Source: Promethearchaeota archaeon (GTDB lineage: Archaea > Asgardarchaeota > Lokiarchaeia > Sigyniarchaeales > SOKP01). From it: 64,000 nt of DNA. The stretch's first letter is position 1. Every line of letters begins with the position of its first letter. The position numbers and the translations under genes were made by a program. The DNA lies in contig JAGXNS010000001.1 of assembly GCA_019894855.1 (NCBI GenBank), positions 3,966 through 67,965 of the forward strand. The letters run 5' to 3'. The notes beneath the pieces are model-generated. The model had not been told where the DNA came from. It made no database searches and worked only from the letters and a program-made list of their open reading frames with translations. Positions 1 to 64,000 of the stretch are shown one piece after another.

Positions 1-270
1 AACCTAAAATTCTCTTTTATTTTAGTATTTTTTAAATATATTTTAAATAATGTTTTAATCGAAGCTAAAGCCGAAGTTGAACACGAGTCAATTGAGAATT
101 TAAAAAAGATATCTGTTCCTGTTTTAATAATATGTGGCGATAAAGATTTCTATTTCCACTCTGAATATATAAAAGAAATGGACAGTTTGATAAACAATTC
201 AACTCTAAAATTCTACGAAAATAAAGGACATGAGATTATTGGTGATCTAGGTTCGCAAAAGATATCATGA
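1..270 (+). CDS. alpha/beta hydrolase, C-terminal part (gene starts left of the window)
   Basis: Frame 1 is open from base 1 to TGA at 268-270. It translates to ...ISVPVLIICGDKDFYFHSEYIKEM...FYENKGHEIIGD, the usual Asp-loop and His-loop end of alpha/beta-fold hydrolases. It is not in the ORF track because it has no start. Confidence 0.5.
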   Translation, partial: NLKFSFILVFFKYILNNVLIEAKAEVEHESIENLKKISVPVLIICGDKDFYFHSEYIKEMDSLINNSTLKFYENKGHEIIGDLGSQKIS

Positions 271-341
271 AATTCATTAAATAAAAAGAAAGAGAAAAAA
301 ATTAAATATAACTTGCCATTCAAATTCTCACTTTTAGAGTA

Positions 342-1196
342 TTAAGAATTCCTTTTTTCTATATCAAAAGGCATTTCTGAGTCTGGTTTTCGTGAAAGTT
401 TTGAAGACCCTGCGTAAATAATAACAACAATAACGTAGATACCTATCATTACACTTCCACCTATATAAAATATCATCATCGGTAATAATCCCAGTATGCC
501 CGTGATGAACGCACCGTTGAAATTAAAGCTGAAATGAAAGATCACTGTGATTATCAAGCTTCCCTTAGTATTATTATAACCCCAGGTCATTAAAATCGTT
601 ATGACGAGTACTAATATTATAAATATGTAGAAAGGCATGCGTGGTTCTATAAAGTAAAACGGTATATGCCAACAAGCCCATATAATACCCAATATGAGAC
701 TAGAAATAAGGGAACCAAACCTGGATTCGAGTTTTGGTAACGCAAACCCTCGCCAACCCGCTTCTTCACTTAATGGACCGTTGATTATAGTATTAATAAC
801 TGTTATTAAAATTAATCCACCTGTTAGCCCTGGGTTTCCAGGTGCTTCACCTCCCAACAGTAGGTAAAATAACGTAAATACTAAAGGTCCTATCATAAGG
901 AAAAATCCTGCAAAATACCAGAAACCACCTACTTTCCACTTCAGGAAACCACTCAATAATTGTTTTATCTCTGACCACCCCCCGATAATTCCTGCTATAA
1001 TTATAGCAGATATCGTGGGACTCCAAATAGAAATGTAAAAGAAAAGCGTGTCTATACTCACAACCGTCCCAAAATATATAATTGCGACACTTATAATCGT
1101 TATAAGAAAACTCAAAACAAAAAATATAATGAGAGAATTCTTTTCGAAAAAGTTAGAATTAGGACTGAGCTCAATAGATTCATTTTTACTATTCAT
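342..1196 (-). CDS. CPBP-family (CAAX/Abi-type) intramembrane glutamic protease
   Basis: 284-aa polytopic membrane ORF with motifs SEEAGWRGF (EExxxR), WACWHIPFY and FHFSFNF (HxxxN), which are characteristic of the CPBP family. Confidence 0.8.
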   Translation of the reverse strand: MNSKNESIELSPNSNFFEKNSLIIFFVLSFLITIISVAIIYFGTVVSIDTLFFYISIWSPTISAIIIAGIIGGWSEIKQLLSGFLKWKVGGFWYFAGFFLMIGPLVFTLFYLLLGGEAPGNPGLTGGLILITVINTIINGPLSEEAGWRGFALPKLESRFGSLISSLILGIIWACWHIPFYFIEPRMPFYIFIILVLVITILMTWGYNNTKGSLIITVIFHFSFNFNGAFITGILGLLPMMIFYIGGSVMIGIYVIVVIIYAGSSKLSRKPDSEMPFDIEKRNS

Positions 1197-1362
1197 AGTT
1201 ATATTTAATTGTCAAATAATATAAATGTTGTTTTTTATTCATCTGCTTAGTAAACCTATTTCATATTTTAGATAAACCTAAATCGCACGTCTTAGCCAGT
1301 GAGAGCTCAAGAGTTTAGTCATTCAAGTTCCCAGATCCTTATCGTCTTATCGCTTGATCCAA

Positions 1363-1545
1363 TCAAACGGCAGCATAATGAGCTAACATTATGAAAATTA
1401 TTGCAAAACCTTTAATGAAATCAATACTCGCTATTCTTCCTGATGAGGAATAATCTCTAATTTCTTCTATAGGAATGTCCTGTCTTAAGTAGTTAATTAA
1501 AGTAGGAGAATCAAAATCATTTTCTTTTTTACCATTCGATTCCAT
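1363..1545 (-). pseudogene. possible 5' remnant of an acyltransferase-3/DUF1624-type membrane protein
   Basis: The 60-aa ORF ends right after GRIASIDFIKGFAIIFIMLAHY, which resembles only the first TM segment of that family. I could not follow a continuing frame downstream. Confidence 0.3.
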
Positions 1546-1676
1546 AATTTTAATTGTAAGATATATTCGTTAAAAAATATGACATTTTTGGAGATGACAA
1601 AAAAATCATGCTTTAGTATGAATCCTTAAAGCGAAGATATAATCAGCGCTCGATCTGAGAGTATTTTTAAAACTTC

Positions 1677-2846
1677 TTACAAGATTTTTTCCAATTCGCT
1701 CATTTTGTTTAATAACCACTTTTTGAACTCAGGAAAATTATCAATTGAAGGAATCGCTATTTTTTTTCTCGGTTGTTTTACGTTTGATAGAGAATCTGTT
1801 TCTTCGTTTCGGTTCCTTCTTTTTTTTTCTGGTTCCCATTTGCGCTCTAAATCAATCTCGGTAACAGAATAGGATAAATGTAATTTTTTTAGCATTACCT
1901 GAAATTCCATTAACGCCTCTTTGGGATCTAAAAAATCTTCCGTGGTGATTTTAAACCAAGTAATTGCGAACTCTTTTGGTATCCCTTTTTTCCAATGGTG
2001 ATTCCTAAGGTAATTGTAAAGCTTCTGGGGATAAAAAAGTTGGTTCACTTCTAAATTTGCCGGATTGACTTTGTTGTAGCGATAATTGTGGATTAATTGA
2101 ATAAACGACCTTCCTATTTTTCGGTTGGTCTTAATAATTAATTCATACTCTGCTGAGTAGTCAATCTCTTTACTTGAACTTTTCTTCTTAGGTAATTGGA
2201 TAGGGCGATTAAACTCCGGGATCTTTATTTGGCAATATAATTCAGTAAACCGGAGAATTTTATTCCAATACTTCTGGTCGTATTCGCCAAGAATTTCTGG
2301 AAGATTATCTGGACTACTATTTTGATTTAGCTCAACAAAAATTTTAGAAGAAATACTTTTGATTTTAAGAAGCTCGTCCACTATTGCTTGTGTGGTTGGA
2401 GAAGTTCGTAGTATCTCTTCTTCAAAAGATAAATCTCTTCCTTCAAATTCGTAGTTTAAGAAAGTATTGTTTTTTTTGTTGTAAAAAACGAACTGATCGC
2501 CGTTTGCTAAACTTTCTACGTTCTCCTTTGAGTTGATAACGCATCTTACCTTAGGGGAATCCACTAATCTCTCGAGTTCTTCGAGCGAAGGATTGAGTAT
2601 GAAGTAAAGTGTTTGTAGCTGAGAATAGGAATTGTTACATTCATACTCGATTATCTCATTTAGGTTATGGATAGCAGTGGAATCGATGTCCACTGTCTCG
2701 AAACCGACTGTAAACAAATCCATAGACCTAAGGTGCTTCAAATCGACGTAGGGAAATATAACTAAACTTTTTTGCTCAAAAAATAACAAGTTTAAAAATT
2801 CTGAAGTAATAAAATCGTCTCCTGTATCCATTAGTTTCCTCTTCAC
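1677..2846 (-). CDS. hypothetical protein, third gene of the Roadblock-GTPase operon
   Basis: 389-aa ORF lying 31 nt downstream of the GTPase gene on the same strand. It has a basic KKRRNRNEE patch near the C-terminus and no family I recognise. Confidence 0.55.
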   Translation of the reverse strand: MKRKLMDTGDDFITSEFLNLLFFEQKSLVIFPYVDLKHLRSMDLFTVGFETVDIDSTAIHNLNEIIEYECNNSYSQLQTLYFILNPSLEELERLVDSPKVRCVINSKENVESLANGDQFVFYNKKNNTFLNYEFEGRDLSFEEEILRTSPTTQAIVDELLKIKSISSKIFVELNQNSSPDNLPEILGEYDQKYWNKILRFTELYCQIKIPEFNRPIQLPKKKSSSKEIDYSAEYELIIKTNRKIGRSFIQLIHNYRYNKVNPANLEVNQLFYPQKLYNYLRNHHWKKGIPKEFAITWFKITTEDFLDPKEALMEFQVMLKKLHLSYSVTEIDLERKWEPEKKRRNRNEETDSLSNVKQPRKKIAIPSIDNFPEFKKWLLNKMSELEKIL

Positions 2847-2877
2847 CTGGAATTTGAAATATAATTATAAAAATATA

Positions 2878-3546
2878 TTAATTCAACCTGAAAAAGTTTA
2901 ATAACACGAGCACCATTAGATCCTCGAAGCATTTCCTCACACTATCCCCTTCGAGCGCAACGGTGGGATAAATTACCTGAGTTCCATCTCCGTATTTCTC
3001 AAACTTCGGTAAATCAAGCTCTTTTTTAAATTCTTTTTCAGAAATAGCTCCATATAAATCTCTTTTATTGAGCTGAATAACGAAAGGAACATTCTGGTCG
3101 CTGGTAAAACTGATCAATTCTCGAAAACTTCGTTTGTTTTGGTCCATTTTCTTAGGATCGGAGTCTGCGACGAATACAACGCCGTCAGCACCATCTAACA
3201 CGTATTCGCGAGTGGGTAAAAACCGTTCTTGCCCGGTCGCAGTCACGATTTGGGTTACGATGTTAAATTTTACCTTCTCGAGGTTAAGATAGAAAGACAA
3301 TCGAATCGAATCTTGCCACAAAGTTCTTCCGTCGGTAGTCTCGATAGAATAACCTCGGTTTAGTTTTACCCCGTCGAATTTTTCCCTTAACCTGAAGTAG
3401 TTAGTCGTTTTCCCAGACTCACCAGGACCCCAATAAACAACCTTGAACTGCAACACTTCCTTGAGAGAATTCGTCCCAGATTTACCGCTAATGCCGAGTT
3501 GTTCTTTTTCCAATTGCTTTTCTTTATGGTTGGAACCTACTGTCAT
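2878..3546 (-). CDS. MglA-like small Ras-superfamily GTPase
   Basis: G1 is KVVYWGPGESGKTTNY. G3 is TATGQERF, with Thr in place of the Ras Asp as in MglA. G4 is QLNKRDL. Size is 222 aa with a short N-terminal extension. Confidence 0.8.
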   Translation of the reverse strand: MTVGSNHKEKQLEKEQLGISGKSGTNSLKEVLQFKVVYWGPGESGKTTNYFRLREKFDGVKLNRGYSIETTDGRTLWQDSIRLSFYLNLEKVKFNIVTQIVTATGQERFLPTREYVLDGADGVVFVADSDPKKMDQNKRSFRELISFTSDQNVPFVIQLNKRDLYGAISEKEFKKELDLPKFEKYGDGTQVIYPTVALEGDSVRKCFEDLMVLVLLNFFRLN

Positions 3547-3570
3547 TTTTTAACTCGCCTCTGATATGGT

Positions 3571-4104
3571 TTATACCGTCTCAAAAACCTTTCTTTTTAA
3601 GTCTCTGAGATGCTCTTTGAGATCTTGCTCTGACATCTGCAATTTTTCCATTATACTTTGACTACGTGTGATCGCATCCTTTATCTTTGCTGAAAACTTG
3701 CGCATTTGGAGGATGAGCACGCCAATGTTGACTTGAATGTCAACCAAAAGGATCACCAGAATCTCTCTTTTTCCTTTTTTGACGAGAATCACATCTCCAA
3801 TTGATTTGACGTAGAGTTGTAAGTCCTTATAGATTAGCGTTGCGCGAACTAAAGAGTCTGTCTCAAAAAAATCCTGCGCTTGCCGGGCAACACCATATAG
3901 CGCCGCTCCAATGGAGCTTAAGTCCCAATAATTTAACTTCCTGTCGAACCTAGAATCGATTGCAATTATTTTCGCATCTTGGTCTATAGCAATGAGTCCA
4001 TAGATGTATCCTTTTCTAGTTAGCATTCCGTAATTGTATCGCACCTCATCTAACACTTGGGCTATTTCGTTCTCGTAAAGTGTTTTAGGAACGTAAATTG
4101 TCAC
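3571..4104 (-). CDS. Roadblock/LC7 (MglB-like) domain protein with C-terminal coiled-coil extension
   Basis: GYIYGLIAIDQDAKIIAIDS...SSIGAALYGVARQAQDFFETDSLVRATLIYKDLQLYVKSIG follows the Roadblock/LC7 pattern. The gene lies 24 nt upstream of the GTPase gene. Confidence 0.7.
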   Translation of the reverse strand: MTIYVPKTLYENEIAQVLDEVRYNYGMLTRKGYIYGLIAIDQDAKIIAIDSRFDRKLNYWDLSSIGAALYGVARQAQDFFETDSLVRATLIYKDLQLYVKSIGDVILVKKGKREILVILLVDIQVNIGVLILQMRKFSAKIKDAITRSQSIMEKLQMSEQDLKEHLRDLKRKVFETV

Positions 4105-4200
4105 TTTTCACATATCACCAATCATGTTTACTTTTGTGGAGTAACCATTTTTGAATATTTAAAGGAAAAAATTTTTTAGCTTGACAAAAAAACAAAGCGA

Positions 4201-4866
4201 TTAAAGTTTGAACACGTAATAGTTCAATAAAAGCAAAAACGCCAAGATAGAACTTAACAAAAACCACTCCATAAGAGGGATAGTAAGAGCGCAATAAACA
4301 ATAAGCAAGGTAATGGGAATAGTTAGCCCAAATATGCCTAAATGTTTCAACTTGCATTTGTGTGATAAGACAATGTTCAAACTAAAAAAGAAGATAGATA
4401 AAATATAACCACCAAACGAAATGAAGGTTATAATACCGTGATAAATATCTCCGGGACCTGCCCTATCTAAACTGAACACTCCTAAAAACATATATCCAAC
4501 GTTTCCAATTACTCCTAAAGCGACGCCGAGCTCGACAAACAATAAAGAAAACCTCGAACTCTTATATACGATCCGCAACTTTTTTCTCACAAAAAAATTT
4601 ACGGGAAGACTTACAGCTCCCCCAAATATACAAATTAAATTGTGTATATAAGGAAATGGGATTACATTTATGCTACCCAAGTCACTAATGTAATTTACAG
4701 TGAGCGAAAATCCAAAAAATGAAGACAGCAAAACATTCAAGACTAATAATACAATATAACTGGCGCTACTGTAAAAAAGAACCCTTCCCAACCACTTTGA
4801 AAAGAGATTAAGAGGTTGATCTAAGCCGAAGACCTCGCGTGTGTTTACCTTTTGCTTAGTTATCAT
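4201..4866 (-). CDS. polytopic membrane protein, DUF998-like
   Basis: About six predicted TM helices, with NYISDLGS after TM1. It is a paralogue of the gene at 50362-51027. The overlapping ORF 4115..4357 is rejected. Confidence 0.5.
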   Translation of the reverse strand: MITKQKVNTREVFGLDQPLNLFSKWLGRVLFYSSASYIVLLVLNVLLSSFFGFSLTVNYISDLGSINVIPFPYIHNLICIFGGAVSLPVNFFVRKKLRIVYKSSRFSLLFVELGVALGVIGNVGYMFLGVFSLDRAGPGDIYHGIITFISFGGYILSIFFFSLNIVLSHKCKLKHLGIFGLTIPITLLIVYCALTIPLMEWFLLSSILAFLLLLNYYVFKL

Positions 4867-5085
4867 GATTTTTTAATTAATGCTTCGTATATTTGAAGCT
4901 AAATTTTATTTCAAGACTAGAAAAAAGTAGAATATTTAAACAAAAAACAAAAAAGAAAAATTTTAAAACTTCACAACTGATGAGGAAGGTTAAGACTTAA
5001 AGATATTTAATTGAGTTAATTTAACATTAAACTATAAAATCTATGTTTCAATTTCCTTTGATAATAAGAAAAAGTCTGAGAAATT

Positions 5086-6018
5086 ATGGAATATACTACA
5101 CTTGGACGTACGGGGTTGAAGGTTAGCGTTATAGGCCTAGGTTGTGGCGGGCCTAGCCGTATCGGTCAAGCTACTGGAAACTCGGAAGAAGAATCTATCG
5201 CAATAGTTAGACATGGGATAAATTCTGGCATCAATTTTATTGATACAGCCGAGATATATAGAACAGAAAAGATTGTGGGTAAGGCTATTGAAGGTTTTAA
5301 GAGAGAAGATCTCGTTTTGTCAACTAAAAAATCAACTTGGGGAACTATAAGGCCAGATAAAGTCATAAAGAGTTTTGAGAAGAGCCTTAAGAATCTTGGG
5401 ACCGATTATGTTGATATTTATCACCTTCATGGAGTAATTTTGCAGGATTACGATTCTCTTTATTCAGAAGTGGTACCTTCTCTCCTTGAAATACGAGATC
5501 AAGGCAAAATACGCTTTCTGGGTATTACAGAAAGGTTTAATCCTGATCCTGATCATTCGATGTTGCAGAGAGCATTACAAGATGATATCTGGGATGTAAT
5601 GATGGTAGGGTTTAATATATTGAACCAGTCAGCACGGGAACGAATTTTTTTATCTGCAATGGAAAAAAAAATAGGTATTTTAATAATGTTTGCTGTTAGA
5701 CTTGCTCTTAGTAGACCTAAACGCCTTAAACAGTGTATTGAAGAATTAATTCAGAATAAGCAGATCAATCCCTCTACGATAGATAAAGAAGATCCGCTTG
5801 GTTTTCTTATACATGATAATGGTGCTGAAAACATAGTTGATGCAGCATATCGGTTTTGTCATTATGAACCAGGTACACATGTAATTCTTTCAGGGACAGG
5901 AAATCTTAATCATTTGAAAGAAAACATTAATATTATGCAAAAACCCCCACTCCCAAAAAAGGATGTACTAAAACTCAAAGAGATTTTTAAAAATGTAGAT
6001 TCAATAACAGGACAATAA
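5086..6018 (+). CDS. aldo/keto reductase
   Basis: N-terminus MEYTTLGRTGLKVSVIGLGCGG, then INFIDTAEIY and DYVDIYHLH, the classic AKR signature blocks. Confidence 0.9.
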   Translation: MEYTTLGRTGLKVSVIGLGCGGPSRIGQATGNSEEESIAIVRHGINSGINFIDTAEIYRTEKIVGKAIEGFKREDLVLSTKKSTWGTIRPDKVIKSFEKSLKNLGTDYVDIYHLHGVILQDYDSLYSEVVPSLLEIRDQGKIRFLGITERFNPDPDHSMLQRALQDDIWDVMMVGFNILNQSARERIFLSAMEKKIGILIMFAVRLALSRPKRLKQCIEELIQNKQINPSTIDKEDPLGFLIHDNGAENIVDAAYRFCHYEPGTHVILSGTGNLNHLKENINIMQKPPLPKKDVLKLKEIFKNVDSITGQ

Positions 6019-6040
6019 CAATGTTTCTATTCTAAACTAA

Positions 6041-6970
6041 TTAGATCAACATTACACTCGAATTTTTCGTGAACACAAGCTCTTTCTCAGTGCTGTACTT
6101 GTTCTCTTTTACGGCTAAATTAGTAATAGAAACAAAATCCCCATCGTTCACTATTTTCAAGCATTTTACCGCATTCATGCCCCACGCCTTCACTCTAATG
6201 GTGAACCCTTCAGCTTCTAAATATATAGTAAGTAAAAACGATTTGTCGCCTGATTTCAACACTAATTCCTTAAATTCTTCGATTTTAACAGTTCCTTTAA
6301 CGGCGCTAATGAATTTATTATGCTGGATAGCTTGTTTCAAAGGTTCTAAGTTACTCTTGGGCTTTTTATATTCTGAACTGGCAATCGTAATTGCTTCGAA
6401 CTGTTCTCGTTTCTTACTGCTAACTTCAGGAGAGAGAATTAATGTGCCTTTTCTTCCGAGGTGAACTTCGATGGTTTCGTTTTGTCCTAGCTTTGAATAT
6501 CCTCCAATAGCTCGAACGAGTTCGGTTGGTTTGAAATACTCTTGATTAATATTATCTACTCGATCGTCCCATAATACGATTTTCACGATTCCAGTTGGAT
6601 CGCCGAGCAAGAAAGAGCATACTTTTCCCATAGATTCGTCCTTTCGTACAAACTCGCGAATTTTTTGTATACTTAAAATCTTACCTAATAGGACAATATT
6701 ACTCATCCCTTCCCTGAGGTCCGAGATTTCTATTGTGAACTCGTCATAATCGACTTCTTCTTCTAACTCGTCGTAAAGATAATCGTCAATATCGGAAGAT
6801 CTTACATCAAGCCCATTTTCTCTAGCAATTATAAACAACACTCCTTGTTTCGACATAAAGTCGCCGTATTCTTCTACTTTGTTCTTAACTTTTCTTTCCA
6901 GCTCTTCTTCTGACAATCCAAGGTCTAATAATTTTTTGTATAACTCGTTTACTGAGGCGCTTATTTTCAT
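6041..6970 (-). CDS. RPA-like single-stranded-DNA-binding protein with two OB folds
   Basis: OB-fold patterns LLGKILSIQKIREFVRKDESMGKVCSFLLGDPTGIVKIVLWDD and VKGTVKIEEF...TIRVKAWG. I prefer the ATG at 6968-6970 (MKISASVNELYKK...) over the track start at 7033. Confidence 0.7.
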   Translation of the reverse strand: MKISASVNELYKKLLDLGLSEEELERKVKNKVEEYGDFMSKQGVLFIIARENGLDVRSSDIDDYLYDELEEEVDYDEFTIEISDLREGMSNIVLLGKILSIQKIREFVRKDESMGKVCSFLLGDPTGIVKIVLWDDRVDNINQEYFKPTELVRAIGGYSKLGQNETIEVHLGRKGTLILSPEVSSKKREQFEAITIASSEYKKPKSNLEPLKQAIQHNKFISAVKGTVKIEEFKELVLKSGDKSFLLTIYLEAEGFTIRVKAWGMNAVKCLKIVNDGDFVSITNLAVKENKYSTEKELVFTKNSSVMLI

Positions 6971-7059
6971 AACCTCTCTATTTTTTACTAATAAGTAAAA
7001 ATTAGTAACTAAGTATTTAAACAAAAAATTCATAAATTGAAAAACCCTAAAAAATAAGA

Positions 7060-7668
7060 TTAAGTGTAGATGCGACCCGCCTTGTCAATATGAAGCTTCT
7101 TTCGAGCCATGTGGAAGGCGTAAGCGGAGCACGCGCAAAAGGTTCTTAGGTTTTTTTGCAGGATATACTCATTTTTCGTTATAGTTGAGTCGTTTCTGTC
7201 GGTCACGAATATAGTTAAGGCGAGCTGAGTGGTGATGCGTGGCCAAAAAAAGTTTTTTTTTAAGATTTTTTGTAAAATCTCTAAGTTGGTAATTGCTCGG
7301 GGGTAATCAAACACAGGGGCGATTCTATGAACCTTTCTCAGGTAAAATTTCGCTTGGCGTAAAACACTTTTCTCTCCTGAGCCCCACGATACGAGTCCTA
7401 ACCTTAAATTATGACTGAATTGGGTCGCATCGGTTATAAACTCAAAAACAGTGTTTAACACTACGAATTGGGGTAAGTTCATCGCCTTCACAATGTTCCC
7501 CACGATCAAAGGGGTTAAATCTTTGTATTCATTAGTGTTATTCGCAAAGCTCTCGAATCTAAAAAAGTAGTTAAGCACTTTCTCTTTATTTACATGGTCC
7601 CTTGGAACCCTTTTATAGGTTCTTAAACTGTTTTGCAGAAAAATCGCATCGTTCGTTGATTCTGCCAT
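7060..7668 (-). CDS. hypothetical protein
   Basis: 202-aa ORF between the RPA-like and FEN1 genes on the same strand. No motif recognised. Confidence 0.45.
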   Translation of the reverse strand: MAESTNDAIFLQNSLRTYKRVPRDHVNKEKVLNYFFRFESFANNTNEYKDLTPLIVGNIVKAMNLPQFVVLNTVFEFITDATQFSHNLRLGLVSWGSGEKSVLRQAKFYLRKVHRIAPVFDYPRAITNLEILQKILKKNFFWPRITTQLALTIFVTDRNDSTITKNEYILQKNLRTFCACSAYAFHMARKKLHIDKAGRIYT

Positions 7669-7758
7669 ACTTCTCTCAATTTAGTTAGTTATGTGGGTGT
7701 AGAATTTTAATTATCACACAAACAATTAATTGAGCTTTTATAAAGAAAAATTAAATTT

Positions 7759-8859
7759 CTAAGTAGAAAAAATAGAGTCAAGAGTTTCTTGTTTTTTAGA
7801 GGGATTTCTCGTTTTGTTGGAGAAAAACATTTGGCACTTTCCGTAATTAGTGGCTAACTTATTCAGGTTGGTTTCCACCCGTTCTCGATTGAGGTGGTGA
7901 TCTTCGCACAATAAGTTTAGCGTTTGTTGTTCGCTAGGAAAATTCCAGCTCAGATTTGGGTATTCCATTAATACATCGGGAAGTAAAAAGATTTTTCTTA
8001 CATTTGCGATGACTTCGGAACTCAAAGTGGAAAAATTGTAATTTCCTTTTTCTTCTTTGATCACTTTTTCTATGGATCCATGTTTTTTGATGAATTTGTA
8101 GGCGTGCTTTGGACCTATATTTTTTATACCTGAATAGTAGTCGGTTCCGATTAGGAGCGCCATGTCTACCAATTGAAACTGATCGATTTCTAACCTTTTT
8201 AGGTTTTCTATGAGATTGATCGTAACAGGAGTGATTTTTTGATATTTCCAGCGACCTTGAACTTTCCTTCTTAACGACTTCGAGAAGTTTTGGAGTATTC
8301 GAGGGCATCCAAACAAAAGTGAGTCAAAATCTTGAGAGTTAGAGTAATGAGCTACTTCATTTTTAACAAATTGAGCACATTGTGATTCTGCTGAAGCGGG
8401 AGCGCTTATGTATGGCACGCCTAATGCACCTAGAAGTTGCTTGGATTCTTTAACAATGTTGGGCCACATATACTCTTTCGATAAAGCGATTTGTTTCGCG
8501 TTTTCTCTGTTCCCTAATTGGATTAATGATCGGTAAAGCTTTTCTGTGAATAAGAAGTCGTTGAGCCTATCCTTAGTTTTAAGCTTTTTTAGGTTGGAAT
8601 CGAGCCCATCGAAACAAAAGATCGGAAAGATTTTCTTGGAATAGAAAAAATTCGTCCTATAGAGCAAACCATATAAGTGTGATATCGGTCTTTGGGTGCG
8701 GTCAAGGATAAGTCCTGCTTGGGAGCCATCAAGGTTTTTGCGGGCGAAATTAAACAAGCTCATTATTACATTTGGGGCATCTACCGCTATAATCTTACCT
8801 GCAAGTTTGGAAAATTCGATCGCTTTTCGGATCACTAAATCTTGAAGTTTAACTCCCAT
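7759..8859 (-). CDS. fen: flap endonuclease 1
   Basis: The N-terminus MGVKLQDLV...GKIIAVDAPNVI, together with the IGTDYY and GIKNIGPKHAYKFIKKHGS (H3TH) blocks, is typical of archaeal FEN1/XPG-family nucleases. Confidence 0.9.
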   Translation of the reverse strand: MGVKLQDLVIRKAIEFSKLAGKIIAVDAPNVIMSLFNFARKNLDGSQAGLILDRTQRPISHLYGLLYRTNFFYSKKIFPIFCFDGLDSNLKKLKTKDRLNDFLFTEKLYRSLIQLGNRENAKQIALSKEYMWPNIVKESKQLLGALGVPYISAPASAESQCAQFVKNEVAHYSNSQDFDSLLFGCPRILQNFSKSLRRKVQGRWKYQKITPVTINLIENLKRLEIDQFQLVDMALLIGTDYYSGIKNIGPKHAYKFIKKHGSIEKVIKEEKGNYNFSTLSSEVIANVRKIFLLPDVLMEYPNLSWNFPSEQQTLNLLCEDHHLNRERVETNLNKLATNYGKCQMFFSNKTRNPSKKQETLDSIFST

Positions 8860-9038
8860 ACAATTTAGGTCGTTACAGATTATAAAAAAGAAAAATTAAA
8901 ATTTATCTATCGGATATTTTTTTTTTAAGTATTTATTTTTCAGTTTAAAACACTCACCTTCCTATCATTATCCACTCATACAAGATAAATATAATATAAT
9001 AATAATCCCTATCATTATGATTAAACCCAATTGGGACA

Positions 9039-9254
9039 TTAGTAATGAGGAAAGAAAGGCACCATAATTAATACTATACTAATTATTGCTATAAAAACGA
9101 CTAAGACCCATAATACAAGGATTTTCCCCCCTCCTTTTTCCAAGTCATCATAATTAAGTTCTACACCACAATTAGAGCAAAGGTCTTCCCTATCTCGAGA
9201 AATTAAAGTCATAGAGCCACATTCCGGGCATTTCACTCTTTCATTATTTGACAT
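9039..9254 (-). CDS. small zinc-ribbon protein with C-terminal TM anchor
   Basis: CPECGS-x13-CSNCG ribbon followed by the hydrophobic LVLWVLVVFIAIISIVLIMV. I prefer the start at ATG 9252-9254 (MSNNERV), because the upstream 51 codons of the track ORF are low-complexity. Confidence 0.5.
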   Translation of the reverse strand: MSNNERVKCPECGSMTLISRDREDLCSNCGVELNYDDLEKGGGKILVLWVLVVFIAIISIVLIMVPFFPHY

Positions 9255-9399
9255 ATTACATATATTTGAGTGAAGAATTATTAAACCTTTCTTTGATTGT
9301 AATTTGAATTTGAATGATAATTTTTTTTTAATACTTTTTCTTTTATAAGGATTTGATGAATATGAGAACAAAACAATATAATTATCAACTGATAAAACT

Positions 9400-9771
9400 A
9401 TGGCCAAAAATAAAAACGATATTTATATCCTTCGTAAACATCGCAAGCCAAACCGCACTTTTTTAATGTTTCTGGGGATATTAGGGTTCGTAGCAATAGT
9501 CGTGCCCTTTTTTGGATCAAACTTGCGCTATATGACGGGGACATTTTTCAAAACCATTTTTGTGAATGTAGGACAAATTTGTCTTACAATCGGGGGCGCA
9601 TTATTCGTAATAAACCTTCTAAAAATCTTCTTCCGCAAATTTAGCGTTAAGTCCATGATGTTTAGCTGTTTCTTGCTGTGGGTAGGGGCTTTTCTTACCG
9701 GAATCCCTTTCGAATTATTAGGGATAGCGATAGGAGGGACCCAACCACCCCAAGGATACCATTATTATTAA
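9400..9771 (+). CDS. small membrane protein
   Basis: 123-aa ORF with three or four hydrophobic helices, divergent from the zinc-ribbon gene. Confidence 0.4.
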   Translation: MAKNKNDIYILRKHRKPNRTFLMFLGILGFVAIVVPFFGSNLRYMTGTFFKTIFVNVGQICLTIGGALFVINLLKIFFRKFSVKSMMFSCFLLWVGAFLTGIPFELLGIAIGGTQPPQGYHYY

Positions 9772-9787
9772 AAAAAAGATTTTTTTT

Positions 9788-10012
9788 TTATCTAAAAATC
9801 CTGAAATACTTAAAACCAGTATCGAACCCACAAATCGCAATCAACACAAATGAGGCAACTATAACTCCTAGCATCTTATAACGAATCCTACCTCCACCCC
9901 AAATAGCTAATATAATACCGATTATGAGTCCTAAGATTCCAATGAGCGAACCAAAGGCAATCCAAAACTCAAAACCACTAATCACATCTTCGAAATAATC
10001 GTACAATACCAT
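9788..10012 (-). CDS. small membrane protein
   Basis: 74-aa ORF with two hydrophobic helices. No homology recognised. Confidence 0.35.
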   Translation of the reverse strand: MVLYDYFEDVISGFEFWIAFGSLIGILGLIIGIILAIWGGGRIRYKMLGVIVASFVLIAICGFDTGFKYFRIFR

Positions 10013-10367
10013 AACAGAAGAATTTGGTACTAATTATTTAAAGAAAAAAAAACAAACCTTACATTTTATGATGATGGTTCCAATTATTTGTCGTATTAAA
10101 AACTGTTCAATTAAAAAGAAAGGGTAGGAATTAAAATCCTAACCTTCCAAAAAAATAAATTAGGGTGTGTTCAAAGAATTGCAAGAGTAGAAACCAATTC
10201 CGTGCCTTTTAAATGAGATCAGTAGCCGTAATTTCTAATTTTTTTTTACCAAACGCTTTTTCCTTTATAAGCATCGATTTTTACCTTAAAGTAAAAATAA
10301 ATTTGCGGTGTTTTAACTGAAACAGATTGAAGAACTAGGCACTTGCCCTTCTTGCGAGTGCTCCTTA

Positions 10368-10634
10368 ATGATGTACAAAACAAATAACTACAAAAGATTC
10401 GTCAAATGCGATGCGTGCGGTGTTTCGTATCCAATCCCGAAGAAGGGAAAGATAAGTAATTCTGCGCTAGAATGTCCAAAAAGTAATTTTCCGCTTTTAA
10501 TTGTAGAGAGAACAAATCAGCCTGCGTATTTTTGGTCGGATCAACCGTGCTTTACCTGTATCGATTTCGATAAGTGCTCAAACGTAAAAATTCTCGTCTC
10601 GGAATTTAAAGAATTGCAGGTGTATGGCTATTAG
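10368..10634 (+). CDS. topoisomerase-type C4 zinc-ribbon protein (true start probably upstream of 10368)
   Basis: FVKCDACGVSYPIPKKG and ECPKSNFPLL...CFTC resemble tandem topo-IA-type zinc ribbons. The partner CPSC of the first ribbon is encoded in frame at 10344-10355, upstream of the first ATG (see findings). Confidence 0.5.
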   Translation: MMYKTNNYKRFVKCDACGVSYPIPKKGKISNSALECPKSNFPLLIVERTNQPAYFWSDQPCFTCIDFDKCSNVKILVSEFKELQVYGY

Positions 10635-11655
10635 TTCGCCCAGAAAATCCTTCGTTATTATTTCGCTCATCACCGGCCTCGCCATTATTGGAGTAATGTC
10701 TACTTATCCTCGTCCGGTATTGAGTGTGACAAGTCAAAATGACAACCCAAAGGCGAGTTCTGAGCAGAATTTAGTAGACAAAGTGTTTACTTTTCTAGCA
10801 CCTAACGACACATTGCAATTTGAAGACTTAAATTTGTTCGAAAAAGTCAATTATTACGTATTACTTGAGATCGTAACTCCTCACGATTGCGAAATCAACG
10901 TGACAATCGTCGATCCGGTATTAGATGTGTACGAAGTGTTCAATACGGAAGTAAATATTTCTCAAGACGACGATTGGTTCGAAGTTCCGTTCGGGACGGC
11001 GATGGCTGGAAATTACACTTTCATTGTTTCGGTTGCATGCGCACTTACCTTAAACTTGCATATAAAAATATCGTTTGACCCGGAAGTAAAGTGCTTGTAC
11101 GACGTGATATCGCCAAAATTTTTAGAACGAATGAAATTATATCAAGTGAACAAGTTCACCAACGGGATGGTGGTTGAGCATAACACCGTCTTTAAAACTG
11201 ATGTGTCCTACAAGTTTTACCTCGGAAGAGTTTCGGCAATTGGGGGGTTAACTGTTGAAAATGAAATTAGAGTGGATTACGACGTGACCGATCCTAACGG
11301 GCTTGAGTTTACAATCTACCAAAACAAAACCGTAGGAAGCGTTGGTACGATTATGCACTTCGACTTCGGAACCGCTACGGAAGGAATTTACACGGTTAAA
11401 ATTCGGATTCACTGCCAAGTTGATGTAGTAAACATTGCTTATGCCATCGCTGAAGATTATCAAATTAGCACCATTAACAACGGAACTGACCCCGAAACTG
11501 AACCAACCGCAAATGAAACTGCGAGTGGTTACTTCTATGTGCCGATGGAGTGGACTCTCGCTTTTGGGCTCTCTGCCGGAGGATTATTGGCTATATTGGT
11601 GGTTTTTGGGGCGGTAAGACGGAAAAAGGACTCAGTCAGCTTGCGGACCAATTAA
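10624..11655 (+). CDS. membrane-anchored extracellular protein
   Basis: N-terminal signal/anchor FVIISLITGLAIIGVM, many N-x-S/T sequons, and a C-terminal TM plus basic tail (LLAILVVFGAVRRKKD). It overlaps the previous gene by 11 nt. Confidence 0.6.
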   Translation: MAISSPRKSFVIISLITGLAIIGVMSTYPRPVLSVTSQNDNPKASSEQNLVDKVFTFLAPNDTLQFEDLNLFEKVNYYVLLEIVTPHDCEINVTIVDPVLDVYEVFNTEVNISQDDDWFEVPFGTAMAGNYTFIVSVACALTLNLHIKISFDPEVKCLYDVISPKFLERMKLYQVNKFTNGMVVEHNTVFKTDVSYKFYLGRVSAIGGLTVENEIRVDYDVTDPNGLEFTIYQNKTVGSVGTIMHFDFGTATEGIYTVKIRIHCQVDVVNIAYAIAEDYQISTINNGTDPETEPTANETASGYFYVPMEWTLAFGLSAGGLLAILVVFGAVRRKKDSVSLRTN

Positions 11656-11656
11656 C

Positions 11657-11683
11657 TTTTTTTATTTTTATTTTTTTCTCTTT
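11657..11683 (+). terminator. oligo-T tract after the stop codon
   Basis: TTTTTTTATTTTTATTTTTTTCTCTTT begins 2 nt after TAA 11653-11655. Archaeal termination commonly uses T-runs. The AT-rich background weakens the call. Confidence 0.3.
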
Positions 11684-11853
11684 AAAAAGATGCTTGAAGC
11701 CTATTTTTTGGAGAATTTTTATGGACCAAGTAGAAAAGTTGTTGAATCTCTCTTATTTTACAATGATAAATCTAACCTTGGCTCAAAAGGTCTCGAAGAG
11801 ATAATAAATATAAGTAAGTAAAAATATTATTATGTTAGTATAATAATGTATAC

Positions 11854-12153
11854 TTGTATACAAAAAAGGTGATATTTATTAGTACAGTAAGGATTGATAA
11901 AAAACATTTAAAATTGTTGGATAAACTGATTTCTCATCTAACATTACGAGGAAATAAAGTAAGCAAAAAGGCTCTTGTAGCAAAGTTGATTGAGGATGCA
12001 ATGATGGCTGAAGGTATTGAAGAAAATGAAATTTCAGGATCAATAACTGATGATCACGCATGGAAAGGATTAGATGATGTTTTTGAGTTAGGCATTGAAG
12101 GTTTATCTGAAAACGTCGACGAAATTTTATATCAGTTAAATGGGGAAGAATAA
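11854..12153 (+). CDS. ribbon-helix-helix antitoxin (VapB-like)
   Basis: VRIDKKHLKLLDKLISHL...SKKALVAKLIEDA is an RHH pattern with an acidic tail. The gene abuts the PIN gene. The start is uncertain (TTG 11854 or GTG 11869). Confidence 0.6.
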   Translation: MYTKKVIFISTVRIDKKHLKLLDKLISHLTLRGNKVSKKALVAKLIEDAMMAEGIEENEISGSITDDHAWKGLDDVFELGIEGLSENVDEILYQLNGEE

Positions 12154-12565
12154 AATGGCTGTTTTTTTAGATACAGGATTTATATTAGCAATCAAGAACA
12201 AGGATGATAAAAATTTCCAAACTGCTCAATCTTGGATGAGGAGGTTTCTAAAAAATGAATTCGGAGAGATATATACATCTACATTAGTGTTTAATGAATT
12301 GGTGACCTTAGCATTGGTAAGAATAAAACGTCCTGATTTTGCGACGAATTTGGGAAATTATATTTTGAAGAGTAGAAGGATTAAGCTTATCAGTCTTACT
12401 GATGATGATTTTAAGAATTCTTGGGAGCTCTTTCAAAAATATAAGGAAAAAAGATTATCTTTTACTGATAGCACTATTTTAACTCATTGCAAACGGTTAA
12501 ACTGCAATTTTTTAGCTACTTTTGATAAACACTTTAAAGGTTTAATACCCTCAAATTTAAGTTGA
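12140..12565 (+). CDS. vapC: PIN-domain ribonuclease toxin
   Basis: MAVFLDTGFILA (first acidic residue), FNELVT, FTDSTIL and LATFDKHF are the PIN-domain acidic blocks. ATG 12155 (2 nt after the antitoxin stop) is an alternative start. Confidence 0.8.
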   Translation: MGKNKMAVFLDTGFILAIKNKDDKNFQTAQSWMRRFLKNEFGEIYTSTLVFNELVTLALVRIKRPDFATNLGNYILKSRRIKLISLTDDDFKNSWELFQKYKEKRLSFTDSTILTHCKRLNCNFLATFDKHFKGLIPSNLS

Positions 12566-12629
12566 GAGTACTATTAAGAGTAGCTATTTTATAAAAAACT
12601 ATAAAAAAGTATTAAAAAAAAATAAAGAT

Positions 12630-13775
12630 TTAAGCGCTCAAAAGAGCTTTGGCATTCGTTTGCCATTCGTTAATCATTTTAGAAGAGATTCCGCTGATTT
12701 TGGAAGCAAGTTGTTCGGGATCAGAATCTAATAAAGCTTCAACTGATGTAATACCGCTTTTAGCGAGATTTTTTGCTGTTCCGTCCCCGATGCCTTTAAC
12801 GTCTACTAAAGCATATTCTTCTGAATCAACAGTATTATCACATCTTTCGAGTTCTTGAACTTCTTCTTCATATAACGCTTCTACTTCGAAATTTAACCCC
12901 TTTGCTTCGGGAACTTCTCCTTTCTCGGTGTCGGCAATACCTACACTTGTAATAAAGAACTCCGCTTCTTCTGGTGGTAGATCAGGGGCGTCTACTATAA
13001 TCGCTCTTCGTTTTAATGAGCTATTGGAAGAAAATCCCTTAGTTTTGAACATTACGCGAAAATGGCAGCCGTGAGCGACGATATTACCTCCAATGGCGTC
13101 GTTCGCAGAGAACATACCCATAATCTTAGTCGAGACTTGATTCGTAAGTAAAACAGCGCAATTGTAAGTTTCTGCAACTCGCGAGAGCGCGTGGATCATG
13201 TTGTTGAGAACGCCTTGTCGACGGGCTAACATGCCAATACCAACGTATTCACTCCTTAACAAAGCCATTAAGCTGTCTACTACGATGAGTCGTACGTTTC
13301 TCGTCTTACATAAGGTCTCTGCTTTTTGAATCATCTGAGATTGGTGATCAGAACTGTATATCCTTGCGTGAAATATTTGTGAAAGAACCTTTTTTGGATC
13401 AAGTTCAAATCTCTTGGCGATTCTTTTGATCTTTTCTTTAGCAAATGTGTTTTCAGTGTCAATGTAAGCTACTGCAGAACCTAAGCCTCCCTTTTTTCTT
13501 GGAAGTTGGATTGTCACAGCAATCGTGTGAGCTAAATTTGTTTTTCCGCTTTTAAACGGACCATATACCTCGGTGAGTTTTCCTGTTTGGAATCCACCGC
13601 CCAATATTCTGTTTAGCTCAGAAGAACCAGTAGTAATGTACTCGGTGTTTTCATCTATTTCTTCTGCTGTTATGAACTCGGTCATACCTAACGCATTTCT
13701 GGCATTCCAAATCAATTTCTTCGCTGTCTTATCTCCTAGTCCATCTATCTCCGATATGATGTTATGTGGAGACAT
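12630..13775 (-). CDS. radA: RadA recombinase with extra C-terminal (HhH)2 domain (N-terminus probably extends to about 13865)
   Basis: Walker A GPFKSGKT. YIDTENTF, LIVVDSLMALLRSEY, LLTNQV and IGGNIVAH align block by block with archaeal RadA. See findings for both termini. Confidence 0.9.
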   Translation of the reverse strand: MSPHNIISEIDGLGDKTAKKLIWNARNALGMTEFITAEEIDENTEYITTGSSELNRILGGGFQTGKLTEVYGPFKSGKTNLAHTIAVTIQLPRKKGGLGSAVAYIDTENTFAKEKIKRIAKRFELDPKKVLSQIFHARIYSSDHQSQMIQKAETLCKTRNVRLIVVDSLMALLRSEYVGIGMLARRQGVLNNMIHALSRVAETYNCAVLLTNQVSTKIMGMFSANDAIGGNIVAHGCHFRVMFKTKGFSSNSSLKRRAIIVDAPDLPPEEAEFFITSVGIADTEKGEVPEAKGLNFEVEALYEEEVQELERCDNTVDSEEYALVDVKGIGDGTAKNLAKSGITSVEALLDSDPEQLASKISGISSKMINEWQTNAKALLSA

Positions 13776-14309
13776 CGCCAGCGCTTCCGCCGTGCTAATT
13801 CCACTTTCCTGAAGGAGTTTAATTTGTCGAGCGTTGATTGACTTTACCTGGTCTAAGTCTGAAATTTTTTACTATCAACTCCTATTTTTAATTTGAGATT
13901 ACATCCCTTTAGAATCATCTACTTATAAAGAAAAAAATGGTATATAATTTCAACTATTCAGAAAAAATAGGATTGAAAATTCTAACTCTTTTAACGAAAT
14001 TGGAAAATATAATATAGAAATAGCATTAAGATCTTTTTAAATCCCCATGTTGCTTAATATCTTTACACACTTCTACTAAATGTTCAAAAAGAACTTCTCG
14101 GGTCCACTTAGGTAGTTCTAAATTTATTTTTTTTAATTGTTCTGCTAATTTTCTCATGCAATTACCCGATCTTCGATATATAATCACAATAAGAAAGAAT
14201 TTCTTTAAAGAATTAATTCAAAAATAGCTTGTTTGTATCAAAGTTATGGAAAAGCGGATAATGCTAATATTTATAAATAGAATATTCGATCTCATTAATC
14301 TCTCCCAGC

Positions 14310-14705
14310 TTATTTGTTTTCACTTGCTTTCAATTCTTTTTCTAGTAATTTAATTTTGTTATCAATGTCCTTCGTTTTACTTTTCTTTTCTCTTTCAATT
14401 GCTTTAATGTTCTGGTCAAAGATTTTTTCCTTCTCTTTTATCAAGGAGTTGTATTCTGCTTCCAATTTCTTTGTAATAGAAAGTAATTCTTTCTTTTTTG
14501 CAGTTAATTCATTAAGATTTTTGAGGATTTCGTTTAATTTGGTTTGTTGATGAAGCAACTGTTCCCCAACATCCCTAATTCGAGGATCATACTCCTCATC
14601 ACATTTATTTGTAAAGTAGGTTTTTTTGTGTAACGCTATCTGCTCCACTTTCTCAATTTCTACTGCTATCTTAGTAATTTTATTACTAAGTTCTTCATCT
14701 GACAT
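14310..14705 (-). CDS. coiled-coil protein
   Basis: 131 aa, Lys/Glu-rich with heptad-like periodicity throughout. Confidence 0.45.
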   Translation of the reverse strand: MSDEELSNKITKIAVEIEKVEQIALHKKTYFTNKCDEEYDPRIRDVGEQLLHQQTKLNEILKNLNELTAKKKELLSITKKLEAEYNSLIKEKEKIFDQNIKAIEREKKSKTKDIDNKIKLLEKELKASENK

Positions 14706-14821
14706 TGTGACTTTCTTTGTTTTATTTATACTATTTATGAATCATAATTTAATTATACTTACTATAGAATTGAGATTCAAATCAATATAAATTATGTGGT
14801 CAATTATGATTCTTCTTTTCC

Positions 14822-15208
14822 CTAAAAACCTTGATCAACGTACATAGATAGTTCTTTTAAAAAATCTTTAGGGGCGATGCCGTGAGTCAAAATTTTGTGC
14901 CACATCTTCACATTCTGTAAATGAAAGGTCGAGTTGCCTGCGTCTAACTGCTCTGCAAATTCTATGACCATATCGTCAATAGAAAACTCGGATTTATCGA
15001 ACTGTCCGAAATATCCTCCAAAAGCAAAAAAAAGGTTTACGATCATCTCAACGTCTTCCTCAGAGAATCGTTCTCGGCAAGCCTTGCAGATTACTCCAAG
15101 TTTTAAGCTCGATTGATACAATTCGTGGCGATCTTTAATGTCAACTCGACAAATAGAACATCTTATCTGATTAGAAATTTTTGAATCGGGAGTGTTAATC
15201 ATAGTCAA
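14822..15208 (-). CDS. zinc-ribbon protein, AFGGYFG family (paralogue of 43922..44308)
   Basis: CSIC-x17-CKAC followed by FSEEDVEMIVNLFFAFGGYFGQ. It has the same length (128 aa) and motif order as the ORF at 43922. Confidence 0.6.
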   Translation of the reverse strand: MTMINTPDSKISNQIRCSICRVDIKDRHELYQSSLKLGVICKACRERFSEEDVEMIVNLFFAFGGYFGQFDKSEFSIDDMVIEFAEQLDAGNSTFHLQNVKMWHKILTHGIAPKDFLKELSMYVDQGF

Positions 15209-15276
15209 AATACTTATAAAACAGAGCTATTTAAAGGAAAAGGAAAAATCGGCCAGCATAATTTTTGCTTTATATA

Positions 15277-15400
15277 ACGACTTAATACTAAACTAAAGAA
15301 ATCCCTCTTTCTACGAGCTCGCATTTAATATCTCTTGAAAATTAATTGCCCCAAGATGTGAGTTTCATCCGCTTAGTATAATCCACACCAATTCTGTCAT
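15277..15400 (-). pseudogene. decayed copy of the 3' end of the RecA-paralogue gene at 18364..19074
   Basis: The minus strand reads ...TKRMKLTSWGN*FSRDIKCELVERGISLV*, against ...TKRMELLSRNKQITSELKYEILDRGISLV* in the intact gene. There is an in-frame stop at 15342-15344. The DNA alignment is given in the findings. Confidence 0.6.
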
Positions 15401-15412
15401 TAATGACAGAAT
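15391..15412. repeat. perfect 22-bp palindrome ATTCTGTCATTAATGACAGAAT
   Basis: Read directly: the sequence equals its own reverse complement. It lies at the inner edge of the left direct repeat, about 200 nt upstream of the radical SAM gene. Confidence 0.9.
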
Positions 15413-15614
15413 CCTAATTACTCTAACTCGAATAATATCCAACCTTTTAAATTGTTAGAAAAGTGCACCTTAAAGCTTTAAAAGCATCATTTTTTCTTAT
15501 TTTGTAATCCTAATGGCATAAAGCAATTTTTCAATAGATATGCATTGTGGATGGAAACATTTAATAATTTAATTCATAATTTGTTATTCAATAAATTAAA
15601 TCCAATTTAAAGAT

Positions 15615-16718
15615 ATGCCAAGCATTACTTCTCTAATATCTCAAAGAATCAAACCCTCTTGTGCTGTATGGGAAATTACACTAAAATGTAATAGTAATTG
15701 CATTCATTGTGGATCAAAAGCGGGAAAAACTCGTCTTGATGAACTAAATACCGAAGAATCTTTAAAATTAGTTAGGGAAATCCATGATTGTGGTTATAAA
15801 GGAGTTGCTTTAATGGGAGGAGAACCATTAATTAGAGAGGATTGGTATGAAATTGCGAAAGAAACCAAAAAAAATAAGCTAGAATTATCAATTGTTACTA
15901 ATGGAATAACTTTAATTGATAACATTCAAAAATTAAAAAGCCTAAAAGTTGACTGCGTATCGTTAAGTTTAGATGGAGGGTCTGCTAAAGTCCACGATTA
16001 TCTTAGAGGTATTCCAGGAGCATTTGAAAAAACACTAAATGCGATTAACAGGCTAAAAGAAGAAAAATTACCGGTCAGTGTAATTACAGCAGTAAGTAAA
16101 ACTAATTTAAATGAACTAGTTAAAATAAAAAACATCTTATTAGATCGAAATATTGCTTGGCAAATTCAGATGGCAATCCCTATTGGACGCTTTCCAAGAG
16201 AATTAACGATTTCGAGAGAGGAATTTTACACTGTAGCATTATTCATTGCTATAAATGTTAAAAAATATTCTTATAAAAGATTGCCAGTTATTGGTGCCCA
16301 TTGTTTCGGCCATTTTTCAAGGTTCATACCAAATTTAGGATTGGATCCATGGGTGGGATGTCAAGCGGGAAAATCAGTTTTAGGCATTCAGAGTAATGGA
16401 AACATTAAAGGATGTTTAACGCTCTCAGACGGATATATCGAAGGAAATATTAGAACACAGAGTTTGAAAACGATTTTGGAAAAGATAAGGTTAAAACAAA
16501 AACAGTTAAAAGGTTATTGCGTAGATTGTGATTTGGCAAATACATGTCGGGGAGGATGTTTGGGAACTGCTTATGCATTAAAAGAATTTGATGAGCCTTA
16601 TTGTCTAAGAGCAATCGAAAATAAATTGTTTTCTTCGAAACAATTACCAATTAAAGGAAAATTGGATTCAACAATTTCAATATTAAAAAATCTGTATCAT
16701 AACATAATATTCAAATAA
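15615..16718 (+). CDS. radical SAM enzyme with C-terminal SPASM domain
   Basis: CNSNCIHC (Cx3Cx2C) at the N-terminus. GCQAGKSVLGIQSNGNIKGC and CVDCDLANTCRGGCLG form the SPASM auxiliary-cluster pattern. Confidence 0.85.
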   Translation: MPSITSLISQRIKPSCAVWEITLKCNSNCIHCGSKAGKTRLDELNTEESLKLVREIHDCGYKGVALMGGEPLIREDWYEIAKETKKNKLELSIVTNGITLIDNIQKLKSLKVDCVSLSLDGGSAKVHDYLRGIPGAFEKTLNAINRLKEEKLPVSVITAVSKTNLNELVKIKNILLDRNIAWQIQMAIPIGRFPRELTISREEFYTVALFIAINVKKYSYKRLPVIGAHCFGHFSRFIPNLGLDPWVGCQAGKSVLGIQSNGNIKGCLTLSDGYIEGNIRTQSLKTILEKIRLKQKQLKGYCVDCDLANTCRGGCLGTAYALKEFDEPYCLRAIENKLFSSKQLPIKGKLDSTISILKNLYHNIIFK

Positions 16719-16752
16719 TCTAATAATAAAATTGAATGGAGGTATCTTAAAA

Positions 16753-17001
16753 ATGTTAGAAAAATTTTTTCAATTGAATAAAATCGGAAAAGAGTTAGGA
16801 TTAAGTAAGAAAGAAATAAATAAGGTACTAATATTTGGCAATCGTAAACATACTTTATTATACAAGAGCCTATTGATAATATCATTTATTTTTTTTGGCA
16901 TCATAATAATAATATTAGGATTAGAAGCCTCTAGAAATACTTATGCAGCAGGAACTTTCTATTCTACTGTGAAAATAAAAGACTTTAATAAAAAAAAATG
17001 A
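16753..17001 (+). CDS. small single-pass membrane protein
   Basis: GGAGGT at 16738-16743 lies 9 nt before ATG 16753. One TM (LLIISFIFFGIIIIILGL). The stop overlaps the next start (ATGA). The track start TTG 16732 is less likely. Confidence 0.55.
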   Translation: MLEKFFQLNKIGKELGLSKKEINKVLIFGNRKHTLLYKSLLIISFIFFGIIIIILGLEASRNTYAAGTFYSTVKIKDFNKKK

Positions 17002-18344
17002 AGCTTAATATCGGTTGCGGAAAAAAATACGATCCCGATTATTGTAATATTGATTTATACGAAGATTTAGTGGCTGATAGACTCATGTCAGCTTTTAACC
17101 TTGAATTTGATGACAATACTTGCGATGAAATTAAAGCGATTCATATAATTGAACACTTAAGTTTTTTTGAAACTATTTATGCTCTTAGTGAATTTTTTAG
17201 AGTATTAGAACCTAATGGGAAGTTAATCCTTGAAACTCCTGATCTCGAAAAAACTTGTAAACATTATTTAAAAGCAAACGAAGAACAGAAAAAAGAGATA
17301 TTGGGATGGTTTTTTGGAATACCTCATAAAGGATTGCAACACAAGATTTGTTTTCCTCCTTACTTATTAAGTGAACTATTATCCAATGCGGGATTTAGAA
17401 ATATTTCCACAGTATTCTATTATAACAATGAATCTATTCCTTCTGTTAGATTTCAATGCAAGAAACTTGATGAAGGCTATTCTCTTAAAATTTTTCAAAT
17501 CATAACAAAAATCCGAAAGACGATGCTCGATAAGAATTACATTGATTTTACTGATTCGTTTATTATAAAAGAGCAAGAGGATTTAATAGCAAAATTTGCG
17601 TTAGAATTATTAAAATTAGAGAAAAACGATAAAAAAGAAAAAGTTCTTGAAGTATTAACTGATATTTTAATAAAATCGCCCCAATTCGCTAAATTCTTTA
17701 TAGAAGCAATAGAATATAAAGATCTTCTTTCCGGGAACGAAATAAAATTAATTCTTAAGACAACTGAATTATTAGTTGATTTGAATTTTCCTAACATTTT
17801 ATTAAATTCTTTGAAAAAAGGACCACTTAAACCAGGAACCCAAAAAATTATTTTTCCTTCAATTGAATCGTTTGCTAGAAGTATTATAACGAAATTAAAT
17901 CAATTCGAAAAAAATCGGGACGAAATCACAGAGAAATTAAAAGGTCTATCTGATAATAGTAAGGAAATTGAAATCAACTTTTTTTCATTCACCCTAATTA
18001 AACAAAAATCGTTGGACTATTACTACAAAGGGATTAAGGCATTTTATGTAAAAAATTACAAGATGGCATATAATAAATTTTTAAAAGCCATACGACTATA
18101 TAGGGACGATTTATTTTATTATTGGAATCTAGCGAAAGTATTAGCTAAATTAGAATTAGAAGATCAAGCGATAAAATTCTATAAGTTAACACTGAGATTT
18201 TTAAGGTTACAAAAGATTCAATATAAAGATGAGATTAAACTTGATATTAAAAATGAATTACACTGGGTAAGAAGTAAGCAAGGACCGACCCCTAAATTTG
18301 AACCAATAATCTCATTTGAAAAATATCACAAGATTAGTATATAA
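16998..18344 (+). CDS. class I SAM-dependent methyltransferase fused to a helical/TPR-like C-terminal region
   Basis: LNIGCGKK (motif I), IKAIHIIEHL and LEPNGKLILETP (Methyltransf_11/23-like). The C-terminus has TPR-like AYNKFLKAIRLYRDDLFYYWNLAKVLAKL. Confidence 0.75.
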   Translation: MKLNIGCGKKYDPDYCNIDLYEDLVADRLMSAFNLEFDDNTCDEIKAIHIIEHLSFFETIYALSEFFRVLEPNGKLILETPDLEKTCKHYLKANEEQKKEILGWFFGIPHKGLQHKICFPPYLLSELLSNAGFRNISTVFYYNNESIPSVRFQCKKLDEGYSLKIFQIITKIRKTMLDKNYIDFTDSFIIKEQEDLIAKFALELLKLEKNDKKEKVLEVLTDILIKSPQFAKFFIEAIEYKDLLSGNEIKLILKTTELLVDLNFPNILLNSLKKGPLKPGTQKIIFPSIESFARSIITKLNQFEKNRDEITEKLKGLSDNSKEIEINFFSFTLIKQKSLDYYYKGIKAFYVKNYKMAYNKFLKAIRLYRDDLFYYWNLAKVLAKLELEDQAIKFYKLTLRFLRLQKIQYKDEIKLDIKNELHWVRSKQGPTPKFEPIISFEKYHKISI

Positions 18345-18363
18345 AGCTTTTCACGATTTAATA

Positions 18364-19074
18364 CTAAACTAAAGAAATTCCTCTATCTAGGATTTCGTAT
18401 TTCAATTCGCTTGTGATCTGTTTGTTTCTCGACAGGAGTTCCATCCGTTTAGTCTTGGTGTTAAATGGTTTCGATAAACAAACATTTACGCTGTTGATCC
18501 TCGAATACAACTTGTTAAAAAACGGTTGATTCTTCCCTAATGCAGGAGAGAAAGAGACCTCGTGTATCAGAATTAGAAAGATTTCTTCCCTTAGACAACG
18601 CATAATGAGGGGAAACAGTTGCGAACTGAAAAATTCATCTAAAATCGCCTTTTTTTGCTTGAAATTGGAGCAACTAGAGGCAGCAAACCTTAAGTGATGC
18701 GAAATGTTGTCGATTACTAAAAATTTGGTGTTGAAGGGTAATATGACGCTTCCTAAGGTTGCTAAAAAGGTTGATTGATCTTCGTAACTCAAAAAGGGAG
18801 ACGTCACTGGATATAAAAAGATTTTTTTCACGAGGTTGTCGAACACGCCAGGAGAATTTTTAAAAAAAGTATGCAAACGCTTTTTAGGAAATTGCTCGCT
18901 AGCTTGAATCCAGACGCAATGATCTTCAGCACCTTCACAATTCATAGAAGACGCAACCATCTGGAGTGCTAAGGTCGTTTTGCCGGTGCTCGATTCTCCC
19001 GAAACCGAGATTATTCTTCGTTCCTTTAATAAATCAAACAATGATGAAATATTGGAAGGATCGCTTGGCTCCAT
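18364..19074 (-). CDS. RecA-superfamily ATPase, RadA paralogue (RadB/aRadC-like)
   Basis: Walker A SGESSTGKTTLALQM and Walker-B-like FLVIDNISH. At 236 aa it lacks the HhH domain. Confidence 0.7.
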   Translation of the reverse strand: MEPSDPSNISSLFDLLKERRIISVSGESSTGKTTLALQMVASSMNCEGAEDHCVWIQASEQFPKKRLHTFFKNSPGVFDNLVKKIFLYPVTSPFLSYEDQSTFLATLGSVILPFNTKFLVIDNISHHLRFAASSCSNFKQKKAILDEFFSSQLFPLIMRCLREEIFLILIHEVSFSPALGKNQPFFNKLYSRINSVNVCLSKPFNTKTKRMELLSRNKQITSELKYEILDRGISLV

Positions 19075-19080
19075 CGTGTT

Positions 19081-19434
19081 TTAATCACTGCTCAATAGGT
19101 CTAACACTTCTTTTTGAGTTTTATCAATTGCTTCATCTCGTTTTCGAGATTTTTCGGATATCACCTGAGAGGCGCTGTTGTTCCCGGTGTTGTTTGTTGT
19201 GAGCTGTTGGAGCATCATCAGAGCAATTAAATCGTCTAATCGACTATCCTCGTGTGATTGACTTCCGCTGAAAAAAGCACCGAGTAGTCCATTCCCGCTT
19301 TTTTTCGCTTTGTAAACAAAATATATTACCACACCAATTCCAATTATGACTACCGTGTAGAACGGTTCTTTCTGGTAGAACATCAGCATAGCGACTATTA
19401 TCGCAATTAAGCAAAATCCTTTCATATTTACCAT
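19081..19434 (-). CDS. small membrane protein
   Basis: Two N-terminal TM helices and a polar tail. It overlaps the upstream gene by 7 nt and ends 6 nt before the RecA-paralogue gene. Confidence 0.45.
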   Translation of the reverse strand: MVNMKGFCLIAIIVAMLMFYQKEPFYTVVIIGIGVVIYFVYKAKKSGNGLLGAFFSGSQSHEDSRLDDLIALMMLQQLTTNNTGNNSASQVISEKSRKRDEAIDKTQKEVLDLLSSD

Positions 19435-20195
19435 TGCACCTCCCTTTCGTTTGGGTCTTTTACGTGTTTAAACCTTCTTTTTCGAGTGAGAAATTTTGGA
19501 CTCGCTACCTGAACTTTTCCCATTTTTTTTGCTATCCCTTTAATGCTTTTCCCAACTATCCAAAACGCTCCTTTCAACGCAAAGTAGAAAGAAGTTAGAA
19601 TCAAAAAATATGCGATATAATAAAGCACTTCAAAGGGAAGGACGAAGATATATAAGTCTACAAACATCCAAATTAACGCTCCTGATAACACCAGTAGAAA
19701 AATCTGGTAGATTGAATAGCGAGGGTCTCTTTTGAAGGAGTAACCAACGACTTTGACATCTTGTCCGGAAGGTTCTAATCCGATGAGAAGCGATCCCGCG
19801 AAAACAAACGCTACCACTTTAACCAATAACAAGGTCTGTATGTTAAAGATTAAGTCTAAACAGAACATAAATAAGAAAGTGGACACCAACATAGGAGCAA
19901 AAGCAACCACAAAGATTTGCAACACGGAATTTCTCTCCGATTCGGGGTTCTCGATCGATCCATGAGGGGCTACTTCTCCTCCGATTTCGCTCCGGAATTT
20001 CACCCGGAACTTGCCTGGCTTGACACCTAATAAAATCGCCATGGTATAATGCGCTGTTTCGTGAATAAATACTCCGACGAAGGCTATGACGTTAAATACC
20101 GCTTTATATCCGGGAGTATGGGCATAGCGGTAGAATACTTGGGCTATCATCGAACACCCTAGCATAACGAAAAGCCAAAAATACAATTCAATCAT
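19428..20195 (-). CDS. polytopic membrane protein with HExxH motif (putative zinc metalloprotease, DUF3267-like)
   Basis: FIHETAHYTMAILLG lies in the second hydrophobic segment, with five or six TM helices overall. Confidence 0.5.
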   Translation of the reverse strand: MIELYFWLFVMLGCSMIAQVFYRYAHTPGYKAVFNVIAFVGVFIHETAHYTMAILLGVKPGKFRVKFRSEIGGEVAPHGSIENPESERNSVLQIFVVAFAPMLVSTFLFMFCLDLIFNIQTLLLVKVVAFVFAGSLLIGLEPSGQDVKVVGYSFKRDPRYSIYQIFLLVLSGALIWMFVDLYIFVLPFEVLYYIAYFLILTSFYFALKGAFWIVGKSIKGIAKKMGKVQVASPKFLTRKRRFKHVKDPNEREVQW

Positions 20196-20866
20196 GATTA
20201 TATCTTTGCTATTACAGGAATGTATTTAAAAGAAAAATTTAATGTCAAAAAAAATGCTAATTTAACTCTTTCTTTGATCTCCTCAATAAACTAATCATTA
20301 TTTTTAAGCGGTGTTTAAAAAGAAATTTATGGATAAGATAAATGTAAGAATAAAAGTGAGTTTCAATAATGAACTTTCAACGGGAGACTTAAGAAAAGTC
20401 GAAGATAATTAATCTGACTTCAAGTATTTACGAAAATTATCTTTATTTCAATTGAGTCTTAAATCTATTATTATTATTAATATATTCAGATTGAAAGTGA
20501 AATGAAGACAGATATTAAATCAAAATCTCCATTAAAAATCTCTTCATATTCCCAATTTAGGCTGTAACCCCTACGCCTGCGATTCAAAAATTCTCCTCGT
20601 TCGGAATAAAATTGCAAAATTGTGATTTTGATGAAAAAACATATACATAATCTTCTTTTTATAGAATGTTATCACACTAATTCATGAATATTTTAAAGTT
20701 TATTCAACCATTCTGCTTCAATTTTCGCTAACCATTTGATTATATCCCATATTTTTAGAGATTTTTCATAAAACCATATCTTCAAATACCAAACTGGTGA
20801 TCTTAATTCTTTGTAATTAAAAGTAATCGATATTTTTCAAAAAAATTATAAAAAAGTTGGAAAAAA

Positions 20867-22138
20867 ATGGCAACAACAAAAAATATTGATAAATCAAAAT
20901 CAAAGATTCCTATATTTGATCCATTTTACCAGTGTGATATATGTGGATCACAGGATATTGTGGAAACCCAAGAAGGATTTACTTGCCGAGAGTGTGGGAT
21001 AGTATTAGAGGCACAAAAGTTAGAATATCATAGACCTTACGACGCTGATGTGGTTCAACATGCGGTATTAAATAAAACTCAGATGGGTTTTAAATCCGAA
21101 AGGCGCAAATCACAATATTCTGCCAAGTTAGAAGGGCTTAGTCGGATTGACGCATCGCGTTCAACTGAGGAAAATGTCCTAATCGCAGCCAAGGTAGAGA
21201 TTAAAAGGATATTAACCGCTTTGGGTTTCTCACTTAAAGATTTTGATGTGATTTTATGTAAATTTAAAGAGAATCGCGCTCAATTAGGTAAGGGCACTAA
21301 ATACAGGAGTGCTGAAATGTTGGTTCCTTGTGTGATCTATGCTTACTACAAAGAAAATAACAAGCCCATTCGCGAAAAGGACCTTTTAGAGGTCTCAAAA
21401 ATTTCAAAGAAAGACTTTAACGCGTTTAAATTTTCGATTATTCGCATCTGGCCAGAATACCAAGAGCGGGATCGCAAGCAATACATAATCGAACGAATTT
21501 TAGAAGTGAGCGAACACTTTAAATTAGGCATGCCATTTTACTACCAATCACGACGCATACTAAACAGGTTTTATGATTCTATTAAAAACACAAAAGACGA
21601 TGTTATCGTTGGTTTAGTGACTTCTATTACTCTCCTCTGCTCCCAAAAAAAAGAAGTGAGCGTATGTGCAATTTGTGACCGATTAGGGATAAAGATGTCA
21701 ACGATTCATAGGCAAGTAGAGAGGAGAGTCATTCAAAGATTTAACGTTCCTGGATTTAAAACCCTTGTAAAATCGGCGAAATTGTTAAGAAAAGTTATGC
21801 AAAAATTAGGTGTGCTCGATCAGGGTTTTGTAGATCCAATTGAAGTTTCGAAAACTACGCTTGAAAATGACGATATAGTTCAAGTAGTACTGGGAAACGC
21901 GAGTCAAGTTTTTAACTCCCTAAATGGGAGTGAGGAGCATTTTCTTTTTGTAAAAGAAGCAAGCGGGTATTTACTTGCATCCATTACTGATAATCTAAAT
22001 AATCTTAACACTAATCACAACCTCAACTTTAAGGAATATAATGGTTCAGATAAAAACGAGAGATATAACGATCAGGAGCCGGTAAAAGTAGAACTATGGA
22101 AATTTTACAACCCGAAAGGGCCACCCGTGCTTTGTTGA
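20867..22138 (+). CDS. tfb: transcription initiation factor B (TFIIB homologue) with a long C-terminal extension
   Basis: N-terminal ribbon CDICGS-x13-CRECG, then cyclin-fold-like repeats. At 423 aa it is about 100 aa longer than typical TFB. Confidence 0.75.
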   Translation: MATTKNIDKSKSKIPIFDPFYQCDICGSQDIVETQEGFTCRECGIVLEAQKLEYHRPYDADVVQHAVLNKTQMGFKSERRKSQYSAKLEGLSRIDASRSTEENVLIAAKVEIKRILTALGFSLKDFDVILCKFKENRAQLGKGTKYRSAEMLVPCVIYAYYKENNKPIREKDLLEVSKISKKDFNAFKFSIIRIWPEYQERDRKQYIIERILEVSEHFKLGMPFYYQSRRILNRFYDSIKNTKDDVIVGLVTSITLLCSQKKEVSVCAICDRLGIKMSTIHRQVERRVIQRFNVPGFKTLVKSAKLLRKVMQKLGVLDQGFVDPIEVSKTTLENDDIVQVVLGNASQVFNSLNGSEEHFLFVKEASGYLLASITDNLNNLNTNHNLNFKEYNGSDKNERYNDQEPVKVELWKFYNPKGPPVLC

Positions 22139-22363
22139 CGATGAGTTTTGACTGATTGTATATTTTCTTAAATTTTTTTTCTCTTTTTCTATGATTTGCG
22201 ATAATAATCCATTATCCTTTACTTTTCTTTTTTCATTGGACATAAATACAAAGGTAACTTTGGAAAATATTAATGATTTTTTAGCTAAATTTATGCTTTT
22301 TTCTTTATAAACACTCGGTATATGGGGAATACAAAGCTTATAATGCACTTTGCGTGAAGAATC

Positions 22364-25327
22364 ATGAAATGGAAAAACCCCCGAGTTTTAGTTAGTGTTG
22401 TTTTAATTGTAGTTTTAGTTTATTTATCTGCAATAAGTATAAAATCTGTTGCATATTCTAATGAAGGACAAAACGAGAATTTCGACCTGTTGGGAACCTC
22501 TGATATCTCGAACTTAGAGATTTTGCAGTCAGTTTTTGAAGCAAAGAACGCTGATTACAATACTTACGGCTATTACCCTCAGATTTACTCTGATTCTCTT
22601 CAGGCGACTTATTACGCGCTATACATCTTAGAGGCTATAGGGAAATTGGGCGATATTGACCAACAAGCGGTAACTGACTACATTTTGTCTTTTTACAACT
22701 CCAGTTCCCATATTTTCTCGGACGAAAACGCTCAAAGATACTTCGCTTCAAAAATTCCGGGGAGATATTATCCTTTGTCAACGCTTTTACAAGTTAATTG
22801 CTACGCGGTGCTTTCACTGGAAATCTTGAATAGCATCAATTTAATAAACATTGTTGATATGATAACCTTTATTTGGGATTGTTATCACCCTAACCTTCAC
22901 GGATTTATAGGTCAACCTTATGATAACTCTTTAGAAGAAGGATTTAAAATTCCTACTGCAGACAATACTTATTTCGGAGTCATTACTTTAGATACTTTAG
23001 GTGTTGACTGGAACTCACATGCTCTGGAACGAGATGATATTGTATCCTACATTGACAGCCTGCAATCTTTGAGTTCATCTACTGGCTTTTACAACGATAA
23101 CGAGGGCATGTTCGACTCCTTAAAGGAGCCAGAACCTAACCAATTTGCTTCTTATTATTGCGTTAAAACGTTAGAGACCTTTGGAAGTAGTTATGTAGAT
23201 GTAATAGATAAAAACAAATTTTATCAACACCTAACAGCGCTTTATCATCCTCAAGAAGGATATTTTGACCTCTCGGATAGCGCAATGATCAACTATTCCA
23301 ACGTGGTAGCAACTGCTATGAGCTTAGAACTGGCAGATATAACCGAGTTTGTTAATTTTGAGAAAAACGATGTTTTAACCTTTATATTTAAGAATCGAAA
23401 CCATCGTGGGGGGTGGGTAGGTTCCAGTTCAATCTCCTTTCAGGAATTGCTTGACACATTCCAAATAATAAGGTCGCTTTCGAACACGGGAGATATTGCA
23501 GTTTTAACTTTAAGCGATAGAGACGAAATTTCTTCGTTCATATCTCTATTTGTTCAAGAACATGGATATTCCTTACTTTCAGACGATTATGCGTCTGTAG
23601 ACTTAATATATACTATTGTTTCGTCATTCGATCATTTTGATAAAATCGGCGAACTCGATATTCAAGAGGTATATGATCTTTTGTGTGGAACTGTTGTAGA
23701 TTACGGTACGAAGTACAATATCTTTTCTTGCACCGGTTTAGATTTAAGTTTGGTAAAGTTTCGTTCCAAGCCTTTCGATTATTTTACTACCGGATACCAC
23801 GATTATGTTGAAGACATTAACTCCCTCGTCTCCCACGAAACAACGTTTAAAATACTCAATACCTTAGATAAGATATTCAAATTAAACGATTTTGCCTCGA
23901 TTATTGACCTAAATCGGGTATTGCAGGATGTAATTAATTCCCAATTCCTTGATCCGTCCTATACCGATAATTTTGGGGCTTTTTTGGTCCAGAATATATT
24001 GTCATCTTCCGAGTGGAAAAACGATCTGGTCTACCTGAAGTATTCTTACTACGCTATACAGACGATGGAAACTATTAGCCAATATTTAGGATTAGGGGAC
24101 ATCACGAGTCAGTATTTCGCTGATTTGGGATTCGACAAATCCGCGCTTGGAACATACATTACGAGAAACATAGTTGAAACTCCAATCGAGGTATTCTTTG
24201 ATGCTAAATACTCAGATAACGTAGAGTTAGCATTAGAGAATTTGTATTACACGATACACATTTTAAACGCTATTGATCAATTCAGTTTGGATATAACTAA
24301 AATTAGTAATTTCGTAGTAAACCACCTTAACTATTCGAACATAGAAAATCTTTATTATTCCTACAAAATTTCGGAATATTTGGATTTGAATATTAATTTC
24401 AATGTTGAGCAAACCCATTTGCTTGTTCAAAATATATACTCTGAAACATACAATGAATTTTACACGACCGTTGAGAGAAAAGAGCTGGATCACGATGTGT
24501 TCTTGTGGTTGTGTGAAATCGCAAAAACTGACGATGTAAGATTGAGCGTTTCTTATTATGATACTATCGGATTAGGAAGTAACAACTTGTTTACGGTCGA
24601 ATTGGTAAACCTCATCCTATCGGATTTTGGACAATATACTACGGTTAAACTCGAGTCGGTACATTTAGGAACTATCGTATTGGATCAATTGGGGAACTAT
24701 ACCTATCAAAAGGAAGTATATGTGCCTATTGATACAGCTAATTTTCCGATTGTGGAAGGAGAGTTATGCGTATACGACGGCGCTATAAAAAAGGGAAGCG
24801 TTCCTTTCTCTTTTACCACCGAATTTAATTCTCAGTTTACATATTCAATAGTAAAGACCGAATCTCGGATTGAAGTTAACATCTATGCAAACCACGAGTT
24901 TATTTCTGGAGACGAACCGATCTTCGGTGGCTTGATGTACGCCAATGTGTATCGAAGCGGTAATCAAGTTGATATTATGGACCTGATTACTTCTCACAAC
25001 TTAGATAGCTCGACATTTACCTTCGATTATTCACCAATTTATTTCGGAAACTATTCGTTTGAATTCTACCTTAACGATCCTTATCACTCCGATCCCCAGT
25101 TAATCTGTTACGCTACATTTGACTACGAAGATCCTAACACTAATCCTGATCCCGACCCAAATCCTGATCCTGACCCCGATGACGATCCTAATAACCTATA
25201 CCAAGGAGACGCTGCCGTGACCATTCCTTTAGCGCTGGGGATGGTAGGCGCCGCTACGATACCCTTATTTGGTACTTATAAAGCGGTTCGTTCGAAAAAA
25301 TTCAAAAATAAGCAACTATCAAAATAG
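22364..25327 (+). CDS. large surface protein with repeated alpha/alpha-toroid (prenyltransferase/terpene-cyclase-like) motifs
   Basis: N-terminal anchor VLVSVVLIVVLVYLSAISI. Ten or more repeats of the type QATYYALYILEAIGKL / ASYYCVKTLETFG / YSYYAIQTMETI. Asp/Pro/Asn linker, C-terminal TM and basic tail. Confidence 0.55.
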   Translation: MKWKNPRVLVSVVLIVVLVYLSAISIKSVAYSNEGQNENFDLLGTSDISNLEILQSVFEAKNADYNTYGYYPQIYSDSLQATYYALYILEAIGKLGDIDQQAVTDYILSFYNSSSHIFSDENAQRYFASKIPGRYYPLSTLLQVNCYAVLSLEILNSINLINIVDMITFIWDCYHPNLHGFIGQPYDNSLEEGFKIPTADNTYFGVITLDTLGVDWNSHALERDDIVSYIDSLQSLSSSTGFYNDNEGMFDSLKEPEPNQFASYYCVKTLETFGSSYVDVIDKNKFYQHLTALYHPQEGYFDLSDSAMINYSNVVATAMSLELADITEFVNFEKNDVLTFIFKNRNHRGGWVGSSSISFQELLDTFQIIRSLSNTGDIAVLTLSDRDEISSFISLFVQEHGYSLLSDDYASVDLIYTIVSSFDHFDKIGELDIQEVYDLLCGTVVDYGTKYNIFSCTGLDLSLVKFRSKPFDYFTTGYHDYVEDINSLVSHETTFKILNTLDKIFKLNDFASIIDLNRVLQDVINSQFLDPSYTDNFGAFLVQNILSSSEWKNDLVYLKYSYYAIQTMETISQYLGLGDITSQYFADLGFDKSALGTYITRNIVETPIEVFFDAKYSDNVELALENLYYTIHILNAIDQFSLDITKISNFVVNHLNYSNIENLYYSYKISEYLDLNINFNVEQTHLLVQNIYSETYNEFYTTVERKELDHDVFLWLCEIAKTDDVRLSVSYYDTIGLGSNNLFTVELVNLILSDFGQYTTVKLESVHLGTIVLDQLGNYTYQKEVYVPIDTANFPIVEGELCVYDGAIKKGSVPFSFTTEFNSQFTYSIVKTESRIEVNIYANHEFISGDEPIFGGLMYANVYRSGNQVDIMDLITSHNLDSSTFTFDYSPIYFGNYSFEFYLNDPYHSDPQLICYATFDYEDPNTNPDPDPNPDPDPDDDPNNLYQGDAAVTIPLALGMVGAATIPLFGTYKAVRSKKFKNKQLSK
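25135..25195 (+). repeat. in-frame low-complexity Pro-Asp/Asn coding repeat
   Basis: It encodes NTNPDPDPNPDPDPDDDPNN through reiterated CCT/CCC-GAT/GAC/AAT codons. It is a stalk-like linker before the C-terminal anchor. Confidence 0.8.
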
Positions 25328-25334
25328 TAAATAA

Positions 25335-25373
25335 TTTTTTTCTCTTATTTTTTTCTCAAATTTTTTCTTTTTA
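25335..25373 (+). terminator. T-rich tract after the stop codon
   Basis: TTTTTTTCTCTTATTTTTTTCTCAAATTTTTTCTTTTTA follows TAG 25325-25327. Confidence 0.3.
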
Positions 25374-25397
25374 TTACTATGATAAATATAAGCTGTA

Positions 25398-25973
25398 ATG
25401 GCACAAAGCGTTAAAATTAAGCAATTACATCAAATCATTTCAGCGTTGGAGAGGTTCCAAACGCGAAAAAGCAGTCTCTTTAGACTCGATAAGTTAGCTT
25501 ATTACCTCAACTTGTCCGAACGAGATTTAGAAGAGGTGTTAGAGCTTGTATTTCGGTTTCAGAACCTTTTTAAATCAGTGATTTCTGACTTTATTTTGTG
25601 TAAGAAGTGGAGAAATGATAAATACTATTTAATTCTAAAACGAAAATCGGATGTTACTTGTCAAAATTTGTCTGACGTGAAGGAAGTAGAGATCAACCAA
25701 ACCCAAGTGAACTTATTGAGCGATGTCATATATTATTTCCAACACGTAAAGATTGGGAAGGGTTTCAACATTAATACAAACAAAACGGAACTTTCTAAGA
25801 AAGTAAAACAGCTTAACCGTTCGCACCCCTACTTTTTCGAACATAGAGGAAATGGTTTGATATATCCTTCGAAATTAGCAGTTGAGGCTGGAAAGCTCAT
25901 CCAGTCCTACAATCGGAGTAAAAAAACTATATCTAAATTACAAATTGAGGACTTTATCATCCAAATAGTGTAG
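25398..25973 (+). CDS. hypothetical protein upstream of the Hef-like helicase
   Basis: 191-aa ORF, 13 nt before the helicase gene. The N-terminal LAYYLNLSERDLEEVLELV could be a helix-turn-helix. Confidence 0.45.
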   Translation: MAQSVKIKQLHQIISALERFQTRKSSLFRLDKLAYYLNLSERDLEEVLELVFRFQNLFKSVISDFILCKKWRNDKYYLILKRKSDVTCQNLSDVKEVEINQTQVNLLSDVIYYFQHVKIGKGFNINTNKTELSKKVKQLNRSHPYFFEHRGNGLIYPSKLAVEAGKLIQSYNRSKKTISKLQIEDFIIQIV

Positions 25974-25986
25974 AGGGGACCGAGAT

Positions 25987-28209
25987 GTGATCGAAAGCGA
26001 GAGAGAAGGTAGAACGATAATTAATAATATTTACTTGAAAGAAAAATCAATCGAGAAAAGAGAATACCAATTAAAAATCGCTAGAGCTTGTGCTTCAAAA
26101 AATTCGCTAGTCGTCCTCCCTACAGGTCTGGGAAAAACGATAATTGGGGTCTTCGTGGCAGCGCTCACCCTAGAAAAATTCCCAGAGAAAAGCAAAATTA
26201 TCGTGTTAGCGCCAACAAGACCGTTAATAAACCAGCATTATGAATCGTTTGTAAATTTAATGTCTATTCCGAAAAAAAAGTTCGTTATGTTGACGGGAAA
26301 AACACCTGCAGATAGTAGAGTGGAGCTTTTCGAAACACACCAAATAATATTTTACACGCCTCAAACTTTAAGAAACGACTTAGTAAACTTAAAATACTCT
26401 TTAGAACGCACTTGTCTAGTAATATTTGATGAAGCCCATCATGCTAGTGGCGATTACGCTTATACTTTAATCGCAGATAAATTTGTCGAACAAAATCCCG
26501 ATGGTATAATTTTAGGTTTGACGGCTAGTCCAGGGGCTTCCAGAGAAAAAATTAGAATTCTTTGCGAAAACTTGCACGTTCCGTTAGAGAACATTCACAC
26601 TCGCACTCGAAAGGACGCAGACGTGAAAACTTACTTAAAACCAATGGATGTCTACAAGATTGGCGTTAATTTGACAGAATTAATGGCTGATGCTTATTAT
26701 GCGGTCCAAATTCTTTTAGAGGAGCGCTTACAATATCTTTCCCAGCTCAACTTCATAAACTCGAAGTCAGATAAGTTGCATACTAAAATCATTCGAAAAG
26801 ATTTATTAAAGCTAAACAGTGAACTAACTAGAATAATCAATGGCGACGGAGACAAAACGGGAGCCTACAGTGCGCTTTCCGTGAATGCTCAAGGATTAAT
26901 TTTGTTTCACATGCTTGAGTTAATTGAACAACAAGGGTTAGATGTGCTTTTGATTTACTTAACCAAAATGAAAACCAAGGCTCGCAAGAAAAACAGCTCT
27001 AAAGCATTAAAAATTCTGACGAGAGATCACAGGCTTAACCAGATATTTATCGAACTGAAAAAGAACGAAGATTATTCTCCTAAGAAGCTCATCCATCCTA
27101 AATATTACTCGCTCGAATCTTTATTGATTCAAGAGTTTGAAAATAATCCGGGTTCTCGCGTGTTGGTGTTTGTAAAGTTGCGCGATTCTGTTAAAAATAT
27201 TGTAGATAAACTAAAAACAAACAAATATAGCGCAATTAAACCATCTCGGTTCGTGGGACAAGCAACAAAATCTCAAGACGACAAGGGATTATCACAAAAA
27301 CAACAGTTAGAAATTTTAGAGCAATTTAAACGAGGTCATTACAATGTGCTAGTCAGCACTAATGTGGGAGAAGAAGGTCTGGACATTGCTGAGTGCGACT
27401 TGGTGGTGTTTTACGACGTGGTAGCTTCGGAGATACGGTTTATCCAAAGAAAAGGGAGGACTGCCCGCCATCGAGAAGGAAAGGTAATTATCCTTTATTG
27501 TAAAGGCACCCACGACGAAATTTATATGCACATCGCCTTGACCAAGCTCAAAAAAATGAACGTAAACCTGAAAGGCGAAAAACAACTCCAAACTGTCTAT
27601 TCAAATTCTTCCCATCAAATTCCAGAGAGAACCGTAATTCAAGAACTTCAAAATAATAATATGGAACATTCTATAGCAATACCCCAAACTAGTAAGATAT
27701 TATCAAAACAATCAGTCAGACCTATCAAAAAAATCAATAAAAAAGAAATACAATCAAGCTTGAGTTCCTTCTCTCAAGACCGAGAAATTAAACACGAACC
27801 GGTAAAACCTCAACCAGAGATAAAAATCAACGTTTCGTTTCCTGTTAAATTTGGTTTACGAAAAAAGTTTCAGAAGGATGGGATATCGTTTGAAATCGGA
27901 AAATCTATACTCGATTTAACCCTATTTGATAAAGTGTTAATCCAGGTAATTAACCCCAGAAAATTCGACGGAGATTCGCTTCTTAAAAAATACGCACTGT
28001 TGAGCAAGAAGTATAAACTTATCGTATCAATATTCGACTTCGTAGATATTGAAGAAGAGTTCGAAAACGAAGAGAAACTGCTCAAACAAAAATTCACAGA
28101 TTGGGGTAAAGACCACAAACTCCAAGCTATAGCCATCGATCTTTCGGAAGAATTATATTTTATTCTAAAAAATATTTATCTACACGTAAAAAACGAAGGT
28201 GTCCTGTAA
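25987..28209 (+). CDS. hef: Hef/FANCM-like SF2 helicase with a degenerate ERCC4-like C-terminal domain
   Basis: REYQ, LPTGLGKT (I), DEAHHA (II), TASPG (III) and QRKGRTAR (VI). GTG start at 25987 is preceded by GAGGGG. The C-terminal about 150 aa lacks the GDx(n)ERKxxxD nuclease residues. Confidence 0.8.
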   Translation: MIESEREGRTIINNIYLKEKSIEKREYQLKIARACASKNSLVVLPTGLGKTIIGVFVAALTLEKFPEKSKIIVLAPTRPLINQHYESFVNLMSIPKKKFVMLTGKTPADSRVELFETHQIIFYTPQTLRNDLVNLKYSLERTCLVIFDEAHHASGDYAYTLIADKFVEQNPDGIILGLTASPGASREKIRILCENLHVPLENIHTRTRKDADVKTYLKPMDVYKIGVNLTELMADAYYAVQILLEERLQYLSQLNFINSKSDKLHTKIIRKDLLKLNSELTRIINGDGDKTGAYSALSVNAQGLILFHMLELIEQQGLDVLLIYLTKMKTKARKKNSSKALKILTRDHRLNQIFIELKKNEDYSPKKLIHPKYYSLESLLIQEFENNPGSRVLVFVKLRDSVKNIVDKLKTNKYSAIKPSRFVGQATKSQDDKGLSQKQQLEILEQFKRGHYNVLVSTNVGEEGLDIAECDLVVFYDVVASEIRFIQRKGRTARHREGKVIILYCKGTHDEIYMHIALTKLKKMNVNLKGEKQLQTVYSNSSHQIPERTVIQELQNNNMEHSIAIPQTSKILSKQSVRPIKKINKKEIQSSLSSFSQDREIKHEPVKPQPEIKINVSFPVKFGLRKKFQKDGISFEIGKSILDLTLFDKVLIQVINPRKFDGDSLLKKYALLSKKYKLIVSIFDFVDIEEEFENEEKLLKQKFTDWGKDHKLQAIAIDLSEELYFILKNIYLHVKNEGVL

Positions 28210-28212
28210 TTA

Positions 28213-28737
28213 ATGGAAGATGTTGCAATTAAAAAAGACGAAACCCCGTATTTAATCTTCGCCTGCAGAAAATGTAGAGAATTCTCTTACGTAAAGACAA
28301 CTCAGAAATCTAAGAAGTGCTTAAGGTGCGGTAGAAGCCACCAAGTGTCCAATATTTTAAAAGAGGCTGAAGTGGTATTCGGCATGACGGAAGCCGTGAA
28401 TACAGTGAAAAGAAAACAGAACGAGTTTGCATTACCGGAATTTCGTTCGGGAAGCGATTTTGTTGTTGCTACACATAAAGTAGCTAAACCAATAAATAGC
28501 ACAGACACCTTGAAAAACAATTCTCAAGAAATTGATTACAAATTTACGTTTAACAAGATGTTAATCGATCTTTCAAGAATTTTCAAGAGATTTCCGAGTT
28601 ATATGCTTGAGATCATGGCAGAAGATTATAAAATTCCCACAATAGAGTTAAAAACCCTAATTAGAAGCGCTGAAAAAAGCGGGATGCTGATCAAGAATGG
28701 AGACGATGATATGTATTACATGCCTAAAAAGAAATAG
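28213..28737 (+). CDS. zinc-ribbon protein (DUF1922-like) with a helical C-terminal domain
   Basis: CRKC-x16-CLRCG ribbon near the N-terminus. It starts 4 nt after the helicase stop, suggesting co-translation. Confidence 0.5.
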   Translation: MEDVAIKKDETPYLIFACRKCREFSYVKTTQKSKKCLRCGRSHQVSNILKEAEVVFGMTEAVNTVKRKQNEFALPEFRSGSDFVVATHKVAKPINSTDTLKNNSQEIDYKFTFNKMLIDLSRIFKRFPSYMLEIMAEDYKIPTIELKTLIRSAEKSGMLIKNGDDDMYYMPKKK

Positions 28738-28744
28738 ATAAATA

Positions 28745-29005
28745 CTATTTTACTCCGATTTTTAAAACTCTTATAGCGTCTGCAAACTCTTGTCTCATAA
28801 TGGTTTGATAGAGTGGGTATCGTTTCTCAAACGGTATTTTTTCGTAGCCAGCATATACATCTGGAACGTGTGAATCCCCCATTACTTCTGAGAAAGGGAC
28901 TATAATTTTCGATAACACCGACTTGAAGTTATCGTAGTTCCTTATTTCAATTATGATTGGTCCATGTTCTTCTTTTTTACTCGCTTCTAAACCCATTGTT
29001 CTCAC
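28745..29005 (-). CDS. small protein, PFSE/IPF family member 1
   Basis: IIVPFSEVMGDSHVPDVYAGYEKIPFEKRYPLYQTIMRQEF matches four other ORFs in the window. Confidence 0.6.
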   Translation of the reverse strand: MRTMGLEASKKEEHGPIIIEIRNYDNFKSVLSKIIVPFSEVMGDSHVPDVYAGYEKIPFEKRYPLYQTIMRQEFADAIRVLKIGVK

Positions 29006-29057
29006 ATTTTATTGATTTTTACACGGTAAAATTAAGAGAAGTATTTAATGAAAAATT

Positions 29058-29345
29058 TTAGAATTCAGAATTATTCTTGTTTACTTCTTTCAGGTAAAGC
29101 TTCATGAAAAACCGTTGTCGCTTCAAATATCCTTTGATTCGCTCTGAATTCATATCGGGGTCGTTTTTAATTAGGTTTTGAATAAACTTGAGCGCCTCTA
29201 AATTCTGTTCTTTGGTTTTATCGAATTGTTTTATCATGTAATTGTCTTGCCCACCTTCAGATTCCAAATAGACCAAGAACTCCGTTATTCTCACTTTCTT
29301 TTTGTCGTGGATGGCAAATGGATCGTTCTTGGTCTCAGAATCCAT
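29058..29345 (-). CDS. hypothetical small protein
   Basis: 95-aa ORF between family members 1 and 2 on the same strand. Confidence 0.4.
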   Translation of the reverse strand: MDSETKNDPFAIHDKKKVRITEFLVYLESEGGQDNYMIKQFDKTKEQNLEALKFIQNLIKNDPDMNSERIKGYLKRQRFFMKLYLKEVNKNNSEF

Positions 29346-29457
29346 TATAATATGCTTACGAATCCTTTACATAAAAAGGAAAAATTTACCTATGGGAAAT
29401 CCATTGCGGAAATTTAAATTCCGCTTCTCATATTAGTGATGTAAGCTAACAAAAGTA

Positions 29458-29484
29458 TCAGGGTAGGGGTCCTACCTGATTTTT
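29458..29484. terminator. GC-rich hairpin flanked by T-runs on both strands
   Basis: TCAGGGTAGG-GGT-CCTACCTGA (8 bp plus one bulge) is followed by TTTTT on the plus strand and by ATACTTTT on the minus strand. It sits just downstream of the stop of family member 2. Confidence 0.35.
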
Positions 29485-29491
29485 CTGATAT

Positions 29492-29737
29492 TTAACAAGA
29501 ATTATTCGATGATTCACCAATTTGCTCAATAAATTCATTTAATAAAATTTCTTTAAATTTCGGGTGTCTTACTTTGAATGGCATTTCTTCCAATCCATTA
29601 TATAAATATGATTTTTTTTTGGAATTTCCAAACTCGGAGAATGGTATTATAATATTATTGAAATTAACAAACTCCTCCTCATAGGATTCATTAATATGAA
29701 CAAAACGTAACTTTCTTTCTACTGAATGTGAACTCAT
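29492..29737 (-). CDS. small protein, PFSE/IPF family member 2
   Basis: IIIPFSEFGNSKKKSYLYNGLEEMPFKVRHPKFKEILLNEF. Confidence 0.6.
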   Translation of the reverse strand: MSSHSVERKLRFVHINESYEEEFVNFNNIIIPFSEFGNSKKKSYLYNGLEEMPFKVRHPKFKEILLNEFIEQIGESSNNSC

Positions 29738-29993
29738 AATAAAAAACCTTTCATAAAATTGTAGTTATATCTATAATTAAATCCTAATTTTTAAAATATA
29801 AATTCAATTGGTATAAAAATGAAGTTTTTCAACTCTTTTTCTAATAATCTACAAATAAAAACTTAAAGATTGTAATTTTATCCTTTAATTTCTTTAAATT
29901 CAACTTCATAAAATATCGCTCACTTTCAGAAAACTCTAATTTCTATTTTTTGGAAAGATTTGAACAATTCAATAGATTTTTAGAATTCATTAT

Positions 29994-32579
29994 TTAATTT
30001 TCCTTTTTTATTATTTTTTTACATAGATTAATTCCTAAGCCCGTTTTTCGATTTAATACGTAAGGATTTTCTTTTTTTACCTGAGTAGCGGTGTGGTATC
30101 CCGCGTTGTATAATATCCTCGCTCTTACTCTTGCCACATTGTCTAATCTTAAGACCAAATCAAATAATTCTTCGCTAATTCCGTAATGCACTCGAATTTT
30201 AAGCGTTTCGGCCATTTCCGCTACTCCAACCATGGCTTCAGCGATGTCTGGATCGGACTCACTTAAATGGACCGCGATAATACCAATGAAAGTTATAATC
30301 CGTTCTAAATTGTCCTTAGTGGTATAAAGATCGCCTGCCATTATCTTGTGTCGCTCCAAAATGTCGTCAATTGGCTCTTCGTCGCACCACTCCAAGATAG
30401 GTTGGAGTATTTTGTAGTTTCTAACCCTTAATTCTGCCTTGAGCACCTCGTAGGCTTCTTTTACGATGTCTTGATATGTTTCTATCGCTGCATTTTCGAG
30501 CTTGTACCTTATTAAAACTCCTGAAACTGGATAAAGATACAATCGGATAATGAGCTTTCCGAACTGCGAGCATTTTATGGTTCCATCGTCTTGTTTGATG
30601 ATTAACCCTTTTTCGAACAAGTAATTAAGCACATATTGGTTCTTTACCGACTTAGGAACAATGTCTTCTACGTATTTCTGGAAGTTCTGGTCGGGGATGC
30701 CGATTAGGTGTAGTAAAAACGTAGTGACGTGCTCACAAAAGTCAAAAGAGAATTGATTGTCGTCGTAGCTGTTGGATATCCCGTTTTCAAACCCACACGA
30801 GCATCGTATCCCTACATCGATATCGAATTCCGCAAAAAATACTCCAAAATCGGTTTTAATGTAGCCCGATATGTTAGACTTAGTTAATTTGGTTATCTTA
30901 ATCTGGTGGTGGCGACTGGACAAGTTATCGACTTTTTTAGGGTTGGAATGAAGTTTTAGGATGTTAACCGGAGTAATTTCTTTAATCATCAAGAGTTGAT
31001 CGATGGGAATCTGCCGCCGTTCCATTTTATTTTTGATGCCATACCAAAAATAAGTTTTCTCGAAGAACTCTTTTAATTTATCTAACGTGATAGTTTTTTC
31101 CTCGTAGATCCGCAGAAGCACTTGTTCTTTTAAAGTGTTAAGCTTATTAAGACCCGAAGTTAAATCGTTGTATTTAGGAGTATAAGTTTCAGATGGAAAA
31201 GAGTTCTGGAAGTAATGATCCTCGATCCAGTCCCGTTCGTCTATATTACTCGCTAGTAAATAGCCAAAACCTTCTGAGTCCAGTCCTGGTCTTCCTGCTC
31301 GACCGAGCATTTGAAAAACGGAATTGGCAGAGAACGGCATAAAATATGAGAATCCGTCTCCGTTCTCGTGAAAACCAGAAAAGTTTTTAATGTTGTGGCC
31401 TGAAGTCACATATCGTTTAAAATCTTTTACTATTACTACTCTGGCAGGCATGTTAAGACCGGCACTTAAAGTAGTGGTACAACAGATTATTTTAATTATT
31501 CGTTTTCGATAGGCGTCTTCAACGAGTTTTCTCTCTTTTGGAAGGAGTCCGGCGTGATGGAAAGCCACTCCACATTTAACAGCTTTTTTAAGTATTGCGT
31601 GCCTTCCTTTAATTTTACTGAGTTTTTCTTCCACTTTCTTGCATGCTTTCAGCTCAGCTTCGGAAATCTGTGCTTTAACCAAATTTTTTAGGTTTTGGGT
31701 CATTTGTTGGGTCGATTTTCTTTTGTTGAGGAATACTAATATTTGTCCATTGTTTTCTAAAGTAGCTTTTACGAGTTTTTTGATGGTTGAGTCTTTGTTT
31801 TGTGTAATTTTTATTCTATAGTGTAAAGGAACCGGTCGTTCGTCAGAAATTATTAGCTTAGTATCGTTGCCGAGAGAAGAAAGCCAAGAATTAAAAAATT
31901 CAGGATTTTTAATGGTAGCTGAGAGCCCTATTATCTGTGGTTGGTGTAGAAACTCGTTTAACCTCACGATAAGCGATTCCAACCTCGGTCCACGACTTGA
32001 CTCGCCGATGATATGTATCTCGTCTATAATGATAGTCGAAATATCAAATATCCACTCCTTATCGCTAAAGTTCCGCAAGATTGAGTCCATTTTCTCGTAT
32101 GTCGTAACTATTAAATCTGCTTTTGCTAAACGAGAATCGTCCACATCGTAATCACCTATCGATAACTCGGTTTTAACACCGAACCGTTCGTAGGATTTTT
32201 TGAAATGAACATATTTTTCAGTGGCAAGCGCTTTGTAAGGCACTAAGTAGATTGACTTACCAAATTTTTGAAAGATGTTGTTTAATGCAGACACTTCTCC
32301 TATCAAAGTCTTACCACTTCCCGAGGGCGCACAGACCATAAACGACTTTCGAAAGAACAACCCTTTTTGAATCGCTTCTTTCTGAATTTGCCGGAGCTTA
32401 AAAATTTTTTGCTCGAACAATACTCGAAGGATGCGCTCGTCTTGAATGAATTGAAATATTTCATCTTCCTTTCTTTCTTCATCTGTTGTATTTTTAGAAT
32501 TGCTATAATTAGTAAGAGACATATCCCGTGGTTTTTCTGCAAAAAGCTGTGTTGTTGATTCCCATAACAGTTTTTGCAC
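29994..32579 (-). CDS. Hel308/Ski2-like DNA helicase with an inserted SWIM-type zinc finger
   Basis: APSGSGKT (I), IIDEIH (II), SAT (III) and MLGRAGRPG (VI). C-terminal HhH-like RARILYNAGYHTATQV. CSC-x21-CEH insertion. Confidence 0.85.
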   Translation of the reverse strand: MQKLLWESTTQLFAEKPRDMSLTNYSNSKNTTDEERKEDEIFQFIQDERILRVLFEQKIFKLRQIQKEAIQKGLFFRKSFMVCAPSGSGKTLIGEVSALNNIFQKFGKSIYLVPYKALATEKYVHFKKSYERFGVKTELSIGDYDVDDSRLAKADLIVTTYEKMDSILRNFSDKEWIFDISTIIIDEIHIIGESSRGPRLESLIVRLNEFLHQPQIIGLSATIKNPEFFNSWLSSLGNDTKLIISDERPVPLHYRIKITQNKDSTIKKLVKATLENNGQILVFLNKRKSTQQMTQNLKNLVKAQISEAELKACKKVEEKLSKIKGRHAILKKAVKCGVAFHHAGLLPKERKLVEDAYRKRIIKIICCTTTLSAGLNMPARVVIVKDFKRYVTSGHNIKNFSGFHENGDGFSYFMPFSANSVFQMLGRAGRPGLDSEGFGYLLASNIDERDWIEDHYFQNSFPSETYTPKYNDLTSGLNKLNTLKEQVLLRIYEEKTITLDKLKEFFEKTYFWYGIKNKMERRQIPIDQLLMIKEITPVNILKLHSNPKKVDNLSSRHHQIKITKLTKSNISGYIKTDFGVFFAEFDIDVGIRCSCGFENGISNSYDDNQFSFDFCEHVTTFLLHLIGIPDQNFQKYVEDIVPKSVKNQYVLNYLFEKGLIIKQDDGTIKCSQFGKLIIRLYLYPVSGVLIRYKLENAAIETYQDIVKEAYEVLKAELRVRNYKILQPILEWCDEEPIDDILERHKIMAGDLYTTKDNLERIITFIGIIAVHLSESDPDIAEAMVGVAEMAETLKIRVHYGISEELFDLVLRLDNVARVRARILYNAGYHTATQVKKENPYVLNRKTGLGINLCKKIIKKEN

Positions 32580-32673
32580 TCGATCAAATATAAAGGAAAA
32601 ATCAAATTACCTTAACTCAATAAGAACTTTTTTTTCTTTATTAATGCTCGAATTTTCTTAGAAGAGATTATTT

Positions 32674-34539
32674 ATGACGGATGTATATGGAACCCACGAA
32701 AATATAATCAATAACCTTTCCAGGGACGATCTAACTAAGATCAAAGGGATTGGAACGACAACTTCCGAAAAATTATACAACGCTAAAATCGTAAGGATAC
32801 AACAAATAGCAGAGATGACGCCCGAAAAGTTATCGAAAACTCCTGGAATTGGATTAGCTTCGGCTACAAAGTTTATTGCCGCAGCTAAACTTTATTTAAG
32901 TGGTTCCCAAACAGGTGGAATTGCAAAAAATTCTCCACAAATTGTCCCCTCAATAAAGGACGAATTAACACCAGAACTTATTGAAAAATACGAAGTTACA
33001 GAAGTCGTCGTAGAAGAAATCGAAGAAATCAGTGATGAATCCCTAAAAGAAGTTAATGTAGATTTCGGACGCTCGCAATCTAATCAAAAATGGTTTTCCG
33101 ACAAGTTCAATTACTCGAGATTAACTGCATCTTACCATCCTATTTCAAAACGGACTAAAAATCCTAAAGATACCGTTGAAGAAGAATATGCCCTCATTGA
33201 AAACAAACAAAAAGACTATATGAGTATACCCGCTGAATATGAAGAAAACTCTATGCAAGAAACCATTCCTGAAGTAAATTTTAGACAGGATCAACCAGAC
33301 CTAAAAAATGTTATAGAAGATAAAGAGGTCGATTACACCCTAGTAGAACCAAATATTATCGATTTCGAGAATTCCAGAGAAAAATCTTTTGAGAGTAATA
33401 TTCACCAACAGATTAGCAACATGTTTAAGGATGTAGGTTGCTACGAAATACCGCGGTCGTTAGAATCGTTAAATCAGTTTACTACAAACCTAGATTATCT
33501 CGGGTGTAAGTTAGTAAAAGCTTCAGACAACCTTAAGTTTCTGTTTCTATTTCCTGTGAAATGGCTCGACGAAGAGGGAACGGTGTTAGTTGACGAGATC
33601 AAACTCGAATTAAAGTCGCACACGAAAAAAAACAATCTTGAAGCTTACAACAACCTAGAGCACATCAACCAGAACTTATTACAAGCCAGGGATTCGATGT
33701 ATGAAGATTTAGTTAATAACCAAAATATTCGCGAATTTTTCCAAAAATACTTACAAGTTACCCTTTCTTTAGAGAGAGGGTTCGGAAGCAAGAGTTTGTT
33801 TTTTCTTTCTGGATCTTCTCAGTACAAAGTCGTTATCGAACCTATCTTACTTTGTAACAATCCTCCCCGAAGTATGGAAAAAACGCTTGCTTTCCCGTAC
33901 CAAAGAAGCACGAACCTTCACGCTGTTACCAGACTCGACTTAGCTCCTTTGATAAAATTTTTAGAAAAGAAATATCAAATGATCGAGAAGAGAACGAAAA
34001 AAACAAACTTGGTTAAAGATTTTAGACAATCGGAAGAGAAACTTCGCACTAGAGTGAGAGCGACGTCCCTTCCGATTTTCGGGTACTCAGTAGCGCTCTT
34101 TATTATATATTTCGCAGAGTTGTATTTCTTACTGCGCTTGCTTAACACCATCGGGTTAGCCGTAGTAGGGATTTACATCTCTTTAGTAACACTTTTTTAT
34201 TTCAATTTTTACCGGAACAAAAAGCGATTCGCAGTTCAATTCGAAACTCCTTATTACCTGCAGAACTTAGAATTTAGCGAGATTGATTTACTTGATTTTA
34301 AGGAAGAACTCACAGATGAGTTGCTAACTCAATTTGGCTACGAATGCTTAGGGAAAAACGCTAGATTCGGAGTTATTGAGCAAAGTGAAGCAAACACATT
34401 AAAAAACAACTTAGAGGTTAAACGAATGGAACCAGAATTCCAAAATATGTTCGAACCTGAGCAAGTAAAAGCTGAAACCGTTAGTAATTCAACAACAAAA
34501 TACGGGAGCAAATACTCGTCGTTTTTAGACGACCCATAA
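32674..34539 (+). CDS. membrane protein with an N-terminal (HhH)2 DNA-binding-type domain
   Basis: LTKIKGIGTTTSEKLYNAKIVRIQQIAEMTPEKLSKTPGIGLASATKFIAAAKL forms two helix-hairpin-helix motifs. An acidic linker follows, with a TM hairpin near aa 470-520. Confidence 0.6.
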   Translation: MTDVYGTHENIINNLSRDDLTKIKGIGTTTSEKLYNAKIVRIQQIAEMTPEKLSKTPGIGLASATKFIAAAKLYLSGSQTGGIAKNSPQIVPSIKDELTPELIEKYEVTEVVVEEIEEISDESLKEVNVDFGRSQSNQKWFSDKFNYSRLTASYHPISKRTKNPKDTVEEEYALIENKQKDYMSIPAEYEENSMQETIPEVNFRQDQPDLKNVIEDKEVDYTLVEPNIIDFENSREKSFESNIHQQISNMFKDVGCYEIPRSLESLNQFTTNLDYLGCKLVKASDNLKFLFLFPVKWLDEEGTVLVDEIKLELKSHTKKNNLEAYNNLEHINQNLLQARDSMYEDLVNNQNIREFFQKYLQVTLSLERGFGSKSLFFLSGSSQYKVVIEPILLCNNPPRSMEKTLAFPYQRSTNLHAVTRLDLAPLIKFLEKKYQMIEKRTKKTNLVKDFRQSEEKLRTRVRATSLPIFGYSVALFIIYFAELYFLLRLLNTIGLAVVGIYISLVTLFYFNFYRNKKRFAVQFETPYYLQNLEFSEIDLLDFKEELTDELLTQFGYECLGKNARFGVIEQSEANTLKNNLEVKRMEPEFQNMFEPEQVKAETVSNSTTKYGSKYSSFLDDP

Positions 34540-34587
34540 ATTTTTTTCTTTATAAATTCTCATCGATTTTGGGCTCTATAAGTAAAA

Positions 34588-35361
34588 ATGAATAGAGTTT
34601 TATGTGACATGTCGATAAATATCAAGTCAGGATATAAAATAATTTTTATAATTGGTCTTATCTTTAGCTTCGCTTCGGTGTTTTTAGATTGGTATTACAT
34701 CCAAGGAGTGCTTGATAATAGCGGAGAGCCCATTATGTCGTGGATTTACAACACTTTATTTGGCTGGAGCACTTTATTTACGGAAGCGAATATGTTTAAC
34801 GAATCTTACAGACCACAAAACGCTACTATGCCCGTTGTCATAGTGATGGTTCTTATTGCTTTAGTCTTCCTTTCAGCATATTCAACGCTTTTTCACGATG
34901 TAGAAAAAGGAGGCAACCTGTTAAAAGTAAAGAGGTTTGGCTTTATTACGATTTCGTTAGTTACTCTAATTGGATTTTTCGTGTTGGTGTTCCCTTTATT
35001 TTTTTTATTACCAAACGATCTATATTATCCTTTTATGGTCTATTACGATTATGAATTAGAACTCACGCTTTCTTATTCGATGGGCCCTGGATATTGGTTT
35101 CAGGTGATCGCTTTCGGATGTACATTTCCGTATGCGTTGTTCAACCAGTCGGTAATAAGTACTTTTGAAAAAGAACAGTATGCTCCAGCGGAAGTTATAA
35201 AAACATATATTGAAAATGTGAAGGAACAATTTGATTTAGATAAATTAATTGCTCAAGAAGAATTGGAAATTGAATCCACTCAATTACAGCGGAAAATTGA
35301 TCCTAAGAACGAAGTAGAGCAAATTTACGAAGACTTTTTAGCTACGAGGGGGAGAAAGTGA
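34588..35361 (+). CDS. polytopic membrane protein
   Basis: Four or five hydrophobic helices and an acidic coiled C-terminal tail. Its stop overlaps the next GTG start (GTGA). Confidence 0.55.
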   Translation: MNRVLCDMSINIKSGYKIIFIIGLIFSFASVFLDWYYIQGVLDNSGEPIMSWIYNTLFGWSTLFTEANMFNESYRPQNATMPVVIVMVLIALVFLSAYSTLFHDVEKGGNLLKVKRFGFITISLVTLIGFFVLVFPLFFLLPNDLYYPFMVYYDYELELTLSYSMGPGYWFQVIAFGCTFPYALFNQSVISTFEKEQYAPAEVIKTYIENVKEQFDLDKLIAQEELEIESTQLQRKIDPKNEVEQIYEDFLATRGRK

Positions 35362-36212
35362 GCGAGCGGTTGCTTGATGTTAAGTTAAAGCGACTGATCC
35401 AGCTCTGTAAGGAAACAGGCAACTATAAAAAGCTAGCCGTGGTAAGCTTTGTGCTCGTAAGCAACACAGTTGACGAAATAGGGATAAAATTAGGCATGCG
35501 AACGAGAGAGAAGGACTCGGGCGAAAATATTTTTGAATACATGAAACTCGTAAATAAAATTTTTGCCTTTAATTTCAATGTAATGGTGTTTAAACCAGAA
35601 CTTATAGAGAAATTGTCTCAAATCGAGCTTTTATTTTTGAAACGACAGGGGGATATAAATCTTGAGCAGGTGAAAAGCGTGATTGAAGCGTATTACGAGC
35701 TTCGGAAGCTAGAAGTCCCAAATTTACACGAAAATATTAATTCAGAAGTTTTGAACCGAAATCGTACGGTATCGATGTTTTCTTTTCTTTCAGGTGGTCA
35801 ATCTAAAAGACGAAAAAGTGAAAATACGCTTAACCCAATGTTAATGCAAAGATTCAAAGACGAGGAAAAAGCGCTTCAAATACAGCTCGAACAAAAATTC
35901 GATAAAAACGCTTTCGAAAAGATTTTACACTTGAAAACTGTACGGAAGAATTTGGAGCAAAAATCGAGGGGAAAGATCGTAATATCGGGGGCTTTAAAGG
36001 ACAATATATCGTATCGTCAATCAAAAGAAAACATTGGACAGTTAATGATCTTCAGCTTAATTATATTATTTGCCATGATTGGGGCGGTGCTATTAGTGGA
36101 ATCTTTTATGTATGGTGTTTTATCGATGTCTATTAGCAATACAACCCTCATTTGTTTTGGTGTTATTGTAATCTTAATTTTTATTAACAAATTGTATTAT
36201 GGAAAAAGGTGA
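35358..36212 (+). CDS. hypothetical protein with C-terminal TM hairpin
   Basis: GTG 35358 is preceded by GAGGGGGAGAAA. Soluble helical N-terminal part, two C-terminal TM helices. Confidence 0.55.
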   Translation: MSERLLDVKLKRLIQLCKETGNYKKLAVVSFVLVSNTVDEIGIKLGMRTREKDSGENIFEYMKLVNKIFAFNFNVMVFKPELIEKLSQIELLFLKRQGDINLEQVKSVIEAYYELRKLEVPNLHENINSEVLNRNRTVSMFSFLSGGQSKRRKSENTLNPMLMQRFKDEEKALQIQLEQKFDKNAFEKILHLKTVRKNLEQKSRGKIVISGALKDNISYRQSKENIGQLMIFSLIILFAMIGAVLLVESFMYGVLSMSISNTTLICFGVIVILIFINKLYYGKR

Positions 36213-36220
36213 AATAAAAA

Positions 36221-39200
36221 TTGGTAAAATCTTATGGAGAATTTTTAAGCGAAGACAATAATCAGAATAGGAATTGGAAAGAAAAGAACGAGAGTGGGAT
36301 AGAAACTGATAAGAATACGGATGAAGACCCCTTTTATAGCGTCTGGAATTCTTTTCCTTCCTATAAGGATATAGATAGTACCGACACGCTCAAAAAAGCG
36401 ATCTCGTTAGTGGTAATTGAATTTGTCTTGTTCGCTTCGCTTTTGCTAACAACGGTGGATTTTTTGCTCTCAATCAGCGCAACCGTAATAGTTGGAATAA
36501 GTTTTGTGCTCGTTTTTCGTAAAAATTTCTTTACTTTGCACCACTTTTTGGAGTTTGGAGCGTTTAACCCCTTTCAAAATTTCATATTCTGGCAGACCGA
36601 CTACGATAAGTCGGTGTTTTATTATACAAATCGCAGAGATATGATAACTACTGGCGTTAGTATTTTAAAAATTGGAGTGATGGCCGAAAATGTGTCAGCA
36701 AATCTACTTACATTTATCAAAGGATTACACAAAAATCGCACTCCGTATACCTTTCAAGTCATTCACAAACCGCTTCAGATAAGCAACAGTAAAGGTTACG
36801 ACAAAGCCTCGACTTTTGAGACCGTTATTTTATTTTCCACCTATTTTAAAATAAACGGGAAGATCAATAAATCAAAGTTAACTAAGTTAGTAAAAGAGCT
36901 TCGGCTAAGCACAACTGCACTAAAAACTGGGATTACTTCAAACTTTCACCATTTTAAAATATCATCCCTGACCGAGGATCAGTTAGTTGAGACGTTTCGA
37001 AGCACAGTTTTAAAACGAGATGTTCCAATAGAGTCCGATTCGAAAAGAGTTACTTGTAAAACCGTGCGCCCTAAATTAAGCGCTTCCGTTGCAAAATCGA
37101 TTTATATCGTTGCGTTAGTAGTAGTATTAGATTTATCGCTATTGTTTTTCAATTTACCTTTACTTTATAGGTTTTTACTCAATATCGGAATAATTGTTTT
37201 CTTATTATTGGTGTGGTGGCAGGAACTGTTCTTTCAGTTGTCAAAAGGTAAACTTTTCAGATCTAAGGAGATTAGGGTAATTGATCCTTTTAATAATATA
37301 GAATTTTTCAAGTCTAGAAAAACGCCTGAAATCATTTTTTACCAGATAGAAGGAAAAACCACAGGAGGGATTAAAATGGCAAACCTCTATTTTTGTAGTC
37401 CACCACCATATTGTAATCCCGATAAGTTTTACGAATCTCTAATTAAAGAAGGGATGCCATTTACGCTTACCTTCCAGTTAGGACCCTTAAATTTCGAAAA
37501 ATTCGACGAAGAAGGATTTGAATATTTAACAGAAAGAGAAAAATTTTACTTGTTAAAACGCAGAAAGATTCCTGTACAACGTGATAATTGGCTCAGACAA
37601 AAGGCAGGTATCTGGAGCGCGATTGCTACTTATTCTACTTCGGTAGTATCTAACGCGTCCTCACTCACATACGAAACTACGGACAAAATCGAAAGACGGT
37701 TGGTACAGCAATTCGCAGTTTTAAAAGCTGCTTTCGGGAACAATTTTATGAATTATATGATAAAACCGTTGAGGAACAATCTACTGGAATCAGGATTAAT
37801 ATTTGAAACCCTCAAGAACAAATTTTTCAGAAGGAACGGTACGCATCTTAATTATTTGCTGTTTCAAGGGAAAACCTTAAAATTTTTGACCACGATTTCG
37901 AATCAATTTAAAAAGGGAGTAGAAACGCAGTTAGCAGCAGAGTTCAATACCCCCTTGCAGCTTAAAAACGAAATTATTGTTGGCTCCACTATTAATACAG
38001 AATATTTAGAAACCGAGGTGCCTGCCGGGTTTTTATTTGACCAAGTGCGTAATTTAATCGTCACAAACGGTACAAACTCTAGTAGAGAATTCCTAACGCA
38101 AAAGATCGTGATAGAGTTAGTTAAATCAGGCTATCCTTCAGTAGTGTTCGATTTTACGGGTAATTGGTCGAAGATTATAAAAATATTTCAAGGCTCCATA
38201 TACGAAAATCATTTTATCTACCACAAACTAGGAAAAACTATCGTGATCAACCCGCTTCGTTCGGAGATACCTTACGATAAAAACAATCCTGCCTATTTAG
38301 ACTATATGTTTGATGCGTACGCGATGTGTTTTAAGAAAGACGAGCGGACCATCGAGACTTTTAAAAACACCATTCTTCGAAACCCCGACATTGATGTATC
38401 GACTTTGGTCTTAGATTTAACTTCCCAACGAGACTGGGAGAAATCTTCGGTCACTGATACGTTATTATCCTTTTTTAAGGAGTTTACTCCCCAAGAGTCT
38501 TCGTTTATTCAACGTCAACAACCCCAAACACTACACTCTGCGCAAGCGCACGAGTTCATAACTAACGACAAAACGGTGATTATAGACCTCTCAGATGTAA
38601 GAGATTACGACAAACAGTGCTATTTTGCTTTTGTTGTATTGTCTAAAATGATTCATTACTTGAAAATTGGAGAAGCATTTACTCCAAAATTTATTGTAAT
38701 ACCACACATTGATGTAGTTTTTGATGGTTTTTTCTTAGATAAGAAAATTCAATACGGCAAGATCGATAAGTTCTTTTCCCCATTTGTCAATAAAGGCTTT
38801 GGAACCTTAATTTCTGCATCGCAAATAAGGTATTTACACCCTAACGTGTTTAATTACTTCAATAACATGATAACTTTTCGAACATCTGATAAAAGAGATG
38901 TGGCGGTGCTCAACGGACAAATGAATTTAGAGAACCTACACGGAGTCGGCTACTACAGCAGTCGGAGGAACGAAGGTTATCAGACGAGATATATCGGAGC
39001 GATGAAACAAAACGAGGCGGTGGTGAAACGAGAGGACATATACCAATCTTTCCCCGTGCAATTTGACTTCGAAGAATTACAGCTCGCAAAACCTCTATCG
39101 TGGGAGGAGATCGTGAGCTACATGGAAAAACAAGGCTACGATTTAGAAAAAACCAAGAATAAAATTATGAAAAGGGCACAGACTACCTTGTTCGAAAGCG

Positions 39201-39994
39201 ATTTTGCCGGCTATAGCGATTTAATTGGAGGCGTCATTAAATTTTTAAACAATATCCAAGCGGTTGATAAAGTAGGGAACTTGTATAAGAAAAAAGTAAG
39301 AGAAGAACTCAAAAAAATACTTAAGCCTTACATTGCAAGGATTACCAAGGATAAGAAGAGAGAGAAACAGATAATTGACGATGTATTTGATATTTTGGTA
39401 AGCAAACAATATTTAACAGAAAGTCATCCTCGAAGAGCTAGCGGTTCGGAATCCATGCAGACTTCTTTTGCGGTCGGACCTCATTACCAAAGAGTTTTAA
39501 AAGATTATTACGATTCCCGAGAAAGTTCGATAATCACCTGTGAACCAGTGGAACTTGAATCCACGCAACTTCCTGAAACAGAAACACTGAATCCTATTAA
39601 ACTCAGAAGTGCCCTCTCTAAACATTTTGCTCCTATTCTATATTACGAATATTTTACCATGCATAAAAACTTAAACGTCAAAAAATATGAGAATGTGATA
39701 AAGACTAGTAGAGATTTATTCCCTAAATTTTTACACAGCGTTTACAAAGAATATTACAGCGTGAATTATGCAATAACTTCAGAAGATATTGGGAAATTTA
39801 TTGAAAATTTCGGCAAAGTAGAAGGTTTTCCGTTTACAGCGGATGATCTAAAACTATTTCTAACTTCTTGCGAAAAGATAGACGTAAGTGACAAGACGGA
39901 AGTAGTCGAAATCTGCAAAAATACCTTCGAAATGTATTCCACGATATTTGATGGCTTCAGACAATACATCGAAGGTGATTGGGGGGGTATCTAA
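36221..39994 (+). CDS. large membrane protein with FtsK/HerA/VirB4-like ATPase-fold region (P-loop apparently degenerate)
   Basis: TTG 36221 is preceded by AAGGTGA. There are two TM-hairpin plus soluble-module repeats. After these, in order, come NLIVTNGTNSSREF...VVFDFTGNW, TVIIDLSDV, KFIVIPHID and GTLISASQIRYLHPNVFNYFNNMITFRTSD. This is the block order of DUF87/VirB4-type ATPases. Confidence 0.45.
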   Translation: MVKSYGEFLSEDNNQNRNWKEKNESGIETDKNTDEDPFYSVWNSFPSYKDIDSTDTLKKAISLVVIEFVLFASLLLTTVDFLLSISATVIVGISFVLVFRKNFFTLHHFLEFGAFNPFQNFIFWQTDYDKSVFYYTNRRDMITTGVSILKIGVMAENVSANLLTFIKGLHKNRTPYTFQVIHKPLQISNSKGYDKASTFETVILFSTYFKINGKINKSKLTKLVKELRLSTTALKTGITSNFHHFKISSLTEDQLVETFRSTVLKRDVPIESDSKRVTCKTVRPKLSASVAKSIYIVALVVVLDLSLLFFNLPLLYRFLLNIGIIVFLLLVWWQELFFQLSKGKLFRSKEIRVIDPFNNIEFFKSRKTPEIIFYQIEGKTTGGIKMANLYFCSPPPYCNPDKFYESLIKEGMPFTLTFQLGPLNFEKFDEEGFEYLTEREKFYLLKRRKIPVQRDNWLRQKAGIWSAIATYSTSVVSNASSLTYETTDKIERRLVQQFAVLKAAFGNNFMNYMIKPLRNNLLESGLIFETLKNKFFRRNGTHLNYLLFQGKTLKFLTTISNQFKKGVETQLAAEFNTPLQLKNEIIVGSTINTEYLETEVPAGFLFDQVRNLIVTNGTNSSREFLTQKIVIELVKSGYPSVVFDFTGNWSKIIKIFQGSIYENHFIYHKLGKTIVINPLRSEIPYDKNNPAYLDYMFDAYAMCFKKDERTIETFKNTILRNPDIDVSTLVLDLTSQRDWEKSSVTDTLLSFFKEFTPQESSFIQRQQPQTLHSAQAHEFITNDKTVIIDLSDVRDYDKQCYFAFVVLSKMIHYLKIGEAFTPKFIVIPHIDVVFDGFFLDKKIQYGKIDKFFSPFVNKGFGTLISASQIRYLHPNVFNYFNNMITFRTSDKRDVAVLNGQMNLENLHGVGYYSSRRNEGYQTRYIGAMKQNEAVVKREDIYQSFPVQFDFEELQLAKPLSWEEIVSYMEKQGYDLEKTKNKIMKRAQTTLFESDFAGYSDLIGGVIKFLNNIQAVDKVGNLYKKKVREELKKILKPYIARITKDKKREKQIIDDVFDILVSKQYLTESHPRRASGSESMQTSFAVGPHYQRVLKDYYDSRESSIITCEPVELESTQLPETETLNPIKLRSALSKHFAPILYYEYFTMHKNLNVKKYENVIKTSRDLFPKFLHSVYKEYYSVNYAITSEDIGKFIENFGKVEGFPFTADDLKLFLTSCEKIDVSDKTEVVEICKNTFEMYSTIFDGFRQYIEGDWGGI

Positions 39995-40383
39995 TGGCAA
40001 AGAGTCAAGAGTTAGCGAACTTTGAGCAAGTAGTAGAAAAAATTATCTTTAACGATAATGAATTAGAAGAGCTCAAGATTGCGATAAGAAACTTTACCGA
40101 AGGAAAAACCAGTGAAAAAGAGTTAAAGCATCTGATACTTCAATTTCGAGGTCGAATGGTCGAAGAAATAACGGATTTTGGCTTTTTCTTTGCGGAAAAG
40201 AGGACTCAAAACTTGATGCAAACCGAAATAAACAAAAAGCCGCCTTTTTCAACGACCAAAGGAGAATCTCAACTAAGAAAGGAAATCAAAGAGAAAAACG
40301 AACTTTTGGAGAATGTGGCTATACGTGTAAATCAGTTGGTATCCAATCTTAAAAAGGAAGATTCGCAAGGGGATTTATTATAG
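39994..40383 (+). CDS. small coiled-coil protein, last gene of the operon
   Basis: ATG 39994 overlaps the TAA of the previous gene (TAATG) and follows GAAGGTGATTGGGGGGG. Lys/Glu-rich helical sequence. Confidence 0.5.
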   Translation: MAKSQELANFEQVVEKIIFNDNELEELKIAIRNFTEGKTSEKELKHLILQFRGRMVEEITDFGFFFAEKRTQNLMQTEINKKPPFSTTKGESQLRKEIKEKNELLENVAIRVNQLVSNLKKEDSQGDLL

Positions 40384-40461
40384 GTAATTGAGCTGTAATT
40401 CTTAAATTAAGAAAAATAATCAAGTTAGATTAGATTAAACAAGGAAAAAAAAAGGATTTAG

Positions 40462-41352
40462 TTAAAAGGTATTAGGGATTAATTCAGCTTCTTTGACTTC
40501 CATGTTGATGTAATCGAACCCCTTCAGGTTTGGGGCCAAGTTCTTCGGTTTTACGCTCAGAATTCCCGAGAAAATTACGTCTACCGAAAGAAAATCGGCA
40601 GTTATCCTTACGAACGGCGCAAACGAGCGAGCTCCAATGTTGCCCGCCATCATCGCCTCGAAAGCTCCCGGCTCTCGGTCGTATTTTTCTCTGACTCCAG
40701 GCATCGTAAACACTTTTGGTAACAAAGCTTGATAGGTGGCGAGGTTTATCTCCTTTTTAAGGTTAGACAATTCGAAATAATTGAATTTCTCAGTTTCAAG
40801 ACCGTAGCATCTCTCGTAATCTATACTATCGGGAGAAAACCACCAAGTGAACAAGAACGGCACGCCCCAAGACTCGATCATGGGGATATTTCGCTTTCGA
40901 GCCTCTCTGGCGATAAATATTGAAGTAGCAGGATCGTCCAAAGTAAGGGCAATCACTTTCACACCTTCTAGGACATCATCAATGTTTTGTTGTGTAATTT
41001 TAAAGAACTTTCTGACTTCTACTTCAGGATCGATCTTGTGTAAAAAAGCTTCTACTACATCGATCTTTCTCTTTCCGATGTCCTCGATGGTGCAAATTTG
41101 TCTATTTAAATTTGACTCGTCGAACACATCAAAGTCGCAAATAACTAAGTTTTGGCACCCCGCTCTTACAAGATTCTCCGCGAGCGGTCCACCTAAACCC
41201 CCTACTCCGAGCACCGCAACTTTCGAAGTTCTTATCGTCTCTTGTTCTTCGAATGTAACTGGTCCAATGTTTCTTATAATGTGTTCCCAATAGGGTTCTG
41301 ACCATGTATCCATTTTTTGATTAACAAACATTTTATATCGATTGTTTTTCAT
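40462..41352 (-). CDS. ThiF/MoeB/E1-like adenylyltransferase
   Basis: VAVLGVGGLGGPLAENLVRAGCQNLVICDFDVFDESNLNRQ is the nucleotide-binding signature of the family. Confidence 0.8.
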   Translation of the reverse strand: MKNNRYKMFVNQKMDTWSEPYWEHIIRNIGPVTFEEQETIRTSKVAVLGVGGLGGPLAENLVRAGCQNLVICDFDVFDESNLNRQICTIEDIGKRKIDVVEAFLHKIDPEVEVRKFFKITQQNIDDVLEGVKVIALTLDDPATSIFIAREARKRNIPMIESWGVPFLFTWWFSPDSIDYERCYGLETEKFNYFELSNLKKEINLATYQALLPKVFTMPGVREKYDREPGAFEAMMAGNIGARSFAPFVRITADFLSVDVIFSGILSVKPKNLAPNLKGFDYINMEVKEAELIPNTF

Positions 41353-41506
41353 TTAAGTTATAGCGGTCACTCAGAGAAGATATATAAAGAAAAAAAGATA
41401 CTTAAAGATTTGAACAAGACAATTCAAAAACTGAATAAATTTAATAAACTTTTCACATTGTTAATTAGCTTATTTGCGCAGTAAAATAAAGGGTGTTTTG
41501 CCGGTC

Positions 41507-41905
41507 TTAACTTGGTAAAGTAATTCCTTTTTCGTGTTTGTCAATGCCGGAGTTAAAACCGTTAAACATTGCTACATTACTCTCCCAGTGTCGTGGTAGC
41601 TTATTGCAGTATTTATCGTAAAAAGATTGGGACAACGATTCAAAATGTTCGTTTGCAGCTTTATTTTTAAGGCTCCTAGGTGAGATACCTATAAAGAAGA
41701 AGGGTTCGATTTTATTGAAGTGGAGTCGATAATCGTTCATCGAAACTTTTTGCATATCCCTATCGAAACAAACATTATAAAGCGAATTAATCGCGTGAAA
41801 ATATGCTCCAATAAGCTGATCGTCGCATTTTAAGAGATTAAAATGACTAAAAATCACTTTGCCACCTTGAGCTAGAACGAAGAAATCAAACAAAAATTCG
41901 GTCAT
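41507..41905 (-). CDS. possible longin/Roadblock-like small regulatory-fold protein
   Basis: 132 aa. The pattern FFVLAQGGKVIFSH...LIGAYFHAINSL...YRLHFNKIEPFFFIGIS resembles longin-type alpha/beta/alpha folds. This is pattern recognition only. Confidence 0.3.
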   Translation of the reverse strand: MTEFLFDFFVLAQGGKVIFSHFNLLKCDDQLIGAYFHAINSLYNVCFDRDMQKVSMNDYRLHFNKIEPFFFIGISPRSLKNKAANEHFESLSQSFYDKYCNKLPRHWESNVAMFNGFNSGIDKHEKGITLPS

Positions 41906-42345
41906 GACAAATGCTAACGGATTTTTTGCTTATAAAAAATGATGTAATATCAAAAGAACGCCTGAATATGCCGCTAATATATACTTAAAAAATGAAGCTT
42001 TTTTTAATCGATCTTCATATGTTTAGACTTTAACAATCTAAGACGATCTCTATAAATTAAATCGGGAACTTCGATTGAGTTTAAAACCTTTGCATCAACA
42101 TTTTGTTCCCATTTAAATTTTGTCGCTGCTTTTTCCATATATTAAAAGAAGAGCTCTTTAAAAATAAAAGATAGGACTACCAAAAATTAACGATTTTTAA
42201 AGAATCTTAAAAAAGTTCCGACTTATTTTAGTTGACAATGAGAGGTATCTCATCTCTAAATTATAGGGGAAAATTATTATTATCTTCTTATATTATCAAA
42301 AGTAAAAATTATATTCTTAATGTAAAACCACGGAGTTATATTAAA

Positions 42346-42921
42346 ATGGATAAAAGTGATGCTAAAAAGCTTTTAGGTGGGGAGTTTAGCTTTGTTTTTG
42401 ATAATATTGATCCCGTTCTTCAAGAGTTAAAATTGGAAAAAAACTCGAAAATTTTAGATGTCGGGACTGGGGAAGGGAGGATGGCAATAGCACTCGCATT
42501 AAATAATTACCACGTATTAACTGGAGAATTGGAGAGTGATGAGTCCAAATATGCTAAAAGAGATTGGCTCGAATCAGCTAAAAAAGTTGAAGTTGATAAT
42601 TTAATTAGTTATACTCCCTTTGATGCTGAGAAACTGCCATTTGAAGATGGATCGTTTGATGCCGTTTTTATTTCTGGAGCTCTTCATCACATTAACGACG
42701 GTCAAGCTGCTTTCAATGAAAGCGTACGAGTGATAAAACCCAAAGGTAAAATTTGTATTTTCGAACCAAATCTTCGTGCGGTTGGAACCATAAGGGAAAA
42801 AAAATTCGCAGATCATCCAGATGCGGTTGATCCCCGAGACTTTAACCACGCTCATAAGTTATCTTTAGAAATTAAGAAAACTTCTTTTTACGACGCCTAC
42901 ATATTTCAAAAAGTAAATTAA
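42346..42921 (+). CDS. class I SAM-dependent methyltransferase
   Basis: ILDVGTGEGRMAIALA (motif I), FDAVFISGALHH and IKPKGKICIFEP. I prefer ATG 42346 over the track start at 42232. Confidence 0.8.
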   Translation: MDKSDAKKLLGGEFSFVFDNIDPVLQELKLEKNSKILDVGTGEGRMAIALALNNYHVLTGELESDESKYAKRDWLESAKKVEVDNLISYTPFDAEKLPFEDGSFDAVFISGALHHINDGQAAFNESVRVIKPKGKICIFEPNLRAVGTIREKKFADHPDAVDPRDFNHAHKLSLEIKKTSFYDAYIFQKVN

Positions 42922-42946
42922 ATCCAAGATACGAACAGATCTTTGG

Positions 42947-43765
42947 CTATCTTTTATTAATTAGGTGTTGATAAATAACACTCATATAACGGTAATTTTT
43001 TTTTGATACTACTTTAAGATAATTCAATATGTTAAATAATAAATTTAATCCATACTTATCACCGTAAATACTTATTATTAAGTAAAGCATTTTTTGATTT
43101 CGACTCATTTTTTTAATTTTTTTAATTTCTGTTTCAATTACGCTATACTTATTTAAAAATTGTGTAATTTCAGTCAAGCAGGATTTTCTAACGTTATCGT
43201 CGTAAAAACTGGCTAGGTTAAATCCCATATTTTTAAATGTTTTAATTTTTAGAGAAGGGATAAAAGACGGAATAAAACTTTTTTTAGTTAAAGACCTATG
43301 ATAGAACTGGAATCCTGATTTAGAGTTTTTTAATTCGTAATTATTTGCAAAATGAACGGGATAAACTGGGCTATTGAAAGTTTTAGTCATATTAATGTAA
43401 TATACGCGCCCACGATATATCATGTGACACCATTTTTCAAAACCTAATATCCTTACGTTATCTTCAATTTTGGGGTAGCGTTCGAACGAACTACCGTTGA
43501 ATACCCACAACACAAAACAATTATTCTCGTTGTATTCTTTAGTCCGTTGTATTAAATCCTTGACAAGTATCATTGAGTGTTGTATTTCTACAACTATTTT
43601 TTTACCATTACTTAATTTACAATAAACATCAGCAATTCGGTCGCCGATAGGATATTCTTTCTTTATAACATCAATTTTGTTATCAAACGGAAGGAAGGAG
43701 TAGAAATGTTCTTTTATTCTAAGATGTTCAAATGACTCCGCTTCGTTTTTTTTAGGTATTATCAT
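42947..43765 (-). CDS. CoiA-like PD-(D/E)xK nuclease-fold protein
   Basis: GDRIADVYCKLSNGKKIVVEIQHSMILVKDLIQRTKEYNENNCFVLWVF matches the D...E-x-Q-x-S core of competence-protein CoiA-like nucleases. Confidence 0.5.
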   Translation of the reverse strand: MIIPKKNEAESFEHLRIKEHFYSFLPFDNKIDVIKKEYPIGDRIADVYCKLSNGKKIVVEIQHSMILVKDLIQRTKEYNENNCFVLWVFNGSSFERYPKIEDNVRILGFEKWCHMIYRGRVYYINMTKTFNSPVYPVHFANNYELKNSKSGFQFYHRSLTKKSFIPSFIPSLKIKTFKNMGFNLASFYDDNVRKSCLTEITQFLNKYSVIETEIKKIKKMSRNQKMLYLIISIYGDKYGLNLLFNILNYLKVVSKKNYRYMSVIYQHLINKR

Positions 43766-43921
43766 AATTCAAGCACTTAGAATCACCATATAATTGACAA
43801 CTATATTTTTAAACCCTAACATTTTCCTAAATCGAAATTAGCTGACTACTCCACTAAAAAGAAAACTACTTTACCCACAATCAGATTTTTTTTTTAAATA
43901 TACAGAAAAAATTAGAGATTT

Positions 43922-44308
43922 ATGATTGTCTCAGAACATACGAAAAAGAAATCTACTCTAAGCCATATTAAATGCGTTCTTTGTCGAAGTGATTCCAGAT
44001 TAGGTGTAAAGATTAAAAAAATAGGCAACGCTTTTGGAACTGTATGTGAAGAATGCACGAAAACATTTAATGATGAAGAAATCGAGTTGATGCACAATAT
44101 GTTTAGCGCATTTGGAGGATATTTTGGAAAAATGAGTAATTCTAAAGAATTATCGTATTCAAAACTTGAAGAAATTGCTAAGAGTTATAAGGAACAAAAT
44201 AAGAACAGTAATAACATCGAAAACGATATTAAAACGCTTCATTCGGCACTTCTTTACGGAATTAGCTGCCAACAGCTCGTAAGAGGAGTAAAGCTATTAG
44301 TTGATTAG
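43922..44308 (+). CDS. zinc-ribbon protein, AFGGYFG family (paralogue of 14822..15208)
   Basis: CVLC-x19-CEEC followed by FNDEEIELMHNMFSAFGGYFGK. 128 aa. Confidence 0.6.
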   Translation: MIVSEHTKKKSTLSHIKCVLCRSDSRLGVKIKKIGNAFGTVCEECTKTFNDEEIELMHNMFSAFGGYFGKMSNSKELSYSKLEEIAKSYKEQNKNSNNIENDIKTLHSALLYGISCQQLVRGVKLLVD

Positions 44309-44384
44309 CCTATCGTTACAAAGAAATATTTATTAGTTCATACATTATTAATAAAGTAAAAAACACTTAGGTAATACGCTTCAA

Positions 44385-44888
44385 TTGAATCCTGAAATTC
44401 TCACTACGCTAGAAACAAAGAGACTCGTAATCAAGCAGATTAATCAGATCGAGTTTTATAAAAGCGATAATGAATTACGTCAAAAATTTGAAAGTTATAT
44501 CATCCAAGGCATCTTCTCTCCAGATGATCGTAAGAATACGCTGATTTTTTCAATTACTCACAAAGTCAATGAGCAACTTTTAGGTCTTATTTTTTTGAAA
44601 CCTTTAAATTCCATCAATGAAATGGAATGCTTTATTATACTATTTTCTCAATATAGAGGAGATGGTTTTGCAATAGAGGCTCTTAAAAAATCTATTGAAT
44701 TCGCATTTTCAACATTAAAGATAGATACACTGTTTGCCTATGTCAGTCAAGATAACAAGAGAGGCTGGTTAGTAGCGGAACGTTCGGGGATGAAATACAT
44801 GGGGGATATAATTATTGAACATAAAAATAAGAAAGCAATGAAATTTTCGATGAACAAAAATGATTTCGACAACATCTATCGTCTTTAG
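44385..44888 (+). CDS. GNAT-family N-acetyltransferase (RimJ/RimL-like)
   Basis: LETKRLVIKQIN at the N-terminus and QYRGDGFAIEALKKSIEFAF (acetyl-CoA-binding motif A). TTG start. Confidence 0.7.
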   Translation: MNPEILTTLETKRLVIKQINQIEFYKSDNELRQKFESYIIQGIFSPDDRKNTLIFSITHKVNEQLLGLIFLKPLNSINEMECFIILFSQYRGDGFAIEALKKSIEFAFSTLKIDTLFAYVSQDNKRGWLVAERSGMKYMGDIIIEHKNKKAMKFSMNKNDFDNIYRL

Positions 44889-44890
44889 AG

Positions 44891-45832
44891 CTATAATGAC
44901 AAGATTTTTTTTAAATCTTCTTTAGAAACGGTTAATAAATCACTCTCAGGGAGTCTTTCTGCAAGTAATCGCCAATTATTGTCTTTATTAAAGACTTTTT
45001 TAAAGATTTTTGATGCTTCTTCAATTTTTTGATTATTAGCTAAGGATATGGCGGTCCAAAATTGCATTTCAAGGTTTTCAGGAAACATCTTTAGTGCCGA
45101 ATCGTATTCCTTGAGTGCCGTCTCCATGTCGTTGTGTTCTATAGCTAAATCACCTTTATCCATGTGTTTGTAAGCCCTATGGATCTTTAACAATCTTGAG
45201 AGTTCTTTTACGGGTTGCTCGTTATCTTCGACTCTTAAATCGATGAGTTTATCTTCCCACTTATTTTTAGCTTCTTTACCGCCTACAAGTAAAATCGCTG
45301 CTGATTGTTTTCCTCTGATATCTCCACCAACAGTTTCTGCCGCTTCCATTGCTTTTATGATTCTCTCAGCTAAGGGTAAAGTAGCGTTCGATTCAAAACT
45401 TTTAGCCATTGCTGACCAGACCTTATCGGTAAGCATCATATTAGCTTGAACCGAAAAATTATCTCCTACAATGTGACCTGCGTGAATAATGCATTTCGAA
45501 CCCGTGTGAGTCGCAACTCTGCCTTGAGCGTCTAATATTGCTACTTGTCTTACATCTCTACCTTCGTCTTCAGAAATTAAAAAATCTAAAGCCTCTTTTG
45601 GTGATTTTCCTTGCTTTAAAAGTTCTAAACCGCGTAAACCAAATGATGCATTCACAAGCGATTGAGTAGCCACGACTCCAACCCCAGATTCGCCCCAAGA
45701 GACGATACTTCCAACCGAGAAATAGTGACTCTGGACGCCAACTCCCATCTCTCCAGATTTAGTATCTCTTGCCACGATAGAATACGTGTGAGCAAGATTT
45801 CTCCCTCTAAAATTAATTTTGTTTTTCTTCAT
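44891..45832 (-). CDS. DUF1028-family Ntn-hydrolase-fold protein with C-terminal TPR-like region
   Basis: HTYSIVARDTKSGEMGVGVQSHYFSVGSIVSWGESGVGVVATQS is the DUF1028 N-terminal signature. I prefer ATG 45830-45832 (MKKNKINF). Confidence 0.7.
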   Translation of the reverse strand: MKKNKINFRGRNLAHTYSIVARDTKSGEMGVGVQSHYFSVGSIVSWGESGVGVVATQSLVNASFGLRGLELLKQGKSPKEALDFLISEDEGRDVRQVAILDAQGRVATHTGSKCIIHAGHIVGDNFSVQANMMLTDKVWSAMAKSFESNATLPLAERIIKAMEAAETVGGDIRGKQSAAILLVGGKEAKNKWEDKLIDLRVEDNEQPVKELSRLLKIHRAYKHMDKGDLAIEHNDMETALKEYDSALKMFPENLEMQFWTAISLANNQKIEEASKIFKKVFNKDNNWRLLAERLPESDLLTVSKEDLKKILSL

Positions 45833-45993
45833 ATTTTGGTAACCTTTATTCGTAATTTTTCTTAGACATTTTCTACGAATGCAGTTCAATAAACAATATT
45901 ATTATTAACTTCAATTTAAAGAATGAGATATTCATTTTTTATTTATAGAATAATAATAATCTTTATCTTGAATCTTTATTTCATAAAGAAATT

Positions 45994-46344
45994 ATGACAA
46001 AATTAAATGACTTATTTCAAGAATGGAACGAGTTAAATATTAAAGCTGGAGAATCAATGGGTCAATTTGATTTTACAAAGATTAAAGAAATACGAGAGAG
46101 TCAATCAAAAGTCGAAAATTCAATATACGAGGTATTGAAAAATAACGCGTCTGATGATTTGTTAAAAATTCTACCAGAGGAATGTGGCGAATTAGAGATG
46201 GGATACAATACGAAAGACAAAATTTTTTACTTTGTAATGCTCGATCCCGAATTTGAGGACGAAGAAGAGACAATATTATTAGCTGTAACTATAGATCTTA
46301 ATAATAAAGTTGGTTTACTCAAAGACTTTAAGATAGAAGACTAG
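45994..46344 (+). CDS. hypothetical acidic protein
   Basis: 116-aa ORF, no motif recognised. Confidence 0.4.
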   Translation: MTKLNDLFQEWNELNIKAGESMGQFDFTKIKEIRESQSKVENSIYEVLKNNASDDLLKILPEECGELEMGYNTKDKIFYFVMLDPEFEDEEETILLAVTIDLNNKVGLLKDFKIED

Positions 46345-46368
46345 TCAAAAATAAAAAAAAGAATGATT

Positions 46369-47898
46369 TTAAAACTTATCAGCGTTTTCATACCATGCTG
46401 GAAACCACTGATAGTATTCTTTTGGAAAGGCTTTTTGTAATCCCTCGTAAGTAGCTTTAACTAAAGCAATTTTTCCTGAGCGATCGCGATGAATAACGAT
46501 TAATCCTTGTTGTTCTAATTGTTCAAAAATCTTCCGCAACTCAGATCTACCTCCTCCTATATCTTCTCGGACATCGTCGGGAGTCATATACAAACCCGGA
46601 TTTACTTTATAATCGTGAGAGATAACTTTTAACACGTTTTCTTCTGTTATATCCATTCCTTTGAATTGAGATTCTTTTCTTGATCTAATGGGAGCATTAA
46701 CCTCATCGTTCCATCTCAATCTCATAGGCTTGTTAAAGGAAGGAAGCATAGCACAGAAACGGTAAATAATCATCTTTTGAACCTCTGTCGTCCCCGCTAC
46801 AATTTCTCCAATTTTAGCCTCACGTAAAATTCTTTCAGCTGGTAAAAATTTTGTAAGTCCATCCCCGCCTAGGATTTGGATGGCTTTAAGTCCAATGTCT
46901 CTTGCGTATTCAGTATTAATCATTTTAGCTATTGAAGCTTCAACCATTGGTTCTCCCCCATCATCTATTAATTTGGCACAGTGATAAGAAAACAGCCTTG
47001 AAACCTTTGCTTTTGTTATAATTTCAGCAATTTTTTCTTGTACGCCCGGAAATTGATTCGTGGTTTTTCTAAATTGAACACGTCTTTTTGTGAAATGAAA
47101 CAATAAATTGATGACATCTTCAAACATCCCACTGAAAACTGCCGCCCCAATTAAGCGTTCGAAATTTAAGCCTGCCATCATTACATTCCATCCCTTTCCA
47201 ACTGCACCAATACGATTAATGTCAGGAATTCTAACGTGATCAAAATCTATATACCCGTTAGGAACGTTATCAAATCCAATTAAGGGGTTGATTTTTTCTA
47301 AACTAAATCCAGGTCTACCCTTTTCCACCATGAAAGAAGTGATGTGGCCATATTGCTTTCGAAGAGCCTTATCATCGCTTGTTTTTGCATAAATAAAGTA
47401 TCTATCAGAAACGCCAGCTCCAGTAATGAATCGTTTTTTACCATTTAGGATCCACTCATCTCCATCTTTGACCGCAGATGTAAAAACATTTGCAGCGTCT
47501 GATCCTGCAAACGGTTCAGTAATACATAAAGCGCCTAATTCTTCCCCGCTTGCGATTTTAGGAAGCCACATTTTTTTTTGTTCATCGGTTCCAAACCTTA
47601 AGACTTGTTCCAATCCAGCTAACATGCTTACGGTAAATACATGTCCTACAGCGTAAAGCCTTCCAAGTTGTGCTGCTACAATACAGCTTCCAGTAGCGCC
47701 TAATTCTAATCCCCCGTATTCTTTTGGAACTCCTGCTCCAAAATATCCTTTCTTCGCTACTTTTTTAACGAGTGGCCACGGAAATTTTGTATTCCAGAAG
47801 TATTCTTCAGCTTCTTCGAAGTTGTCTTCGACAAACTGTCTCACATCTTTGTAAATAGCCCTCTGTTCGTCATTCCACCAAAAAAATTCTTCACTCAT
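46369..47898 (-). CDS. acyl-CoA dehydrogenase with C-terminal winged-helix-like extension
   Basis: CITEPFAGSDA, the GxGW region and IVAGTTEVQKMIIYR are ACAD blocks. The extra about 110 aa at the C-terminus includes LEQQGLIVIHRDRSGKIALV. Confidence 0.85.
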   Translation of the reverse strand: MSEEFFWWNDEQRAIYKDVRQFVEDNFEEAEEYFWNTKFPWPLVKKVAKKGYFGAGVPKEYGGLELGATGSCIVAAQLGRLYAVGHVFTVSMLAGLEQVLRFGTDEQKKMWLPKIASGEELGALCITEPFAGSDAANVFTSAVKDGDEWILNGKKRFITGAGVSDRYFIYAKTSDDKALRKQYGHITSFMVEKGRPGFSLEKINPLIGFDNVPNGYIDFDHVRIPDINRIGAVGKGWNVMMAGLNFERLIGAAVFSGMFEDVINLLFHFTKRRVQFRKTTNQFPGVQEKIAEIITKAKVSRLFSYHCAKLIDDGGEPMVEASIAKMINTEYARDIGLKAIQILGGDGLTKFLPAERILREAKIGEIVAGTTEVQKMIIYRFCAMLPSFNKPMRLRWNDEVNAPIRSRKESQFKGMDITEENVLKVISHDYKVNPGLYMTPDDVREDIGGGRSELRKIFEQLEQQGLIVIHRDRSGKIALVKATYEGLQKAFPKEYYQWFPAWYENADKF

Positions 47899-47986
47899 AC
47901 TTTTTCATCTTTTGCTAATTATATGTAATTATACTTGAACTAGTGATATAGAAAAAATAAACCAATACATAAATTTTCGTTAAAAG

Positions 47987-48691
47987 TTAATGCTCTCTAG
48001 AGTTCAGTATCTTTTTTTTTGTAAAGATAACAAGCGGAATTATACTAACGATGGTAATTATTAAAAAACTGTTCCCGAAAGGAACTTTTATAATGATATC
48101 TTCTTCATTTAATTCCCATCTGTAGATTGTCGTTCCGTTTGTAATTTTTTCAATAATCGTAGAAAATCCTGCTGAATTAATAGATATTTCAAAGCTGGTA
48201 CTATTTCCATAATAATCAAAAACGATTTTTTCTCCAATTGTGGAATAATTTAGGAACCCTTCTCTTTTGACCGCTTCACCTATGAGCGTTAAATTAACTG
48301 GAGTAGGAAATACAAATAAATTGCCGTTAAAAAATCCTTCTGAAGACCAGTTTAAAAAATTTAACGTTTTATTATAAGCCATGTAAAAAGAATTTGTATA
48401 GCGTGGCACCCAAGAATATCGGTGGTAGAACTCTAACGTATGATTTATAAAAAGATAGTTTTTTTCGTTATAAGTCTGGTTATAAATGGTTGAAGCGGTG
48501 AATCGCACAAATTCAACGTCCATATACCACGATTCAGTTGCATTTACACTTTCCCAGATAATTTCACTTTCTTCTTCAACTGGAAATGTAGACTCTCCTA
48601 AAGTCGTGCTGCCAAGTGTATAAAGAGGGAAAATTGACATGAAAATTAAGCAAAGACATGCAATTGATGTTATAAATCTTTTTTGACTCAT
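47987..48691 (-). CDS. secreted, C-terminally anchored glycoprotein-like protein
   Basis: Signal/anchor ITSIACLCLIFMSIFPL, eight or more N-x-S/T sequons, and C-terminal TM FLIITIVSIIPLVIF plus a basic tail. Confidence 0.55.
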   Translation of the reverse strand: MSQKRFITSIACLCLIFMSIFPLYTLGSTTLGESTFPVEEESEIIWESVNATESWYMDVEFVRFTASTIYNQTYNEKNYLFINHTLEFYHRYSWVPRYTNSFYMAYNKTLNFLNWSSEGFFNGNLFVFPTPVNLTLIGEAVKREGFLNYSTIGEKIVFDYYGNSTSFEISINSAGFSTIIEKITNGTTIYRWELNEEDIIIKVPFGNSFLIITIVSIIPLVIFTKKKILNSREH

Positions 48692-48803
48692 TTTTTAATT
48701 TCATTAAGGGCTGATGGATTGTATATAAAATATCTCTTTTCAAATATTTAAGTCTAGACAATTAATTATCGAACTAGTTTGAAATTGAATCATTAATTGC
48801 ATG

Positions 48804-49481
48804 TTATTTTTCTAACGCTTTTTTTTCGAGAACTTCTGAATATTCTTCCCATTTGTCTTTTTCATTTGGGTTCTTCTTTGTTATATGGAACAGACAAGTC
48901 TTTGCTCCCGCTGGGATGGTTGTTTTAAATTCTACTTGATATTCATGTTGTAGTACGCCCGAATCTCTAAAGGCATTGATTATTCCTTGAACTAAATATC
49001 TTTGAACTCTACAATCAAAAGCTTTGTAAACATTTTGTAGAGGACACCAAATTATATCAAAAGAACATTGTTCTTCGTTGTCAATTCGCGGATCCTCAAT
49101 TGAAGTCCAAGCTTGAGTATTTACTATCGTTGCTAAAAAACTCATTAGTTCTATATCGGAAATTTCAGCGGGTATTTGTATGTTTTCAAGAATTTGATTC
49201 CCCATCATATATCCTGTTCTAATTAAAGCATCGATGACTATTTTTTGACCCTCACTACCTAACTTTTTTTCGACATCTTGTAATATATTGATGACGGCCA
49301 TGGCCATAAACAAACCAAATTGTAGTAAAGAGGTTGGGTCAAAATCTTTACGATTTATAACATCTGCTCTAAAACGCTCTAGAGTCTTCTTAAACGGTTC
49401 ACCAAGCTTAGTTTTTTTCCACATCTCTTCTTTACGATTAGCGCCTTTTAAAATACCTTTTTCATCCATCTTACATAACAC
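48804..49481 (-). CDS. hypothetical protein
   Basis: 225-aa ORF with conserved-looking Cys residues (CSFDIIWCPL, FDCRV, KTCLFH). No confident family. Confidence 0.45.
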   Translation of the reverse strand: MLCKMDEKGILKGANRKEEMWKKTKLGEPFKKTLERFRADVINRKDFDPTSLLQFGLFMAMAVINILQDVEKKLGSEGQKIVIDALIRTGYMMGNQILENIQIPAEISDIELMSFLATIVNTQAWTSIEDPRIDNEEQCSFDIIWCPLQNVYKAFDCRVQRYLVQGIINAFRDSGVLQHEYQVEFKTTIPAGAKTCLFHITKKNPNEKDKWEEYSEVLEKKALEK

Positions 49482-49583
49482 CTAAAAGTATGGTCTTCTA
49501 TATTAAAATTACATTAAAATTGGTATTTATTATAATTGAAATTAATTTAAAAATCTAAATTTATATTAGCTATAGTGATAATT

Positions 49584-50327
49584 ATGAAAAAATTAGTTTT
49601 ATTACGTCATGGAGAGAGCGAATGGAACAGGCAAAACAGGTTTACTGGTTGGACGGACGTAGATCTTTCAGTTCAGGGAATAATCGAAGCTGAAAAGGCG
49701 GGGAATTTACTTAAAGATAATAACTTTACTTTTGATATTGCGTATACTTCGGTTCTTAAAAGAGGGATTAGAACCTTATGGATCGTTTTAGATAAGATGG
49801 ATTTAATGTGGATACCCGTATTTAGATCTTGGAGGTTAAACGAAAGACATTATGGTGCACTTCAAGGACTTTACAAATCTAAGTTAGCAGCCGAACTAGG
49901 AGAAGAACAAGTGTTAATTTGGCGGAGAAGTTATGATACACCTCCTCCGACTCTTAAAACTTCTGATCCAAGATACCCCGGTAATGATAAGAGATACGAG
50001 GATCTTGAATCCAAAGATATACCCTTAGCAGAATGCTTGAAAGATACTGTTGAGCGTTTTTTACCATATTGGCATGAGACAATTGCTCCAACCATTAAGA
50101 GTGGAAAAAATATCTTAATCTCCGCTCATGGTAATAGTTTAAGAGCTCTAGTTAAGTATTTGGATAATGTTTCTGAAGATGAAATAGTAAAGTTAAATAT
50201 TCCAACAGGTATTCCTTTAATATATGAACTTGATGACGATCTAAAGCCTATACAGCACTACTACTTAGGCGATCCAGAAGCTGTTAAAAAAGCAACTGAA
50301 GCTGTTGCAAATCAGGGAAAGATTTAG
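49584..50327 (+). CDS. gpmA: 2,3-bisphosphoglycerate-dependent phosphoglycerate mutase
   Basis: [41 protein letters not shown] and [14 protein letters not shown] 49584 is preferred over GTG 49575. Confidence 0.9.
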
Positions 50328-50361
50328 CTGTATATCAAGATATTATTAAAAAAAACGATTT

Positions 50362-51027
50362 TTATGTTAATCTTCTGTCTTTTTTCATAGAAAATTCATG
50401 TCCGATAATCCAACACATTAGGAGTGTAAAAAGAATCCACTCCGAAAAATGAGAAATTTCCAATGCTAATTCATGATTAAAAAAATTTATATTAGTAAAA
50501 TAGATGAATACTAAAAAAGGAAAAGCTACTACGAATCCTGATAGAGCTTGAAGCTTAGAAATACCTTTAGCCGTCCACTCTGAAATTCCATAAAGTATGC
50601 AATAAGCTAAACCTCCAAAAAAGAAAAAACCCGCCCCAAAGTTATGTAAATATTGAGAAATATCGCCAGGAAACAACCCCATCATAAAAATCCCTACAGA
50701 TGATATAAAACCGAAAATAAACGATAAATTCACAAGAATTATCGACACTTCCTTTTTAATTAGAAAAACGCTTAGGTTTAGAAAAAAACACACCATAACA
50801 ACACCGGATATCATACTTCCTACATTAAAAATAATGTTAGATCCATTCGGTCCTATTCCTAGATGGCTTAAATAATGCGTAAAAATACTAAATGACGAGT
50901 CACCTAAATTATATAAAATTAATGAAAATAAGATAGTTAATCCAGGGAAGAAGACCCCAAAAGAAGTTAAGTAACTCCGATTAAACTTATTAAAGAGGAT
51001 TTCATATCTTTCAAAGAAAATTATTGT
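50362..51027 (-). CDS. DUF998-like membrane protein (conserved N-terminal 71 codons lie upstream of the first ATG)
   Basis: The track ORF is 50362..50814. The same frame stays open to 51027 and encodes a TM helix plus THYLSHLGIGPNG, matching NYISDLGS in the paralogue at 4201..4866. Confidence 0.5.
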   Translation of the reverse strand, partial: TIIFFERYEILFNKFNRSYLTSFGVFFPGLTILFSLILYNLGDSSFSIFTHYLSHLGIGPNGSNIIFNVGSMISGVVMVCFFLNLSVFLIKKEVSIILVNLSFIFGFISSVGIFMMGLFPGDISQYLHNFGAGFFFFGGLAYCILYGISEWTAKGISKLQALSGFVVAFPFLVFIYFTNINFFNHELALEISHFSEWILFTLLMCWIIGHEFSMKKDRRLT

Positions 51028-51186
51028 TCACATCGCTTACTTGAAATCTAATATGATTAATAAAATATGATTTACTAATAATAAACCTCTTAGATAAGTC
51101 TTTTTATTGCTTAAAAGGCTAATTTATTAAAAATCTCAAAAAGATGAAAAAAGAGTTTAATAAGATAACGAGATATTTAACTAATT

Positions 51187-51975
51187 ATGGAAAAAAATCT
51201 AATAATTGATAGTCCTACGATTTCAAATGTTGTTTTTTATCCACAAAAAACGAAAATGCCTGAAAAGCTAGAATCAAATATCAAAGTTCTCAGGTTTGAT
51301 ATCTACGATAATATCTCAATAGGAGGTTTTTTTTATGGAACTAAGGAAGAAAATCCGACAATTCTGTTATTTCACGGGAACGGGGAAATCGCTTCTGACT
51401 ATCAATATATCTCGCATTTATTTTGGGAGTGTAATGTAAATCTCGCTGTTGTTGATTTCCGAGGGTATGGATTTAGCTCAGGCGAGCCCTACTATACTAG
51501 TTTGATATCTGATGCGATGCCTATTTACGACGCTTTTAGGCAATGGCTGGATGAAATGAATTATCTCGATTCTCTCTTCGTTCAAGGGAGATCTCTTGGA
51601 AGCGTTTGTGCGGCAGAAATTGGGGCACACAATCCAACCAATTTAAGAGGTGTTATATTTGAGAGTGGTTTCGCTAGCATCTTTAACATGATGAATGATG
51701 TATTTGGCGTCCGTAGCCCAGCCTTAACACCAGATTCAGTAAAAGAATACTCGAACGATACTAGAGTTAAAAAATTTAAAGTTCCGACTTTACTAATTCA
51801 CGGGACATCAGATGGGATTATTCCTTATTCTGAATCGCAATTACTATATCAAGATTTACCCAATAGTGTTGAGAAAAAATTAGTTTTAATTGATAAAGCC
51901 GGGCACAACAATATCCTCTCGTTTAAGCAAGATTATTTTTTGCCATTATCAGAGTTCATTCAAAAATATAAGTAA
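51187..51975 (+). CDS. alpha/beta hydrolase
   Basis: LLFHGNGE, nucleophile elbow GRSLGS, HGTSDGIIPY and AGHNN. Confidence 0.8.
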   Translation: MEKNLIIDSPTISNVVFYPQKTKMPEKLESNIKVLRFDIYDNISIGGFFYGTKEENPTILLFHGNGEIASDYQYISHLFWECNVNLAVVDFRGYGFSSGEPYYTSLISDAMPIYDAFRQWLDEMNYLDSLFVQGRSLGSVCAAEIGAHNPTNLRGVIFESGFASIFNMMNDVFGVRSPALTPDSVKEYSNDTRVKKFKVPTLLIHGTSDGIIPYSESQLLYQDLPNSVEKKLVLIDKAGHNNILSFKQDYFLPLSEFIQKYK

Positions 51976-52122
51976 CACAATTTATTGCCTATACTTAATC
52001 GAATTCTTGATCGAGAAAGATTTATAAACAAAAGCAAATAGTTACTTTAATGAAATTCTAAAAATAAAATGTAAATTGAAATTAGTTATACTATAAATTA
52101 TAATAATGAGGGATTAAAACTT

Positions 52123-52515
52123 ATGAAAGAAGAAATTTCAAAACTATTAAAAATTCTATTTTTAGTGCATTTTTTCGTAGCCGTAATATTTGGTTTAGTT
52201 TTTACATTTGTTGTTGAGTACTATGTAAGTATAACAGGTTGGCCTTATTTAGACCCAGTAACTGGGCGTGTATTGGGAGCGGTATTTTTAGGACTAGCGG
52301 TAGCTTCTTTATTAGCGTGGAGGGAAACCAAATGGCACCATGTTAAAATAATAGTTCAAATGGAAATAACATGGCTCGCAATAGGTACAGGTGTTCATAT
52401 TTTCTCAATATTTTACTTACCAGTTCCGATAATTATCTGGTTACAAACAGCTATCTTTATATTTTTCTTCGTAGCGTTTACGTGGTTTTATTACGACCAG
52501 GAAATGGCAAAGTAA
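52123..52515 (+). CDS. small four-helix membrane protein
   Basis: 130-aa hydrophobic ORF. Confidence 0.5.
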   Translation: MKEEISKLLKILFLVHFFVAVIFGLVFTFVVEYYVSITGWPYLDPVTGRVLGAVFLGLAVASLLAWRETKWHHVKIIVQMEITWLAIGTGVHIFSIFYLPVPIIIWLQTAIFIFFFVAFTWFYYDQEMAK

Positions 52516-52620
52516 AAAGTAACTTAAAGGTTTCATTAAATTCTTTTACTTTTTTTATTTTTACGCATCAACTACTCACGAAATAGTTTCTGAATAAAAA
52601 AAAGATTAGCTAAAAATAAT

Positions 52621-52821
52621 TTAACTTATGAATTCACTTAACATTATCTTCTGAAATTCGATAAATTTTTCTCGAAAAGGTATTTTTTCTTTTCCAGAAT
52701 AAACGTCTTTAGCTCCAATATAACCGAGTAATTTTTTAAAAGAAACAATGGTCTCGGATAACTCTAATTCAAGCATGAAGAAGTTGTTATCAAATTTCCG
52801 TCCAGGTGCTTTTGAACTCAT
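52621..52821 (-). CDS. small protein, PFSE/IPF family member 3
   Basis: TIVSFKKLLGYIGAKDVYSGKEKIPFREKFIEFQKIMLSEF. Confidence 0.55.
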   Translation of the reverse strand: MSSKAPGRKFDNNFFMLELELSETIVSFKKLLGYIGAKDVYSGKEKIPFREKFIEFQKIMLSEFIS

Positions 52822-52908
52822 TTTATAATCTCATTATATCACGATTAAATTATAATTAAATAGACACATCTAAATTAGTGATTTGATGGTCTGTCAGTGC
52901 ATTGTTAA

Positions 52909-53274
52909 TTAAGGTATTGGGCTACTGCTTCGTAATTCTTGCTTTAAAATGCGTTTTAATTCTGAACTACCTCTCTTAGTTTTAGGATTTCTATTCTCTT
53001 GCTTGGAGAAAATATCAACAGGGTAATTCTTTTTGTATAAGTTAAGAAAAAGTAAAATTAAGCTTGAGACGTTTCTAAAATTGCCTTTATTGTTTTTATT
53101 AGTACAAAGATTTAAGAATAGTTCAGTCAACAGCGAGAATTTTTTTTTCTGGATATCTTTATTATCAGGTAAATTTGAGAAGGTAATGATTTTTTCGAGA
53201 ATTATTTGATGATCCTTTCTCCAATTATTCAGAATCTTTATTTCCAATGTTAAATCAATACAACGATTTAACAA
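52909..53274 (-). CDS. hypothetical protein
   Basis: 121-aa ORF upstream of member 3 on the same strand. Confidence 0.35.
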   Translation of the reverse strand: MLNRCIDLTLEIKILNNWRKDHQIILEKIITFSNLPDNKDIQKKKFSLLTELFLNLCTNKNNKGNFRNVSSLILLFLNLYKKNYPVDIFSKQENRNPKTKRGSSELKRILKQELRSSSPIP

Positions 53275-53357
53275 TAATTTTAAACTAAATTATTTAAAGA
53301 AATAGATTTATTCAATTTTTTGGTCAAATTACTTGCTGGGTGTTGTATATTTTAATG

Positions 53358-54260
53358 TTAGAGCAGATTTCCTTTAGCGATTAGTACAACCTTGCCGCCA
53401 ACAGTGATATAGAATTTTCCTTCTTTTTCTTCAGCCTTCAAAAGGAGTAAAGATTTTCGACCAATTTCATAGCCTTGTTCAACTCGAATATCGATTTTTT
53501 TTTTACCAAAATAATCATGCTTCACTAGGTAAGCCGCTAAACAACCATTTGCAGAACCTGTAGCTGGGTCTTCTGGGACTCCATAGTAATCAGCGAAAAA
53601 TCGTACATTTAAATCGTTTATTTTGTCGTAAGTTTCGGGACAAAAGACTAATATGGTTTTAGCTTGTGTATTTTGAATCAGATGGGTATACTTTTCCTTA
53701 TTTATACGTACTTTTTTTAGGGCATCTAAGGACTTTAGAGGAACAATGAGAGTATGAATACCAGTATAAACCTCTTGAATTTTAAATCTGCCGTCGATAT
53801 CACTTTCGTTTATACTTAAGACATCTGCCAACAGGTCAGGCGCAAAAAATCCACTGAATGCTGGTTCATTATGCTCCATCCATGTTTCTGAAAGAATTTC
53901 ACCTTTATATTTGAATAAAATTGCAATAGGTCCAATTTTTAAGTTTAAAGACATGGTTTTCGCCTTCTCTTTCATGAATTCTTGCTGTATTACGTAAGCT
54001 GTACCAATTGTAGGATGTCCTGCAAATGGTAGTTCTACTTCAGGAGTAAAAATTCTGACATCGTAATTCTCGACAGAAGTAATAAAAGTCGTTTCACTAT
54101 AATTCATTTCTTTTGCTATACTCTGCATCTCTTCGTCGTTAAGCTTATTTCTACTTATTACGACTGCGAGTTGATTGCCAGAGTATTTCCCTTCTGCAAA
54201 TACATCAACTATGTAAAAAGGAATGCCTTCGGTTTTTAATTCATTCATGGTATTTATCAC
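53358..54260 (-). CDS. PhzF-family isomerase
   Basis: PFYIVDVFAEGKYSGNQLAVV, ETTFI, FAGHPTIG and DPATGSANG blocks. Confidence 0.85.
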   Translation of the reverse strand: MINTMNELKTEGIPFYIVDVFAEGKYSGNQLAVVISRNKLNDEEMQSIAKEMNYSETTFITSVENYDVRIFTPEVELPFAGHPTIGTAYVIQQEFMKEKAKTMSLNLKIGPIAILFKYKGEILSETWMEHNEPAFSGFFAPDLLADVLSINESDIDGRFKIQEVYTGIHTLIVPLKSLDALKKVRINKEKYTHLIQNTQAKTILVFCPETYDKINDLNVRFFADYYGVPEDPATGSANGCLAAYLVKHDYFGKKKIDIRVEQGYEIGRKSLLLLKAEEKEGKFYITVGGKVVLIAKGNLL

Positions 54261-54435
54261 TGATTTCTTAGATTATTAATAATTAAATGTCTTTTAAAAT
54301 TTTACTAAGTTTTAATATTCTTTTAGGAATTTTAAATTCTATGTTATTTATGAATTTTTAATTTACTTCTATCGACGAAATATTTTAAATATTTCAATTG
54401 CTTCAAATCAAAAAATTAAAAATTAAAAAAAAGAA

Positions 54436-54810
54436 TCATAAATACATAGTAAGCTTGTCTAAATCTTTCTTCATTACAGATCTCTTCTTTTCCTTTTCCT
54501 CTTCTGGGCCAAATCCTTGTTCGTCTTCTTCTAAGCTTGCTACTTCTTCATCGTAAGCGGCTTCCACCATCATTCCGTACTTTATCGCGTAAGCTATTAA
54601 TTCAGGAATGACAGTTATCATGCTTTTAAAACTAAATATTTCGCTTAACCGGCTTAAAATTTTTATCATATCTTCGAAAGGATTGACATTTATATTAGGA
54701 TTATCCATTATATCCATAATTCTTTTAAAAAGCACCTCATAGAACATATTTAATTGTTCCGGATCTAATGCAAACCCATCATCTTCTTCTTCTTCTCCCA
54801 AAAGATTCAC
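54436..54810 (-). CDS. hypothetical acidic protein
   Basis: 124-aa ORF with Glu/Asp-rich termini. Confidence 0.4.
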   Translation of the reverse strand: MNLLGEEEEDDGFALDPEQLNMFYEVLFKRIMDIMDNPNINVNPFEDMIKILSRLSEIFSFKSMITVIPELIAYAIKYGMMVEAAYDEEVASLEEDEQGFGPEEEKEKKRSVMKKDLDKLTMYL

Positions 54811-54921
54811 CTAAAATTATTTAGTTAATATTAAGTAATATGTAAAGAATGGATTTTTAAGTTTTTAGATTTACTAAAAAAGAATTTAAATGTAGTAGCG
54901 AAATCGCCCTGTTCGTAAATA

Positions 54922-55146
54922 TTACAATTCCTTTAATAGAATTTGTTTAAATTTTTTATCCCATTTACTAAAAGGGATACCATCATTTTTAGAACTAAAT
55001 TTAGTAGAACTTGGTTTTTTAAATATTTCTGAAAATGGAATTACAACTTGAGATAGAACCTGTTGATATTCTGATTCTATTTCGTACAACTCTTCTAACC
55101 GTAGTCGAACACTTTCTCTAATTTTTTCAATTGCCGTCTGAAACAC
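54922..55146 (-). CDS. small protein, PFSE/IPF family member 4
   Basis: VVIPFSEIFKKPSSTKFSSKNDGIPFSKWDKKFKQILLKEL. Confidence 0.55.
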   Translation of the reverse strand: MFQTAIEKIRESVRLRLEELYEIESEYQQVLSQVVIPFSEIFKKPSSTKFSSKNDGIPFSKWDKKFKQILLKEL

Positions 55147-55164
55147 GCTCTATTCTTTTTTTAA

Positions 55165-55365
55165 TTATTCAATTATCGTTAATTTATGATATTTTCGAAG
55201 AACTTCTTCAAATTCGATTTTCATTAAAGATTTGTAAATAGGATGTCGACTATTAAATCGTATAGTTTCCTCACCAGAATATATATCCGTTTTAGTTGGA
55301 AGCAATCCAAATGAATTAACAGGTTTTATTTTCTTCATAATTTTTTCGGTATTAATATTTAACAA
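55165..55365 (-). CDS. small protein, PFSE/IPF family member 5
   Basis: KIKPVNSFGLLPTKTDIYSGEETIRFNSRHPIYKSLMKIEF. It overlaps the RHH gene by 14 nt. Confidence 0.55.
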   Translation of the reverse strand: MLNINTEKIMKKIKPVNSFGLLPTKTDIYSGEETIRFNSRHPIYKSLMKIEFEEVLRKYHKLTIIE

Positions 55366-55777
55366 TTAGATTTCCTTCAATTCCTAATTTAAGACCTTTT
55401 TTCTCCAACTCATCTCCGTATTCATCAAGAATATCCATCAATGTTTTAGAACTCATCACTAGTTTTTCTGCTAACCGATCTATGTCTATACTTTTTACTC
55501 GTTTAAAGAAATTAATAATTTGTTCCAAATCGTCGTTTATCTTCCTTTCGTTGTTTCTTAGTTGAATTTCCCTTCTTACATCGACTGATACGATTCCATA
55601 TTTGGACTCTAATATATCTGGATTAGTTATTATCCAATCATTTAGTATATTTCGTAAGATTTCAGATTTAGATTTGCCCATTTTTTCCGCCATCAGTTTA
55701 ATAACTGTCTCATCAAAAAAATCTAGACTTACCGTAATTCTAGGAAGGTTTGATGATTTATTTTCTTCTGATGACAT
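55352..55777 (-). CDS. ribbon-helix-helix (CopG-like) DNA-binding protein with a C-terminal helical domain
   Basis: ITVSLDFFDETVIKLMAEKMGKSKSEILRNILNDWI is an RHH beta-strand plus two helices. Confidence 0.6.
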   Translation of the reverse strand: MSSEENKSSNLPRITVSLDFFDETVIKLMAEKMGKSKSEILRNILNDWIITNPDILESKYGIVSVDVRREIQLRNNERKINDDLEQIINFFKRVKSIDIDRLAEKLVMSSKTLMDILDEYGDELEKKGLKLGIEGNLIVKY

Positions 55778-55971
55778 GATCTATGTATGGACAAAAATTT
55801 AGTTCTATAATGATCATTAATTTCATATTTTTAAATCTTCTGTTTTTTTGATCATTTAATGCATCTTCAGTGATGCGTACATTTATAAGAGGGGATGTTA
55901 TTCTTATATTATCGAAGTGATATTTAGATATTTCTTTAAAAAATTTGAAAAGCTAAGGTGTTGTGTGAGAA

Positions 55972-56613
55972 ATGTTAGAATTATATCCCCCTGAAATTGA
56001 AGTTATAAATACTAAAGATAGGATCACAATCGATCTAATTAAAGATGGAGAAGATTTTTTAACCCAATTTGACATAAACGAGGATTTTGTTTTAGATACA
56101 GTTTCATTAGTGTATAGGTATTTAAGAGCTAATAGTAAAATTCCGCATAATCTATACAAGTTTTTCATTGCCGCCTATTACATTGTAACAAGGCATCCCT
56201 TTGCGTTTCCTGCCCACGAAAATAAAAAAAATTTCTGTAAAAAGTTTAATTTAGAAATCAGCTCACTAGAATATTGCGTTAACAAAATCATTTCTCGATT
56301 TGGTTACATTAAAATTCTAGATGATATGAATTACCCATACTTTATTGATCCTGAGCGAGACTTAAGCTTAGAAATCATAAAGAATATTGTAAAATCGAAG
56401 ATCGAAGCTGCCATGATGAAATTCTTATTGTATAATAAACAAGTTAATTCTCAAATATTAACAGAAGAATTAGTAAGTGATATTGTTTTTGAGCACAAAG
56501 CCTTCCCTGAAGAACTCTTTCGACAATTGTACAATATTGTTTCTAATCTTGTCGAGGAGAAGTTTACTGACCACAACGAATATGTTATGCTTCAGCAAAA
56601 ATATTTTATTTAA
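55972..56613 (+). CDS. hypothetical protein
   Basis: 213-aa helical ORF divergent from the RHH operon. Confidence 0.45.
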   Translation: MLELYPPEIEVINTKDRITIDLIKDGEDFLTQFDINEDFVLDTVSLVYRYLRANSKIPHNLYKFFIAAYYIVTRHPFAFPAHENKKNFCKKFNLEISSLEYCVNKIISRFGYIKILDDMNYPYFIDPERDLSLEIIKNIVKSKIEAAMMKFLLYNKQVNSQILTEELVSDIVFEHKAFPEELFRQLYNIVSNLVEEKFTDHNEYVMLQQKYFI

Positions 56614-56713
56614 TCGAATAGCCTGAGAAATTTAAAGTTTTTATTCCAAATAGAGACTATGAGTAAAAAATTTGCTTTTTTGTAACGATATCTAGATTAG
56701 AAAAAATATATTG

Positions 56714-57715
56714 TTAGATGTTTAGAAATTTGAAGTAAATGAGATGTTTTTTACTCCCGTGTTTTTTAGATTTGAAATTATAGAACGAGAAACTTTTTGA
56801 AAAATAATAGTTAAGGGAATCGAGATTTGCTACATAGTTGTTTTCCCATTCGTTTAGAGCTAATACAATGTTTAAAAATTGCTTCTGAAAGTTAAACGGT
56901 ACAGAATACTCTTCAAAATGGAGGAATGGCGCTACCATTGAAGATTCATTCCTTACTAACCATCTCCCTTCTGAAATTTTCGAATGTATGTATTTTCCAG
57001 ATTTATCAAATTTCGAGCATAATCGGTTTGATGTTAAAATAATACCTACTAGATTTGGGGCATAGTTCTTATTCTTCATAAAATTATAGTGCAAATCACA
57101 TTGAACAAAAACATTATCCTTCACTTTAATAACGAACTTATCGTTTCTAAAGACCCATATAATAGGTACGGCTAGACTAATTAATAAGTAAATTAAAAGC
57201 AAGTTTTTTAATACATTGCTCCAAGCACCATTAACATATCTAATTAGATTAGTTTCTACGTAAAGAAGTAAAGCGATAGAAATAGTATTCACAATTACAA
57301 ATAATCCTATACTATCAAATATTCTCTTAAATTCAAAACCTGCATATTTTGTCTCTCTCTCAATAAAATTAATCAACGAGGGGGTAAATTTAACATGGAT
57401 TAATCGTATGAAATGAATTATCAAGAATACTGAAGTACTAAAGAAACTCCACCCTAAAGTTAAGTCTAAAGAAAAACCATTACTTACAGGAGTGGAACTT
57501 TCAGAGACGAGAAAATGTGGAAAAGAAGTATTATCCATGTAAGGTAAATAACCGAATACGAGATAACCAAATGCAATTATTAAAACGATTACGATATATA
57601 AACTCGATTTAAGTGCTTTCTTATAATACTCAGATCTAATTATTTGAGTAGCTTCCTTTAACCCTTGTTCGTCTTCAAAATTTAATTCTGTTACAGTTTT
57701 AAGCGAATTCCTCAT
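56714..57715 (-). CDS. polytopic membrane protein
   Basis: 333 aa with four or five TM helices in the N-terminal half. It overlaps the upstream gene by 4 nt (ATGA). Confidence 0.55.
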   Translation of the reverse strand: MRNSLKTVTELNFEDEQGLKEATQIIRSEYYKKALKSSLYIVIVLIIAFGYLVFGYLPYMDNTSFPHFLVSESSTPVSNGFSLDLTLGWSFFSTSVFLIIHFIRLIHVKFTPSLINFIERETKYAGFEFKRIFDSIGLFVIVNTISIALLLYVETNLIRYVNGAWSNVLKNLLLIYLLISLAVPIIWVFRNDKFVIKVKDNVFVQCDLHYNFMKNKNYAPNLVGIILTSNRLCSKFDKSGKYIHSKISEGRWLVRNESSMVAPFLHFEEYSVPFNFQKQFLNIVLALNEWENNYVANLDSLNYYFSKSFSFYNFKSKKHGSKKHLIYFKFLNI

Positions 57716-58176
57716 TTTTCATCCCTCCATTTTTTTGCTTGTTCAACTTCTTCTTGAGGCGATTTCCAGTATTTTTGAACGATTTCTCTAAAGATTATTA
57801 AATCTGGGTTATCTTCTTCGTTTAACTTTATGATATGGAATTTTTCTGTTTTCTTCTCAATCGTTATATACTTCGCTATCTCTAAGTAATTAATTGCAGA
57901 TAGAATCTTCTCTAATCTATCAATATTTAAACATCTCTTAATATCCGTTTTGTTTACTACATTATTAGGGCCTGTTAATTTTGCAACAGCCATTAATACT
58001 TGTGCTCCTCTCATAGGCGCAATCATTGCAAGCTTATCGAATATTATACCCATAGTTTTCAATAGTTTATCAATGTCGTTATAGAAATCTATTTTTGTGC
58101 TTCCACTTAGTTTTAAATTCGTTTTAAAGTCGTCAATTTTGTATTTTTTTAAAAAATCTTTATACGATTGAGACAT
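57712..58176 (-). CDS. hypothetical protein, possible winged-helix
   Basis: 154-aa ORF. NKTDIKRCLNIDRLEKILSAINYLEIAKYITIEKK is wHTH-like. Confidence 0.45.
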   Translation of the reverse strand: MSQSYKDFLKKYKIDDFKTNLKLSGSTKIDFYNDIDKLLKTMGIIFDKLAMIAPMRGAQVLMAVAKLTGPNNVVNKTDIKRCLNIDRLEKILSAINYLEIAKYITIEKKTEKFHIIKLNEEDNPDLIIFREIVQKYWKSPQEEVEQAKKWRDEK

Positions 58177-59449
58177 AGTTAATTAAAATTACCACAAAAG
58201 GCTATATATATCTTTTTATTTTAAAGATAAGTGCACTTTTTATGTGTTAAATTACCGTAATGCTTTGTTCAAATACAAGTTTTATGTAATAAGGTTTAGA
58301 TTGTCTGAAACATATAAAATGGAGTATTTAACCTATATAAAAAACACTGATATATCTAATTCTTGATGAAAAAGAAGTTACTATATAGAAATTTAGATAT
58401 TAATTGAAAGTTTATTAGTAAACCTATTTTAATTAGAGAGGTTGACTCCTGTCACCATGACCTAATAGTTAGATCTAAAAGTTCAATAGGGAAAGAGCGT
58501 TAATTGAGCGTAAAAATTACGCTACCAAAAGACAAAAATCCAGAGTGGCGCAGGAGTCTTAGTTGATTGTGTCATTTCCCCATTTTATTCAAAATTTATA
58601 ATGTTAGGTCTATTCACAATAACAAACTCTTGAGCTTTATTTAAGCCTATTCACTTACGCGATTTACCGTAATTCAATAATTTACTTAAGTATGAAACGT
58701 ACTAAAATTTAGAGTTCGAAGAAATACAGATAATATAAAACAGAACCTAAACACCTTTTAAATAGAATGTATAATACATAGCTTCAAATGATCTTTTGAT
58801 ATGACTTTCTTTTTTTACCCATGTAATGATAGTTACTTTCAAATATTAACACATTAATTAATAAATAGTAAATAGAAAGATTCTATAGTGGGAAAGTTTT
58901 CCCAATTTTGAAGCCTTATTTAAATGGGTAAAAAATTAAAAGTAAAATCTTGTTATTGGAATATATTTAATCCCAAAGATACTACATCGATTCAAGATCC
59001 CTTAATATATGGCTTAAAATTTGTTAATTTTACTTTTAATATCACATGTTACCAATTTAAAATACATTTTTATCAAGTAAAAACTATTTTTGTCAATAGT
59101 TAATCAACTTGTATCTTTGATTTATTTGGAGGGTTGATTTAAAGCCTTATACATCTTATATGTATTCGTCTACAACTAATCTACATCATGGTTTAAATAG
59201 CCTCTCGTCTAATTTTTTTTTAGGATAGATTTTATTGAAATATTAGGAGATGCCACCAGAGTAAACCTTAGAATTAAAAGCCACTGTCCTTATAGAATTG
59301 AGCAGTGTAGATAGCAATTTTCTCTCGAACATTCATTCATTAACACTACGATTTTATTAAAAGATTAAGTTTAAGTGGTAATAAAACTGAATTGGAGGTA
59401 AATATTAACGTTAAGAGCTAAAAAAATAATTACAAGAACATATGAACAA

Positions 59450-59626
59450 ATGTGTCTTGATAAATTGAAGGAAGTAGGAAAATCTACTGCTCGTGAATGG
59501 GCTAATGCTATGGGGTACGATACTCATAATGCTTTGGCTAAAGTAATTAGAAGAATTGTTAACGACACCCCTGATAAATTAATGGTAGTCTATGACCACA
59601 AGCCTAGGTATTATCAAGCAATTTAG
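59450..59626 (+). CDS. possible small helix-turn-helix protein (below the ORF-track size cutoff)
   Basis: ATG 59450 to TAG 59624-59626 encodes MCLDKLKEVGKSTAREWANAMGYDTHNALAKVIRRIVNDTPDKLMVVYDHKPRYYQAI. The frame is open from 59402, just after GGAGGT at 59394-59399. Confidence 0.3.
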   Translation: MCLDKLKEVGKSTAREWANAMGYDTHNALAKVIRRIVNDTPDKLMVVYDHKPRYYQAI

Positions 59627-59645
59627 TATGATTAAACTATTAAAT

Positions 59646-60488
59646 TTAATCTTCACACATTTCTCTTTTTTTTAAATGCGAATTCAATTTTGAAAATACC
59701 CCAGTAATAAGGTTTAATTCTTTTTTAGATACGAATGCCCTCTCAAAAACATTTTTTAAGGCGAAAAATACATTTTCTTTCCTGTAGGTGCGAATTCTAA
59801 GATTTGTAATTAAATTTTTAATTAGATTGTATAGCATTTGCTTATCTTTTTTATTAGCAAGTAAAACAGGTTTAAGACCTCTTCCAATTTCTAGATTGTG
59901 TATTTTTTTATAAATCTCATATAATATAATTCCACAAGCTTGAGAAAGATTGAGTGTAGGGTAATCCTCATCAGAAGGTATTCGTATGACTAAATCAGTC
60001 ATCTCGATTTCGTCATTCGTAAGACCGTGGGATTCTCTCCCAAAAACTAGAGCAATTTTAAGTGGTTTTTCTGATATCGGGAGGGTTAAATCTGCTGGGA
60101 AAGTCGCTAATCTTCTAATATTCGTATAGTGCTTTCCTTTTGCTGTTGAAGCAATTTTAATATCGAATCTGTTCATCAATGCTTTAAAGCCAGATAGGTG
60201 GTCAATTTGGTTTCCAATCGTTATAATTTCTGCGTTGAAAAGGATTTGTTTACCATGCATCGCAAAACCTTGCGTATGGTAGCTCCGAATTTTTTCTGCT
60301 TTTTCATTTGAATTATAGATAATCAAGTGTTCGAAATTGAAATTCTTCATAAGTCTAGCTATTGTACCGATATTAGCTGCATGTTCCGGCATGTTAAGTA
60401 CTACCGAAAACTCTAAATTACTATATTCGGGCGCTAATTGAGTCTTTTTAAAACTCGATAGTTCTTTTCTCTGTTGTTTCTTATTCAT
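59646..60488 (-). CDS. SpoU/TrmH-family (TrmJ-like) RNA 2'-O-methyltransferase
   Basis: HAANIGTIARLMKNF, LVFGRESHGLTNDEI and IRIPSDEDYPTLNLSQACGIILYE are the three SPOUT motifs. Confidence 0.8.
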   Translation of the reverse strand: MNKKQQRKELSSFKKTQLAPEYSNLEFSVVLNMPEHAANIGTIARLMKNFNFEHLIIYNSNEKAEKIRSYHTQGFAMHGKQILFNAEIITIGNQIDHLSGFKALMNRFDIKIASTAKGKHYTNIRRLATFPADLTLPISEKPLKIALVFGRESHGLTNDEIEMTDLVIRIPSDEDYPTLNLSQACGIILYEIYKKIHNLEIGRGLKPVLLANKKDKQMLYNLIKNLITNLRIRTYRKENVFFALKNVFERAFVSKKELNLITGVFSKLNSHLKKREMCED

Positions 60489-60586
60489 TTTGTTTTCGTT
60501 AAAATCTTAATAATTCATGAATAGCAAATTAACTAGCAGTAAAAAATTTTGTTTTAGAATAATTAAAAAAAAGTGATTAGGAAATA

Positions 60587-62014
60587 TTAACTAAAATTTG
60601 GTCTTTTATCTTGCCAAGGAGCTAATTCTTCGAACGCTTTAGATACTTGTAAGACAGTAAGTTCCTCGAATCGTTTACCTACAATTTGCATCCCGATAGG
60701 TAAGCCTTTGCTTGACCAACCACTAGGAATGCTAGCTGCGGGATGACCTGTCATGTTAAATGGGAAGGTAAACGCCATCCATGCAGTTGGAGATACATTA
60801 ATCCCATTTATCTTCGAGGGAAACATCATCCCTAACTTAAAAGCGGGAATGGCAGTCGATGGAGTTATCAAAATATCGTATTCCTTGAAGACCTTGTAAA
60901 TGGTAGCATAAAGTTGGGCGCGAATGGCTATCGCTTTTGGTAGGGACGTTCCATCGTAACCTAAACCTGCTTTAATTAATTTTACTAAATCGGGGTCCAT
61001 TTTATCTTCCCATTCTTTTAAATACGGCTTCAAATTATACGCTAAAGTAGAAGTCCAGATCGTGTTAAATGAAAGTGGAGCTTTTCGCAGTTTCATTTTA
61101 ACAGGTTCGACATCCCATCCAAAGTTTTCAAACAATTTTACAGAATTCAAAATGTTCTTCTCTACTTCACCGTCTACTACTTTTGCGTAGCCTAAATCCA
61201 AGGAGTAACCAATTTTTAATCCTTCTGGAACTTCACTGATTTTATCAATGTATCTAAATCCATCTTTTGGTAATGAAGCTTTATCACCTTCGAATGGACC
61301 TTTCATTGCGTCTAACATCAATGCTGCGTCTTTAACGTATCGAACAATTGGGCCAATAACTGCTATATCCAAGCCCATTGGATATAGTTTGGGATATCGA
61401 GGTACCCTTCCAAAACTTGGTTTAAGACCATATGCTCCACAAAAACTTGCAGGGTGTCTAATTGACCCACCTCCATCTGATCCCTGTGCTAAGGGTCCTA
61501 ATCCTGAAACAACTGACGATGCTGCTCCCCCACTTGATCCAGCTGTTGTGACATCTAAGTTCCATGGATTACGGCTATGTCCAAATATTAAATTATCGGT
61601 AACTCCCTTGAATCCAAATTCAGGTGTATTAGTTTTCCCTAAAATTACGCATCCTTCTTTTCTTAATCTTCGAATTGCTACATCATCATAATCCGGGATA
61701 TGATTTTCGTAAATTTTAGAACCATAGGTAGTTCTAATTCCCTTTACAGGATTTAAATCTTTAATTGATGTAGGGATACCGTTTAATAATCCTAGCTTTT
61801 CTCCTTTTTTCACTTTATCATCTGCTTCTTTTGCCATTTTTCGAGCTAAGTCAAATGTTGTTGTGCAATATGCGTTTGTTATTGGATTGATTTTTTCAAT
61901 TCTCTCAATAATTGTTTCCGTTATTTCTATTGAAGTGAGTTCTTGACTTCTTATAGCCTCGAACATGTCGATAGCAGACATAAAACACATCTCTTCTTTA
62001 TTCATATTATTCAC
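60587..62014 (-). CDS. amidase-signature-family amidase
   Basis: GIPTSIKD, the GGSSGGAAS-type stretch AGSSGGAASSV, and GSDGGGSIRHPASFCG. Confidence 0.85.
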   Translation of the reverse strand: MNNMNKEEMCFMSAIDMFEAIRSQELTSIEITETIIERIEKINPITNAYCTTTFDLARKMAKEADDKVKKGEKLGLLNGIPTSIKDLNPVKGIRTTYGSKIYENHIPDYDDVAIRRLRKEGCVILGKTNTPEFGFKGVTDNLIFGHSRNPWNLDVTTAGSSGGAASSVVSGLGPLAQGSDGGGSIRHPASFCGAYGLKPSFGRVPRYPKLYPMGLDIAVIGPIVRYVKDAALMLDAMKGPFEGDKASLPKDGFRYIDKISEVPEGLKIGYSLDLGYAKVVDGEVEKNILNSVKLFENFGWDVEPVKMKLRKAPLSFNTIWTSTLAYNLKPYLKEWEDKMDPDLVKLIKAGLGYDGTSLPKAIAIRAQLYATIYKVFKEYDILITPSTAIPAFKLGMMFPSKINGINVSPTAWMAFTFPFNMTGHPAASIPSGWSSKGLPIGMQIVGKRFEELTVLQVSKAFEELAPWQDKRPNFS

Positions 62015-62122
62015 ATTAAAAAATTATATTTTATGCAATAAAATAAGGTATACACACATATAAAGTGTAAATTAAGTTAAATGTAAAAAAACTTCACAAT
62101 TTCTAAGTGTAAACTGAATTTA

Positions 62123-63823
62123 TTACTCTTTTACAATCCTTTCTCTTAATTTTCTTCTAAATATTTTACCTACTGAAGTTCTAGGTAATATGTTTAAAAA
62201 TTCTATTTGGCGGGGGTATTTATAACCAGCTAATCTTTCTTTTGCCCACTCAATAATATCTCTCTCAGTTATACCGCTATCCTTAAATTCTGGCTTTAAA
62301 ACTACAAACGCTTTAATTGTTTCTCCAATGTTTGGATCAGGTGCCGAAACTACACCAGCTTCCAGAATTGCGGGATGTTCATATAAGTTTTCTTCGACTT
62401 CACGCGGCATTACTTTATAACCTTTATATTTAATTATGTCCTTTGAGCGACCCTCGATATAAAAATATCCTAGCTCATCCATCCGTGCTAGATCTCCTGT
62501 TCTTAACCACCCGTCAATAATAGTTTTCTTTGTTTCTTCAGGACTTTTCCAATATCCCTTCATTATTTGGGGGCCTTTTATCAATAGTTCTCCAATTTCG
62601 TTGGGTTCTAGTTCTTTTAAAGTTTCAGGATTAACAATTTTAGCGTCTGTATCGATTATCGGTACTCCAATACTCTCAGAGCGAATCTCTGGCATCCATT
62701 TAGCCGCTATGTGAGTTATGGGTGAAGTTTCCGTTAACCCAAAGCCTTGTCCCACCTTAATTCCAACAACCTCTTCCCATTTCTTAGCTAATTCTGGAGG
62801 TAAGGCGGCTGAACCTGAATTTGCCTCTTCAAGACTAGAAAGATCTCGTTCTGTGAAATCTGGATTATTTATTAACATTTGATACATAACCGGAACTCCA
62901 ACATAATTTATAACTTTGTAATACTCAATTGCTTCTAAAACTACAGAAGCGTTAAAGGAGGGAAACATTACTATCATTGCTGCTCCGAAAACTGCTATAA
63001 TCATGACTAAAAATCCAAAAGAGTGGCACAAAGGTATAACGGATAAGTTTACTGTTTTACCGATACTATCTTCTCCCTCTTCTTGTTCACCAGCCATTAA
63101 TAAAGTTGAGAGTGTGCAAGAAACCAGATTAGTGTGAGTTAACATTACGCCTTTAGGTAATCCCGTAGTTCCACCAGTAAATAAAAGAGCAGCAAGATCG
63201 TTCGATGGGTCTATATCTACATCTGGTCGAATGGGTGCTACACCTTCGATAAACTCCTCTAAAGTTATAGTCCCTTCTTTAGCGACGTCTGCTTCCAAAA
63301 GGATTATGGTTTCTATCATCACATCTTTTTGTGCTTTTTTCATGGTTCTAAAATTTTTTTTGTGAACAAAAACAGTTTTTACATTTTCAGTCTCTTTGAG
63401 GATGTGAGATACATCTGATTCCTTAAGTAGCGGATTAATAGGTATAACGATAGCGCCAGTTTTCATAATTCCAAGGCAACAAAATAAAAATTCAGGGCAA
63501 TTACCTGTCATGATACCTACTGCATCACCCTTTTTTGTCCCTAACTGATATAAGGCGTTAGATATTTTATCTGAAATATAAGTTAACTCGCGAAAAGTAT
63601 ATTTTTTATCAGTTGATTTATCATTAACACAAACATTATTTGGGTAATTCTTAGCAGTTAATCCTATAAACTCGTGAACTGGAATTGGATCGAATTTTAT
63701 TGATTTAGGGACATTAGAAGCTCTGTATTTTAGCCATGGGCGATTATAATTTTCAAGATACGGAGACTCGTTTTCAAAATCGTAAATCGGTTCCCAATCT
63801 GAATAATCCTTCATTTTAAACAC
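62123..63823 (-). CDS. AMP-forming acyl-CoA synthetase (fatty-acid--CoA ligase)
   Basis: LLFTGGTTGLPKGVMLTH (AMP-binding motif), GYWKSPEET, TGDLARMD and YKGYKV. Confidence 0.9.
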   Translation of the reverse strand: MFKMKDYSDWEPIYDFENESPYLENYNRPWLKYRASNVPKSIKFDPIPVHEFIGLTAKNYPNNVCVNDKSTDKKYTFRELTYISDKISNALYQLGTKKGDAVGIMTGNCPEFLFCCLGIMKTGAIVIPINPLLKESDVSHILKETENVKTVFVHKKNFRTMKKAQKDVMIETIILLEADVAKEGTITLEEFIEGVAPIRPDVDIDPSNDLAALLFTGGTTGLPKGVMLTHTNLVSCTLSTLLMAGEQEEGEDSIGKTVNLSVIPLCHSFGFLVMIIAVFGAAMIVMFPSFNASVVLEAIEYYKVINYVGVPVMYQMLINNPDFTERDLSSLEEANSGSAALPPELAKKWEEVVGIKVGQGFGLTETSPITHIAAKWMPEIRSESIGVPIIDTDAKIVNPETLKELEPNEIGELLIKGPQIMKGYWKSPEETKKTIIDGWLRTGDLARMDELGYFYIEGRSKDIIKYKGYKVMPREVEENLYEHPAILEAGVVSAPDPNIGETIKAFVVLKPEFKDSGITERDIIEWAKERLAGYKYPRQIEFLNILPRTSVGKIFRRKLRERIVKE

Positions 63824-64000
63824 AAAATTAATATTAATAGAATTGAATAATAAACAATTTCATTCTATGAATATAAAAATCTATTTATTTACCATAGAAA
63901 ATAAACATAATTTCAAAATTTCTATTTTTTGATAACTAATAGATTTATGTTTTAGTATTAAAATTAAATTAAAATTAAAAAAAATAAAAAATTAATGATT

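Follow-up and report, generated by a model that had tools for sequence, protein, structure and literature searches.

A polymorphic 3-kb radical SAM cassette within the 3′ end of a lokiarchaeal gene for a RadB-like RecA paralogue

The locus described here lies in a window (the whole stretch of DNA analysed) of 64,000 nt from a Promethearchaeota archaeon (GCA_019894855.1 JAGXNS010000001.1:3966-67965), which is a Lokiarchaeon. It is centered on the end of a gene for a RecA-family protein that is kept in many Lokiarchaeia contigs, always after an M50-like gene and a gene for a 114–117-aa protein. The predicted product aligned over its full length with the NCBIfam RadB model TIGR02237 (E 3.5e-10), scoring 40 bits against a cut-off of 172, and had Rad57 and RecA as its nearest solved structures. 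Judging from these matches, the most apt name for the gene is RadB-like paralogue of the RecA family, the RadB cut-off not being reached. An insert of 3,076 bp (15378-18453) enters the last 90 nt of this gene and is bracketed by two direct repeats (Table 1).

The insert carries three genes and a non-coding block. The preliminary description had assigned the genes to a radical SAM/SPASM enzyme, a small membrane protein and a methyltransferase with TPR repeats; all three assignments stood, save that the TPR part was seen only as faint precomputed matches in homologues. The best NCBIfam matches of the radical SAM enzyme were peptide maturases, all below their cut-offs, and its homologues, 57–95% identical, occur across the Asgard archaea. 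The tandem small paralogues that adjoin it share a conserved C-terminal motif, yet resemble membrane proteins. The cargo operon is probably a peptide-modifying radical SAM module. The stop codon of the methyltransferase gene lies 8 nt from the right repeat. At the opposite, inner left end, the non-coding block was 89–96% identical among four cassette lineages, and some 65 nt of it did not vary at all; the left repeat beside it was 68–86% identical among the same lineages. The block was not found upstream of cassette copies at other loci, and it showed no Rfam match and no covariation.

Table 1. Positions and properties of the features at the insertion locus, counted from the first letter of the window.
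Feature	Position	Strand	Remarks
128-aa Cys-rich protein gene, ancestral downstream neighbour	14822..15208	-	tblastn 65–90% identity
Ancestral intergenic region and 128-aa gene promoter region	15209..15276	-	TATATAAAGCAAAAATT...TTTTCCTTTTCCTTTAAATA
Left repeat	15277..15377	-	displaced gene tail, pseudogene fragment; contiguous with ancestral intergenic region
Perfect 21-mer, left copy	15282..15302		ISLV codons, stop and 6 nt; partner 18358-18378
18-nt counterpart in left repeat	15360..15377	-	2 mismatches versus right copy in the window
Conserved non-coding block, inner left end of insert	15378..15553		175 nt
Radical SAM/SPASM enzyme (cargo)	15615..16718	+	Pfam Radical_SAM 1.3e-27 and SPASM
89-aa small membrane protein (cargo)	16732..17001	+	1–3 tandem paralogues in relatives
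Methyltransferase with long C-terminal extension (cargo)	16998..18344	+	Pfam Methyltransf_11/23
Right repeat	18353..18453	-	functional tail: last 30 codons, stop 18364-18366, 11 nt beyond
RecA-family paralogue (RadB-like, 236 aa), insertion target	18364..19074	-	weak Pfam KaiC/Rad51/RecA matches
Right-repeat gene-internal edge	18436..18453	-	ACTAAACGGATGGAACTC in gene orientation; breakpoint region seen in relatives

An ungapped comparison of the two repeats gave 74 identities over 101 nt, 25 of them in the first 26 nt and 49 in the following 75 nt, with the perfect 21-mer common to both copies; the 25 of 26, the 21-mer and the 49 of 75 had been given in the preliminary description, whose hand count of the last was reproduced exactly. 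In a self-BLAST of the window (E ≤ 1e-3) the pair was the sole non-self match (E 1.1e-8), and the 21-mer occurred twice in the window with up to three mismatches tolerated (chance expectation 0.03), both searches thus showing the pair alone there and not as a scattered intergenic element. Reading of the ORFs bore out the right copy (TKRMELLSRNKQITSELKYEILDRGISLV* in translation) as the functional 3′ end of the gene and the left copy, TKRMKLTSWGN*FSRDIKCELVERGISLV* in the gene frame, as a stop-interrupted tail, with an in-frame TAA at 15342-15344 and the terminal stop at 15288-15290 retained. Homology to the gene was absent past 15377, where the local alignment score of the upstream part equalled the shuffle mean, and a repeat search of the window found no inverted repeat joining the two insert ends. 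That the repeat is a duplicated 3′ end of the RecA-paralogue gene, with an inserted segment between its two copies, is supported. The idea that the match arose by chance, or that the repeat is an intergenic element of common occurrence, has in its favor the AT-rich composition of the window and nothing else; it is refuted by the E value of the sole self-match, by the left copy being in frame as a gene tail and by the retention of the repeat with the cassette in relatives and its absence from cassette-free ones, and we give this explanation practically no weight.

Comparison with relatives revealed both filled and empty versions of the locus. The repeat and its two junctions were common to four lineages (the window genome WIN, L001/L002/L006, L008 and L014); in all four relatives that carry the cassette at this locus on contigs of sufficient reach, the two junctions were identical and the same repeat was present, so that the cassette without a repeat, which the preliminary description had named as refuting evidence, was not seen there. 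Between the two tail copies, nucleotide identity was 73–81%. Six cassette-free loci (L010, L012, L013, L018, L036 and L037) each contained a single gene tail. In all of these except L037 the ancestral intergenic region came right after the tail, with the 128-aa gene next, the arrangement that the preliminary description had proposed for an empty site; in L037 a 123-aa gene lies between the RecA paralogue and the 128-aa homologue, as it does after the left copy of L001. The 15209..15276 region of the window aligned with the sequence directly 3′ of the gene end in L010, L012, L018 and L036. L036 and L037 are empty loci within the crown clade, and are the only two empty crown-clade alleles readable at the DNA level; the other four lie outside it. 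L037 and L001 form a near-isogenic pair, L037 being L001 minus 3.15 kb: their left flanks were 95.4% identical, reaching 100% over the last 95 nt, and past the breakpoint the sequence of L037 ran on as the L001 left copy and the flank behind it, with 90.8% identity. Close relatives are thus polymorphic here for gain or loss of the cassette: precisely this segment separates filled from empty alleles, and the breakpoint is at the gene-internal edge of the repeat. Each single filled/empty pair is compatible with gain or loss alike. The insertion is an old polymorphism common to several lineages, not private to this genome.

The left copy had been described as a diverged duplicate of the gene end; its origin as a duplicated gene 3′ end was upheld, whereas its standing as a mere decayed copy was not, because the left copies of L001 and L014 match a second tail variant, one still in use in cassette-free relatives. 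Over the variable 70 nt, both were 86% identical to the functional tail of L036, compared with 70–77% to their own right copies. With the functional tail of L037, the L001 left copy shared about 91% identity across 100 nt, and its translation equalled the protein tail of P0020 save for the first residue; the left copies of L001 and L008 still had open reading frames. The window carries a distinct left-copy variant, 69% identical to that of L001 while the gene bodies are 89% identical, and no functional counterpart of its type (SW.N..SRD) was present among the 47 closest homologues. Comparison of L037 with L001 places the right tail in the segment present in the filled allele alone, and the flank beyond the left copy matches the sequence after the single gene end in cassette-free genomes. 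The right repeat is the substitute gene end that arrived with the insert, and the left repeat is the displaced native end.

More generally, tails were decoupled from gene bodies. P0001, P0002 and P0003 shared tails 96–97% identical on gene bodies just 86% identical, and the reverse held for P0002/P0011 (body 96.6%, tail 66.7%) and P0003/P0008 (body 93.7%, tail 70%). The right tails of L008, L014 and L016 were 81–87% identical to that of the window and followed the host gene body, unlike cassette identity, which was flat at 90–94%; the linkage of tail and cassette is thus clear only for the WIN/L001/P0003 group. B-type tails were functional and conserved in several lineages sister to the cassette-bearing ones.

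These tail comparisons bear on two other origins of the repeat. A tandem duplication, of which the downstream RecA-paralogue copy was reduced to its last 90 nt by the cassette and from which empty alleles arose later by recombination between the two copies, would account for tails that look like diverged paralogous or allelic sequences (73–81% identical) and for the open frames of the L001 and L008 left copies. However, the outgroup and empty genomes examined contained no second gene copy or further fragment, the homology ends sharply at 15377, the cassette would have had to replace 620 nt of gene body precisely, and the functional B-type tails of sister lineages fit alternative alleles of one gene better than a dead paralogue; we consider this origin improbable. 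Duplication of the target site by a transposase or casposase, or by fill-in of a staggered break, predicts copies that were once identical and direct repeats exactly at the insert edges, the latter being what is seen. Yet there was no terminal inverted repeat and no transposase, the L001 and L037 tails were about 70% identical in their variable part versus 95% in the flanks, and the left copy grouped with the functional tails of empty genomes. To our knowledge, target-site duplications are far shorter than 101 nt, which also counts against this origin; being contradicted by the tail-variant and L001/L037 comparisons, it is very improbable.

The position of the breakpoint departed from the earlier expectation of a crossover at the perfect core. 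Of the near-isogenic L001/L037 pair, L037 was 100% identical to L001 up to the 18-nt ACTAAACGGATGGAACTC and then switched to the L001 left copy, which places the breakpoint at the gene-internal edge, the end of the repeat opposite to the perfect 21-mer. The two copies of the 18-nt stretch are identical in L001 and differ by 2–3 mismatches in WIN, L008 and L014; in L001 it is the longest perfect match between the two repeat copies, as homologous recombination would predict. Relatives that lack the cassette also have the 21-mer at their one gene end, unchanged in L018 and L036 and with 2 mismatches in L010, its conservation there extending to synonymous positions, so that its identity between the repeats needs no recombination as explanation.

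Pfam scans of the cassette and its surroundings confirmed the reported lack of an integrase. No integrase or transposase domain was found in the cassette ORFs, no recombinase domain in ORFs of at least 110 aa across 342..36212 (about 15 kb on each side), none in those additional genes of the L008 island that the scans covered and none in the precomputed Pfam tables for the other island versions, six versions in all. In viral contigs neither the core sequence nor the methyltransferase was matched, and no close relative of the radical SAM enzyme was found. These searches weigh against site-specific integration by a tyrosine or serine recombinase, acting in trans or since lost with a larger element, as do the nature of the cargo, a conserved chromosomal operon that occurs at unrelated loci in other Lokiarchaeia without att-like flanking repeats, and the differences between the two copies of the putative core in WIN, L008 and L014. 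Under such integration the cassette and right tail would be the remnant or satellite of an element whose attP mimics the gene 3′ end, as known from e14 in icd and from elements directed at tRNA genes, with the crossover in or near ACTAAACGGATGGAACTC. Several features fit it well: the substitute 3′ end, displaced native end and exact empty sites are its hallmark architecture, paralleled by e14 at icd/icdC (PMC13626634) and by thaumarchaeal elements (PMC6563490); the junctions are uniform across lineages although the left-copy type differs between sisters; additional cargo, an ABC/AAA_21 ATPase and a PIN toxin-antitoxin pair, has gathered inside the L008 and L014 islands; and the conserved non-coding block lies at the inner junction, the expected place of attP arm sites. 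We regard integration of this kind as a tenable explanation, although a doubtful one.

The cassette also has its own history. As the composition comparison proposed in the preliminary description brought out, its GC3 (0.21–0.23) is distinctly lower than that of the immediate flanks (0.39–0.45). Its dS was 0.23–0.30 to all four relatives, compared with 0.34–0.42 (L001) and 0.54–0.79 (the other three relatives) for most host genes, so the synonymous divergence of the cassette does not follow host distance, although the low GC3 may somewhat reduce its apparent dS. Along the region dS forms a mosaic, with 1.0–1.4 for the M50-like gene, 0.90 for RadA to L001 and 0.28 for p131 to L014, a pattern indicating that these lineages recombine frequently.

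We favor, with a probability of roughly 0.55, reading the locus as a 3,076-bp insertion scar that is gained and lost by host homologous recombination and was founded by a Campbell-type crossover. The insert, consisting of the substitute tail, the methyltransferase, small membrane protein and radical SAM/SPASM genes and the 175-nt non-coding block, entered the gene without destroying it because it supplied a spare gene end, the substitute tail preserving the target gene intact. The displaced tail persists as the left repeat, still contiguous with the ancestral intergenic region that leads to the 128-aa gene, and in the window has decayed and contains an internal stop. The cassette has no recombinase of its own. 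We infer that today it is lost, spread and exchanged between alleles through host homologous recombination, with the two tail copies and the flanking genes as substrates. The founding event was probably a single crossover of Campbell type between the gene tail and a circular DNA, in which a 101-nt tail fragment would have lain beside the cassette. Against homologous recombination, uniform junctions together with differing left types in sisters need repeated crossovers at one and the same short stretch, which a site-specific recombinase would fit at least equally well. The small number of empty crown-clade alleles read, the right tails of L008, L014 and L016 that follow the host gene body and the want of a functional counterpart to the left-copy type of the window also count against the favored reading. 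Homologous recombination and an integrase acting in trans are thus both candidates for the recombination activity.

A bolder and rather unlikely extension would make the cassette, its substitute tail and the conserved block an integrase-free mobile unit, which passes as an excised circle between Lokiarchaeial genomes and re-enters by recombination at the RecA-paralogue tail. Such a self-perpetuating Campbell cassette would need only host recombination proteins, or an unknown trans-acting enzyme that binds the block, and as it spread, a recombination-mediator-like protein would change from one of two C-terminal forms to the other.

Flexible genomic islets are exchanged by homologous recombination through conserved flanks. 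The cassette resembles them in its presence/absence polymorphism, in having no mobility gene of its own and in a dS decoupled from the host; islets, however, are normally intergenic and without a duplicated gene end, whereas the unit described here includes a substitute tail. By analogy, the locus is a scar of a known kind, like that of e14 in icd, here without an integrase. The prophage e14 (and phage 21) integrated in the icd 3′ end of Escherichia coli, leaving the icdC pseudogene, and loss of e14 rejoins the icd body to the displaced end to give a functional variant (PMC13626634, citing Hill et al. 1989). The two cases share insertion inside the 3′ end of a protein-coding gene, a slightly different substitute gene end brought by the incoming DNA and a displaced native end, which survives across the insert as a pseudogene of the C-terminus. 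In contrast, e14 is a 15-kb prophage with its own site-specific recombination system and SOS-induced excision, while the cassette is 3 kb long, holds a cellular-type operon alone and no recombinase, and resides in an Asgard archaeon; its two tails also differ much more (73–81% nucleotide identity).

Among archaea, 14 of 68 integrated elements of Thaumarchaeota lie in the 3′-distal parts of protein genes (PMC6563490). These elements, which comprise cryptic integrated elements and proviruses, target a gene 3′ end like the cassette, have direct repeats at both ends and boundaries defined by empty sites in close relatives, and can provide the gene with a different end or stop codon (PMC6563490). 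They were, however, detected via integrases or casposases and mostly have short att sites or target-site duplications (PMC6563490), unlike the 101-nt repeat, the lack of an integrase and the conserved-operon cargo found here. Within the Asgard superphylum, the mobile elements known to date, HeimV1 and aloposons, are likewise integrated islands with cargo genes, but they occupy tRNA genes and encode integrases or giant genes, and no report places one in a RecA-paralogue gene or describes one that lacks a recombinase (PMC8813620).

Mobile elements and mechanisms of gene flow in Asgard archaea are poorly known, and the locus provides a clean, sequence-resolved case of cassette gain and loss in this group, in which a conserved cellular operon relocates as a unit into a gene. 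It also illustrates that a pseudogene-like repeat can be an alternative, still usable end of the gene at the same locus. Should an integrase act in trans, a search for it could start from the conserved junction and non-coding block; if the cassette indeed moves without its own recombinase, it would offer a simple model of operon spread by host recombination alone.

Ungapped alignment of the two repeat copies flanking the cassette returned 74 identities in 101 positions, with 25 of the first 26 nt (including a perfect 21-mer) and 49 of the other 75 nt matching, exactly the counts of the preliminary description. Self-BLAST of the whole 64-kb window gave the repeat pair as the sole non-self hit (E = 1.1e-8), and the 21-mer was found in only two copies within the window when up to 3 mismatches were tolerated, with 0.03 expected by chance. 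The real 3′ end of the RecA-paralogue gene lies in the right copy; the left copy, translated in the frame of the gene, read TKRMKLTSWGN*FSRDIKCELVERGISLV* (asterisks, stops) versus TKRMELLSRNKQITSELKYEILDRGISLV* in the gene, in agreement with its earlier reading as a recognizable but stop-interrupted gene tail. Upstream of the left copy, past 15377, further homology to the gene body was absent (score equal to the shuffle mean). A search of the window and all fetched loci placed the repeat at this locus only, rather than scattered as a common intergenic element. Recent gene conversion between the copies was rejected, because a left copy resembled the right copy of its own genome no more than the right copies of other genomes. 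As sources of the pair, a remnant of tandem gene duplication, target-site duplication and chance similarity were all unlikely or refuted.

Positions of the features discussed, in window coordinates unless a relative's locus is named
Feature	Position (strand)	Remark
Left repeat copy	15277-15377	
Right repeat copy	18353-18453	
RecA-paralogue gene	18364..19074 (-)	target gene
Perfect 21-mer	15282-15302; 18358-18378	
18-mer	15360..15377; 18436..18453	gene-internal repeat edge
Insertion	15378-18453	
Conserved non-coding block	15378-15553	between left repeat and rSAM promoter; core ~15449-15515
22-nt palindrome	15391-15412	ATTCTGTCATTAATGACAGAAT
Operon	15615-18344 (+)	
Operon, L019	9046-12292	
Operon, L022	10001-13445	
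Radical SAM/SPASM gene	between repeats	best NCBIfam matches are peptide maturases
Small membrane protein gene	between repeats	89 aa
Methyltransferase gene	between repeats	long C-terminal extension
Cys-rich protein gene	14822..15208 (-)	128 aa; ancestral downstream neighbour
M50-like membrane protein gene	19428-20195 (-)	
RadA	12630-13775 (-)	HHH_5 at residues 323-371
RadA region, L010	13061-14240	two ORFs
RadA region, L012	11742-13011	two ORFs
Antitoxin-like ORF and PIN-domain gene	11854-12565 (+)	beside RadA
Arf/Ras-family small GTPase gene	2878-3546 (-)	
Region of the island, L008	5658-9847	also L007, L009
123-aa membrane protein gene, L001	13868-14540	
123-aa membrane protein gene, L037	1267-1960	
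Co-linear segments, L037 and L001	1-1271; 9449-10719	

The target gene encodes a RecA-family paralogue that aligned at full length to RadB with a score well under the family cut-off and has Rad57- and RecA-like Walker regions; its homologues are labelled Lokiarchaeota or Promethearchaeota in their sources. Housekeeping genes for FEN1, an OB-fold protein, RadA, helicases and a TFB-like protein surround it. RadA itself carries an extra C-terminal helix-hairpin-helix domain beside its Rad51 core, and the corresponding region in L010 and L012, two relatives lacking the cassette, was called as the core plus a 141-aa HhH protein; a split gene or a frameshift may lie behind this. Next to it, an antitoxin-like small ORF overlaps a PIN-domain gene by a few bases; the cassette-like GC3 of this pair (0.23–0.28) accompanies what is probably another accessory insertion. 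The window also has a small GTPase gene of the kind expected in an Asgard genome.

Contigs with close RecA-paralogue homologues were fetched and counted as filled lineages if both sides of the cassette were visible. This gave four such lineages, namely the window, L001 with L002 and L006 (87% protein identity), L008 (84%) and L014 (81%), and all four carried the repeat, its two copies being about 76–84% identical; a cassette without the repeat, which would have spoken against the preliminary description, was thus not among them. Both junctions were identical in all lineages, with GTGAAAAGCTT following the right copy and GTGTGGATTAT preceding the left. The same structure appeared in independent NCBI, JGI and ENA assemblies, all of them metagenome assemblies. 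Filled and empty alleles occur together in some metagenomes, among them JGI 3300033153 and ENA ERZ25073472/78/97. The empty arrangement proposed earlier, the RecA-paralogue gene directly beside the Cys-rich protein gene, was found in L010, L012, L013 and L018 (77–57% identity), where a single gene end was followed by ~80–100 nt and the homologue of that neighbour, and no repeat was present. The sequence downstream of this gene end, TATATAAAGCAAAAATT...TTTTCCTTTTCCTTTAAATA, matched what follows the left copy of the window; therefore the left copy is the tail in its ancestral context and the right copy the tail joined to the cassette.

Scanning metagenomes with the core sequence gave 6 loci, including L036, and scanning genome collections with the RecA-paralogue alignment gave at least 8, those listed being distant. 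At least two empty alleles of the crown clade, L036 and L037, could be read at the DNA level. No single filled/empty pair fixes the direction of gain versus loss. The gene body of L036 was 87% identical in nucleotides to that of the window and lay beside L014 in a neighbour-joining tree. L037 matched filled L001 at 95.4% identity, rising to 100% in the final 95 nt up to ACTAAACGGATGGAACTC, past which it ran into the L001 left copy and the genes beyond at 90.8% identity. The two alleles therefore differ by a 3.15-kb segment starting with the right tail and ending with the non-coding block. A 123-aa membrane protein gene (~620 nt) shared only by L001 and L037 lies straight after the tail, past TAGTATTA, and stands in place of some of the ancestral intergenic sequence in the filled and the empty allele alike, making it the second insertion at this spot, independent of the first.

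The L037/L001 breakpoint fell at the gene-internal repeat edge, with the 21-mer at the opposite end. Outgroups without the cassette retain the 21-mer at their single gene end (unchanged in L018, 2 mismatches in L010, synonymous positions included). This and the breakpoint position led to rejection of the perfect core as a crossover site; the identity stems from conservation of a stretch coding for ISLV-stop, with the next promoter region nearby. The 18-nt stretch shared at the breakpoint is shorter than the k-mers common in assemblers, which makes assembly collapse an unlikely source of the empty contigs. Relative to the empty alleles, everything from just inside the left copy to the far end of the right copy (15378–18453) is inserted DNA, which brings a substitute tail; the left copy is the tail it displaced. 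Close relatives are polymorphic for the insertion.

The displaced tails resembled functional ones. Over the variable 70 nt, the L001 and L014 left copies were 86% identical to the functional L036 tail and 70–77% identical to their own right copies, and across 100 nt the L001 left copy agreed with the functional L037 tail at about 91%; translated, that left copy equalled the tail of homologue P0020 except for the first residue. In the gene-body tree of the 47 closest homologues, carriers of this 'B' tail (..ELLSKDNKITSKLKYQILESGISLV) were interspersed with carriers of the cassette-linked tail. P0002 and P0011 were 96.6% identical in the body and 66.7% in the tail, P0003 and P0008 93.7% and 70%, and P0001 was 86% identical to both P0002 and P0003 in the body and 97% in the tail; tail and body identity are thus decoupled. 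The left copy of the window represents a third, more decayed type, which L008 shares, with no functional counterpart among the 47 homologues. Since the tail evolves fast, these types are partly a continuum.

The three cargo genes are those named in the preliminary description, except that its methyltransferase-TPR is listed here as a methyltransferase with a C-terminal extension. Their GC3 was the lowest in the window (0.21–0.23 vs 0.39–0.45 in the immediate flanks), a comparison that the preliminary description had called for. Cassette dS to L001, L008, L014 and L016 was flat at 0.23–0.30, a value that AT bias may somewhat lower, versus mostly 0.34–0.42 to L001 and 0.54–0.79 to L008, L014 and L016 for flanking host genes, suggesting a cassette history separate from that of the host. 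The flanks themselves formed a dS mosaic, with 0.90 to L001 for RadA, 0.28 to L014 for p131 and 1.0–1.4 to all four relatives for the M50-like gene, 2–4 times its immediate neighbours, so these lineages seem to recombine commonly. The M50-like gene is either hypervariable or a recombined allele.

Lokiarchaeia conserve the operon as rSAM, 1–3 small paralogous genes and methyltransferase. It also occurs at unrelated loci, L019 and L022, where neither flanking repeats nor a RecA-paralogue fragment was found around it; upstream of the operon, what these loci have in common with the window is limited to the 60 nt adjoining the rSAM start. In L019 it adjoins two Arf/Ras-family small GTPase genes. 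The tandem paralogues (81–94 aa) share the C-terminal motif ..Y..GT.YSTVK.KDF, and the cargo resembles a module of RiPP type or one that modifies proteins; PADLOC assigned the cassette to no defence system beyond generic rSAM/viperin similarity. The bracketed region is larger in L008 and L014, which add a PIN toxin–antitoxin pair. The L008 island spans 7.6 kb between tail copies and further holds an ABC/AAA_21 ATPase (PADLOC mad3-like, 3.6e-25), proteins of 253 and 202 aa, a divergent methyltransferase (58% identity) and 35 codons left over from a methyltransferase of the window type, pointing to cargo turnover inside the island.

The non-coding block was 89–96% identical in the four lineages, far above the adjacent repeat, with about 65 nt invariant, and was lacking upstream of the operon where this sits elsewhere. 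Two palindromes, GTGCAC and GCTTTAAAAGC, occur in the block. The perfect 22-nt palindrome, 13 nt inward of the left repeat, arose through a 6-nt insertion seen only in the genome of the window. We claim no structured RNA for the block, because Rfam had no match in 14000–20000 and RNAalifold gave weak structure with no compensatory pairs; a regulatory site, a recombination arm and a small RNA are candidate roles.

In L001 the breakpoint falls on the longest perfect match that the two copies share. We infer that cassette loss and spread today proceed by homologous recombination between tail copies and flanks. The cassette probably first entered through one crossover of the gene tail with a circular DNA on which a tail fragment lay beside the cassette. 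An insertion scar so founded and since moved by homologous recombination is the reading we favour, at slightly better than even odds (about 0.55); an excised circle, if one forms, would have the junction ...GTGTGGATTAT-ACTAAACGGATGGAACTC-(right-type tail)-TAGTATTAGATCGTGAAAAGCTT. The main rival to this reading is a site-specific recombinase that acts in trans or has since been lost, which we rate lower, at about a one-in-three chance. Junctions identical across lineages, left-copy types differing between sister lineages and the strong conservation of the block beside the inner junction speak for it, but no version of the island encodes an integrase or recombinase. Integrase and transposase domains were likewise lacking from ORFs of at least 110 aa across 342..36212, which upholds the earlier report of a cassette without integrase. 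Scans of viral contigs found neither the core sequence nor the methyltransferase, and only 24–32% identical relatives of the rSAM.

The insertion scar shares the architecture of substitute and displaced gene end with e14 in E. coli icd, where excision rejoins icd to its displaced end, the icdC pseudogene (PMC13626634), and with archaeal integrated elements in 3′-distal parts of protein genes; in Thaumarchaeota, 14 of 68 integrated elements occupy such parts (PMC6563490). Asgard elements described so far target tRNA genes and carry integrases (PMC8813620), unlike the present one. The locus has the structure of a gene-3′-end integrated element and lacks the integrase of one; here, the cargo is a cellular operon, and the repeat is long and made up of two diverged functional variants.

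Follow-up and report, generated by a model that had tools for sequence, protein, structure and literature searches.

In Bacillus, the SinI-SinR and AbbA-AbrB systems comprise small anti-repressor or co-regulator proteins that are encoded beside their transcription factor. Asgard genomes are full of unannotated genes, and very few lineage-specific families with defined partners are available from them. A class of lineage-specific DUF families has been described as archaeal genomic dark matter (PMC6393860). The family analyzed here resembles these DUF families in being short, narrowly distributed, unannotated and multi-copy. Unlike most dark-matter ORFs, it displays a defined motif, keeps to fixed syntenic sites and also occurs in fused form, with approximately 220 clusters at 50% identity, and hence offers testable partners. 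The domain of approximately 55 residues is real, appears confined to the Loki lineage and is without prior description.

Family members and their motif

The window, i.e., the whole stretch of 64,000 nucleotides from a Promethearchaeota archaeon that was analyzed, encodes six members of the family:

28745..29005, minus strand: member A, 86 aa as called, with the full motif IVPFSE...DVYAGYEKIPFEKRYPLYQTIMRQEF
29492..29737, minus strand: member B, 81 aa, with the full motif, between a Ski2-like helicase gene and the P95 gene
52621..52821, minus strand: member C, 66 aa, near the minimal domain size
52909..53274, minus strand: sixth member, 121 aa as called, of a divergent 'long' subfamily
54922..55146, minus strand: member D, 74 aa from a GTG start, the second of the two small genes in the RHH operon
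55165..55365, minus strand: member E, first small gene of the RHH operon, with the second motif half only (DIYSGEETIRFNSRHPIYKSLMKIEF)

The five ORFs listed by an earlier, sequence-only reading (members A to E) are all present on the minus strand, and no larger ORF overlaps them. Two starts are probably located further downstream than called. For member A, the ATG at 28996 gives 83 aa, which matches the length of its orthologues. The TTG called for member E at 55365 lies inside the RHH gene, and its likely start is the ATG at 55338 (57 aa), 13 nt past the RHH stop codon.

The motif ascribed to all five is complete as it was written in members A and B only, whereas the other three deviate from it. 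In member C, IVSFKK replaces IIPFSE and the Pro is absent. Member D has VIPFSE and GIPF...FKQILLKEL, lacks Y-x-G-x-E and terminates in EL, and member E lacks the first motif half (IIPFSE). The N-termini, which had been called unrelated, are indeed weakly conserved, yet an MSS(K/H)S start is shared by many of them, and helical structure is predicted for this part.

The relationship was verified with a leave-one-out test, in which each member was scored with an HMM of the other four, with 1000 shuffles of the left-out sequence as control. Members A to E scored 54.5, 43.8, 31.9, 22.7 and 25.2 bits, respectively, whereas the best score among the 1000 shuffles ranged from 8.5 to 14.6 bits across the five tests. 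Each time, the left-out member was the top non-training match among the 846 six-frame ORFs of the window. The similarity is thus well beyond chance in the shuffle check suggested by the sequence-only reading (22.7-54.5 versus ≤ 14.6 bits).

The count of five, however, has to be raised to six. The sixth member matches the family HMM at 12.8 bits (E 0.0046), and an alignment of this protein with 15 orthologues matches the family in hhalign with a probability of 96% (E 4.3e-9). Elsewhere, members of this long subfamily are approximately 104 aa in length; helix 2 and PVDI(Y/F)S...K.ILK.E(F/L) are retained and G-x-E-x-IPF is lost.

Distribution, selection and genomic contexts

Loci were gathered with a degenerate DNA pattern that encodes D[IV]YxGxExIPF; an HMM filter then removed its chance matches, which included bacterial sequences and the gene of a phage portal protein. 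A database profile search returned 273 matches. Among the approximately 220 clusters mentioned above, the 150 listed have member lengths of 42 to 120 aa. Every named member originates from a Lokiarchaeota/Promethearchaeota MAG, and genomes carry six or more copies.

The proteins of the window gave zero Pfam matches and essentially zero NCBIfam, PADLOC and PHROG matches, and no Pfam family was matched by more than two of 136 diverse members. The family profile retrieved 0 matches from the PDB sequences (hmmsearch, E ≤ 10), and a Foldseek comparison of both AlphaFold2 models with the PDB reached E values of 3.2 and 6.9 at best, with a TM-score of ≤ 0.24. The family had no significant match in PHROGs, no viral relative was found in two pattern scans of the 2.9 million contigs of IMG/VR, and a full-text literature search found no description of the family. 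The earlier statement that it is not assignable to a characterized family therefore holds for Pfam, NCBIfam, PADLOC, PHROGs, PDB sequences and Foldseek.

The sequence-only reading had also proposed a diverged, expanded family under selection. Selection is purifying, with pN < pS in 14/14 orthologue pairs and a dN/dS of 0.11-0.63 in the 11 pairs with unsaturated dS. A recent or strain-variable expansion is contradicted by the separate sets of orthologues that the individual paralogues have, in many genomes, at fixed syntenic sites.

What had been perceived as two clusters turned out to be three conserved genomic contexts, in which subfamily and chromosomal position are in fixed correspondence across many genomes. 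The context survey covered 74 loci with 114 member ORFs in total; in 22 of these loci, two to four members stand in tandem. Members are located straight after an RHH-wHTH regulator gene on the same strand (context 1), straight after the gene of a 95-aa protein between two helicase genes (context 2), or in arrays of up to three that adjoin the gene of a Frag1/DUF998-like membrane protein (context 3). The gene before each paralogue type, namely the RHH-wHTH gene, the 95-aa protein gene or the long variant, is co-directional and almost always directly adjacent. In the window, the neighboring features are:

29058..29345, minus strand: P95, 95 aa, candidate partner of member A
50362..50814, minus strand: P214, Frag1/DRAM/Sfk1- or DUF998-like multi-pass membrane protein
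55352..55777, minus strand: regulator, 141 aa, with an N-terminal ribbon-helix-helix (RHH) and a C-terminal winged-HTH-like (wHTH) region
55859..55878, no strand assigned: palindrome ATGCATCTTCAGTGATGCGT, consensus ATGCATC-N6-GATGCAT, within the promoter region that separates the RHH gene from the divergently transcribed 213-aa gene
55972..56613, plus strand: P213, 213 aa, highly conserved, divergent from the RHH operon

At the P95 site, a family member lies directly downstream in all 17 loci holding P95. Orthologues of member A in Loki MAGs share 60-84% identity and are always positioned straight after the 95-aa gene, adjoining DUF1922/Hef genes. Member B has orthologues as well (P0004, P0027 and P0084), and its site is occupied by a longin-domain gene in other genomes. 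P95 itself was matched by neither Pfam nor the PDB. The ideas that it is related to the RHH protein through a wHTH, or is a diverged family member, were rejected (hhalign probabilities of 0.5%, 0.05% and 0.1%).

The arrays include member C (orthologues P0050, P0054, P0105 and P0111) and the long variant, which in other genomes has family members on both flanks nearly always. P214 matches Pfam Frag1 (E 2.7e-6) and DUF998 (E 6.5e-5), both under the gathering score. It adjoins family arrays in approximately 20 loci and follows the array directly downstream in most genomes; in the window it is displaced by approximately 1.8 kb.

The remaining site is that of the regulator, whose gene is the first of an operon running on into members E (orthologues P0228, P0240 and L125 4486-4665) and D (P0059, P0119 and L125 4853-5056). 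The association with RHH proteins reported earlier is consistent: in each of the 28 family-selected and 4 regulator-selected loci, the next gene downstream is a family member, at distances from a slight overlap to a gap of approximately 35 nt. The regulator passes the RHH_1 cut-off by a narrow margin (20.6 versus 20.5 bits, residues 26-49) and also matches an Mga HTH (20.6 bits) and the ParG RHH (E 0.048). It has 220 homologues, 141-178 aa in length among the 120 listed; the plausible organism labels among those listed are all Asgard, mainly Promethearchaeota. The annotation of one homologue is RHH (PF01402), and some homologues match PF19807. By its RHH and wHTH domains, the regulator is classified as a DNA binder.

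In 19 of the 27 orthologous intergenic regions, compared to 0.24% of shuffles, the palindrome lies approximately 80-87 nt ahead of the RHH start; it is the probable operator of the RHH-wHTH protein. It occurs once in the window, and a repeat search of 52.5-56.1 kb revealed nothing else convincing. An operator common to all family genes was rejected, the palindrome being located at the RHH promoter only, and the other four members are therefore not visibly in the same regulon. The divergent P213 was found in 25 of the family-selected loci and in all five of those selected by RHH, with a mean column identity of 75%. A by-eye impression that it is TFIIB/cyclin-like found no support in Pfam or PDB matches.

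Predicted structure and possible roles

AlphaFold2 predicts a small three-helix domain, and two independent models agree on the helices and on a confident conserved loop. The pLDDT values are 73.6 and 79.8 (the latter for member C) and exceed 90 over the motif and the last helix. The near-invariant D-x-Y-x-G-x-E-x-I-P-F forms this loop between helices 2 and 3. The fold is considered tentative, because the monomers reach a low pTM (0.37-0.39) and have no structural analogue in the PDB. The conserved residues are mainly hydrophobic and may define the fold only. Charge is near neutral (pI 5.9-9.0 in the four members computed), which argues against a nucleic-acid-binding role.

The domain also occurs in natural fusions, in which two tandem copies are combined with a further, C-terminal domain of 170 aa. 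Eleven fusion proteins (241-338 aa) were found, and the two tandem domains within one chain in seven of them suggest that the domains work as pairs. In locus L065, the gene of the fused form adjoins a DUF998-like gene.

Our tentative proposal, held with clearly less than even confidence, is that the family is a lineage-specific protein-interaction module that acts as a regulator cofactor or as a subunit of hetero-oligomers and partners with the products of the upstream genes. The domain would then mediate protein-protein interaction rather than being an enzyme, toxin or DNA binder, and each paralogue would pair with the product of the preceding gene, join other paralogues in hetero-oligomers, or do both. 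Members E and D of the RHH operon would be made together with the regulator and serve as its cofactor (co-repressor or anti-repressor), possibly modulating its binding to ATGCATC-N6-GATGCAT in the divergent promoter common with the 213-aa gene. The choice of partner may be set by the variable N-terminal helix, and the common fold or contact by the conserved loop together with helix 3. Among the three roles suggested by the sequence-only reading, 'regulatory adaptor' would fit best, and neither the toxin-antitoxin nor the anti-defense role gained support. It can be held against such partnerships that gene order in fairly close relatives may last without a functional link.

The main competitor is a hetero-oligomeric structural or scaffold complex of paralogues, notably in the array 'member, long variant, member', that would serve the adjoining Frag1/DUF998-like membrane protein, a RING-finger protein and an alpha/beta hydrolase, with the RHH adjacency reflecting regulation only. 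We regard it as possible but rather unlikely. The array order is conserved, with the same-strand membrane protein gene usually next and the RING and hydrolase genes beyond; the tandem-domain fusions, too, adjoin a DUF998-like membrane protein gene and are preceded by a long-variant-like gene. The AlphaFold2 monomers are also not compact, as judged by their pTM, which is expected of obligate oligomers. In the window, however, the array is down to two genes and two plus-strand genes separate it from the membrane protein gene, and the members at the RHH and P95 sites are not near any membrane protein gene. A type II toxin-antitoxin-like system, in which the RHH-wHTH protein is an autoregulating antitoxin, the small protein a new toxin and the other paralogues solitary or differently partnered toxins, appears improbable. 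The RHH gene does come first and is followed by the small gene after a slight overlap to approximately 35 nt, a predicted palindromic operator lies in its own promoter, its N-terminus resembles CopG/ParG, and some homologues match PF19807. Nevertheless, there is no similarity to a toxin family or defense model, no structural match and no relative in the viral contigs of IMG/VR; most paralogues lack an antitoxin-like (RHH) neighbor, and the domain is also found fused to a larger protein. The locus lies beside the conserved divergent 213-aa gene wherever the flank was read and is neither patchy nor mobile. Conserved synteny, purifying selection and the lack of a toxin-like fold together argue against both the toxin-antitoxin and the anti-defense role.

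Small size, several copies and the lack of annotation would also be compatible with anti-defense or virus- or mobile-element-derived small proteins that spread through the genome. We give this very little credence: two pattern scans of the 2.9 million IMG/VR contigs found no relative, PHROGs gave no significant match, and the old, diverged paralogues are under purifying selection at fixed syntenic sites among housekeeping-type genes (helicases, methylase, hydrolase). Least credible of all are precursor peptides of a ribosomally made natural product, i.e., processed small paralogues. The genes are indeed small, paralogous and arranged in tandem arrays, but their conserved neighbors include no maturation enzyme (radical SAM, YcaO, lanthionine synthetase, peptidase/transporter), what is conserved in the proteins is a helical, folded domain at the C-terminus rather than a leader with a hypervariable core, and the domain also resides within proteins of 241-338 aa.

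The interaction module that we propose could be extended to a more speculative scheme, which we consider unlikely. Here, the family would serve as the shared connector of a regulatory network specific to Lokiarchaeia: paralogous small subunits in defined hetero-complexes would physically link the autoregulated RHH-wHTH factor, the Frag1/DRAM-like membrane protein, the RING-finger protein and helicase-associated factors. Hints of such complexes come from the conserved arrays and from the fusions with tandem domains. If true, this would represent a new fold and a new signaling logic that arose in the archaeal lineage closest to eukaryotes.

Comparison with known systems

Owing to its sharp motif, at least six copies per genome, three contexts, predicted operator and fusions, the family is directly testable. 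If its members are cofactors of the RHH-wHTH regulator, they would be among the first described Lokiarchaeia-specific transcription-factor accessory proteins. If they are merely structural filler, a DUF-type entry would still be deserved, giving consistent naming to hundreds of 'hypothetical proteins'.

The RHH operon resembles RHH type II toxin-antitoxin loci (ParD-ParE, CopG-like) in having the RHH gene first, a small gene next in tight or overlapping arrangement, and a palindrome in its own promoter. It differs in that the product of the second gene matches no toxin in fold or family and the RHH protein has an extra wHTH. Moreover, the locus is passed on vertically at a single fixed position instead of being mobile, and five of the six paralogues are found outside the RHH pairing or behind other genes.

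Compared with SinI-SinR and AbbA-AbrB, the regulator here is an archaeal RHH and wHTH fusion, and the gene of the small protein is located downstream of that of the regulator. A common oligomerization helix of the SinI/SinR type is without support, because the family and the RHH-wHTH alignment show no similarity in hhalign (probability 0.2%). The likeness lies in the organization: a helical protein of approximately 60-80 aa is encoded beside, and appears to be co-regulated with, a DNA-binding regulator with a putative palindromic operator, and paralogous small proteins are encoded elsewhere in the genome.

Family membership, motif and selection

Features of the window around the family members
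25987-28737, plus: Hef-like helicase gene, followed immediately by a DUF1922/DUF5817-like zinc-ribbon protein gene
28745-29005, minus: member A
29058-29345, minus: P95, a 95-aa protein
29492-29737, minus: member B
29994-32579, minus: Ski2/Hel308-like helicase gene, facing the Hef/zinc-ribbon pair
50362-50814: membrane protein
51187-51975: hydrolase
52621-52821, minus: member C
52909-53274, minus: long variant
54922-55146, minus: member D
55165-55365, minus: member E
55352-55777, minus: RHH-wHTH protein, a 141-aa regulator
55972-56613, plus: 213-aa protein, divergent from the regulator

The five minus-strand ORFs proposed as a family by the sequence-only reading (members A to E) were all recovered, and their alignment yields the core S-x2-(I/V)(I/V)PFS ... 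D(I/V)Y-x-G-x-E-x-IPF-x2-R-x-P-x-(Y/F)(K/Q)-x-I(L/M)-x2-EF. The motif reported as common to all five is complete in members A and B only; member C has IVSFKK where others have IIPFSE, member D is without Y-x-G-x-E and member E misses the first half. The family is nevertheless statistically sound: leave-one-out HMMs, each built from four members, score the fifth at 22.7-54.5 bits versus best scores of 8.5-14.6 bits for 1000 shuffles of the left-out sequence, and the left-out gene is every time the top non-training ORF among the 846 of the window.

The proposed copy number of five now stands at six. The added long variant has a low score with the family HMM (12.8 bits) and was grouped with the family by single-linkage clustering of neighbourhood ORFs. 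Its orthologues form a separate 'long' subfamily of about 104 aa with the pattern ...QKKKFxLLSKLVADLF..KNS..CFNNISNLIILILNIYNEKFPVDIYS...YKHILKEEFL, which hhalign relates to the main family with a probability of 96% (E 4.3e-9); helix 2 and the final helix are retained in this subfamily, and G-x-E-x-IPF is lost. The window has a G+C content of 28-39%, and no tRNA or Rfam match was found in it.

pN is lower than pS in 14/14 pairs of window proteins and orthologues, and dN/dS is 0.11-0.63 in the 11 pairs with unsaturated dS, ratios that are inflated by the use of stop-to-stop ORFs. Since every window paralogue has its own orthologues, the duplications are old.

Distribution among Asgard archaea

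A profile search covering 5.8 billion proteins found 273 matches, of which the 120 listed measure 61-108 aa, are 'hypothetical' wherever named and carry only Lokiarchaeota or Promethearchaeota as organism names. Among 1.84 billion representatives, searched exhaustively, the family forms 220 clusters at 50% identity (42-120 aa in the 150 listed); in ten distant clusters the named members are Loki/Promethearchaeota and the rest unnamed metagenome sequences. One genome per GTDB species was also scanned at the DNA level, using D[IV]YxGxExIPF as a degenerate pattern, giving at least 119 stretches, and the family HMM confirmed at least 114 member ORFs in at least 74 loci (two loci from an earlier retrieval included). 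Bacterial matches and a phage portal match of the DNA pattern were rejected as chance motif occurrences.

The MAG labels at family loci are mostly Promethearchaeota, with a few Hod-, Hermod-, Thor- or Odinarchaeota (L015, L030, L033, L036, L046, L060, L065, L081, L084, L098, L101, L115 and L122). Because the 213-aa protein is 58-81% identical across labels, including several non-Loki-labelled MAGs versus Promethearchaeota, we treat these submitter labels as unverified, and the true placement may be different.

The family proteins of the window match nothing in Pfam, NCBIfam, PADLOC or PHROGs, no Pfam family is matched by more than two of 136 diverse members, the family profile has zero matches among PDB sequences even at E ≤ 10, and a literature search found no published description.

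Three recurrent gene neighbourhoods

Clustering the ORFs of 74 family-motif-selected loci and of the window revealed three recurrent contexts. Context A reads Ski2-like helicase > P95 > member < DUF1922-like zinc-ribbon protein < Hef-like helicase, spans 25987-32579 in the window, where P95 is preceded by member B and followed by member A, and is repeated in two independently obtained Loki contigs. The helicase block is conserved in many Loki MAGs, always with the P95 and member pair between its two sides, and a member lies directly downstream of P95 in all 17 loci that hold P95. The position of member B is elsewhere taken by an oppositely oriented longin-domain gene (Fuz_longin_1; L001 9111-9509, E 6e-8, and L002 9082-9501, E 1.4e-3). 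MAG CSMAG_616 (GCA_030599585.1) has three P95 > member < DUF1922 < Hef blocks on different contigs (L002, L022, L109), with members only about 63-71% identical to those of the window; this reflects either block duplication or a bin mixing related populations.

Context B (54922-56613 in the window) has the order 213-aa protein <> RHH-wHTH protein > member (> second member). The association with an RHH gene that had been claimed from sequence holds: a member lies directly downstream in 28/28 RHH-holding loci. As these loci had been selected by the family motif, loci were also gathered from the regulator, whose profile finds 220 proteins (141-178 aa in the 120 listed, all plausible organism labels among these being Asgard, mostly Promethearchaeota). 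The divergent 213-aa gene is present in 5/5 regulator-selected metagenome contigs, and in the four that extend downstream the next gene is always a family member, 28-36 nt away (E 1e-7 to 1e-28), followed by a second member in three.

The divergent promoter between the 213-aa and RHH genes contains a conserved, operator-like palindrome, ATGCATC-N6-GATGCAT, at a constant spacing of about 80-87 nt upstream of the RHH start and flanked by two TATA-like boxes. It occurs in 19/27 intergenic regions, several of the misses being regions shortened by wrong start calls, versus 0.24% of shuffles. The window copy (55859-55878, one mismatch) is the sole one in 64 kb, so this putative operator is not common to the other family loci. 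The palindrome is consistent with the RHH-wHTH protein regulating its own gene. In more distant loci, GATGCA half-sites are arranged differently.

The 213-aa protein has a mean column identity of 75%, far above its neighbours, with many invariant aromatic and proline residues, and no match in Pfam or PDB; nothing supported an impression by eye that it is cyclin/TFIIB-like. Downstream of member D, 54436-54810 (minus) encodes a strongly acidic 124-aa protein without a family match, with a close 123-aa orthologue similarly placed in metagenome contig L125 (6442-6813). A PhzF-family gene (PF02567, E 4.5e-59; 53358-54260, minus) between the RHH operon and the long variant/member C pair lies outside the conserved context in other genomes.

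Context C comprises arrays of up to three genes (member, long variant, member), behind which a Frag1/DRAM/DUF998-like membrane protein gene usually lies in the same orientation, with a RING-finger protein (zf-RING_2, 28.8 bits) and an alpha/beta hydrolase beyond on the other strand. The window holds a reduced version (long variant, member C, hydrolase, membrane protein). The RING protein is roughly 110 aa long, its N-terminal part formed by zinc ribbons and its C-terminal part by a RING-H2 finger. It is encoded at a conserved place between the Frag1/DUF998-like and hydrolase genes in L008, L035 (3002-3337), L041, L060, L083, L101 and L107; no orthologue was found in the window, where a 130-aa membrane protein (52123-52515) takes this position.

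The domain also occurs in fusions. In a MAG labelled Thorarchaeota, a gene neighbouring that of a DUF998-like membrane protein encodes a 324-aa protein (L065 3482-4456) with two tandem family domains and a domain of about 170 aa. This architecture is conserved in eleven proteins of 241-338 aa (P0396-P0406; L128 and L129 loci), with two domains in seven, one in one and only a degenerate first half in three. The C-terminal domain is conserved (motifs ETAP..W and WLAYKT) and matches nothing in Pfam or PDB sequences. In three examined loci, a gene of about 100 aa with a weak long-variant HMM match (13-17 bits) precedes the fusion. Two domains per chain, together with the fixed order of long variant then member, suggest pairwise action of the domains.

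Predicted structure and possible roles

AlphaFold2 models were obtained for member A from its own orthologue-rich alignment (mean pLDDT 73.6, pTM 0.37) and for member C (66 aa) from a diverse alignment of 147 sequences (mean pLDDT 79.8, pTM 0.39). Both predict a helical fold: a variable N-terminal helix, a second helix across the IIPFS region, D-x-Y-x-G-x-E-x-IPF in a non-regular segment and a C-terminal helix over YK-x-IL-x2-EF, with pLDDT of about 90-96 across the final 25-30 residues (motif and last helix). Foldseek found no analogue of either model in PDB. The four members computed are near-neutral (pI 5.9-9.0, net charge -2 to +1.5), which does not suggest nucleic-acid binding.

The small domain is real, lineage-restricted, under purifying selection and fixed in position behind particular genes; we infer that it is a protein-interaction module. 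Tentatively, each paralogue would pair with the protein encoded directly ahead of it, and members E and D may act as cofactors of the RHH-wHTH regulator. In a rather doubtful alternative, the paralogues would form a hetero-complex that serves the neighbourhood of membrane protein, RING protein and hydrolase.

The sequence-only reading was right about a real, unassigned, RHH-linked family and is borne out in part in its interpretation. Its toxin-antitoxin proposal fits as far as the operon layout. Such a module is nonetheless very improbable: the synteny is fixed and vertical, no toxin fold was detected, some paralogues have no RHH gene and fusion forms of the domain exist. An anti-defence or viral origin is unlikely, no family relative having been found in IMG/VR, and a role as peptide precursors is likewise unlikely. 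The main value of the family lies in the concrete partners that it offers for testing, whereas most other genes specific to this lineage have none.

SinI/SinR and AbbA/AbrB are small regulator-associated proteins. These are closest to the family in working logic, together with RHH-type toxin-antitoxin operons. The family belongs to neither group: the homology that defines the SinI/SinR type was searched for and is absent, and no toxin fold of any kind was detected. This is a new family, most probably with a role of a known kind.

Follow-up and report, generated by a model that had tools for sequence, protein, structure and literature searches.

Five co-directional open reading frames (g1 to g5) were found to span positions 32674-40383 of the window, the whole 64,000-nt stretch of DNA that was analyzed from this Asgard archaeon of the Lokiarchaeia (Table 1). 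The junctions between the genes were as described in an earlier note on this DNA, with a gap of 48 nt (g1/g2), a 4-nt overlap (GTGA; g2/g3), a gap of 8 nt (g3/g4), and a 1-nt overlap (TAATG; g4/g5). These overlapping or near-abutting junctions support an operon, and the five genes are predicted to be co-transcribed. These starts are backed by conserved N-termini among the orthologues (MTDVY.., MVKSYG.., MA.SQE..). Of the ribosome-binding sites previously placed at every downstream start, Shine-Dalgarno-like GGTGA/GGGGG motifs were detected upstream of g3, g4, and g5, and none ahead of g2. The 94-bp region between g1 and the divergent helicase gene is taken as the putative promoter region; a TTTATTAA box lies in it, ~30 nt ahead of the g1 start codon (ATG). 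Hydropathy scans agreed with the claim of transmembrane (TM) segments in four of the five products (g1 to g4), the exception being g5, and all TM elements of g1, g3, and g4 are hairpins. Based on the positive-inside rule, the large soluble domains of these three proteins are predicted to be cytoplasmic.

Table 1. Coordinates of the five genes, their domains and motifs, and the divergent neighbor
Feature	Residues or length	Position	Strand	Remark
Hel308/Ski2-type SF2 helicase gene	861 aa	29994-32579	-	divergent neighbor of g1
Helicase CxC..CxH insertion	aa 593-617	30729-30803	-	SWIM-type signature
Intergenic region, helicase gene/g1	94 bp	32580-32673		divergent; AT-rich, read from sequence
g1	621 aa	32674-34539	+	
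g1 N-terminal (HhH)2	aa 18-72	32725-32889		
g1 conserved alpha/beta domain	aa ~245-440	33406-33993		
g1 TM hairpin	aa ~463-510	34060-34203		2 TM segments, hydropathy
g2	257 aa	34588-35361	+	
g3	284 aa	35358-36212	+	
g4	1257 aa	36221-39994	+	TTG start
g4 repeat 1	aa 55-292	36383-37096		TM hairpin + alpha/beta domain
g4 repeat 2	aa 288-535	37082-37825		TM hairpin + alpha/beta domain
g4 HerA/VirB4-class RecA-like domain	aa ~575-950	37943-39070		
g4 degenerate P-loop NGTNSSRE	aa 616-623	38063-38089		annotated span aa 615-623
g4 degenerate Walker B FIVIPHIDV	aa 824-832	38690-38716		
g4 probable winged helix	aa ~1040-1100	39338-39520		AF2 secondary-structure pattern and weak matches
g5	129 aa	39994-40383	+	

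Fold and motifs of the g4 protein

The single g4 sequence had no match in Pfam, NCBIfam, or, by sequence, the PDB. Its AF2 model (aa 1-1200; moderate confidence, mean pLDDT 62.7, pTM 0.42) was found by Foldseek to be closest to TrwK/VirB4 (8rtd_P, E = 4.6e-14, ~955 aligned columns), with further VirB4-type matches to 7o43, 7o42, 7o41, and 8rtb; HerA (4d2i, E = 7e-7) and TrwB (1gki, E = 1e-5) were also matched, as were TdpA and SIR2-HerA, which ranked below TrwK/VirB4. By sequence, a profile of the diverse g4 family detected HerA 8xau_A (E = 3.2e-10) and the HerA chains 9c1m, 8ziq, 8j4u, 8wiv, 9x1l, and 4d2i, the match covering three blocks (IIDLS, Walker B, and the 'ASQ' sensor). Invariant in the g4 alignment were a Gly after strand 2 (FDFTG, G647) and an Asp after strand 5 (D890, D893), both synapomorphies of the HerA clade (bioRxiv 10.1101/2024.09.27.615246). 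The HerA/VirB4-class fold proposed earlier for this protein was borne out, and g4 was shown to be a divergent FtsK-HerA superfamily protein, with a fold nearest VirB4 and sequence motifs nearest the HerA clade. No VirB4 family or Pfam T4SS family was matched at the sequence level.

The N-terminal half of g4 is an internal duplication (hhalign Prob 97%, E = 1e-10), and hydropathy identified four TM segments arranged as two hairpins (~60-100 and ~293-340). The protein was thereby shown to be membrane-anchored via two TM hairpins, each followed by one copy of the same alpha/beta domain. Its C-terminus is helical, and the probable winged helix has weak HTH_34 and PadR matches in distant members and a weak MarR match among its relatives. 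Type IV secretion and conjugation systems have VirB4/TrwK as their signature ATPase at the inner membrane. This protein resembles g4 in being membrane-associated and, as the best structural match (8rtd, 7o43, 7o41), in sharing both NTD and RecA-like CTD over nearly the full length; with TM hairpins preceding its NTD, g4 is also reminiscent of VirB3-VirB4 fusions. In addition, its bipartite NTD recalls the two parts of the VirB4 NTD to which CedB and CedD match (bioRxiv 10.1101/2024.09.27.615246). Unlike VirB4, g4 has neither Walker motif, carries an NTD built as a tandem duplication with a TM hairpin per copy, adds a winged helix and a helical domain at its C-terminus, and is encoded without recognizable VirB2, B6, B8, or D4 partners. 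HerA is the sole relationship detectable by sequence and shares the two clade-specific residues; however, g4 differs from HerA in its lost catalytic motifs, its membrane anchoring, its size (about twice that of HerA), and an operon devoid of NurA, SIR2, or other nuclease partners.

The catalytic motifs were compared among the 147 family members of at least 700 aa. Walker A (GxxxxGK[ST]) was present in none of these, the sequence at the P-loop position differed between g4 subfamilies, and the HerA 'EEAH' was aligned in the profile comparison with 'IPHID' of g4, such that the acidic pair of Walker B is replaced. As the stretch containing the P-loop position (aa 534-617) was modeled at a pLDDT <50, the Walker A site was set by the order of the motifs and by the helix and strand that come after it. 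Close orthologues have an invariant Arg at the position of the Walker lysine and an invariant Glu beside it; thus, some ligand could still be bound. Judging from these alignments, the nucleotide-binding motifs were shown to be lost family-wide, and g4, which had been presented as a translocase ATPase, is better read as a probable pseudo-ATPase scaffold than as a motor. With the ATP-binding motifs lost, retention of nucleic acid at the membrane is a more likely activity of the complex than pumping.

Partner proteins, distribution, and genomic surroundings

The (HhH)2 module attributed to g1 was identified by HHH_5 (aa 18-72, E = 5.5e-9; 36.8 bits versus the Pfam cut-off of 27), which scored above threshold in 9 of 10 diverse orthologues; a Zc3h12a/NYN nuclease domain is added in two of these (L001 and L029). 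Modules of the (HhH)2 type are classic non-specific dsDNA binders, and NYN domains of the Zc3h12a type are typically RNases. The g1 linker is acidic and of low complexity with a conserved WFSDKFNYSRLTASYPPIS motif, and the C-terminal part consists of conserved helices followed by a terminal KY..KYSSFL[ED]D motif in the orthologue alignment. The AF2 model of aa 236-621 (pLDDT 70.8) had only weak, non-significant Foldseek matches, to NTase folds (cGAS, OAS, MiD51; E-values of at least 0.05). As read from its sequence, g1 was shown to have a TM hairpin as its membrane anchor and, joined by a long acidic linker, a (HhH)2 head that is predicted to bind nucleic acid. The protein has a weak match to TIGR01259 comEA (E = 0.07), and ComEA-type DNA receptors of natural transformation likewise have a membrane-tethered (HhH)2 module, but in these the HhH lies outside the cytoplasm behind an N-terminal anchor. 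Since g1 has no N-terminal signal or anchor and reaches its TM hairpin only after ~460 aa, its HhH head is predicted to be cytoplasmic.

The g2 protein is polytopic (three strong TM segments and one weak by hydropathy), with short Trp/Tyr-rich loops and a charged C-terminal tail of uncertain membrane side; its orthologues aligned at 36-66% identity, and no match was detected in Pfam, NCBIfam, PADLOC, or PHROG. In g3, a strongly conserved soluble N-terminal domain of ~225 aa precedes a C-terminal TM hairpin (two TM segments). Its profile had no match in the PDB, none of its 314 homologues was found to contain a Pfam domain, and all of those with organism names are from Asgard-type MAGs. The soluble g5 has alignable orthologues and no family match, with STALD and PADLOC matches only below threshold.

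Co-conservation of the five genes was also upheld. The g1-g5 order recurs in ~30 independent Asgard loci, down to ~35% g4 identity, an arrangement far beyond chance. Among type-1 loci, g2 was present in 30/30, g1 in 26/27, and g5 in 27 of the 28 with downstream sequence. The type-1 operon is mostly single-copy within an assembly. Across deeply diverged lineages, it occupies a conserved chromosomal position flanked by the same housekeeping genes; a few MAGs have two or three such loci. The paralogous (type-2) loci are without g1-g3; in these, a neighboring DUF87/HerA-like protein has both Walker motifs (A and B) intact. LRR and TPR proteins also adjoin the type-2 loci, as does a large protein whose Argonaute-PAZ match is below threshold. 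In Ca. Lokiarchaeum ossiferum, a distant g4 homologue is present with no g1, g2, g3, or g5 detectable alongside. Relatives were found neither in a pattern scan of IMG/VR viral contigs nor in a tblastn search of PLSDB plasmids, PADLOC provided no match of note, and a literature search found nothing on this operon. The operon family is Asgard-restricted, and its GC content, which matches that of the flanks, together with the conserved flanks and the lack of plasmid or viral relatives in these searches, suggests a native chromosomal gene set.

The divergent neighbor, reported earlier as Hel308-like, was confirmed as such by its best PDB match, Hjm/Hel308 (2zj2, E = 6e-86), followed by ASCC3, Slh1, and Brr2; its Pfam domains are DEAD, Helicase_C, and Helicase_dom4_arc, and the CxC..CxH insertion is kept in 24/24 orthologues. 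Among the 20 type-1 loci for which 9 kb or more of sequence upstream is available, 19 have this helicase divergently upstream of g1, and an SF2 helicase association is kept even around the distant L. ossiferum homologue. The conserved flanks include Hef, DUF1922, and ThiF, and the recombination and repair genes nearby include Hef, the Hel308-like gene, a RadA-like gene, and a CoiA-type nuclease 2.5 kb downstream. As the whole ~15-kb neighborhood is syntenic in these lineages, the helicase adjacency supports a functional link less strongly than it seems to. The Hel308/Ski2-type helicase is a candidate motor or partner of the operon.

Possible roles of the complex

We infer, tentatively, that g1-g5 form one Asgard-restricted membrane complex, derived from VirB4/HerA and largely facing the cytoplasm, that tethers or handles nucleic acid. 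Like its relatives, g4 would oligomerize into a ring-like platform on the cytoplasmic membrane face and, unable to hydrolyze ATP, would act as a scaffold or adaptor, with g2, g3, and g5 as structural subunits. The g1 HhH head and the g4 winged helix would hold DNA (RNA being less likely) at this platform. Motor activity would be supplied by a partner: (i) the divergent Hel308-type (CxC..CxH) helicase at type-1 loci; and (ii) the separate intact HerA-like ATPase at the paralogous loci. The likely role of the complex would be tethering or processing of nucleic acid on the inner side of the membrane, for example in anchoring the chromosome or DNA ends in connection with repair or recombination; a pump that moves DNA across the envelope is less probable. 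The ligand may be DNA or RNA, NYN domains being typically RNases and the helicase having Brr2, ASCC3, and Slh1 among its matches.

A membrane scaffold unrelated to nucleic acids, serving membrane shaping or protrusion or else protein sorting or secretion, is unlikely. The TM hairpins would here bend or organize the membrane, with the HhH and winged helix making protein-protein contacts. Hairpin geometry, to which the TM elements of g1, g3, and g4 are confined, is typical of membrane-shaping proteins, the family is Asgard-specific, and g4 with its catalysis lost could be purely structural. Arguing against this are HHH_5 domains above threshold in distant orthologues, the NYN nuclease fused in two lineages, the conserved association with a nucleic-acid helicase (L. 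ossiferum included), and the structurally solved relatives of g4, which act on DNA or within DNA-transfer machines.

Somewhat less probable is the machine proposed in the earlier note, in which g4 as an active translocase would power DNA import or export through a g1-g3 channel in a Ced/Ted- or conjugation-like manner. The full-length VirB4-like fold with its TM anchoring, the predicted DNA binder g1, the polytopic and hairpin membrane partners, and the surroundings rich in repair and recombination genes are consistent with such a machine. The Ced (CedA/A1/A2/B/D) and Ted (TedA/B/C) systems are known domesticated archaeal T4SS derivatives (PMC9905601) and, like the operon, combine a chromosomal VirB4/HerA-class protein with small membrane partners in a DNA-repair-related setting; the type-2 loci moreover combine two members of the superfamily, similar to CedB and CedD in Ced. 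However, Ced and Ted, which are of Thermoproteota rather than Asgard archaea, require a VirB2-like pilin and a VirB6-like channel with 6-7 TM segments in addition to VirB4-like AAA+ ATPases (PMC9905601; bioRxiv 10.1101/2024.09.27.615246), and none of these was found in g1-g5: all 147 g4 members lack the lysine of Walker A and the acidic pair of Walker B, and there is neither a 6-7-TM VirB6/CedA-like protein nor a small VirB2/CedA1-like pilin. The absence of pilin, relaxase, and integrase genes had already been pointed out and was upheld. The lack of a Pfam T4SS match and of plasmid or viral-contig relatives also weighs against this proposal, as do the predicted cytoplasmic domains of g1, g3, and g4, which leave no obvious extracellular apparatus. 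With the g4 motifs lost, the conduit parts absent, and the domains cytoplasmic, a DNA import/export machine is a weaker explanation than a cytoplasm-facing scaffold that handles nucleic acid.

It is improbable that the substrate is RNA, the complex then being a membrane-associated surveillance or processing platform with a Ski2/Brr2-like helicase and, in some lineages, a NYN RNase. Helicase matches to ASCC3, Slh1, and Brr2 are almost as strong as that to Hel308, and the NYN domains of the L001 and L029 g1 orthologues are of a type that is usually RNase; nevertheless, (HhH)2 is classically a dsDNA binder, the top single PDB match of the helicase is a DNA helicase, and the conserved neighbors (Hef, CoiA-type nuclease, RadA-like) are of DNA-repair and recombination types. 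Least probable of all is a membrane-anchored, HerA-family component of antiviral defense or mobile-element cargo akin to SIR2-HerA, DUF4297-HerA, or TdpAB, which would agree with the defense HerA-family proteins among the structural and sequence matches (8j4u, 8sub, 8wod, 8wfd, 8xau) and with the LRR, TPR, and Argonaute-PAZ-like neighbors of type-2 loci, but not with the lack of a meaningful PADLOC match, of viral or plasmid relatives, and of a recognizable effector domain in the version at this locus, nor with a GC content equal to that of the flanks and a type-1 operon that is usually single-copy at a conserved position.

Conservation and neighborhood of the g1 to g5 operon

The five co-directional ORFs reported in the earlier note were confirmed in the sequence: g1 and g2 are 48 nt apart, g2 and g3 overlap by 4 nt, g3 and g4 are 8 nt apart, and g4 and g5 overlap by 1 nt. 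The N-termini of orthologues were found to be conserved from the proposed start codons. SD-like motifs preceded g3, g4, and g5; the ribosome-binding site that had been claimed for every downstream start was absent at g2. As the earlier note had it, four of the five products carry TM segments by hydropathy scan: (i) g1, a hairpin at aa ~463-510; (ii) g2, three strong segments and one weak; (iii) g3, a C-terminal hairpin; and (iv) g4, two hairpins; g5 has none. The five genes are translationally coupled and strictly co-inherited.

Coordinates of the operon, its neighbors, and related loci (positions without a prefix are those of the window; L numbers denote fetched homologous loci)
Feature	Position	Strand	Product	Remark
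g1-g5 operon	32674-40383	+		five co-directional genes
g1		+	621 aa	first ORF of the run
g2	34588-35361	+	257 aa	
g3		+	284 aa	third ORF of the operon
g4		+	1257 aa	TTG start
g5	39994 (start)	+	129 aa	ATG start
Hel308/Ski2-type helicase	29994-32579	minus		divergent, upstream of g1
Helicase CxC(x20)CxH insertion	30729-30803	minus		aa 593-617
Rad51/RadA-family protein	12630-13775	minus	381 aa	HhH at aa 323-371
Toroid-matching protein	22364-25327	plus	987 aa	upstream of Hef-like helicase
Small ORF	28745-29005	minus		
Small ORF	29058-29345	minus		
Small ORF	29492-29737	minus		
CoiA-type nuclease-like protein	42947-43765	minus		2.5 kb downstream of operon
CoiA-type protein, distant locus	L002:20063-20899			downstream
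g1 orthologue with NYN domain	L001:4308-6821			E=3e-15
g1 orthologue with NYN domain	L029:6044-8395			E=2e-17
Type-2 loci	L021, L026, L035, L038, L039, L040, L044			e.g., L040:9911-20618
Ca. Lokiarchaeum ossiferum locus (L054)	CP104013.1, 5621864-5645658			g4 homologue UYP48509.1

Fifty-three fetched loci were scanned with HMMs of the five proteins, and those in which g3 abuts g4 were designated type 1. Within type-1 loci, g2 was present in 30 of 30, g1 in 26 of 27, g5 in 27 of 28, and the divergent Hel308-like gene in 19 of 20; this holds even at g4 identities as low as about 35%. The five-gene order, whose co-conservation the earlier reading required, recurred in about 30 loci, and a chance run of ORFs was rejected on this ground. 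A mobile element was likewise rejected, as the GC content of the operon is native (the window is low throughout, at ~0.30-0.38, and the operon region has the composition of its flanks) and the flanks are conserved; no g4 relatives were found in an IMG/VR viral-contig pattern scan or by tblastn of PLSDB plasmids, and PADLOC returned nothing meaningful for g1-g5. Synteny extends to a Hef-like helicase, DUF1922, and ThiF, which argues for a native chromosomal locus and also makes the adjacency of the Hel308-like helicase weaker evidence of a functional association. Homologues of g4, g1, and g3 were either unnamed metagenome sequences or bore Asgard-type names (Lokiarchaeota, Promethearchaeota, Hermodarchaeota, Thorarchaeota, and Hodarchaeota MAGs; the Asgard group is Promethearchaeati at NCBI), including all named members among 314 g3 homologues. 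No description of a g1-g5 system was found in the literature on Asgard HerA/P-loop proteins, VirB4, and type IV secretion/conjugation. The operon is real and strongly conserved, and it is undescribed within the literature searched.

The neighboring helicase matched Hjm in the PDB (2zj2, E=6e-86), with ASCC3, Slh1, and Brr2 close behind, and is by sequence a genuine Hel308/Ski2-type enzyme. It contains an insertion, CxC(x20)CxH (CSCGFENG...FCEH), that is not called by Pfam, occurs in 24 of 24 operon-linked orthologues, and is, as a residue pattern, a SWIM-type zinc-finger signature. In the cultured Asgard strain Ca. Lokiarchaeum ossiferum only a distant g4 homologue was found, with g1, g2, g3, and g5 undetectable beside it; it is flanked by three SF2 helicases, including Hef-like and Hel308-like members, and a 358-aa TM-hairpin protein lies upstream.

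Fold and lost ATPase motifs of g4

When searched alone, g4 had no matches in Pfam, NCBIfam, or the PDB (phmmer against the PDB included), an orthologue-only profile (A1) likewise had none in the PDB, and neither the window g4 nor 24 plus 22 relatives showed VirB4, CagE, or TrbE membership or any other match in Pfam/NCBIfam. Among 1.84 billion representative proteins searched with a g4 profile, 235 were relatives, and distant ones were added to give a diverse family profile (A10). Compared with the PDB by sequence, A10 matched HerA 8xau_A (E=3.2e-10) and six more HerA-type entries, with E-values of 4e-9 for 9c1m, 2e-8 for 8ziq, and 2e-3 for 4d2i; no VirB4 chain was among the matches of PDB searches with g4 profiles. 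The A10-HerA match aligned the g4 IIDLS block, the Walker B position, the 'ASQ' sensor, and the FR(T/A)xDxxD block, and G647, D890, and D893 were invariant in the g4 orthologue alignment; g4 thereby shares with the HerA clade both profile-level similarity and the clade synapomorphies listed in bioRxiv 10.1101/2024.09.27.615246. An hhalign comparison of g4 with the intact HerA-like ATPases of type-2 loci (paralogous g4 loci without g1-g3) was non-significant, with the IDLS block aligned.

An AF2 model of g4 aa 1-1200, built from 54 sequences, had a moderate mean pLDDT of 62.7, with good blocks at 113-265, 350-530, 618-835, and 950-1100. The top Foldseek match in the PDB was TrwK/VirB4 of the R388 T4SS (8rtd_P, E=4.6e-14, ~955 aligned columns), with further TrwK/VirB4 entries (7o43, 7o42, 7o41, and 8rtb) also matching, followed by HerA (4d2i, 7e-7; 9x1m), TrwB/VirD4 (1e-5), TdpA, and SIR2-HerA. 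Taken with the A10 matches to HerA, these results place a P-loop NTPase fold in g4, as had been proposed; its overall shape is nearest VirB4 and its sequence nearest the HerA clade. A shorter chain of entry 8rtd (8rtd_h, 457 residues) scored only E=2e-7; the longer alignment to 8rtd_P therefore adds to the score, and we infer that the additional length is the NTD; at moderate confidence, the model appears to match the two-part VirB4 architecture of an NTD and a RecA-like CTD. Residues 55-292 of g4 were found to be homologous to residues 288-535 (hhalign Prob 97%, E=1e-10, 210 columns), and the N-terminal half is thus a tandem duplication of a module comprising a TM hairpin and an alpha/beta domain, which is present once in family members of only about 770-850 aa. 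This anatomy fits a bipartite NTD. Following the RecA-like domain, a helix-strand-strand pattern in the model suggests a winged helix at aa ~1040-1100; weak winged-helix matches were to HTH_34 and PadR in distant g4 members and to MarR.

The catalytic motifs of this fold were absent. The Walker A position of g4, a strand-loop-helix just ahead of the HerA-type 'FDFTG' strand 2, reads NGTNSSRE (aa 616-623), with Arg for the Walker lysine and Glu for Ser/Thr, an assignment that rests on motif order rather than confident structure as the model is poor at aa 534-617. Where HerA has hhhhEEAH, g4 has FIVIPHID (aa 824-831). VirB4 hydrolyzes ATP with a Walker A GxxGxGK[ST] and a Walker B hhhhDE, and HerA has a functional P-loop NTPase site; g4 has none of these. 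GxxxxGK[ST] occurs nowhere in the 147 family members examined, all 700 aa or longer, so the earlier view of g4 as a translocase ATPase holds for the fold but not for the enzyme. The P-loop sequence drifts among subfamilies (NGTWENTQ, NGKFIQQQ, GGTVEQRF, AGDNHRQN, and others), while AAEFNTP, NTE, YS..R...YQ, and KR.D...PFPV are invariant or nearly so across the family, the pattern that a structurally retained pseudo-enzyme would show. We regard g4, in its new operon setting, as a pseudo-ATPase derived from VirB4/HerA membrane machines.

About ten loci, designated type 2, lack g1-g3 and encode a g4 paralogue of 32-38% identity. Its next genes encode a DUF87/HerA-like protein of ~650-690 aa, with a canonical Walker A (G..G.GK[ST]) and, in four of the five examined, an hhhhDE Walker B, and a protein of 1350-1560 aa with no family match. 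The pairing of a dead g4-like protein with a live ATPase (type 2) or an SF2 helicase (type 1) is the main basis for proposing an external motor. Some type-2 loci also have nearby genes for LRR and TPR proteins and for a large protein that matches Argonaute-PAZ below threshold.

The HhH protein g1 and the partners g2, g3, and g5

The (HhH)2 module ascribed to g1 was upheld: HHH_5 matched aa 18-72 (E=5.5e-9; 36.8 bits, gathering cut-off 27), there were matches to RadA N-terminal HhH models as well, and HHH_5 was kept in nine of ten diverse orthologues. By alignment, the module is followed by a long, acidic linker that is poorly conserved apart from one short motif, WFSDKFNYSRLTASYPPIS. A globular domain at aa ~245-440 comes next and is well conserved; beyond it lie the TM hairpin and a conserved C-terminal stretch that closes with KY..KYSSFL[ED]D. 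An N-terminal hydrophobic segment is absent, and K/R-rich segments adjoin the hairpin at either end, from which the N-terminus is predicted to be cytoplasmic. Residues 236-621 were modeled with AF2 (pLDDT 70.8), and the model gave only non-significant nucleotidyltransferase-fold matches in the PDB (cGAS, OAS, and MiD51; E>=0.05) and none in BFVD; a PD-(D/E)xK motif suspected in the central domain (D300...E308-x-K310) was set aside, as the model matches include no nuclease fold. In two g1 orthologues (L001 and L029), a ribonuclease domain of the Zc3h12a-type NYN class lies after the HhH head and ahead of the conserved central domain. The g1 orthologue of another locus (L002) is only 408 aa and lacks HhH; ~8 kb downstream of it, HHH_5 occurs by itself in a 115-aa protein.

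Searches of Pfam, NCBIfam, PADLOC, and PHROGs with all five proteins identified HHH_5 in g1 alone, the remaining matches being sub-threshold noise (DUF2207_C, Lin-15B, STALD, and phrog_4956); g2, g3, and g5 had detectable relatives solely within their own families. The g3 profile had zero matches in the PDB, and its homologues were without any Pfam domain. When g1, g2, g3, g5, and the g4 sub-domains were compared all-vs-all by hhalign, the internal duplication of g4 was the sole relationship detected. The positive-inside rule predicts cytoplasmic soluble domains for g1, g3, and g4, and the outward parts would be limited to short hairpin turns and Trp/Tyr-rich g2 loops. The first predicted outward loop of g2 (aa 70-80) contains the N-x-S/T sequons NES and NAT, the second retained in three of four aligned orthologues, consistent with an extracellular and possibly glycosylated loop; the side on which the g2 C-terminal tail would lie depends on the weak fourth TM segment.

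Relation to DNA transport systems and a possible tethering role

The earlier note had likened the operon to DNA import/export machines. Ced/Ted systems are defined by components that include a VirB6-like CedA/TedA channel of 6-7 TM segments (PMC9905601), whereas the sole polytopic protein here, g2, has 3-4 with no detectable similarity, and no operon protein has at least five by hydropathy scan. A small two-TM ORF corresponding to the VirB2-like pilin (CedA1/TedC) is missing from the operon, whose TM hairpins belong to proteins of 284-1257 aa with large soluble domains. In place of the VirB4-like AAA+ ATPase (CedB/TedB) that powers DNA translocation, g4 has the fold without the catalytic motifs. 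At the sequence level, g1, g2, g3, and g5 had no family matches to VirB2, B3, B6, or B8-type partners or a coupling protein. ComEA-type DNA receptors have an N-terminal anchor and an extracytoplasmic HhH, an arrangement that g1 is predicted not to share. The complex lacks features that define VirB4, HerA as an active enzyme, Ced/Ted, and ComEA; it works most like the VirB4/HerA branch that also yielded Ced/Ted (PMC9905601; bioRxiv 10.1101/2024.09.27.615246), from which it probably descends.

With the motor dead, no recognizable channel or pilin candidates, and no extracellular mass, import/export is unsupported as a mechanism in the form proposed, and for the same reasons we tentatively favor membrane DNA tethering/processing over trans-envelope transport, as a possible rather than a probable role. 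The anatomy described in the earlier note has largely stood; its translocase mechanism has not. As the tethering reading would have it, g4 may form a ring-like oligomer on the cytoplasmic membrane face, as its relatives do, and serve as a scaffold; g1 would offer a flexible HhH head to nucleic acid, joined in some lineages by a nuclease; g2, g3, and g5 would be structural subunits; and energy may come from the Hel308-type helicase in type-1 loci and from the HerA-like ATPase in type-2 loci. The fold class, motif loss, and duplication of g4, together with the HhH module of g1 and the TM hairpins, are structural statements that we hold much more firmly than this functional reading.

VirB4/HerA-class proteins are engines of conjugation, archaeal DNA import, and DNA-end resection. 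The g4 family, restricted to Asgard-type archaea in every collection searched, has kept the engine fold and discarded the engine, duplicated its membrane anchor, and conserved an operon with a membrane-tethered DNA-binding protein and an adjoining specialized Hel308-type helicase. Membrane DNA tethering/processing, if true, would be new and directly testable Asgard cell biology (chromosome organization, repair, or gene exchange) and a clear case of a secretion-type ATPase turned pseudo-enzyme scaffold. Less likely still, and offered as speculation, is the specific scenario that Asgard archaea domesticated a T4SS/Ced-type inner-membrane platform with an inactivated ATPase and a duplicated anchor module, which now, with a dedicated CxC..CxH Hel308-type helicase and the tethered HhH protein, anchors or processes chromosomal DNA at the cytoplasmic face; if so, the prokaryotes most closely related to eukaryotes would have a repair station or membrane-chromosome tether specific to their lineage. 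Whatever the function, four uncharacterized Asgard-restricted families (g2, g3, g4, and g5) and their genomic logic are defined.

Several other genes of the window were noted. The Rad51/RadA-family protein has its HhH at the C-terminus, whereas that of canonical RadA is N-terminal. The CoiA-type protein matches the competence protein CoiA family at E=1.7e-12, and a distant locus (L002) also has one downstream. The 987-aa protein matched only a prenyltransferase alpha-alpha toroid (E=1.2e-13). The DUF1922 gene is separated from that of the helicase by the three small ORFs, whose 86-aa and 81-aa products resemble paralogues with a common I(I/V)PFSE ... G.E..PF..R.P motif; similar-sized small genes occupy the same position in another locus (L004).
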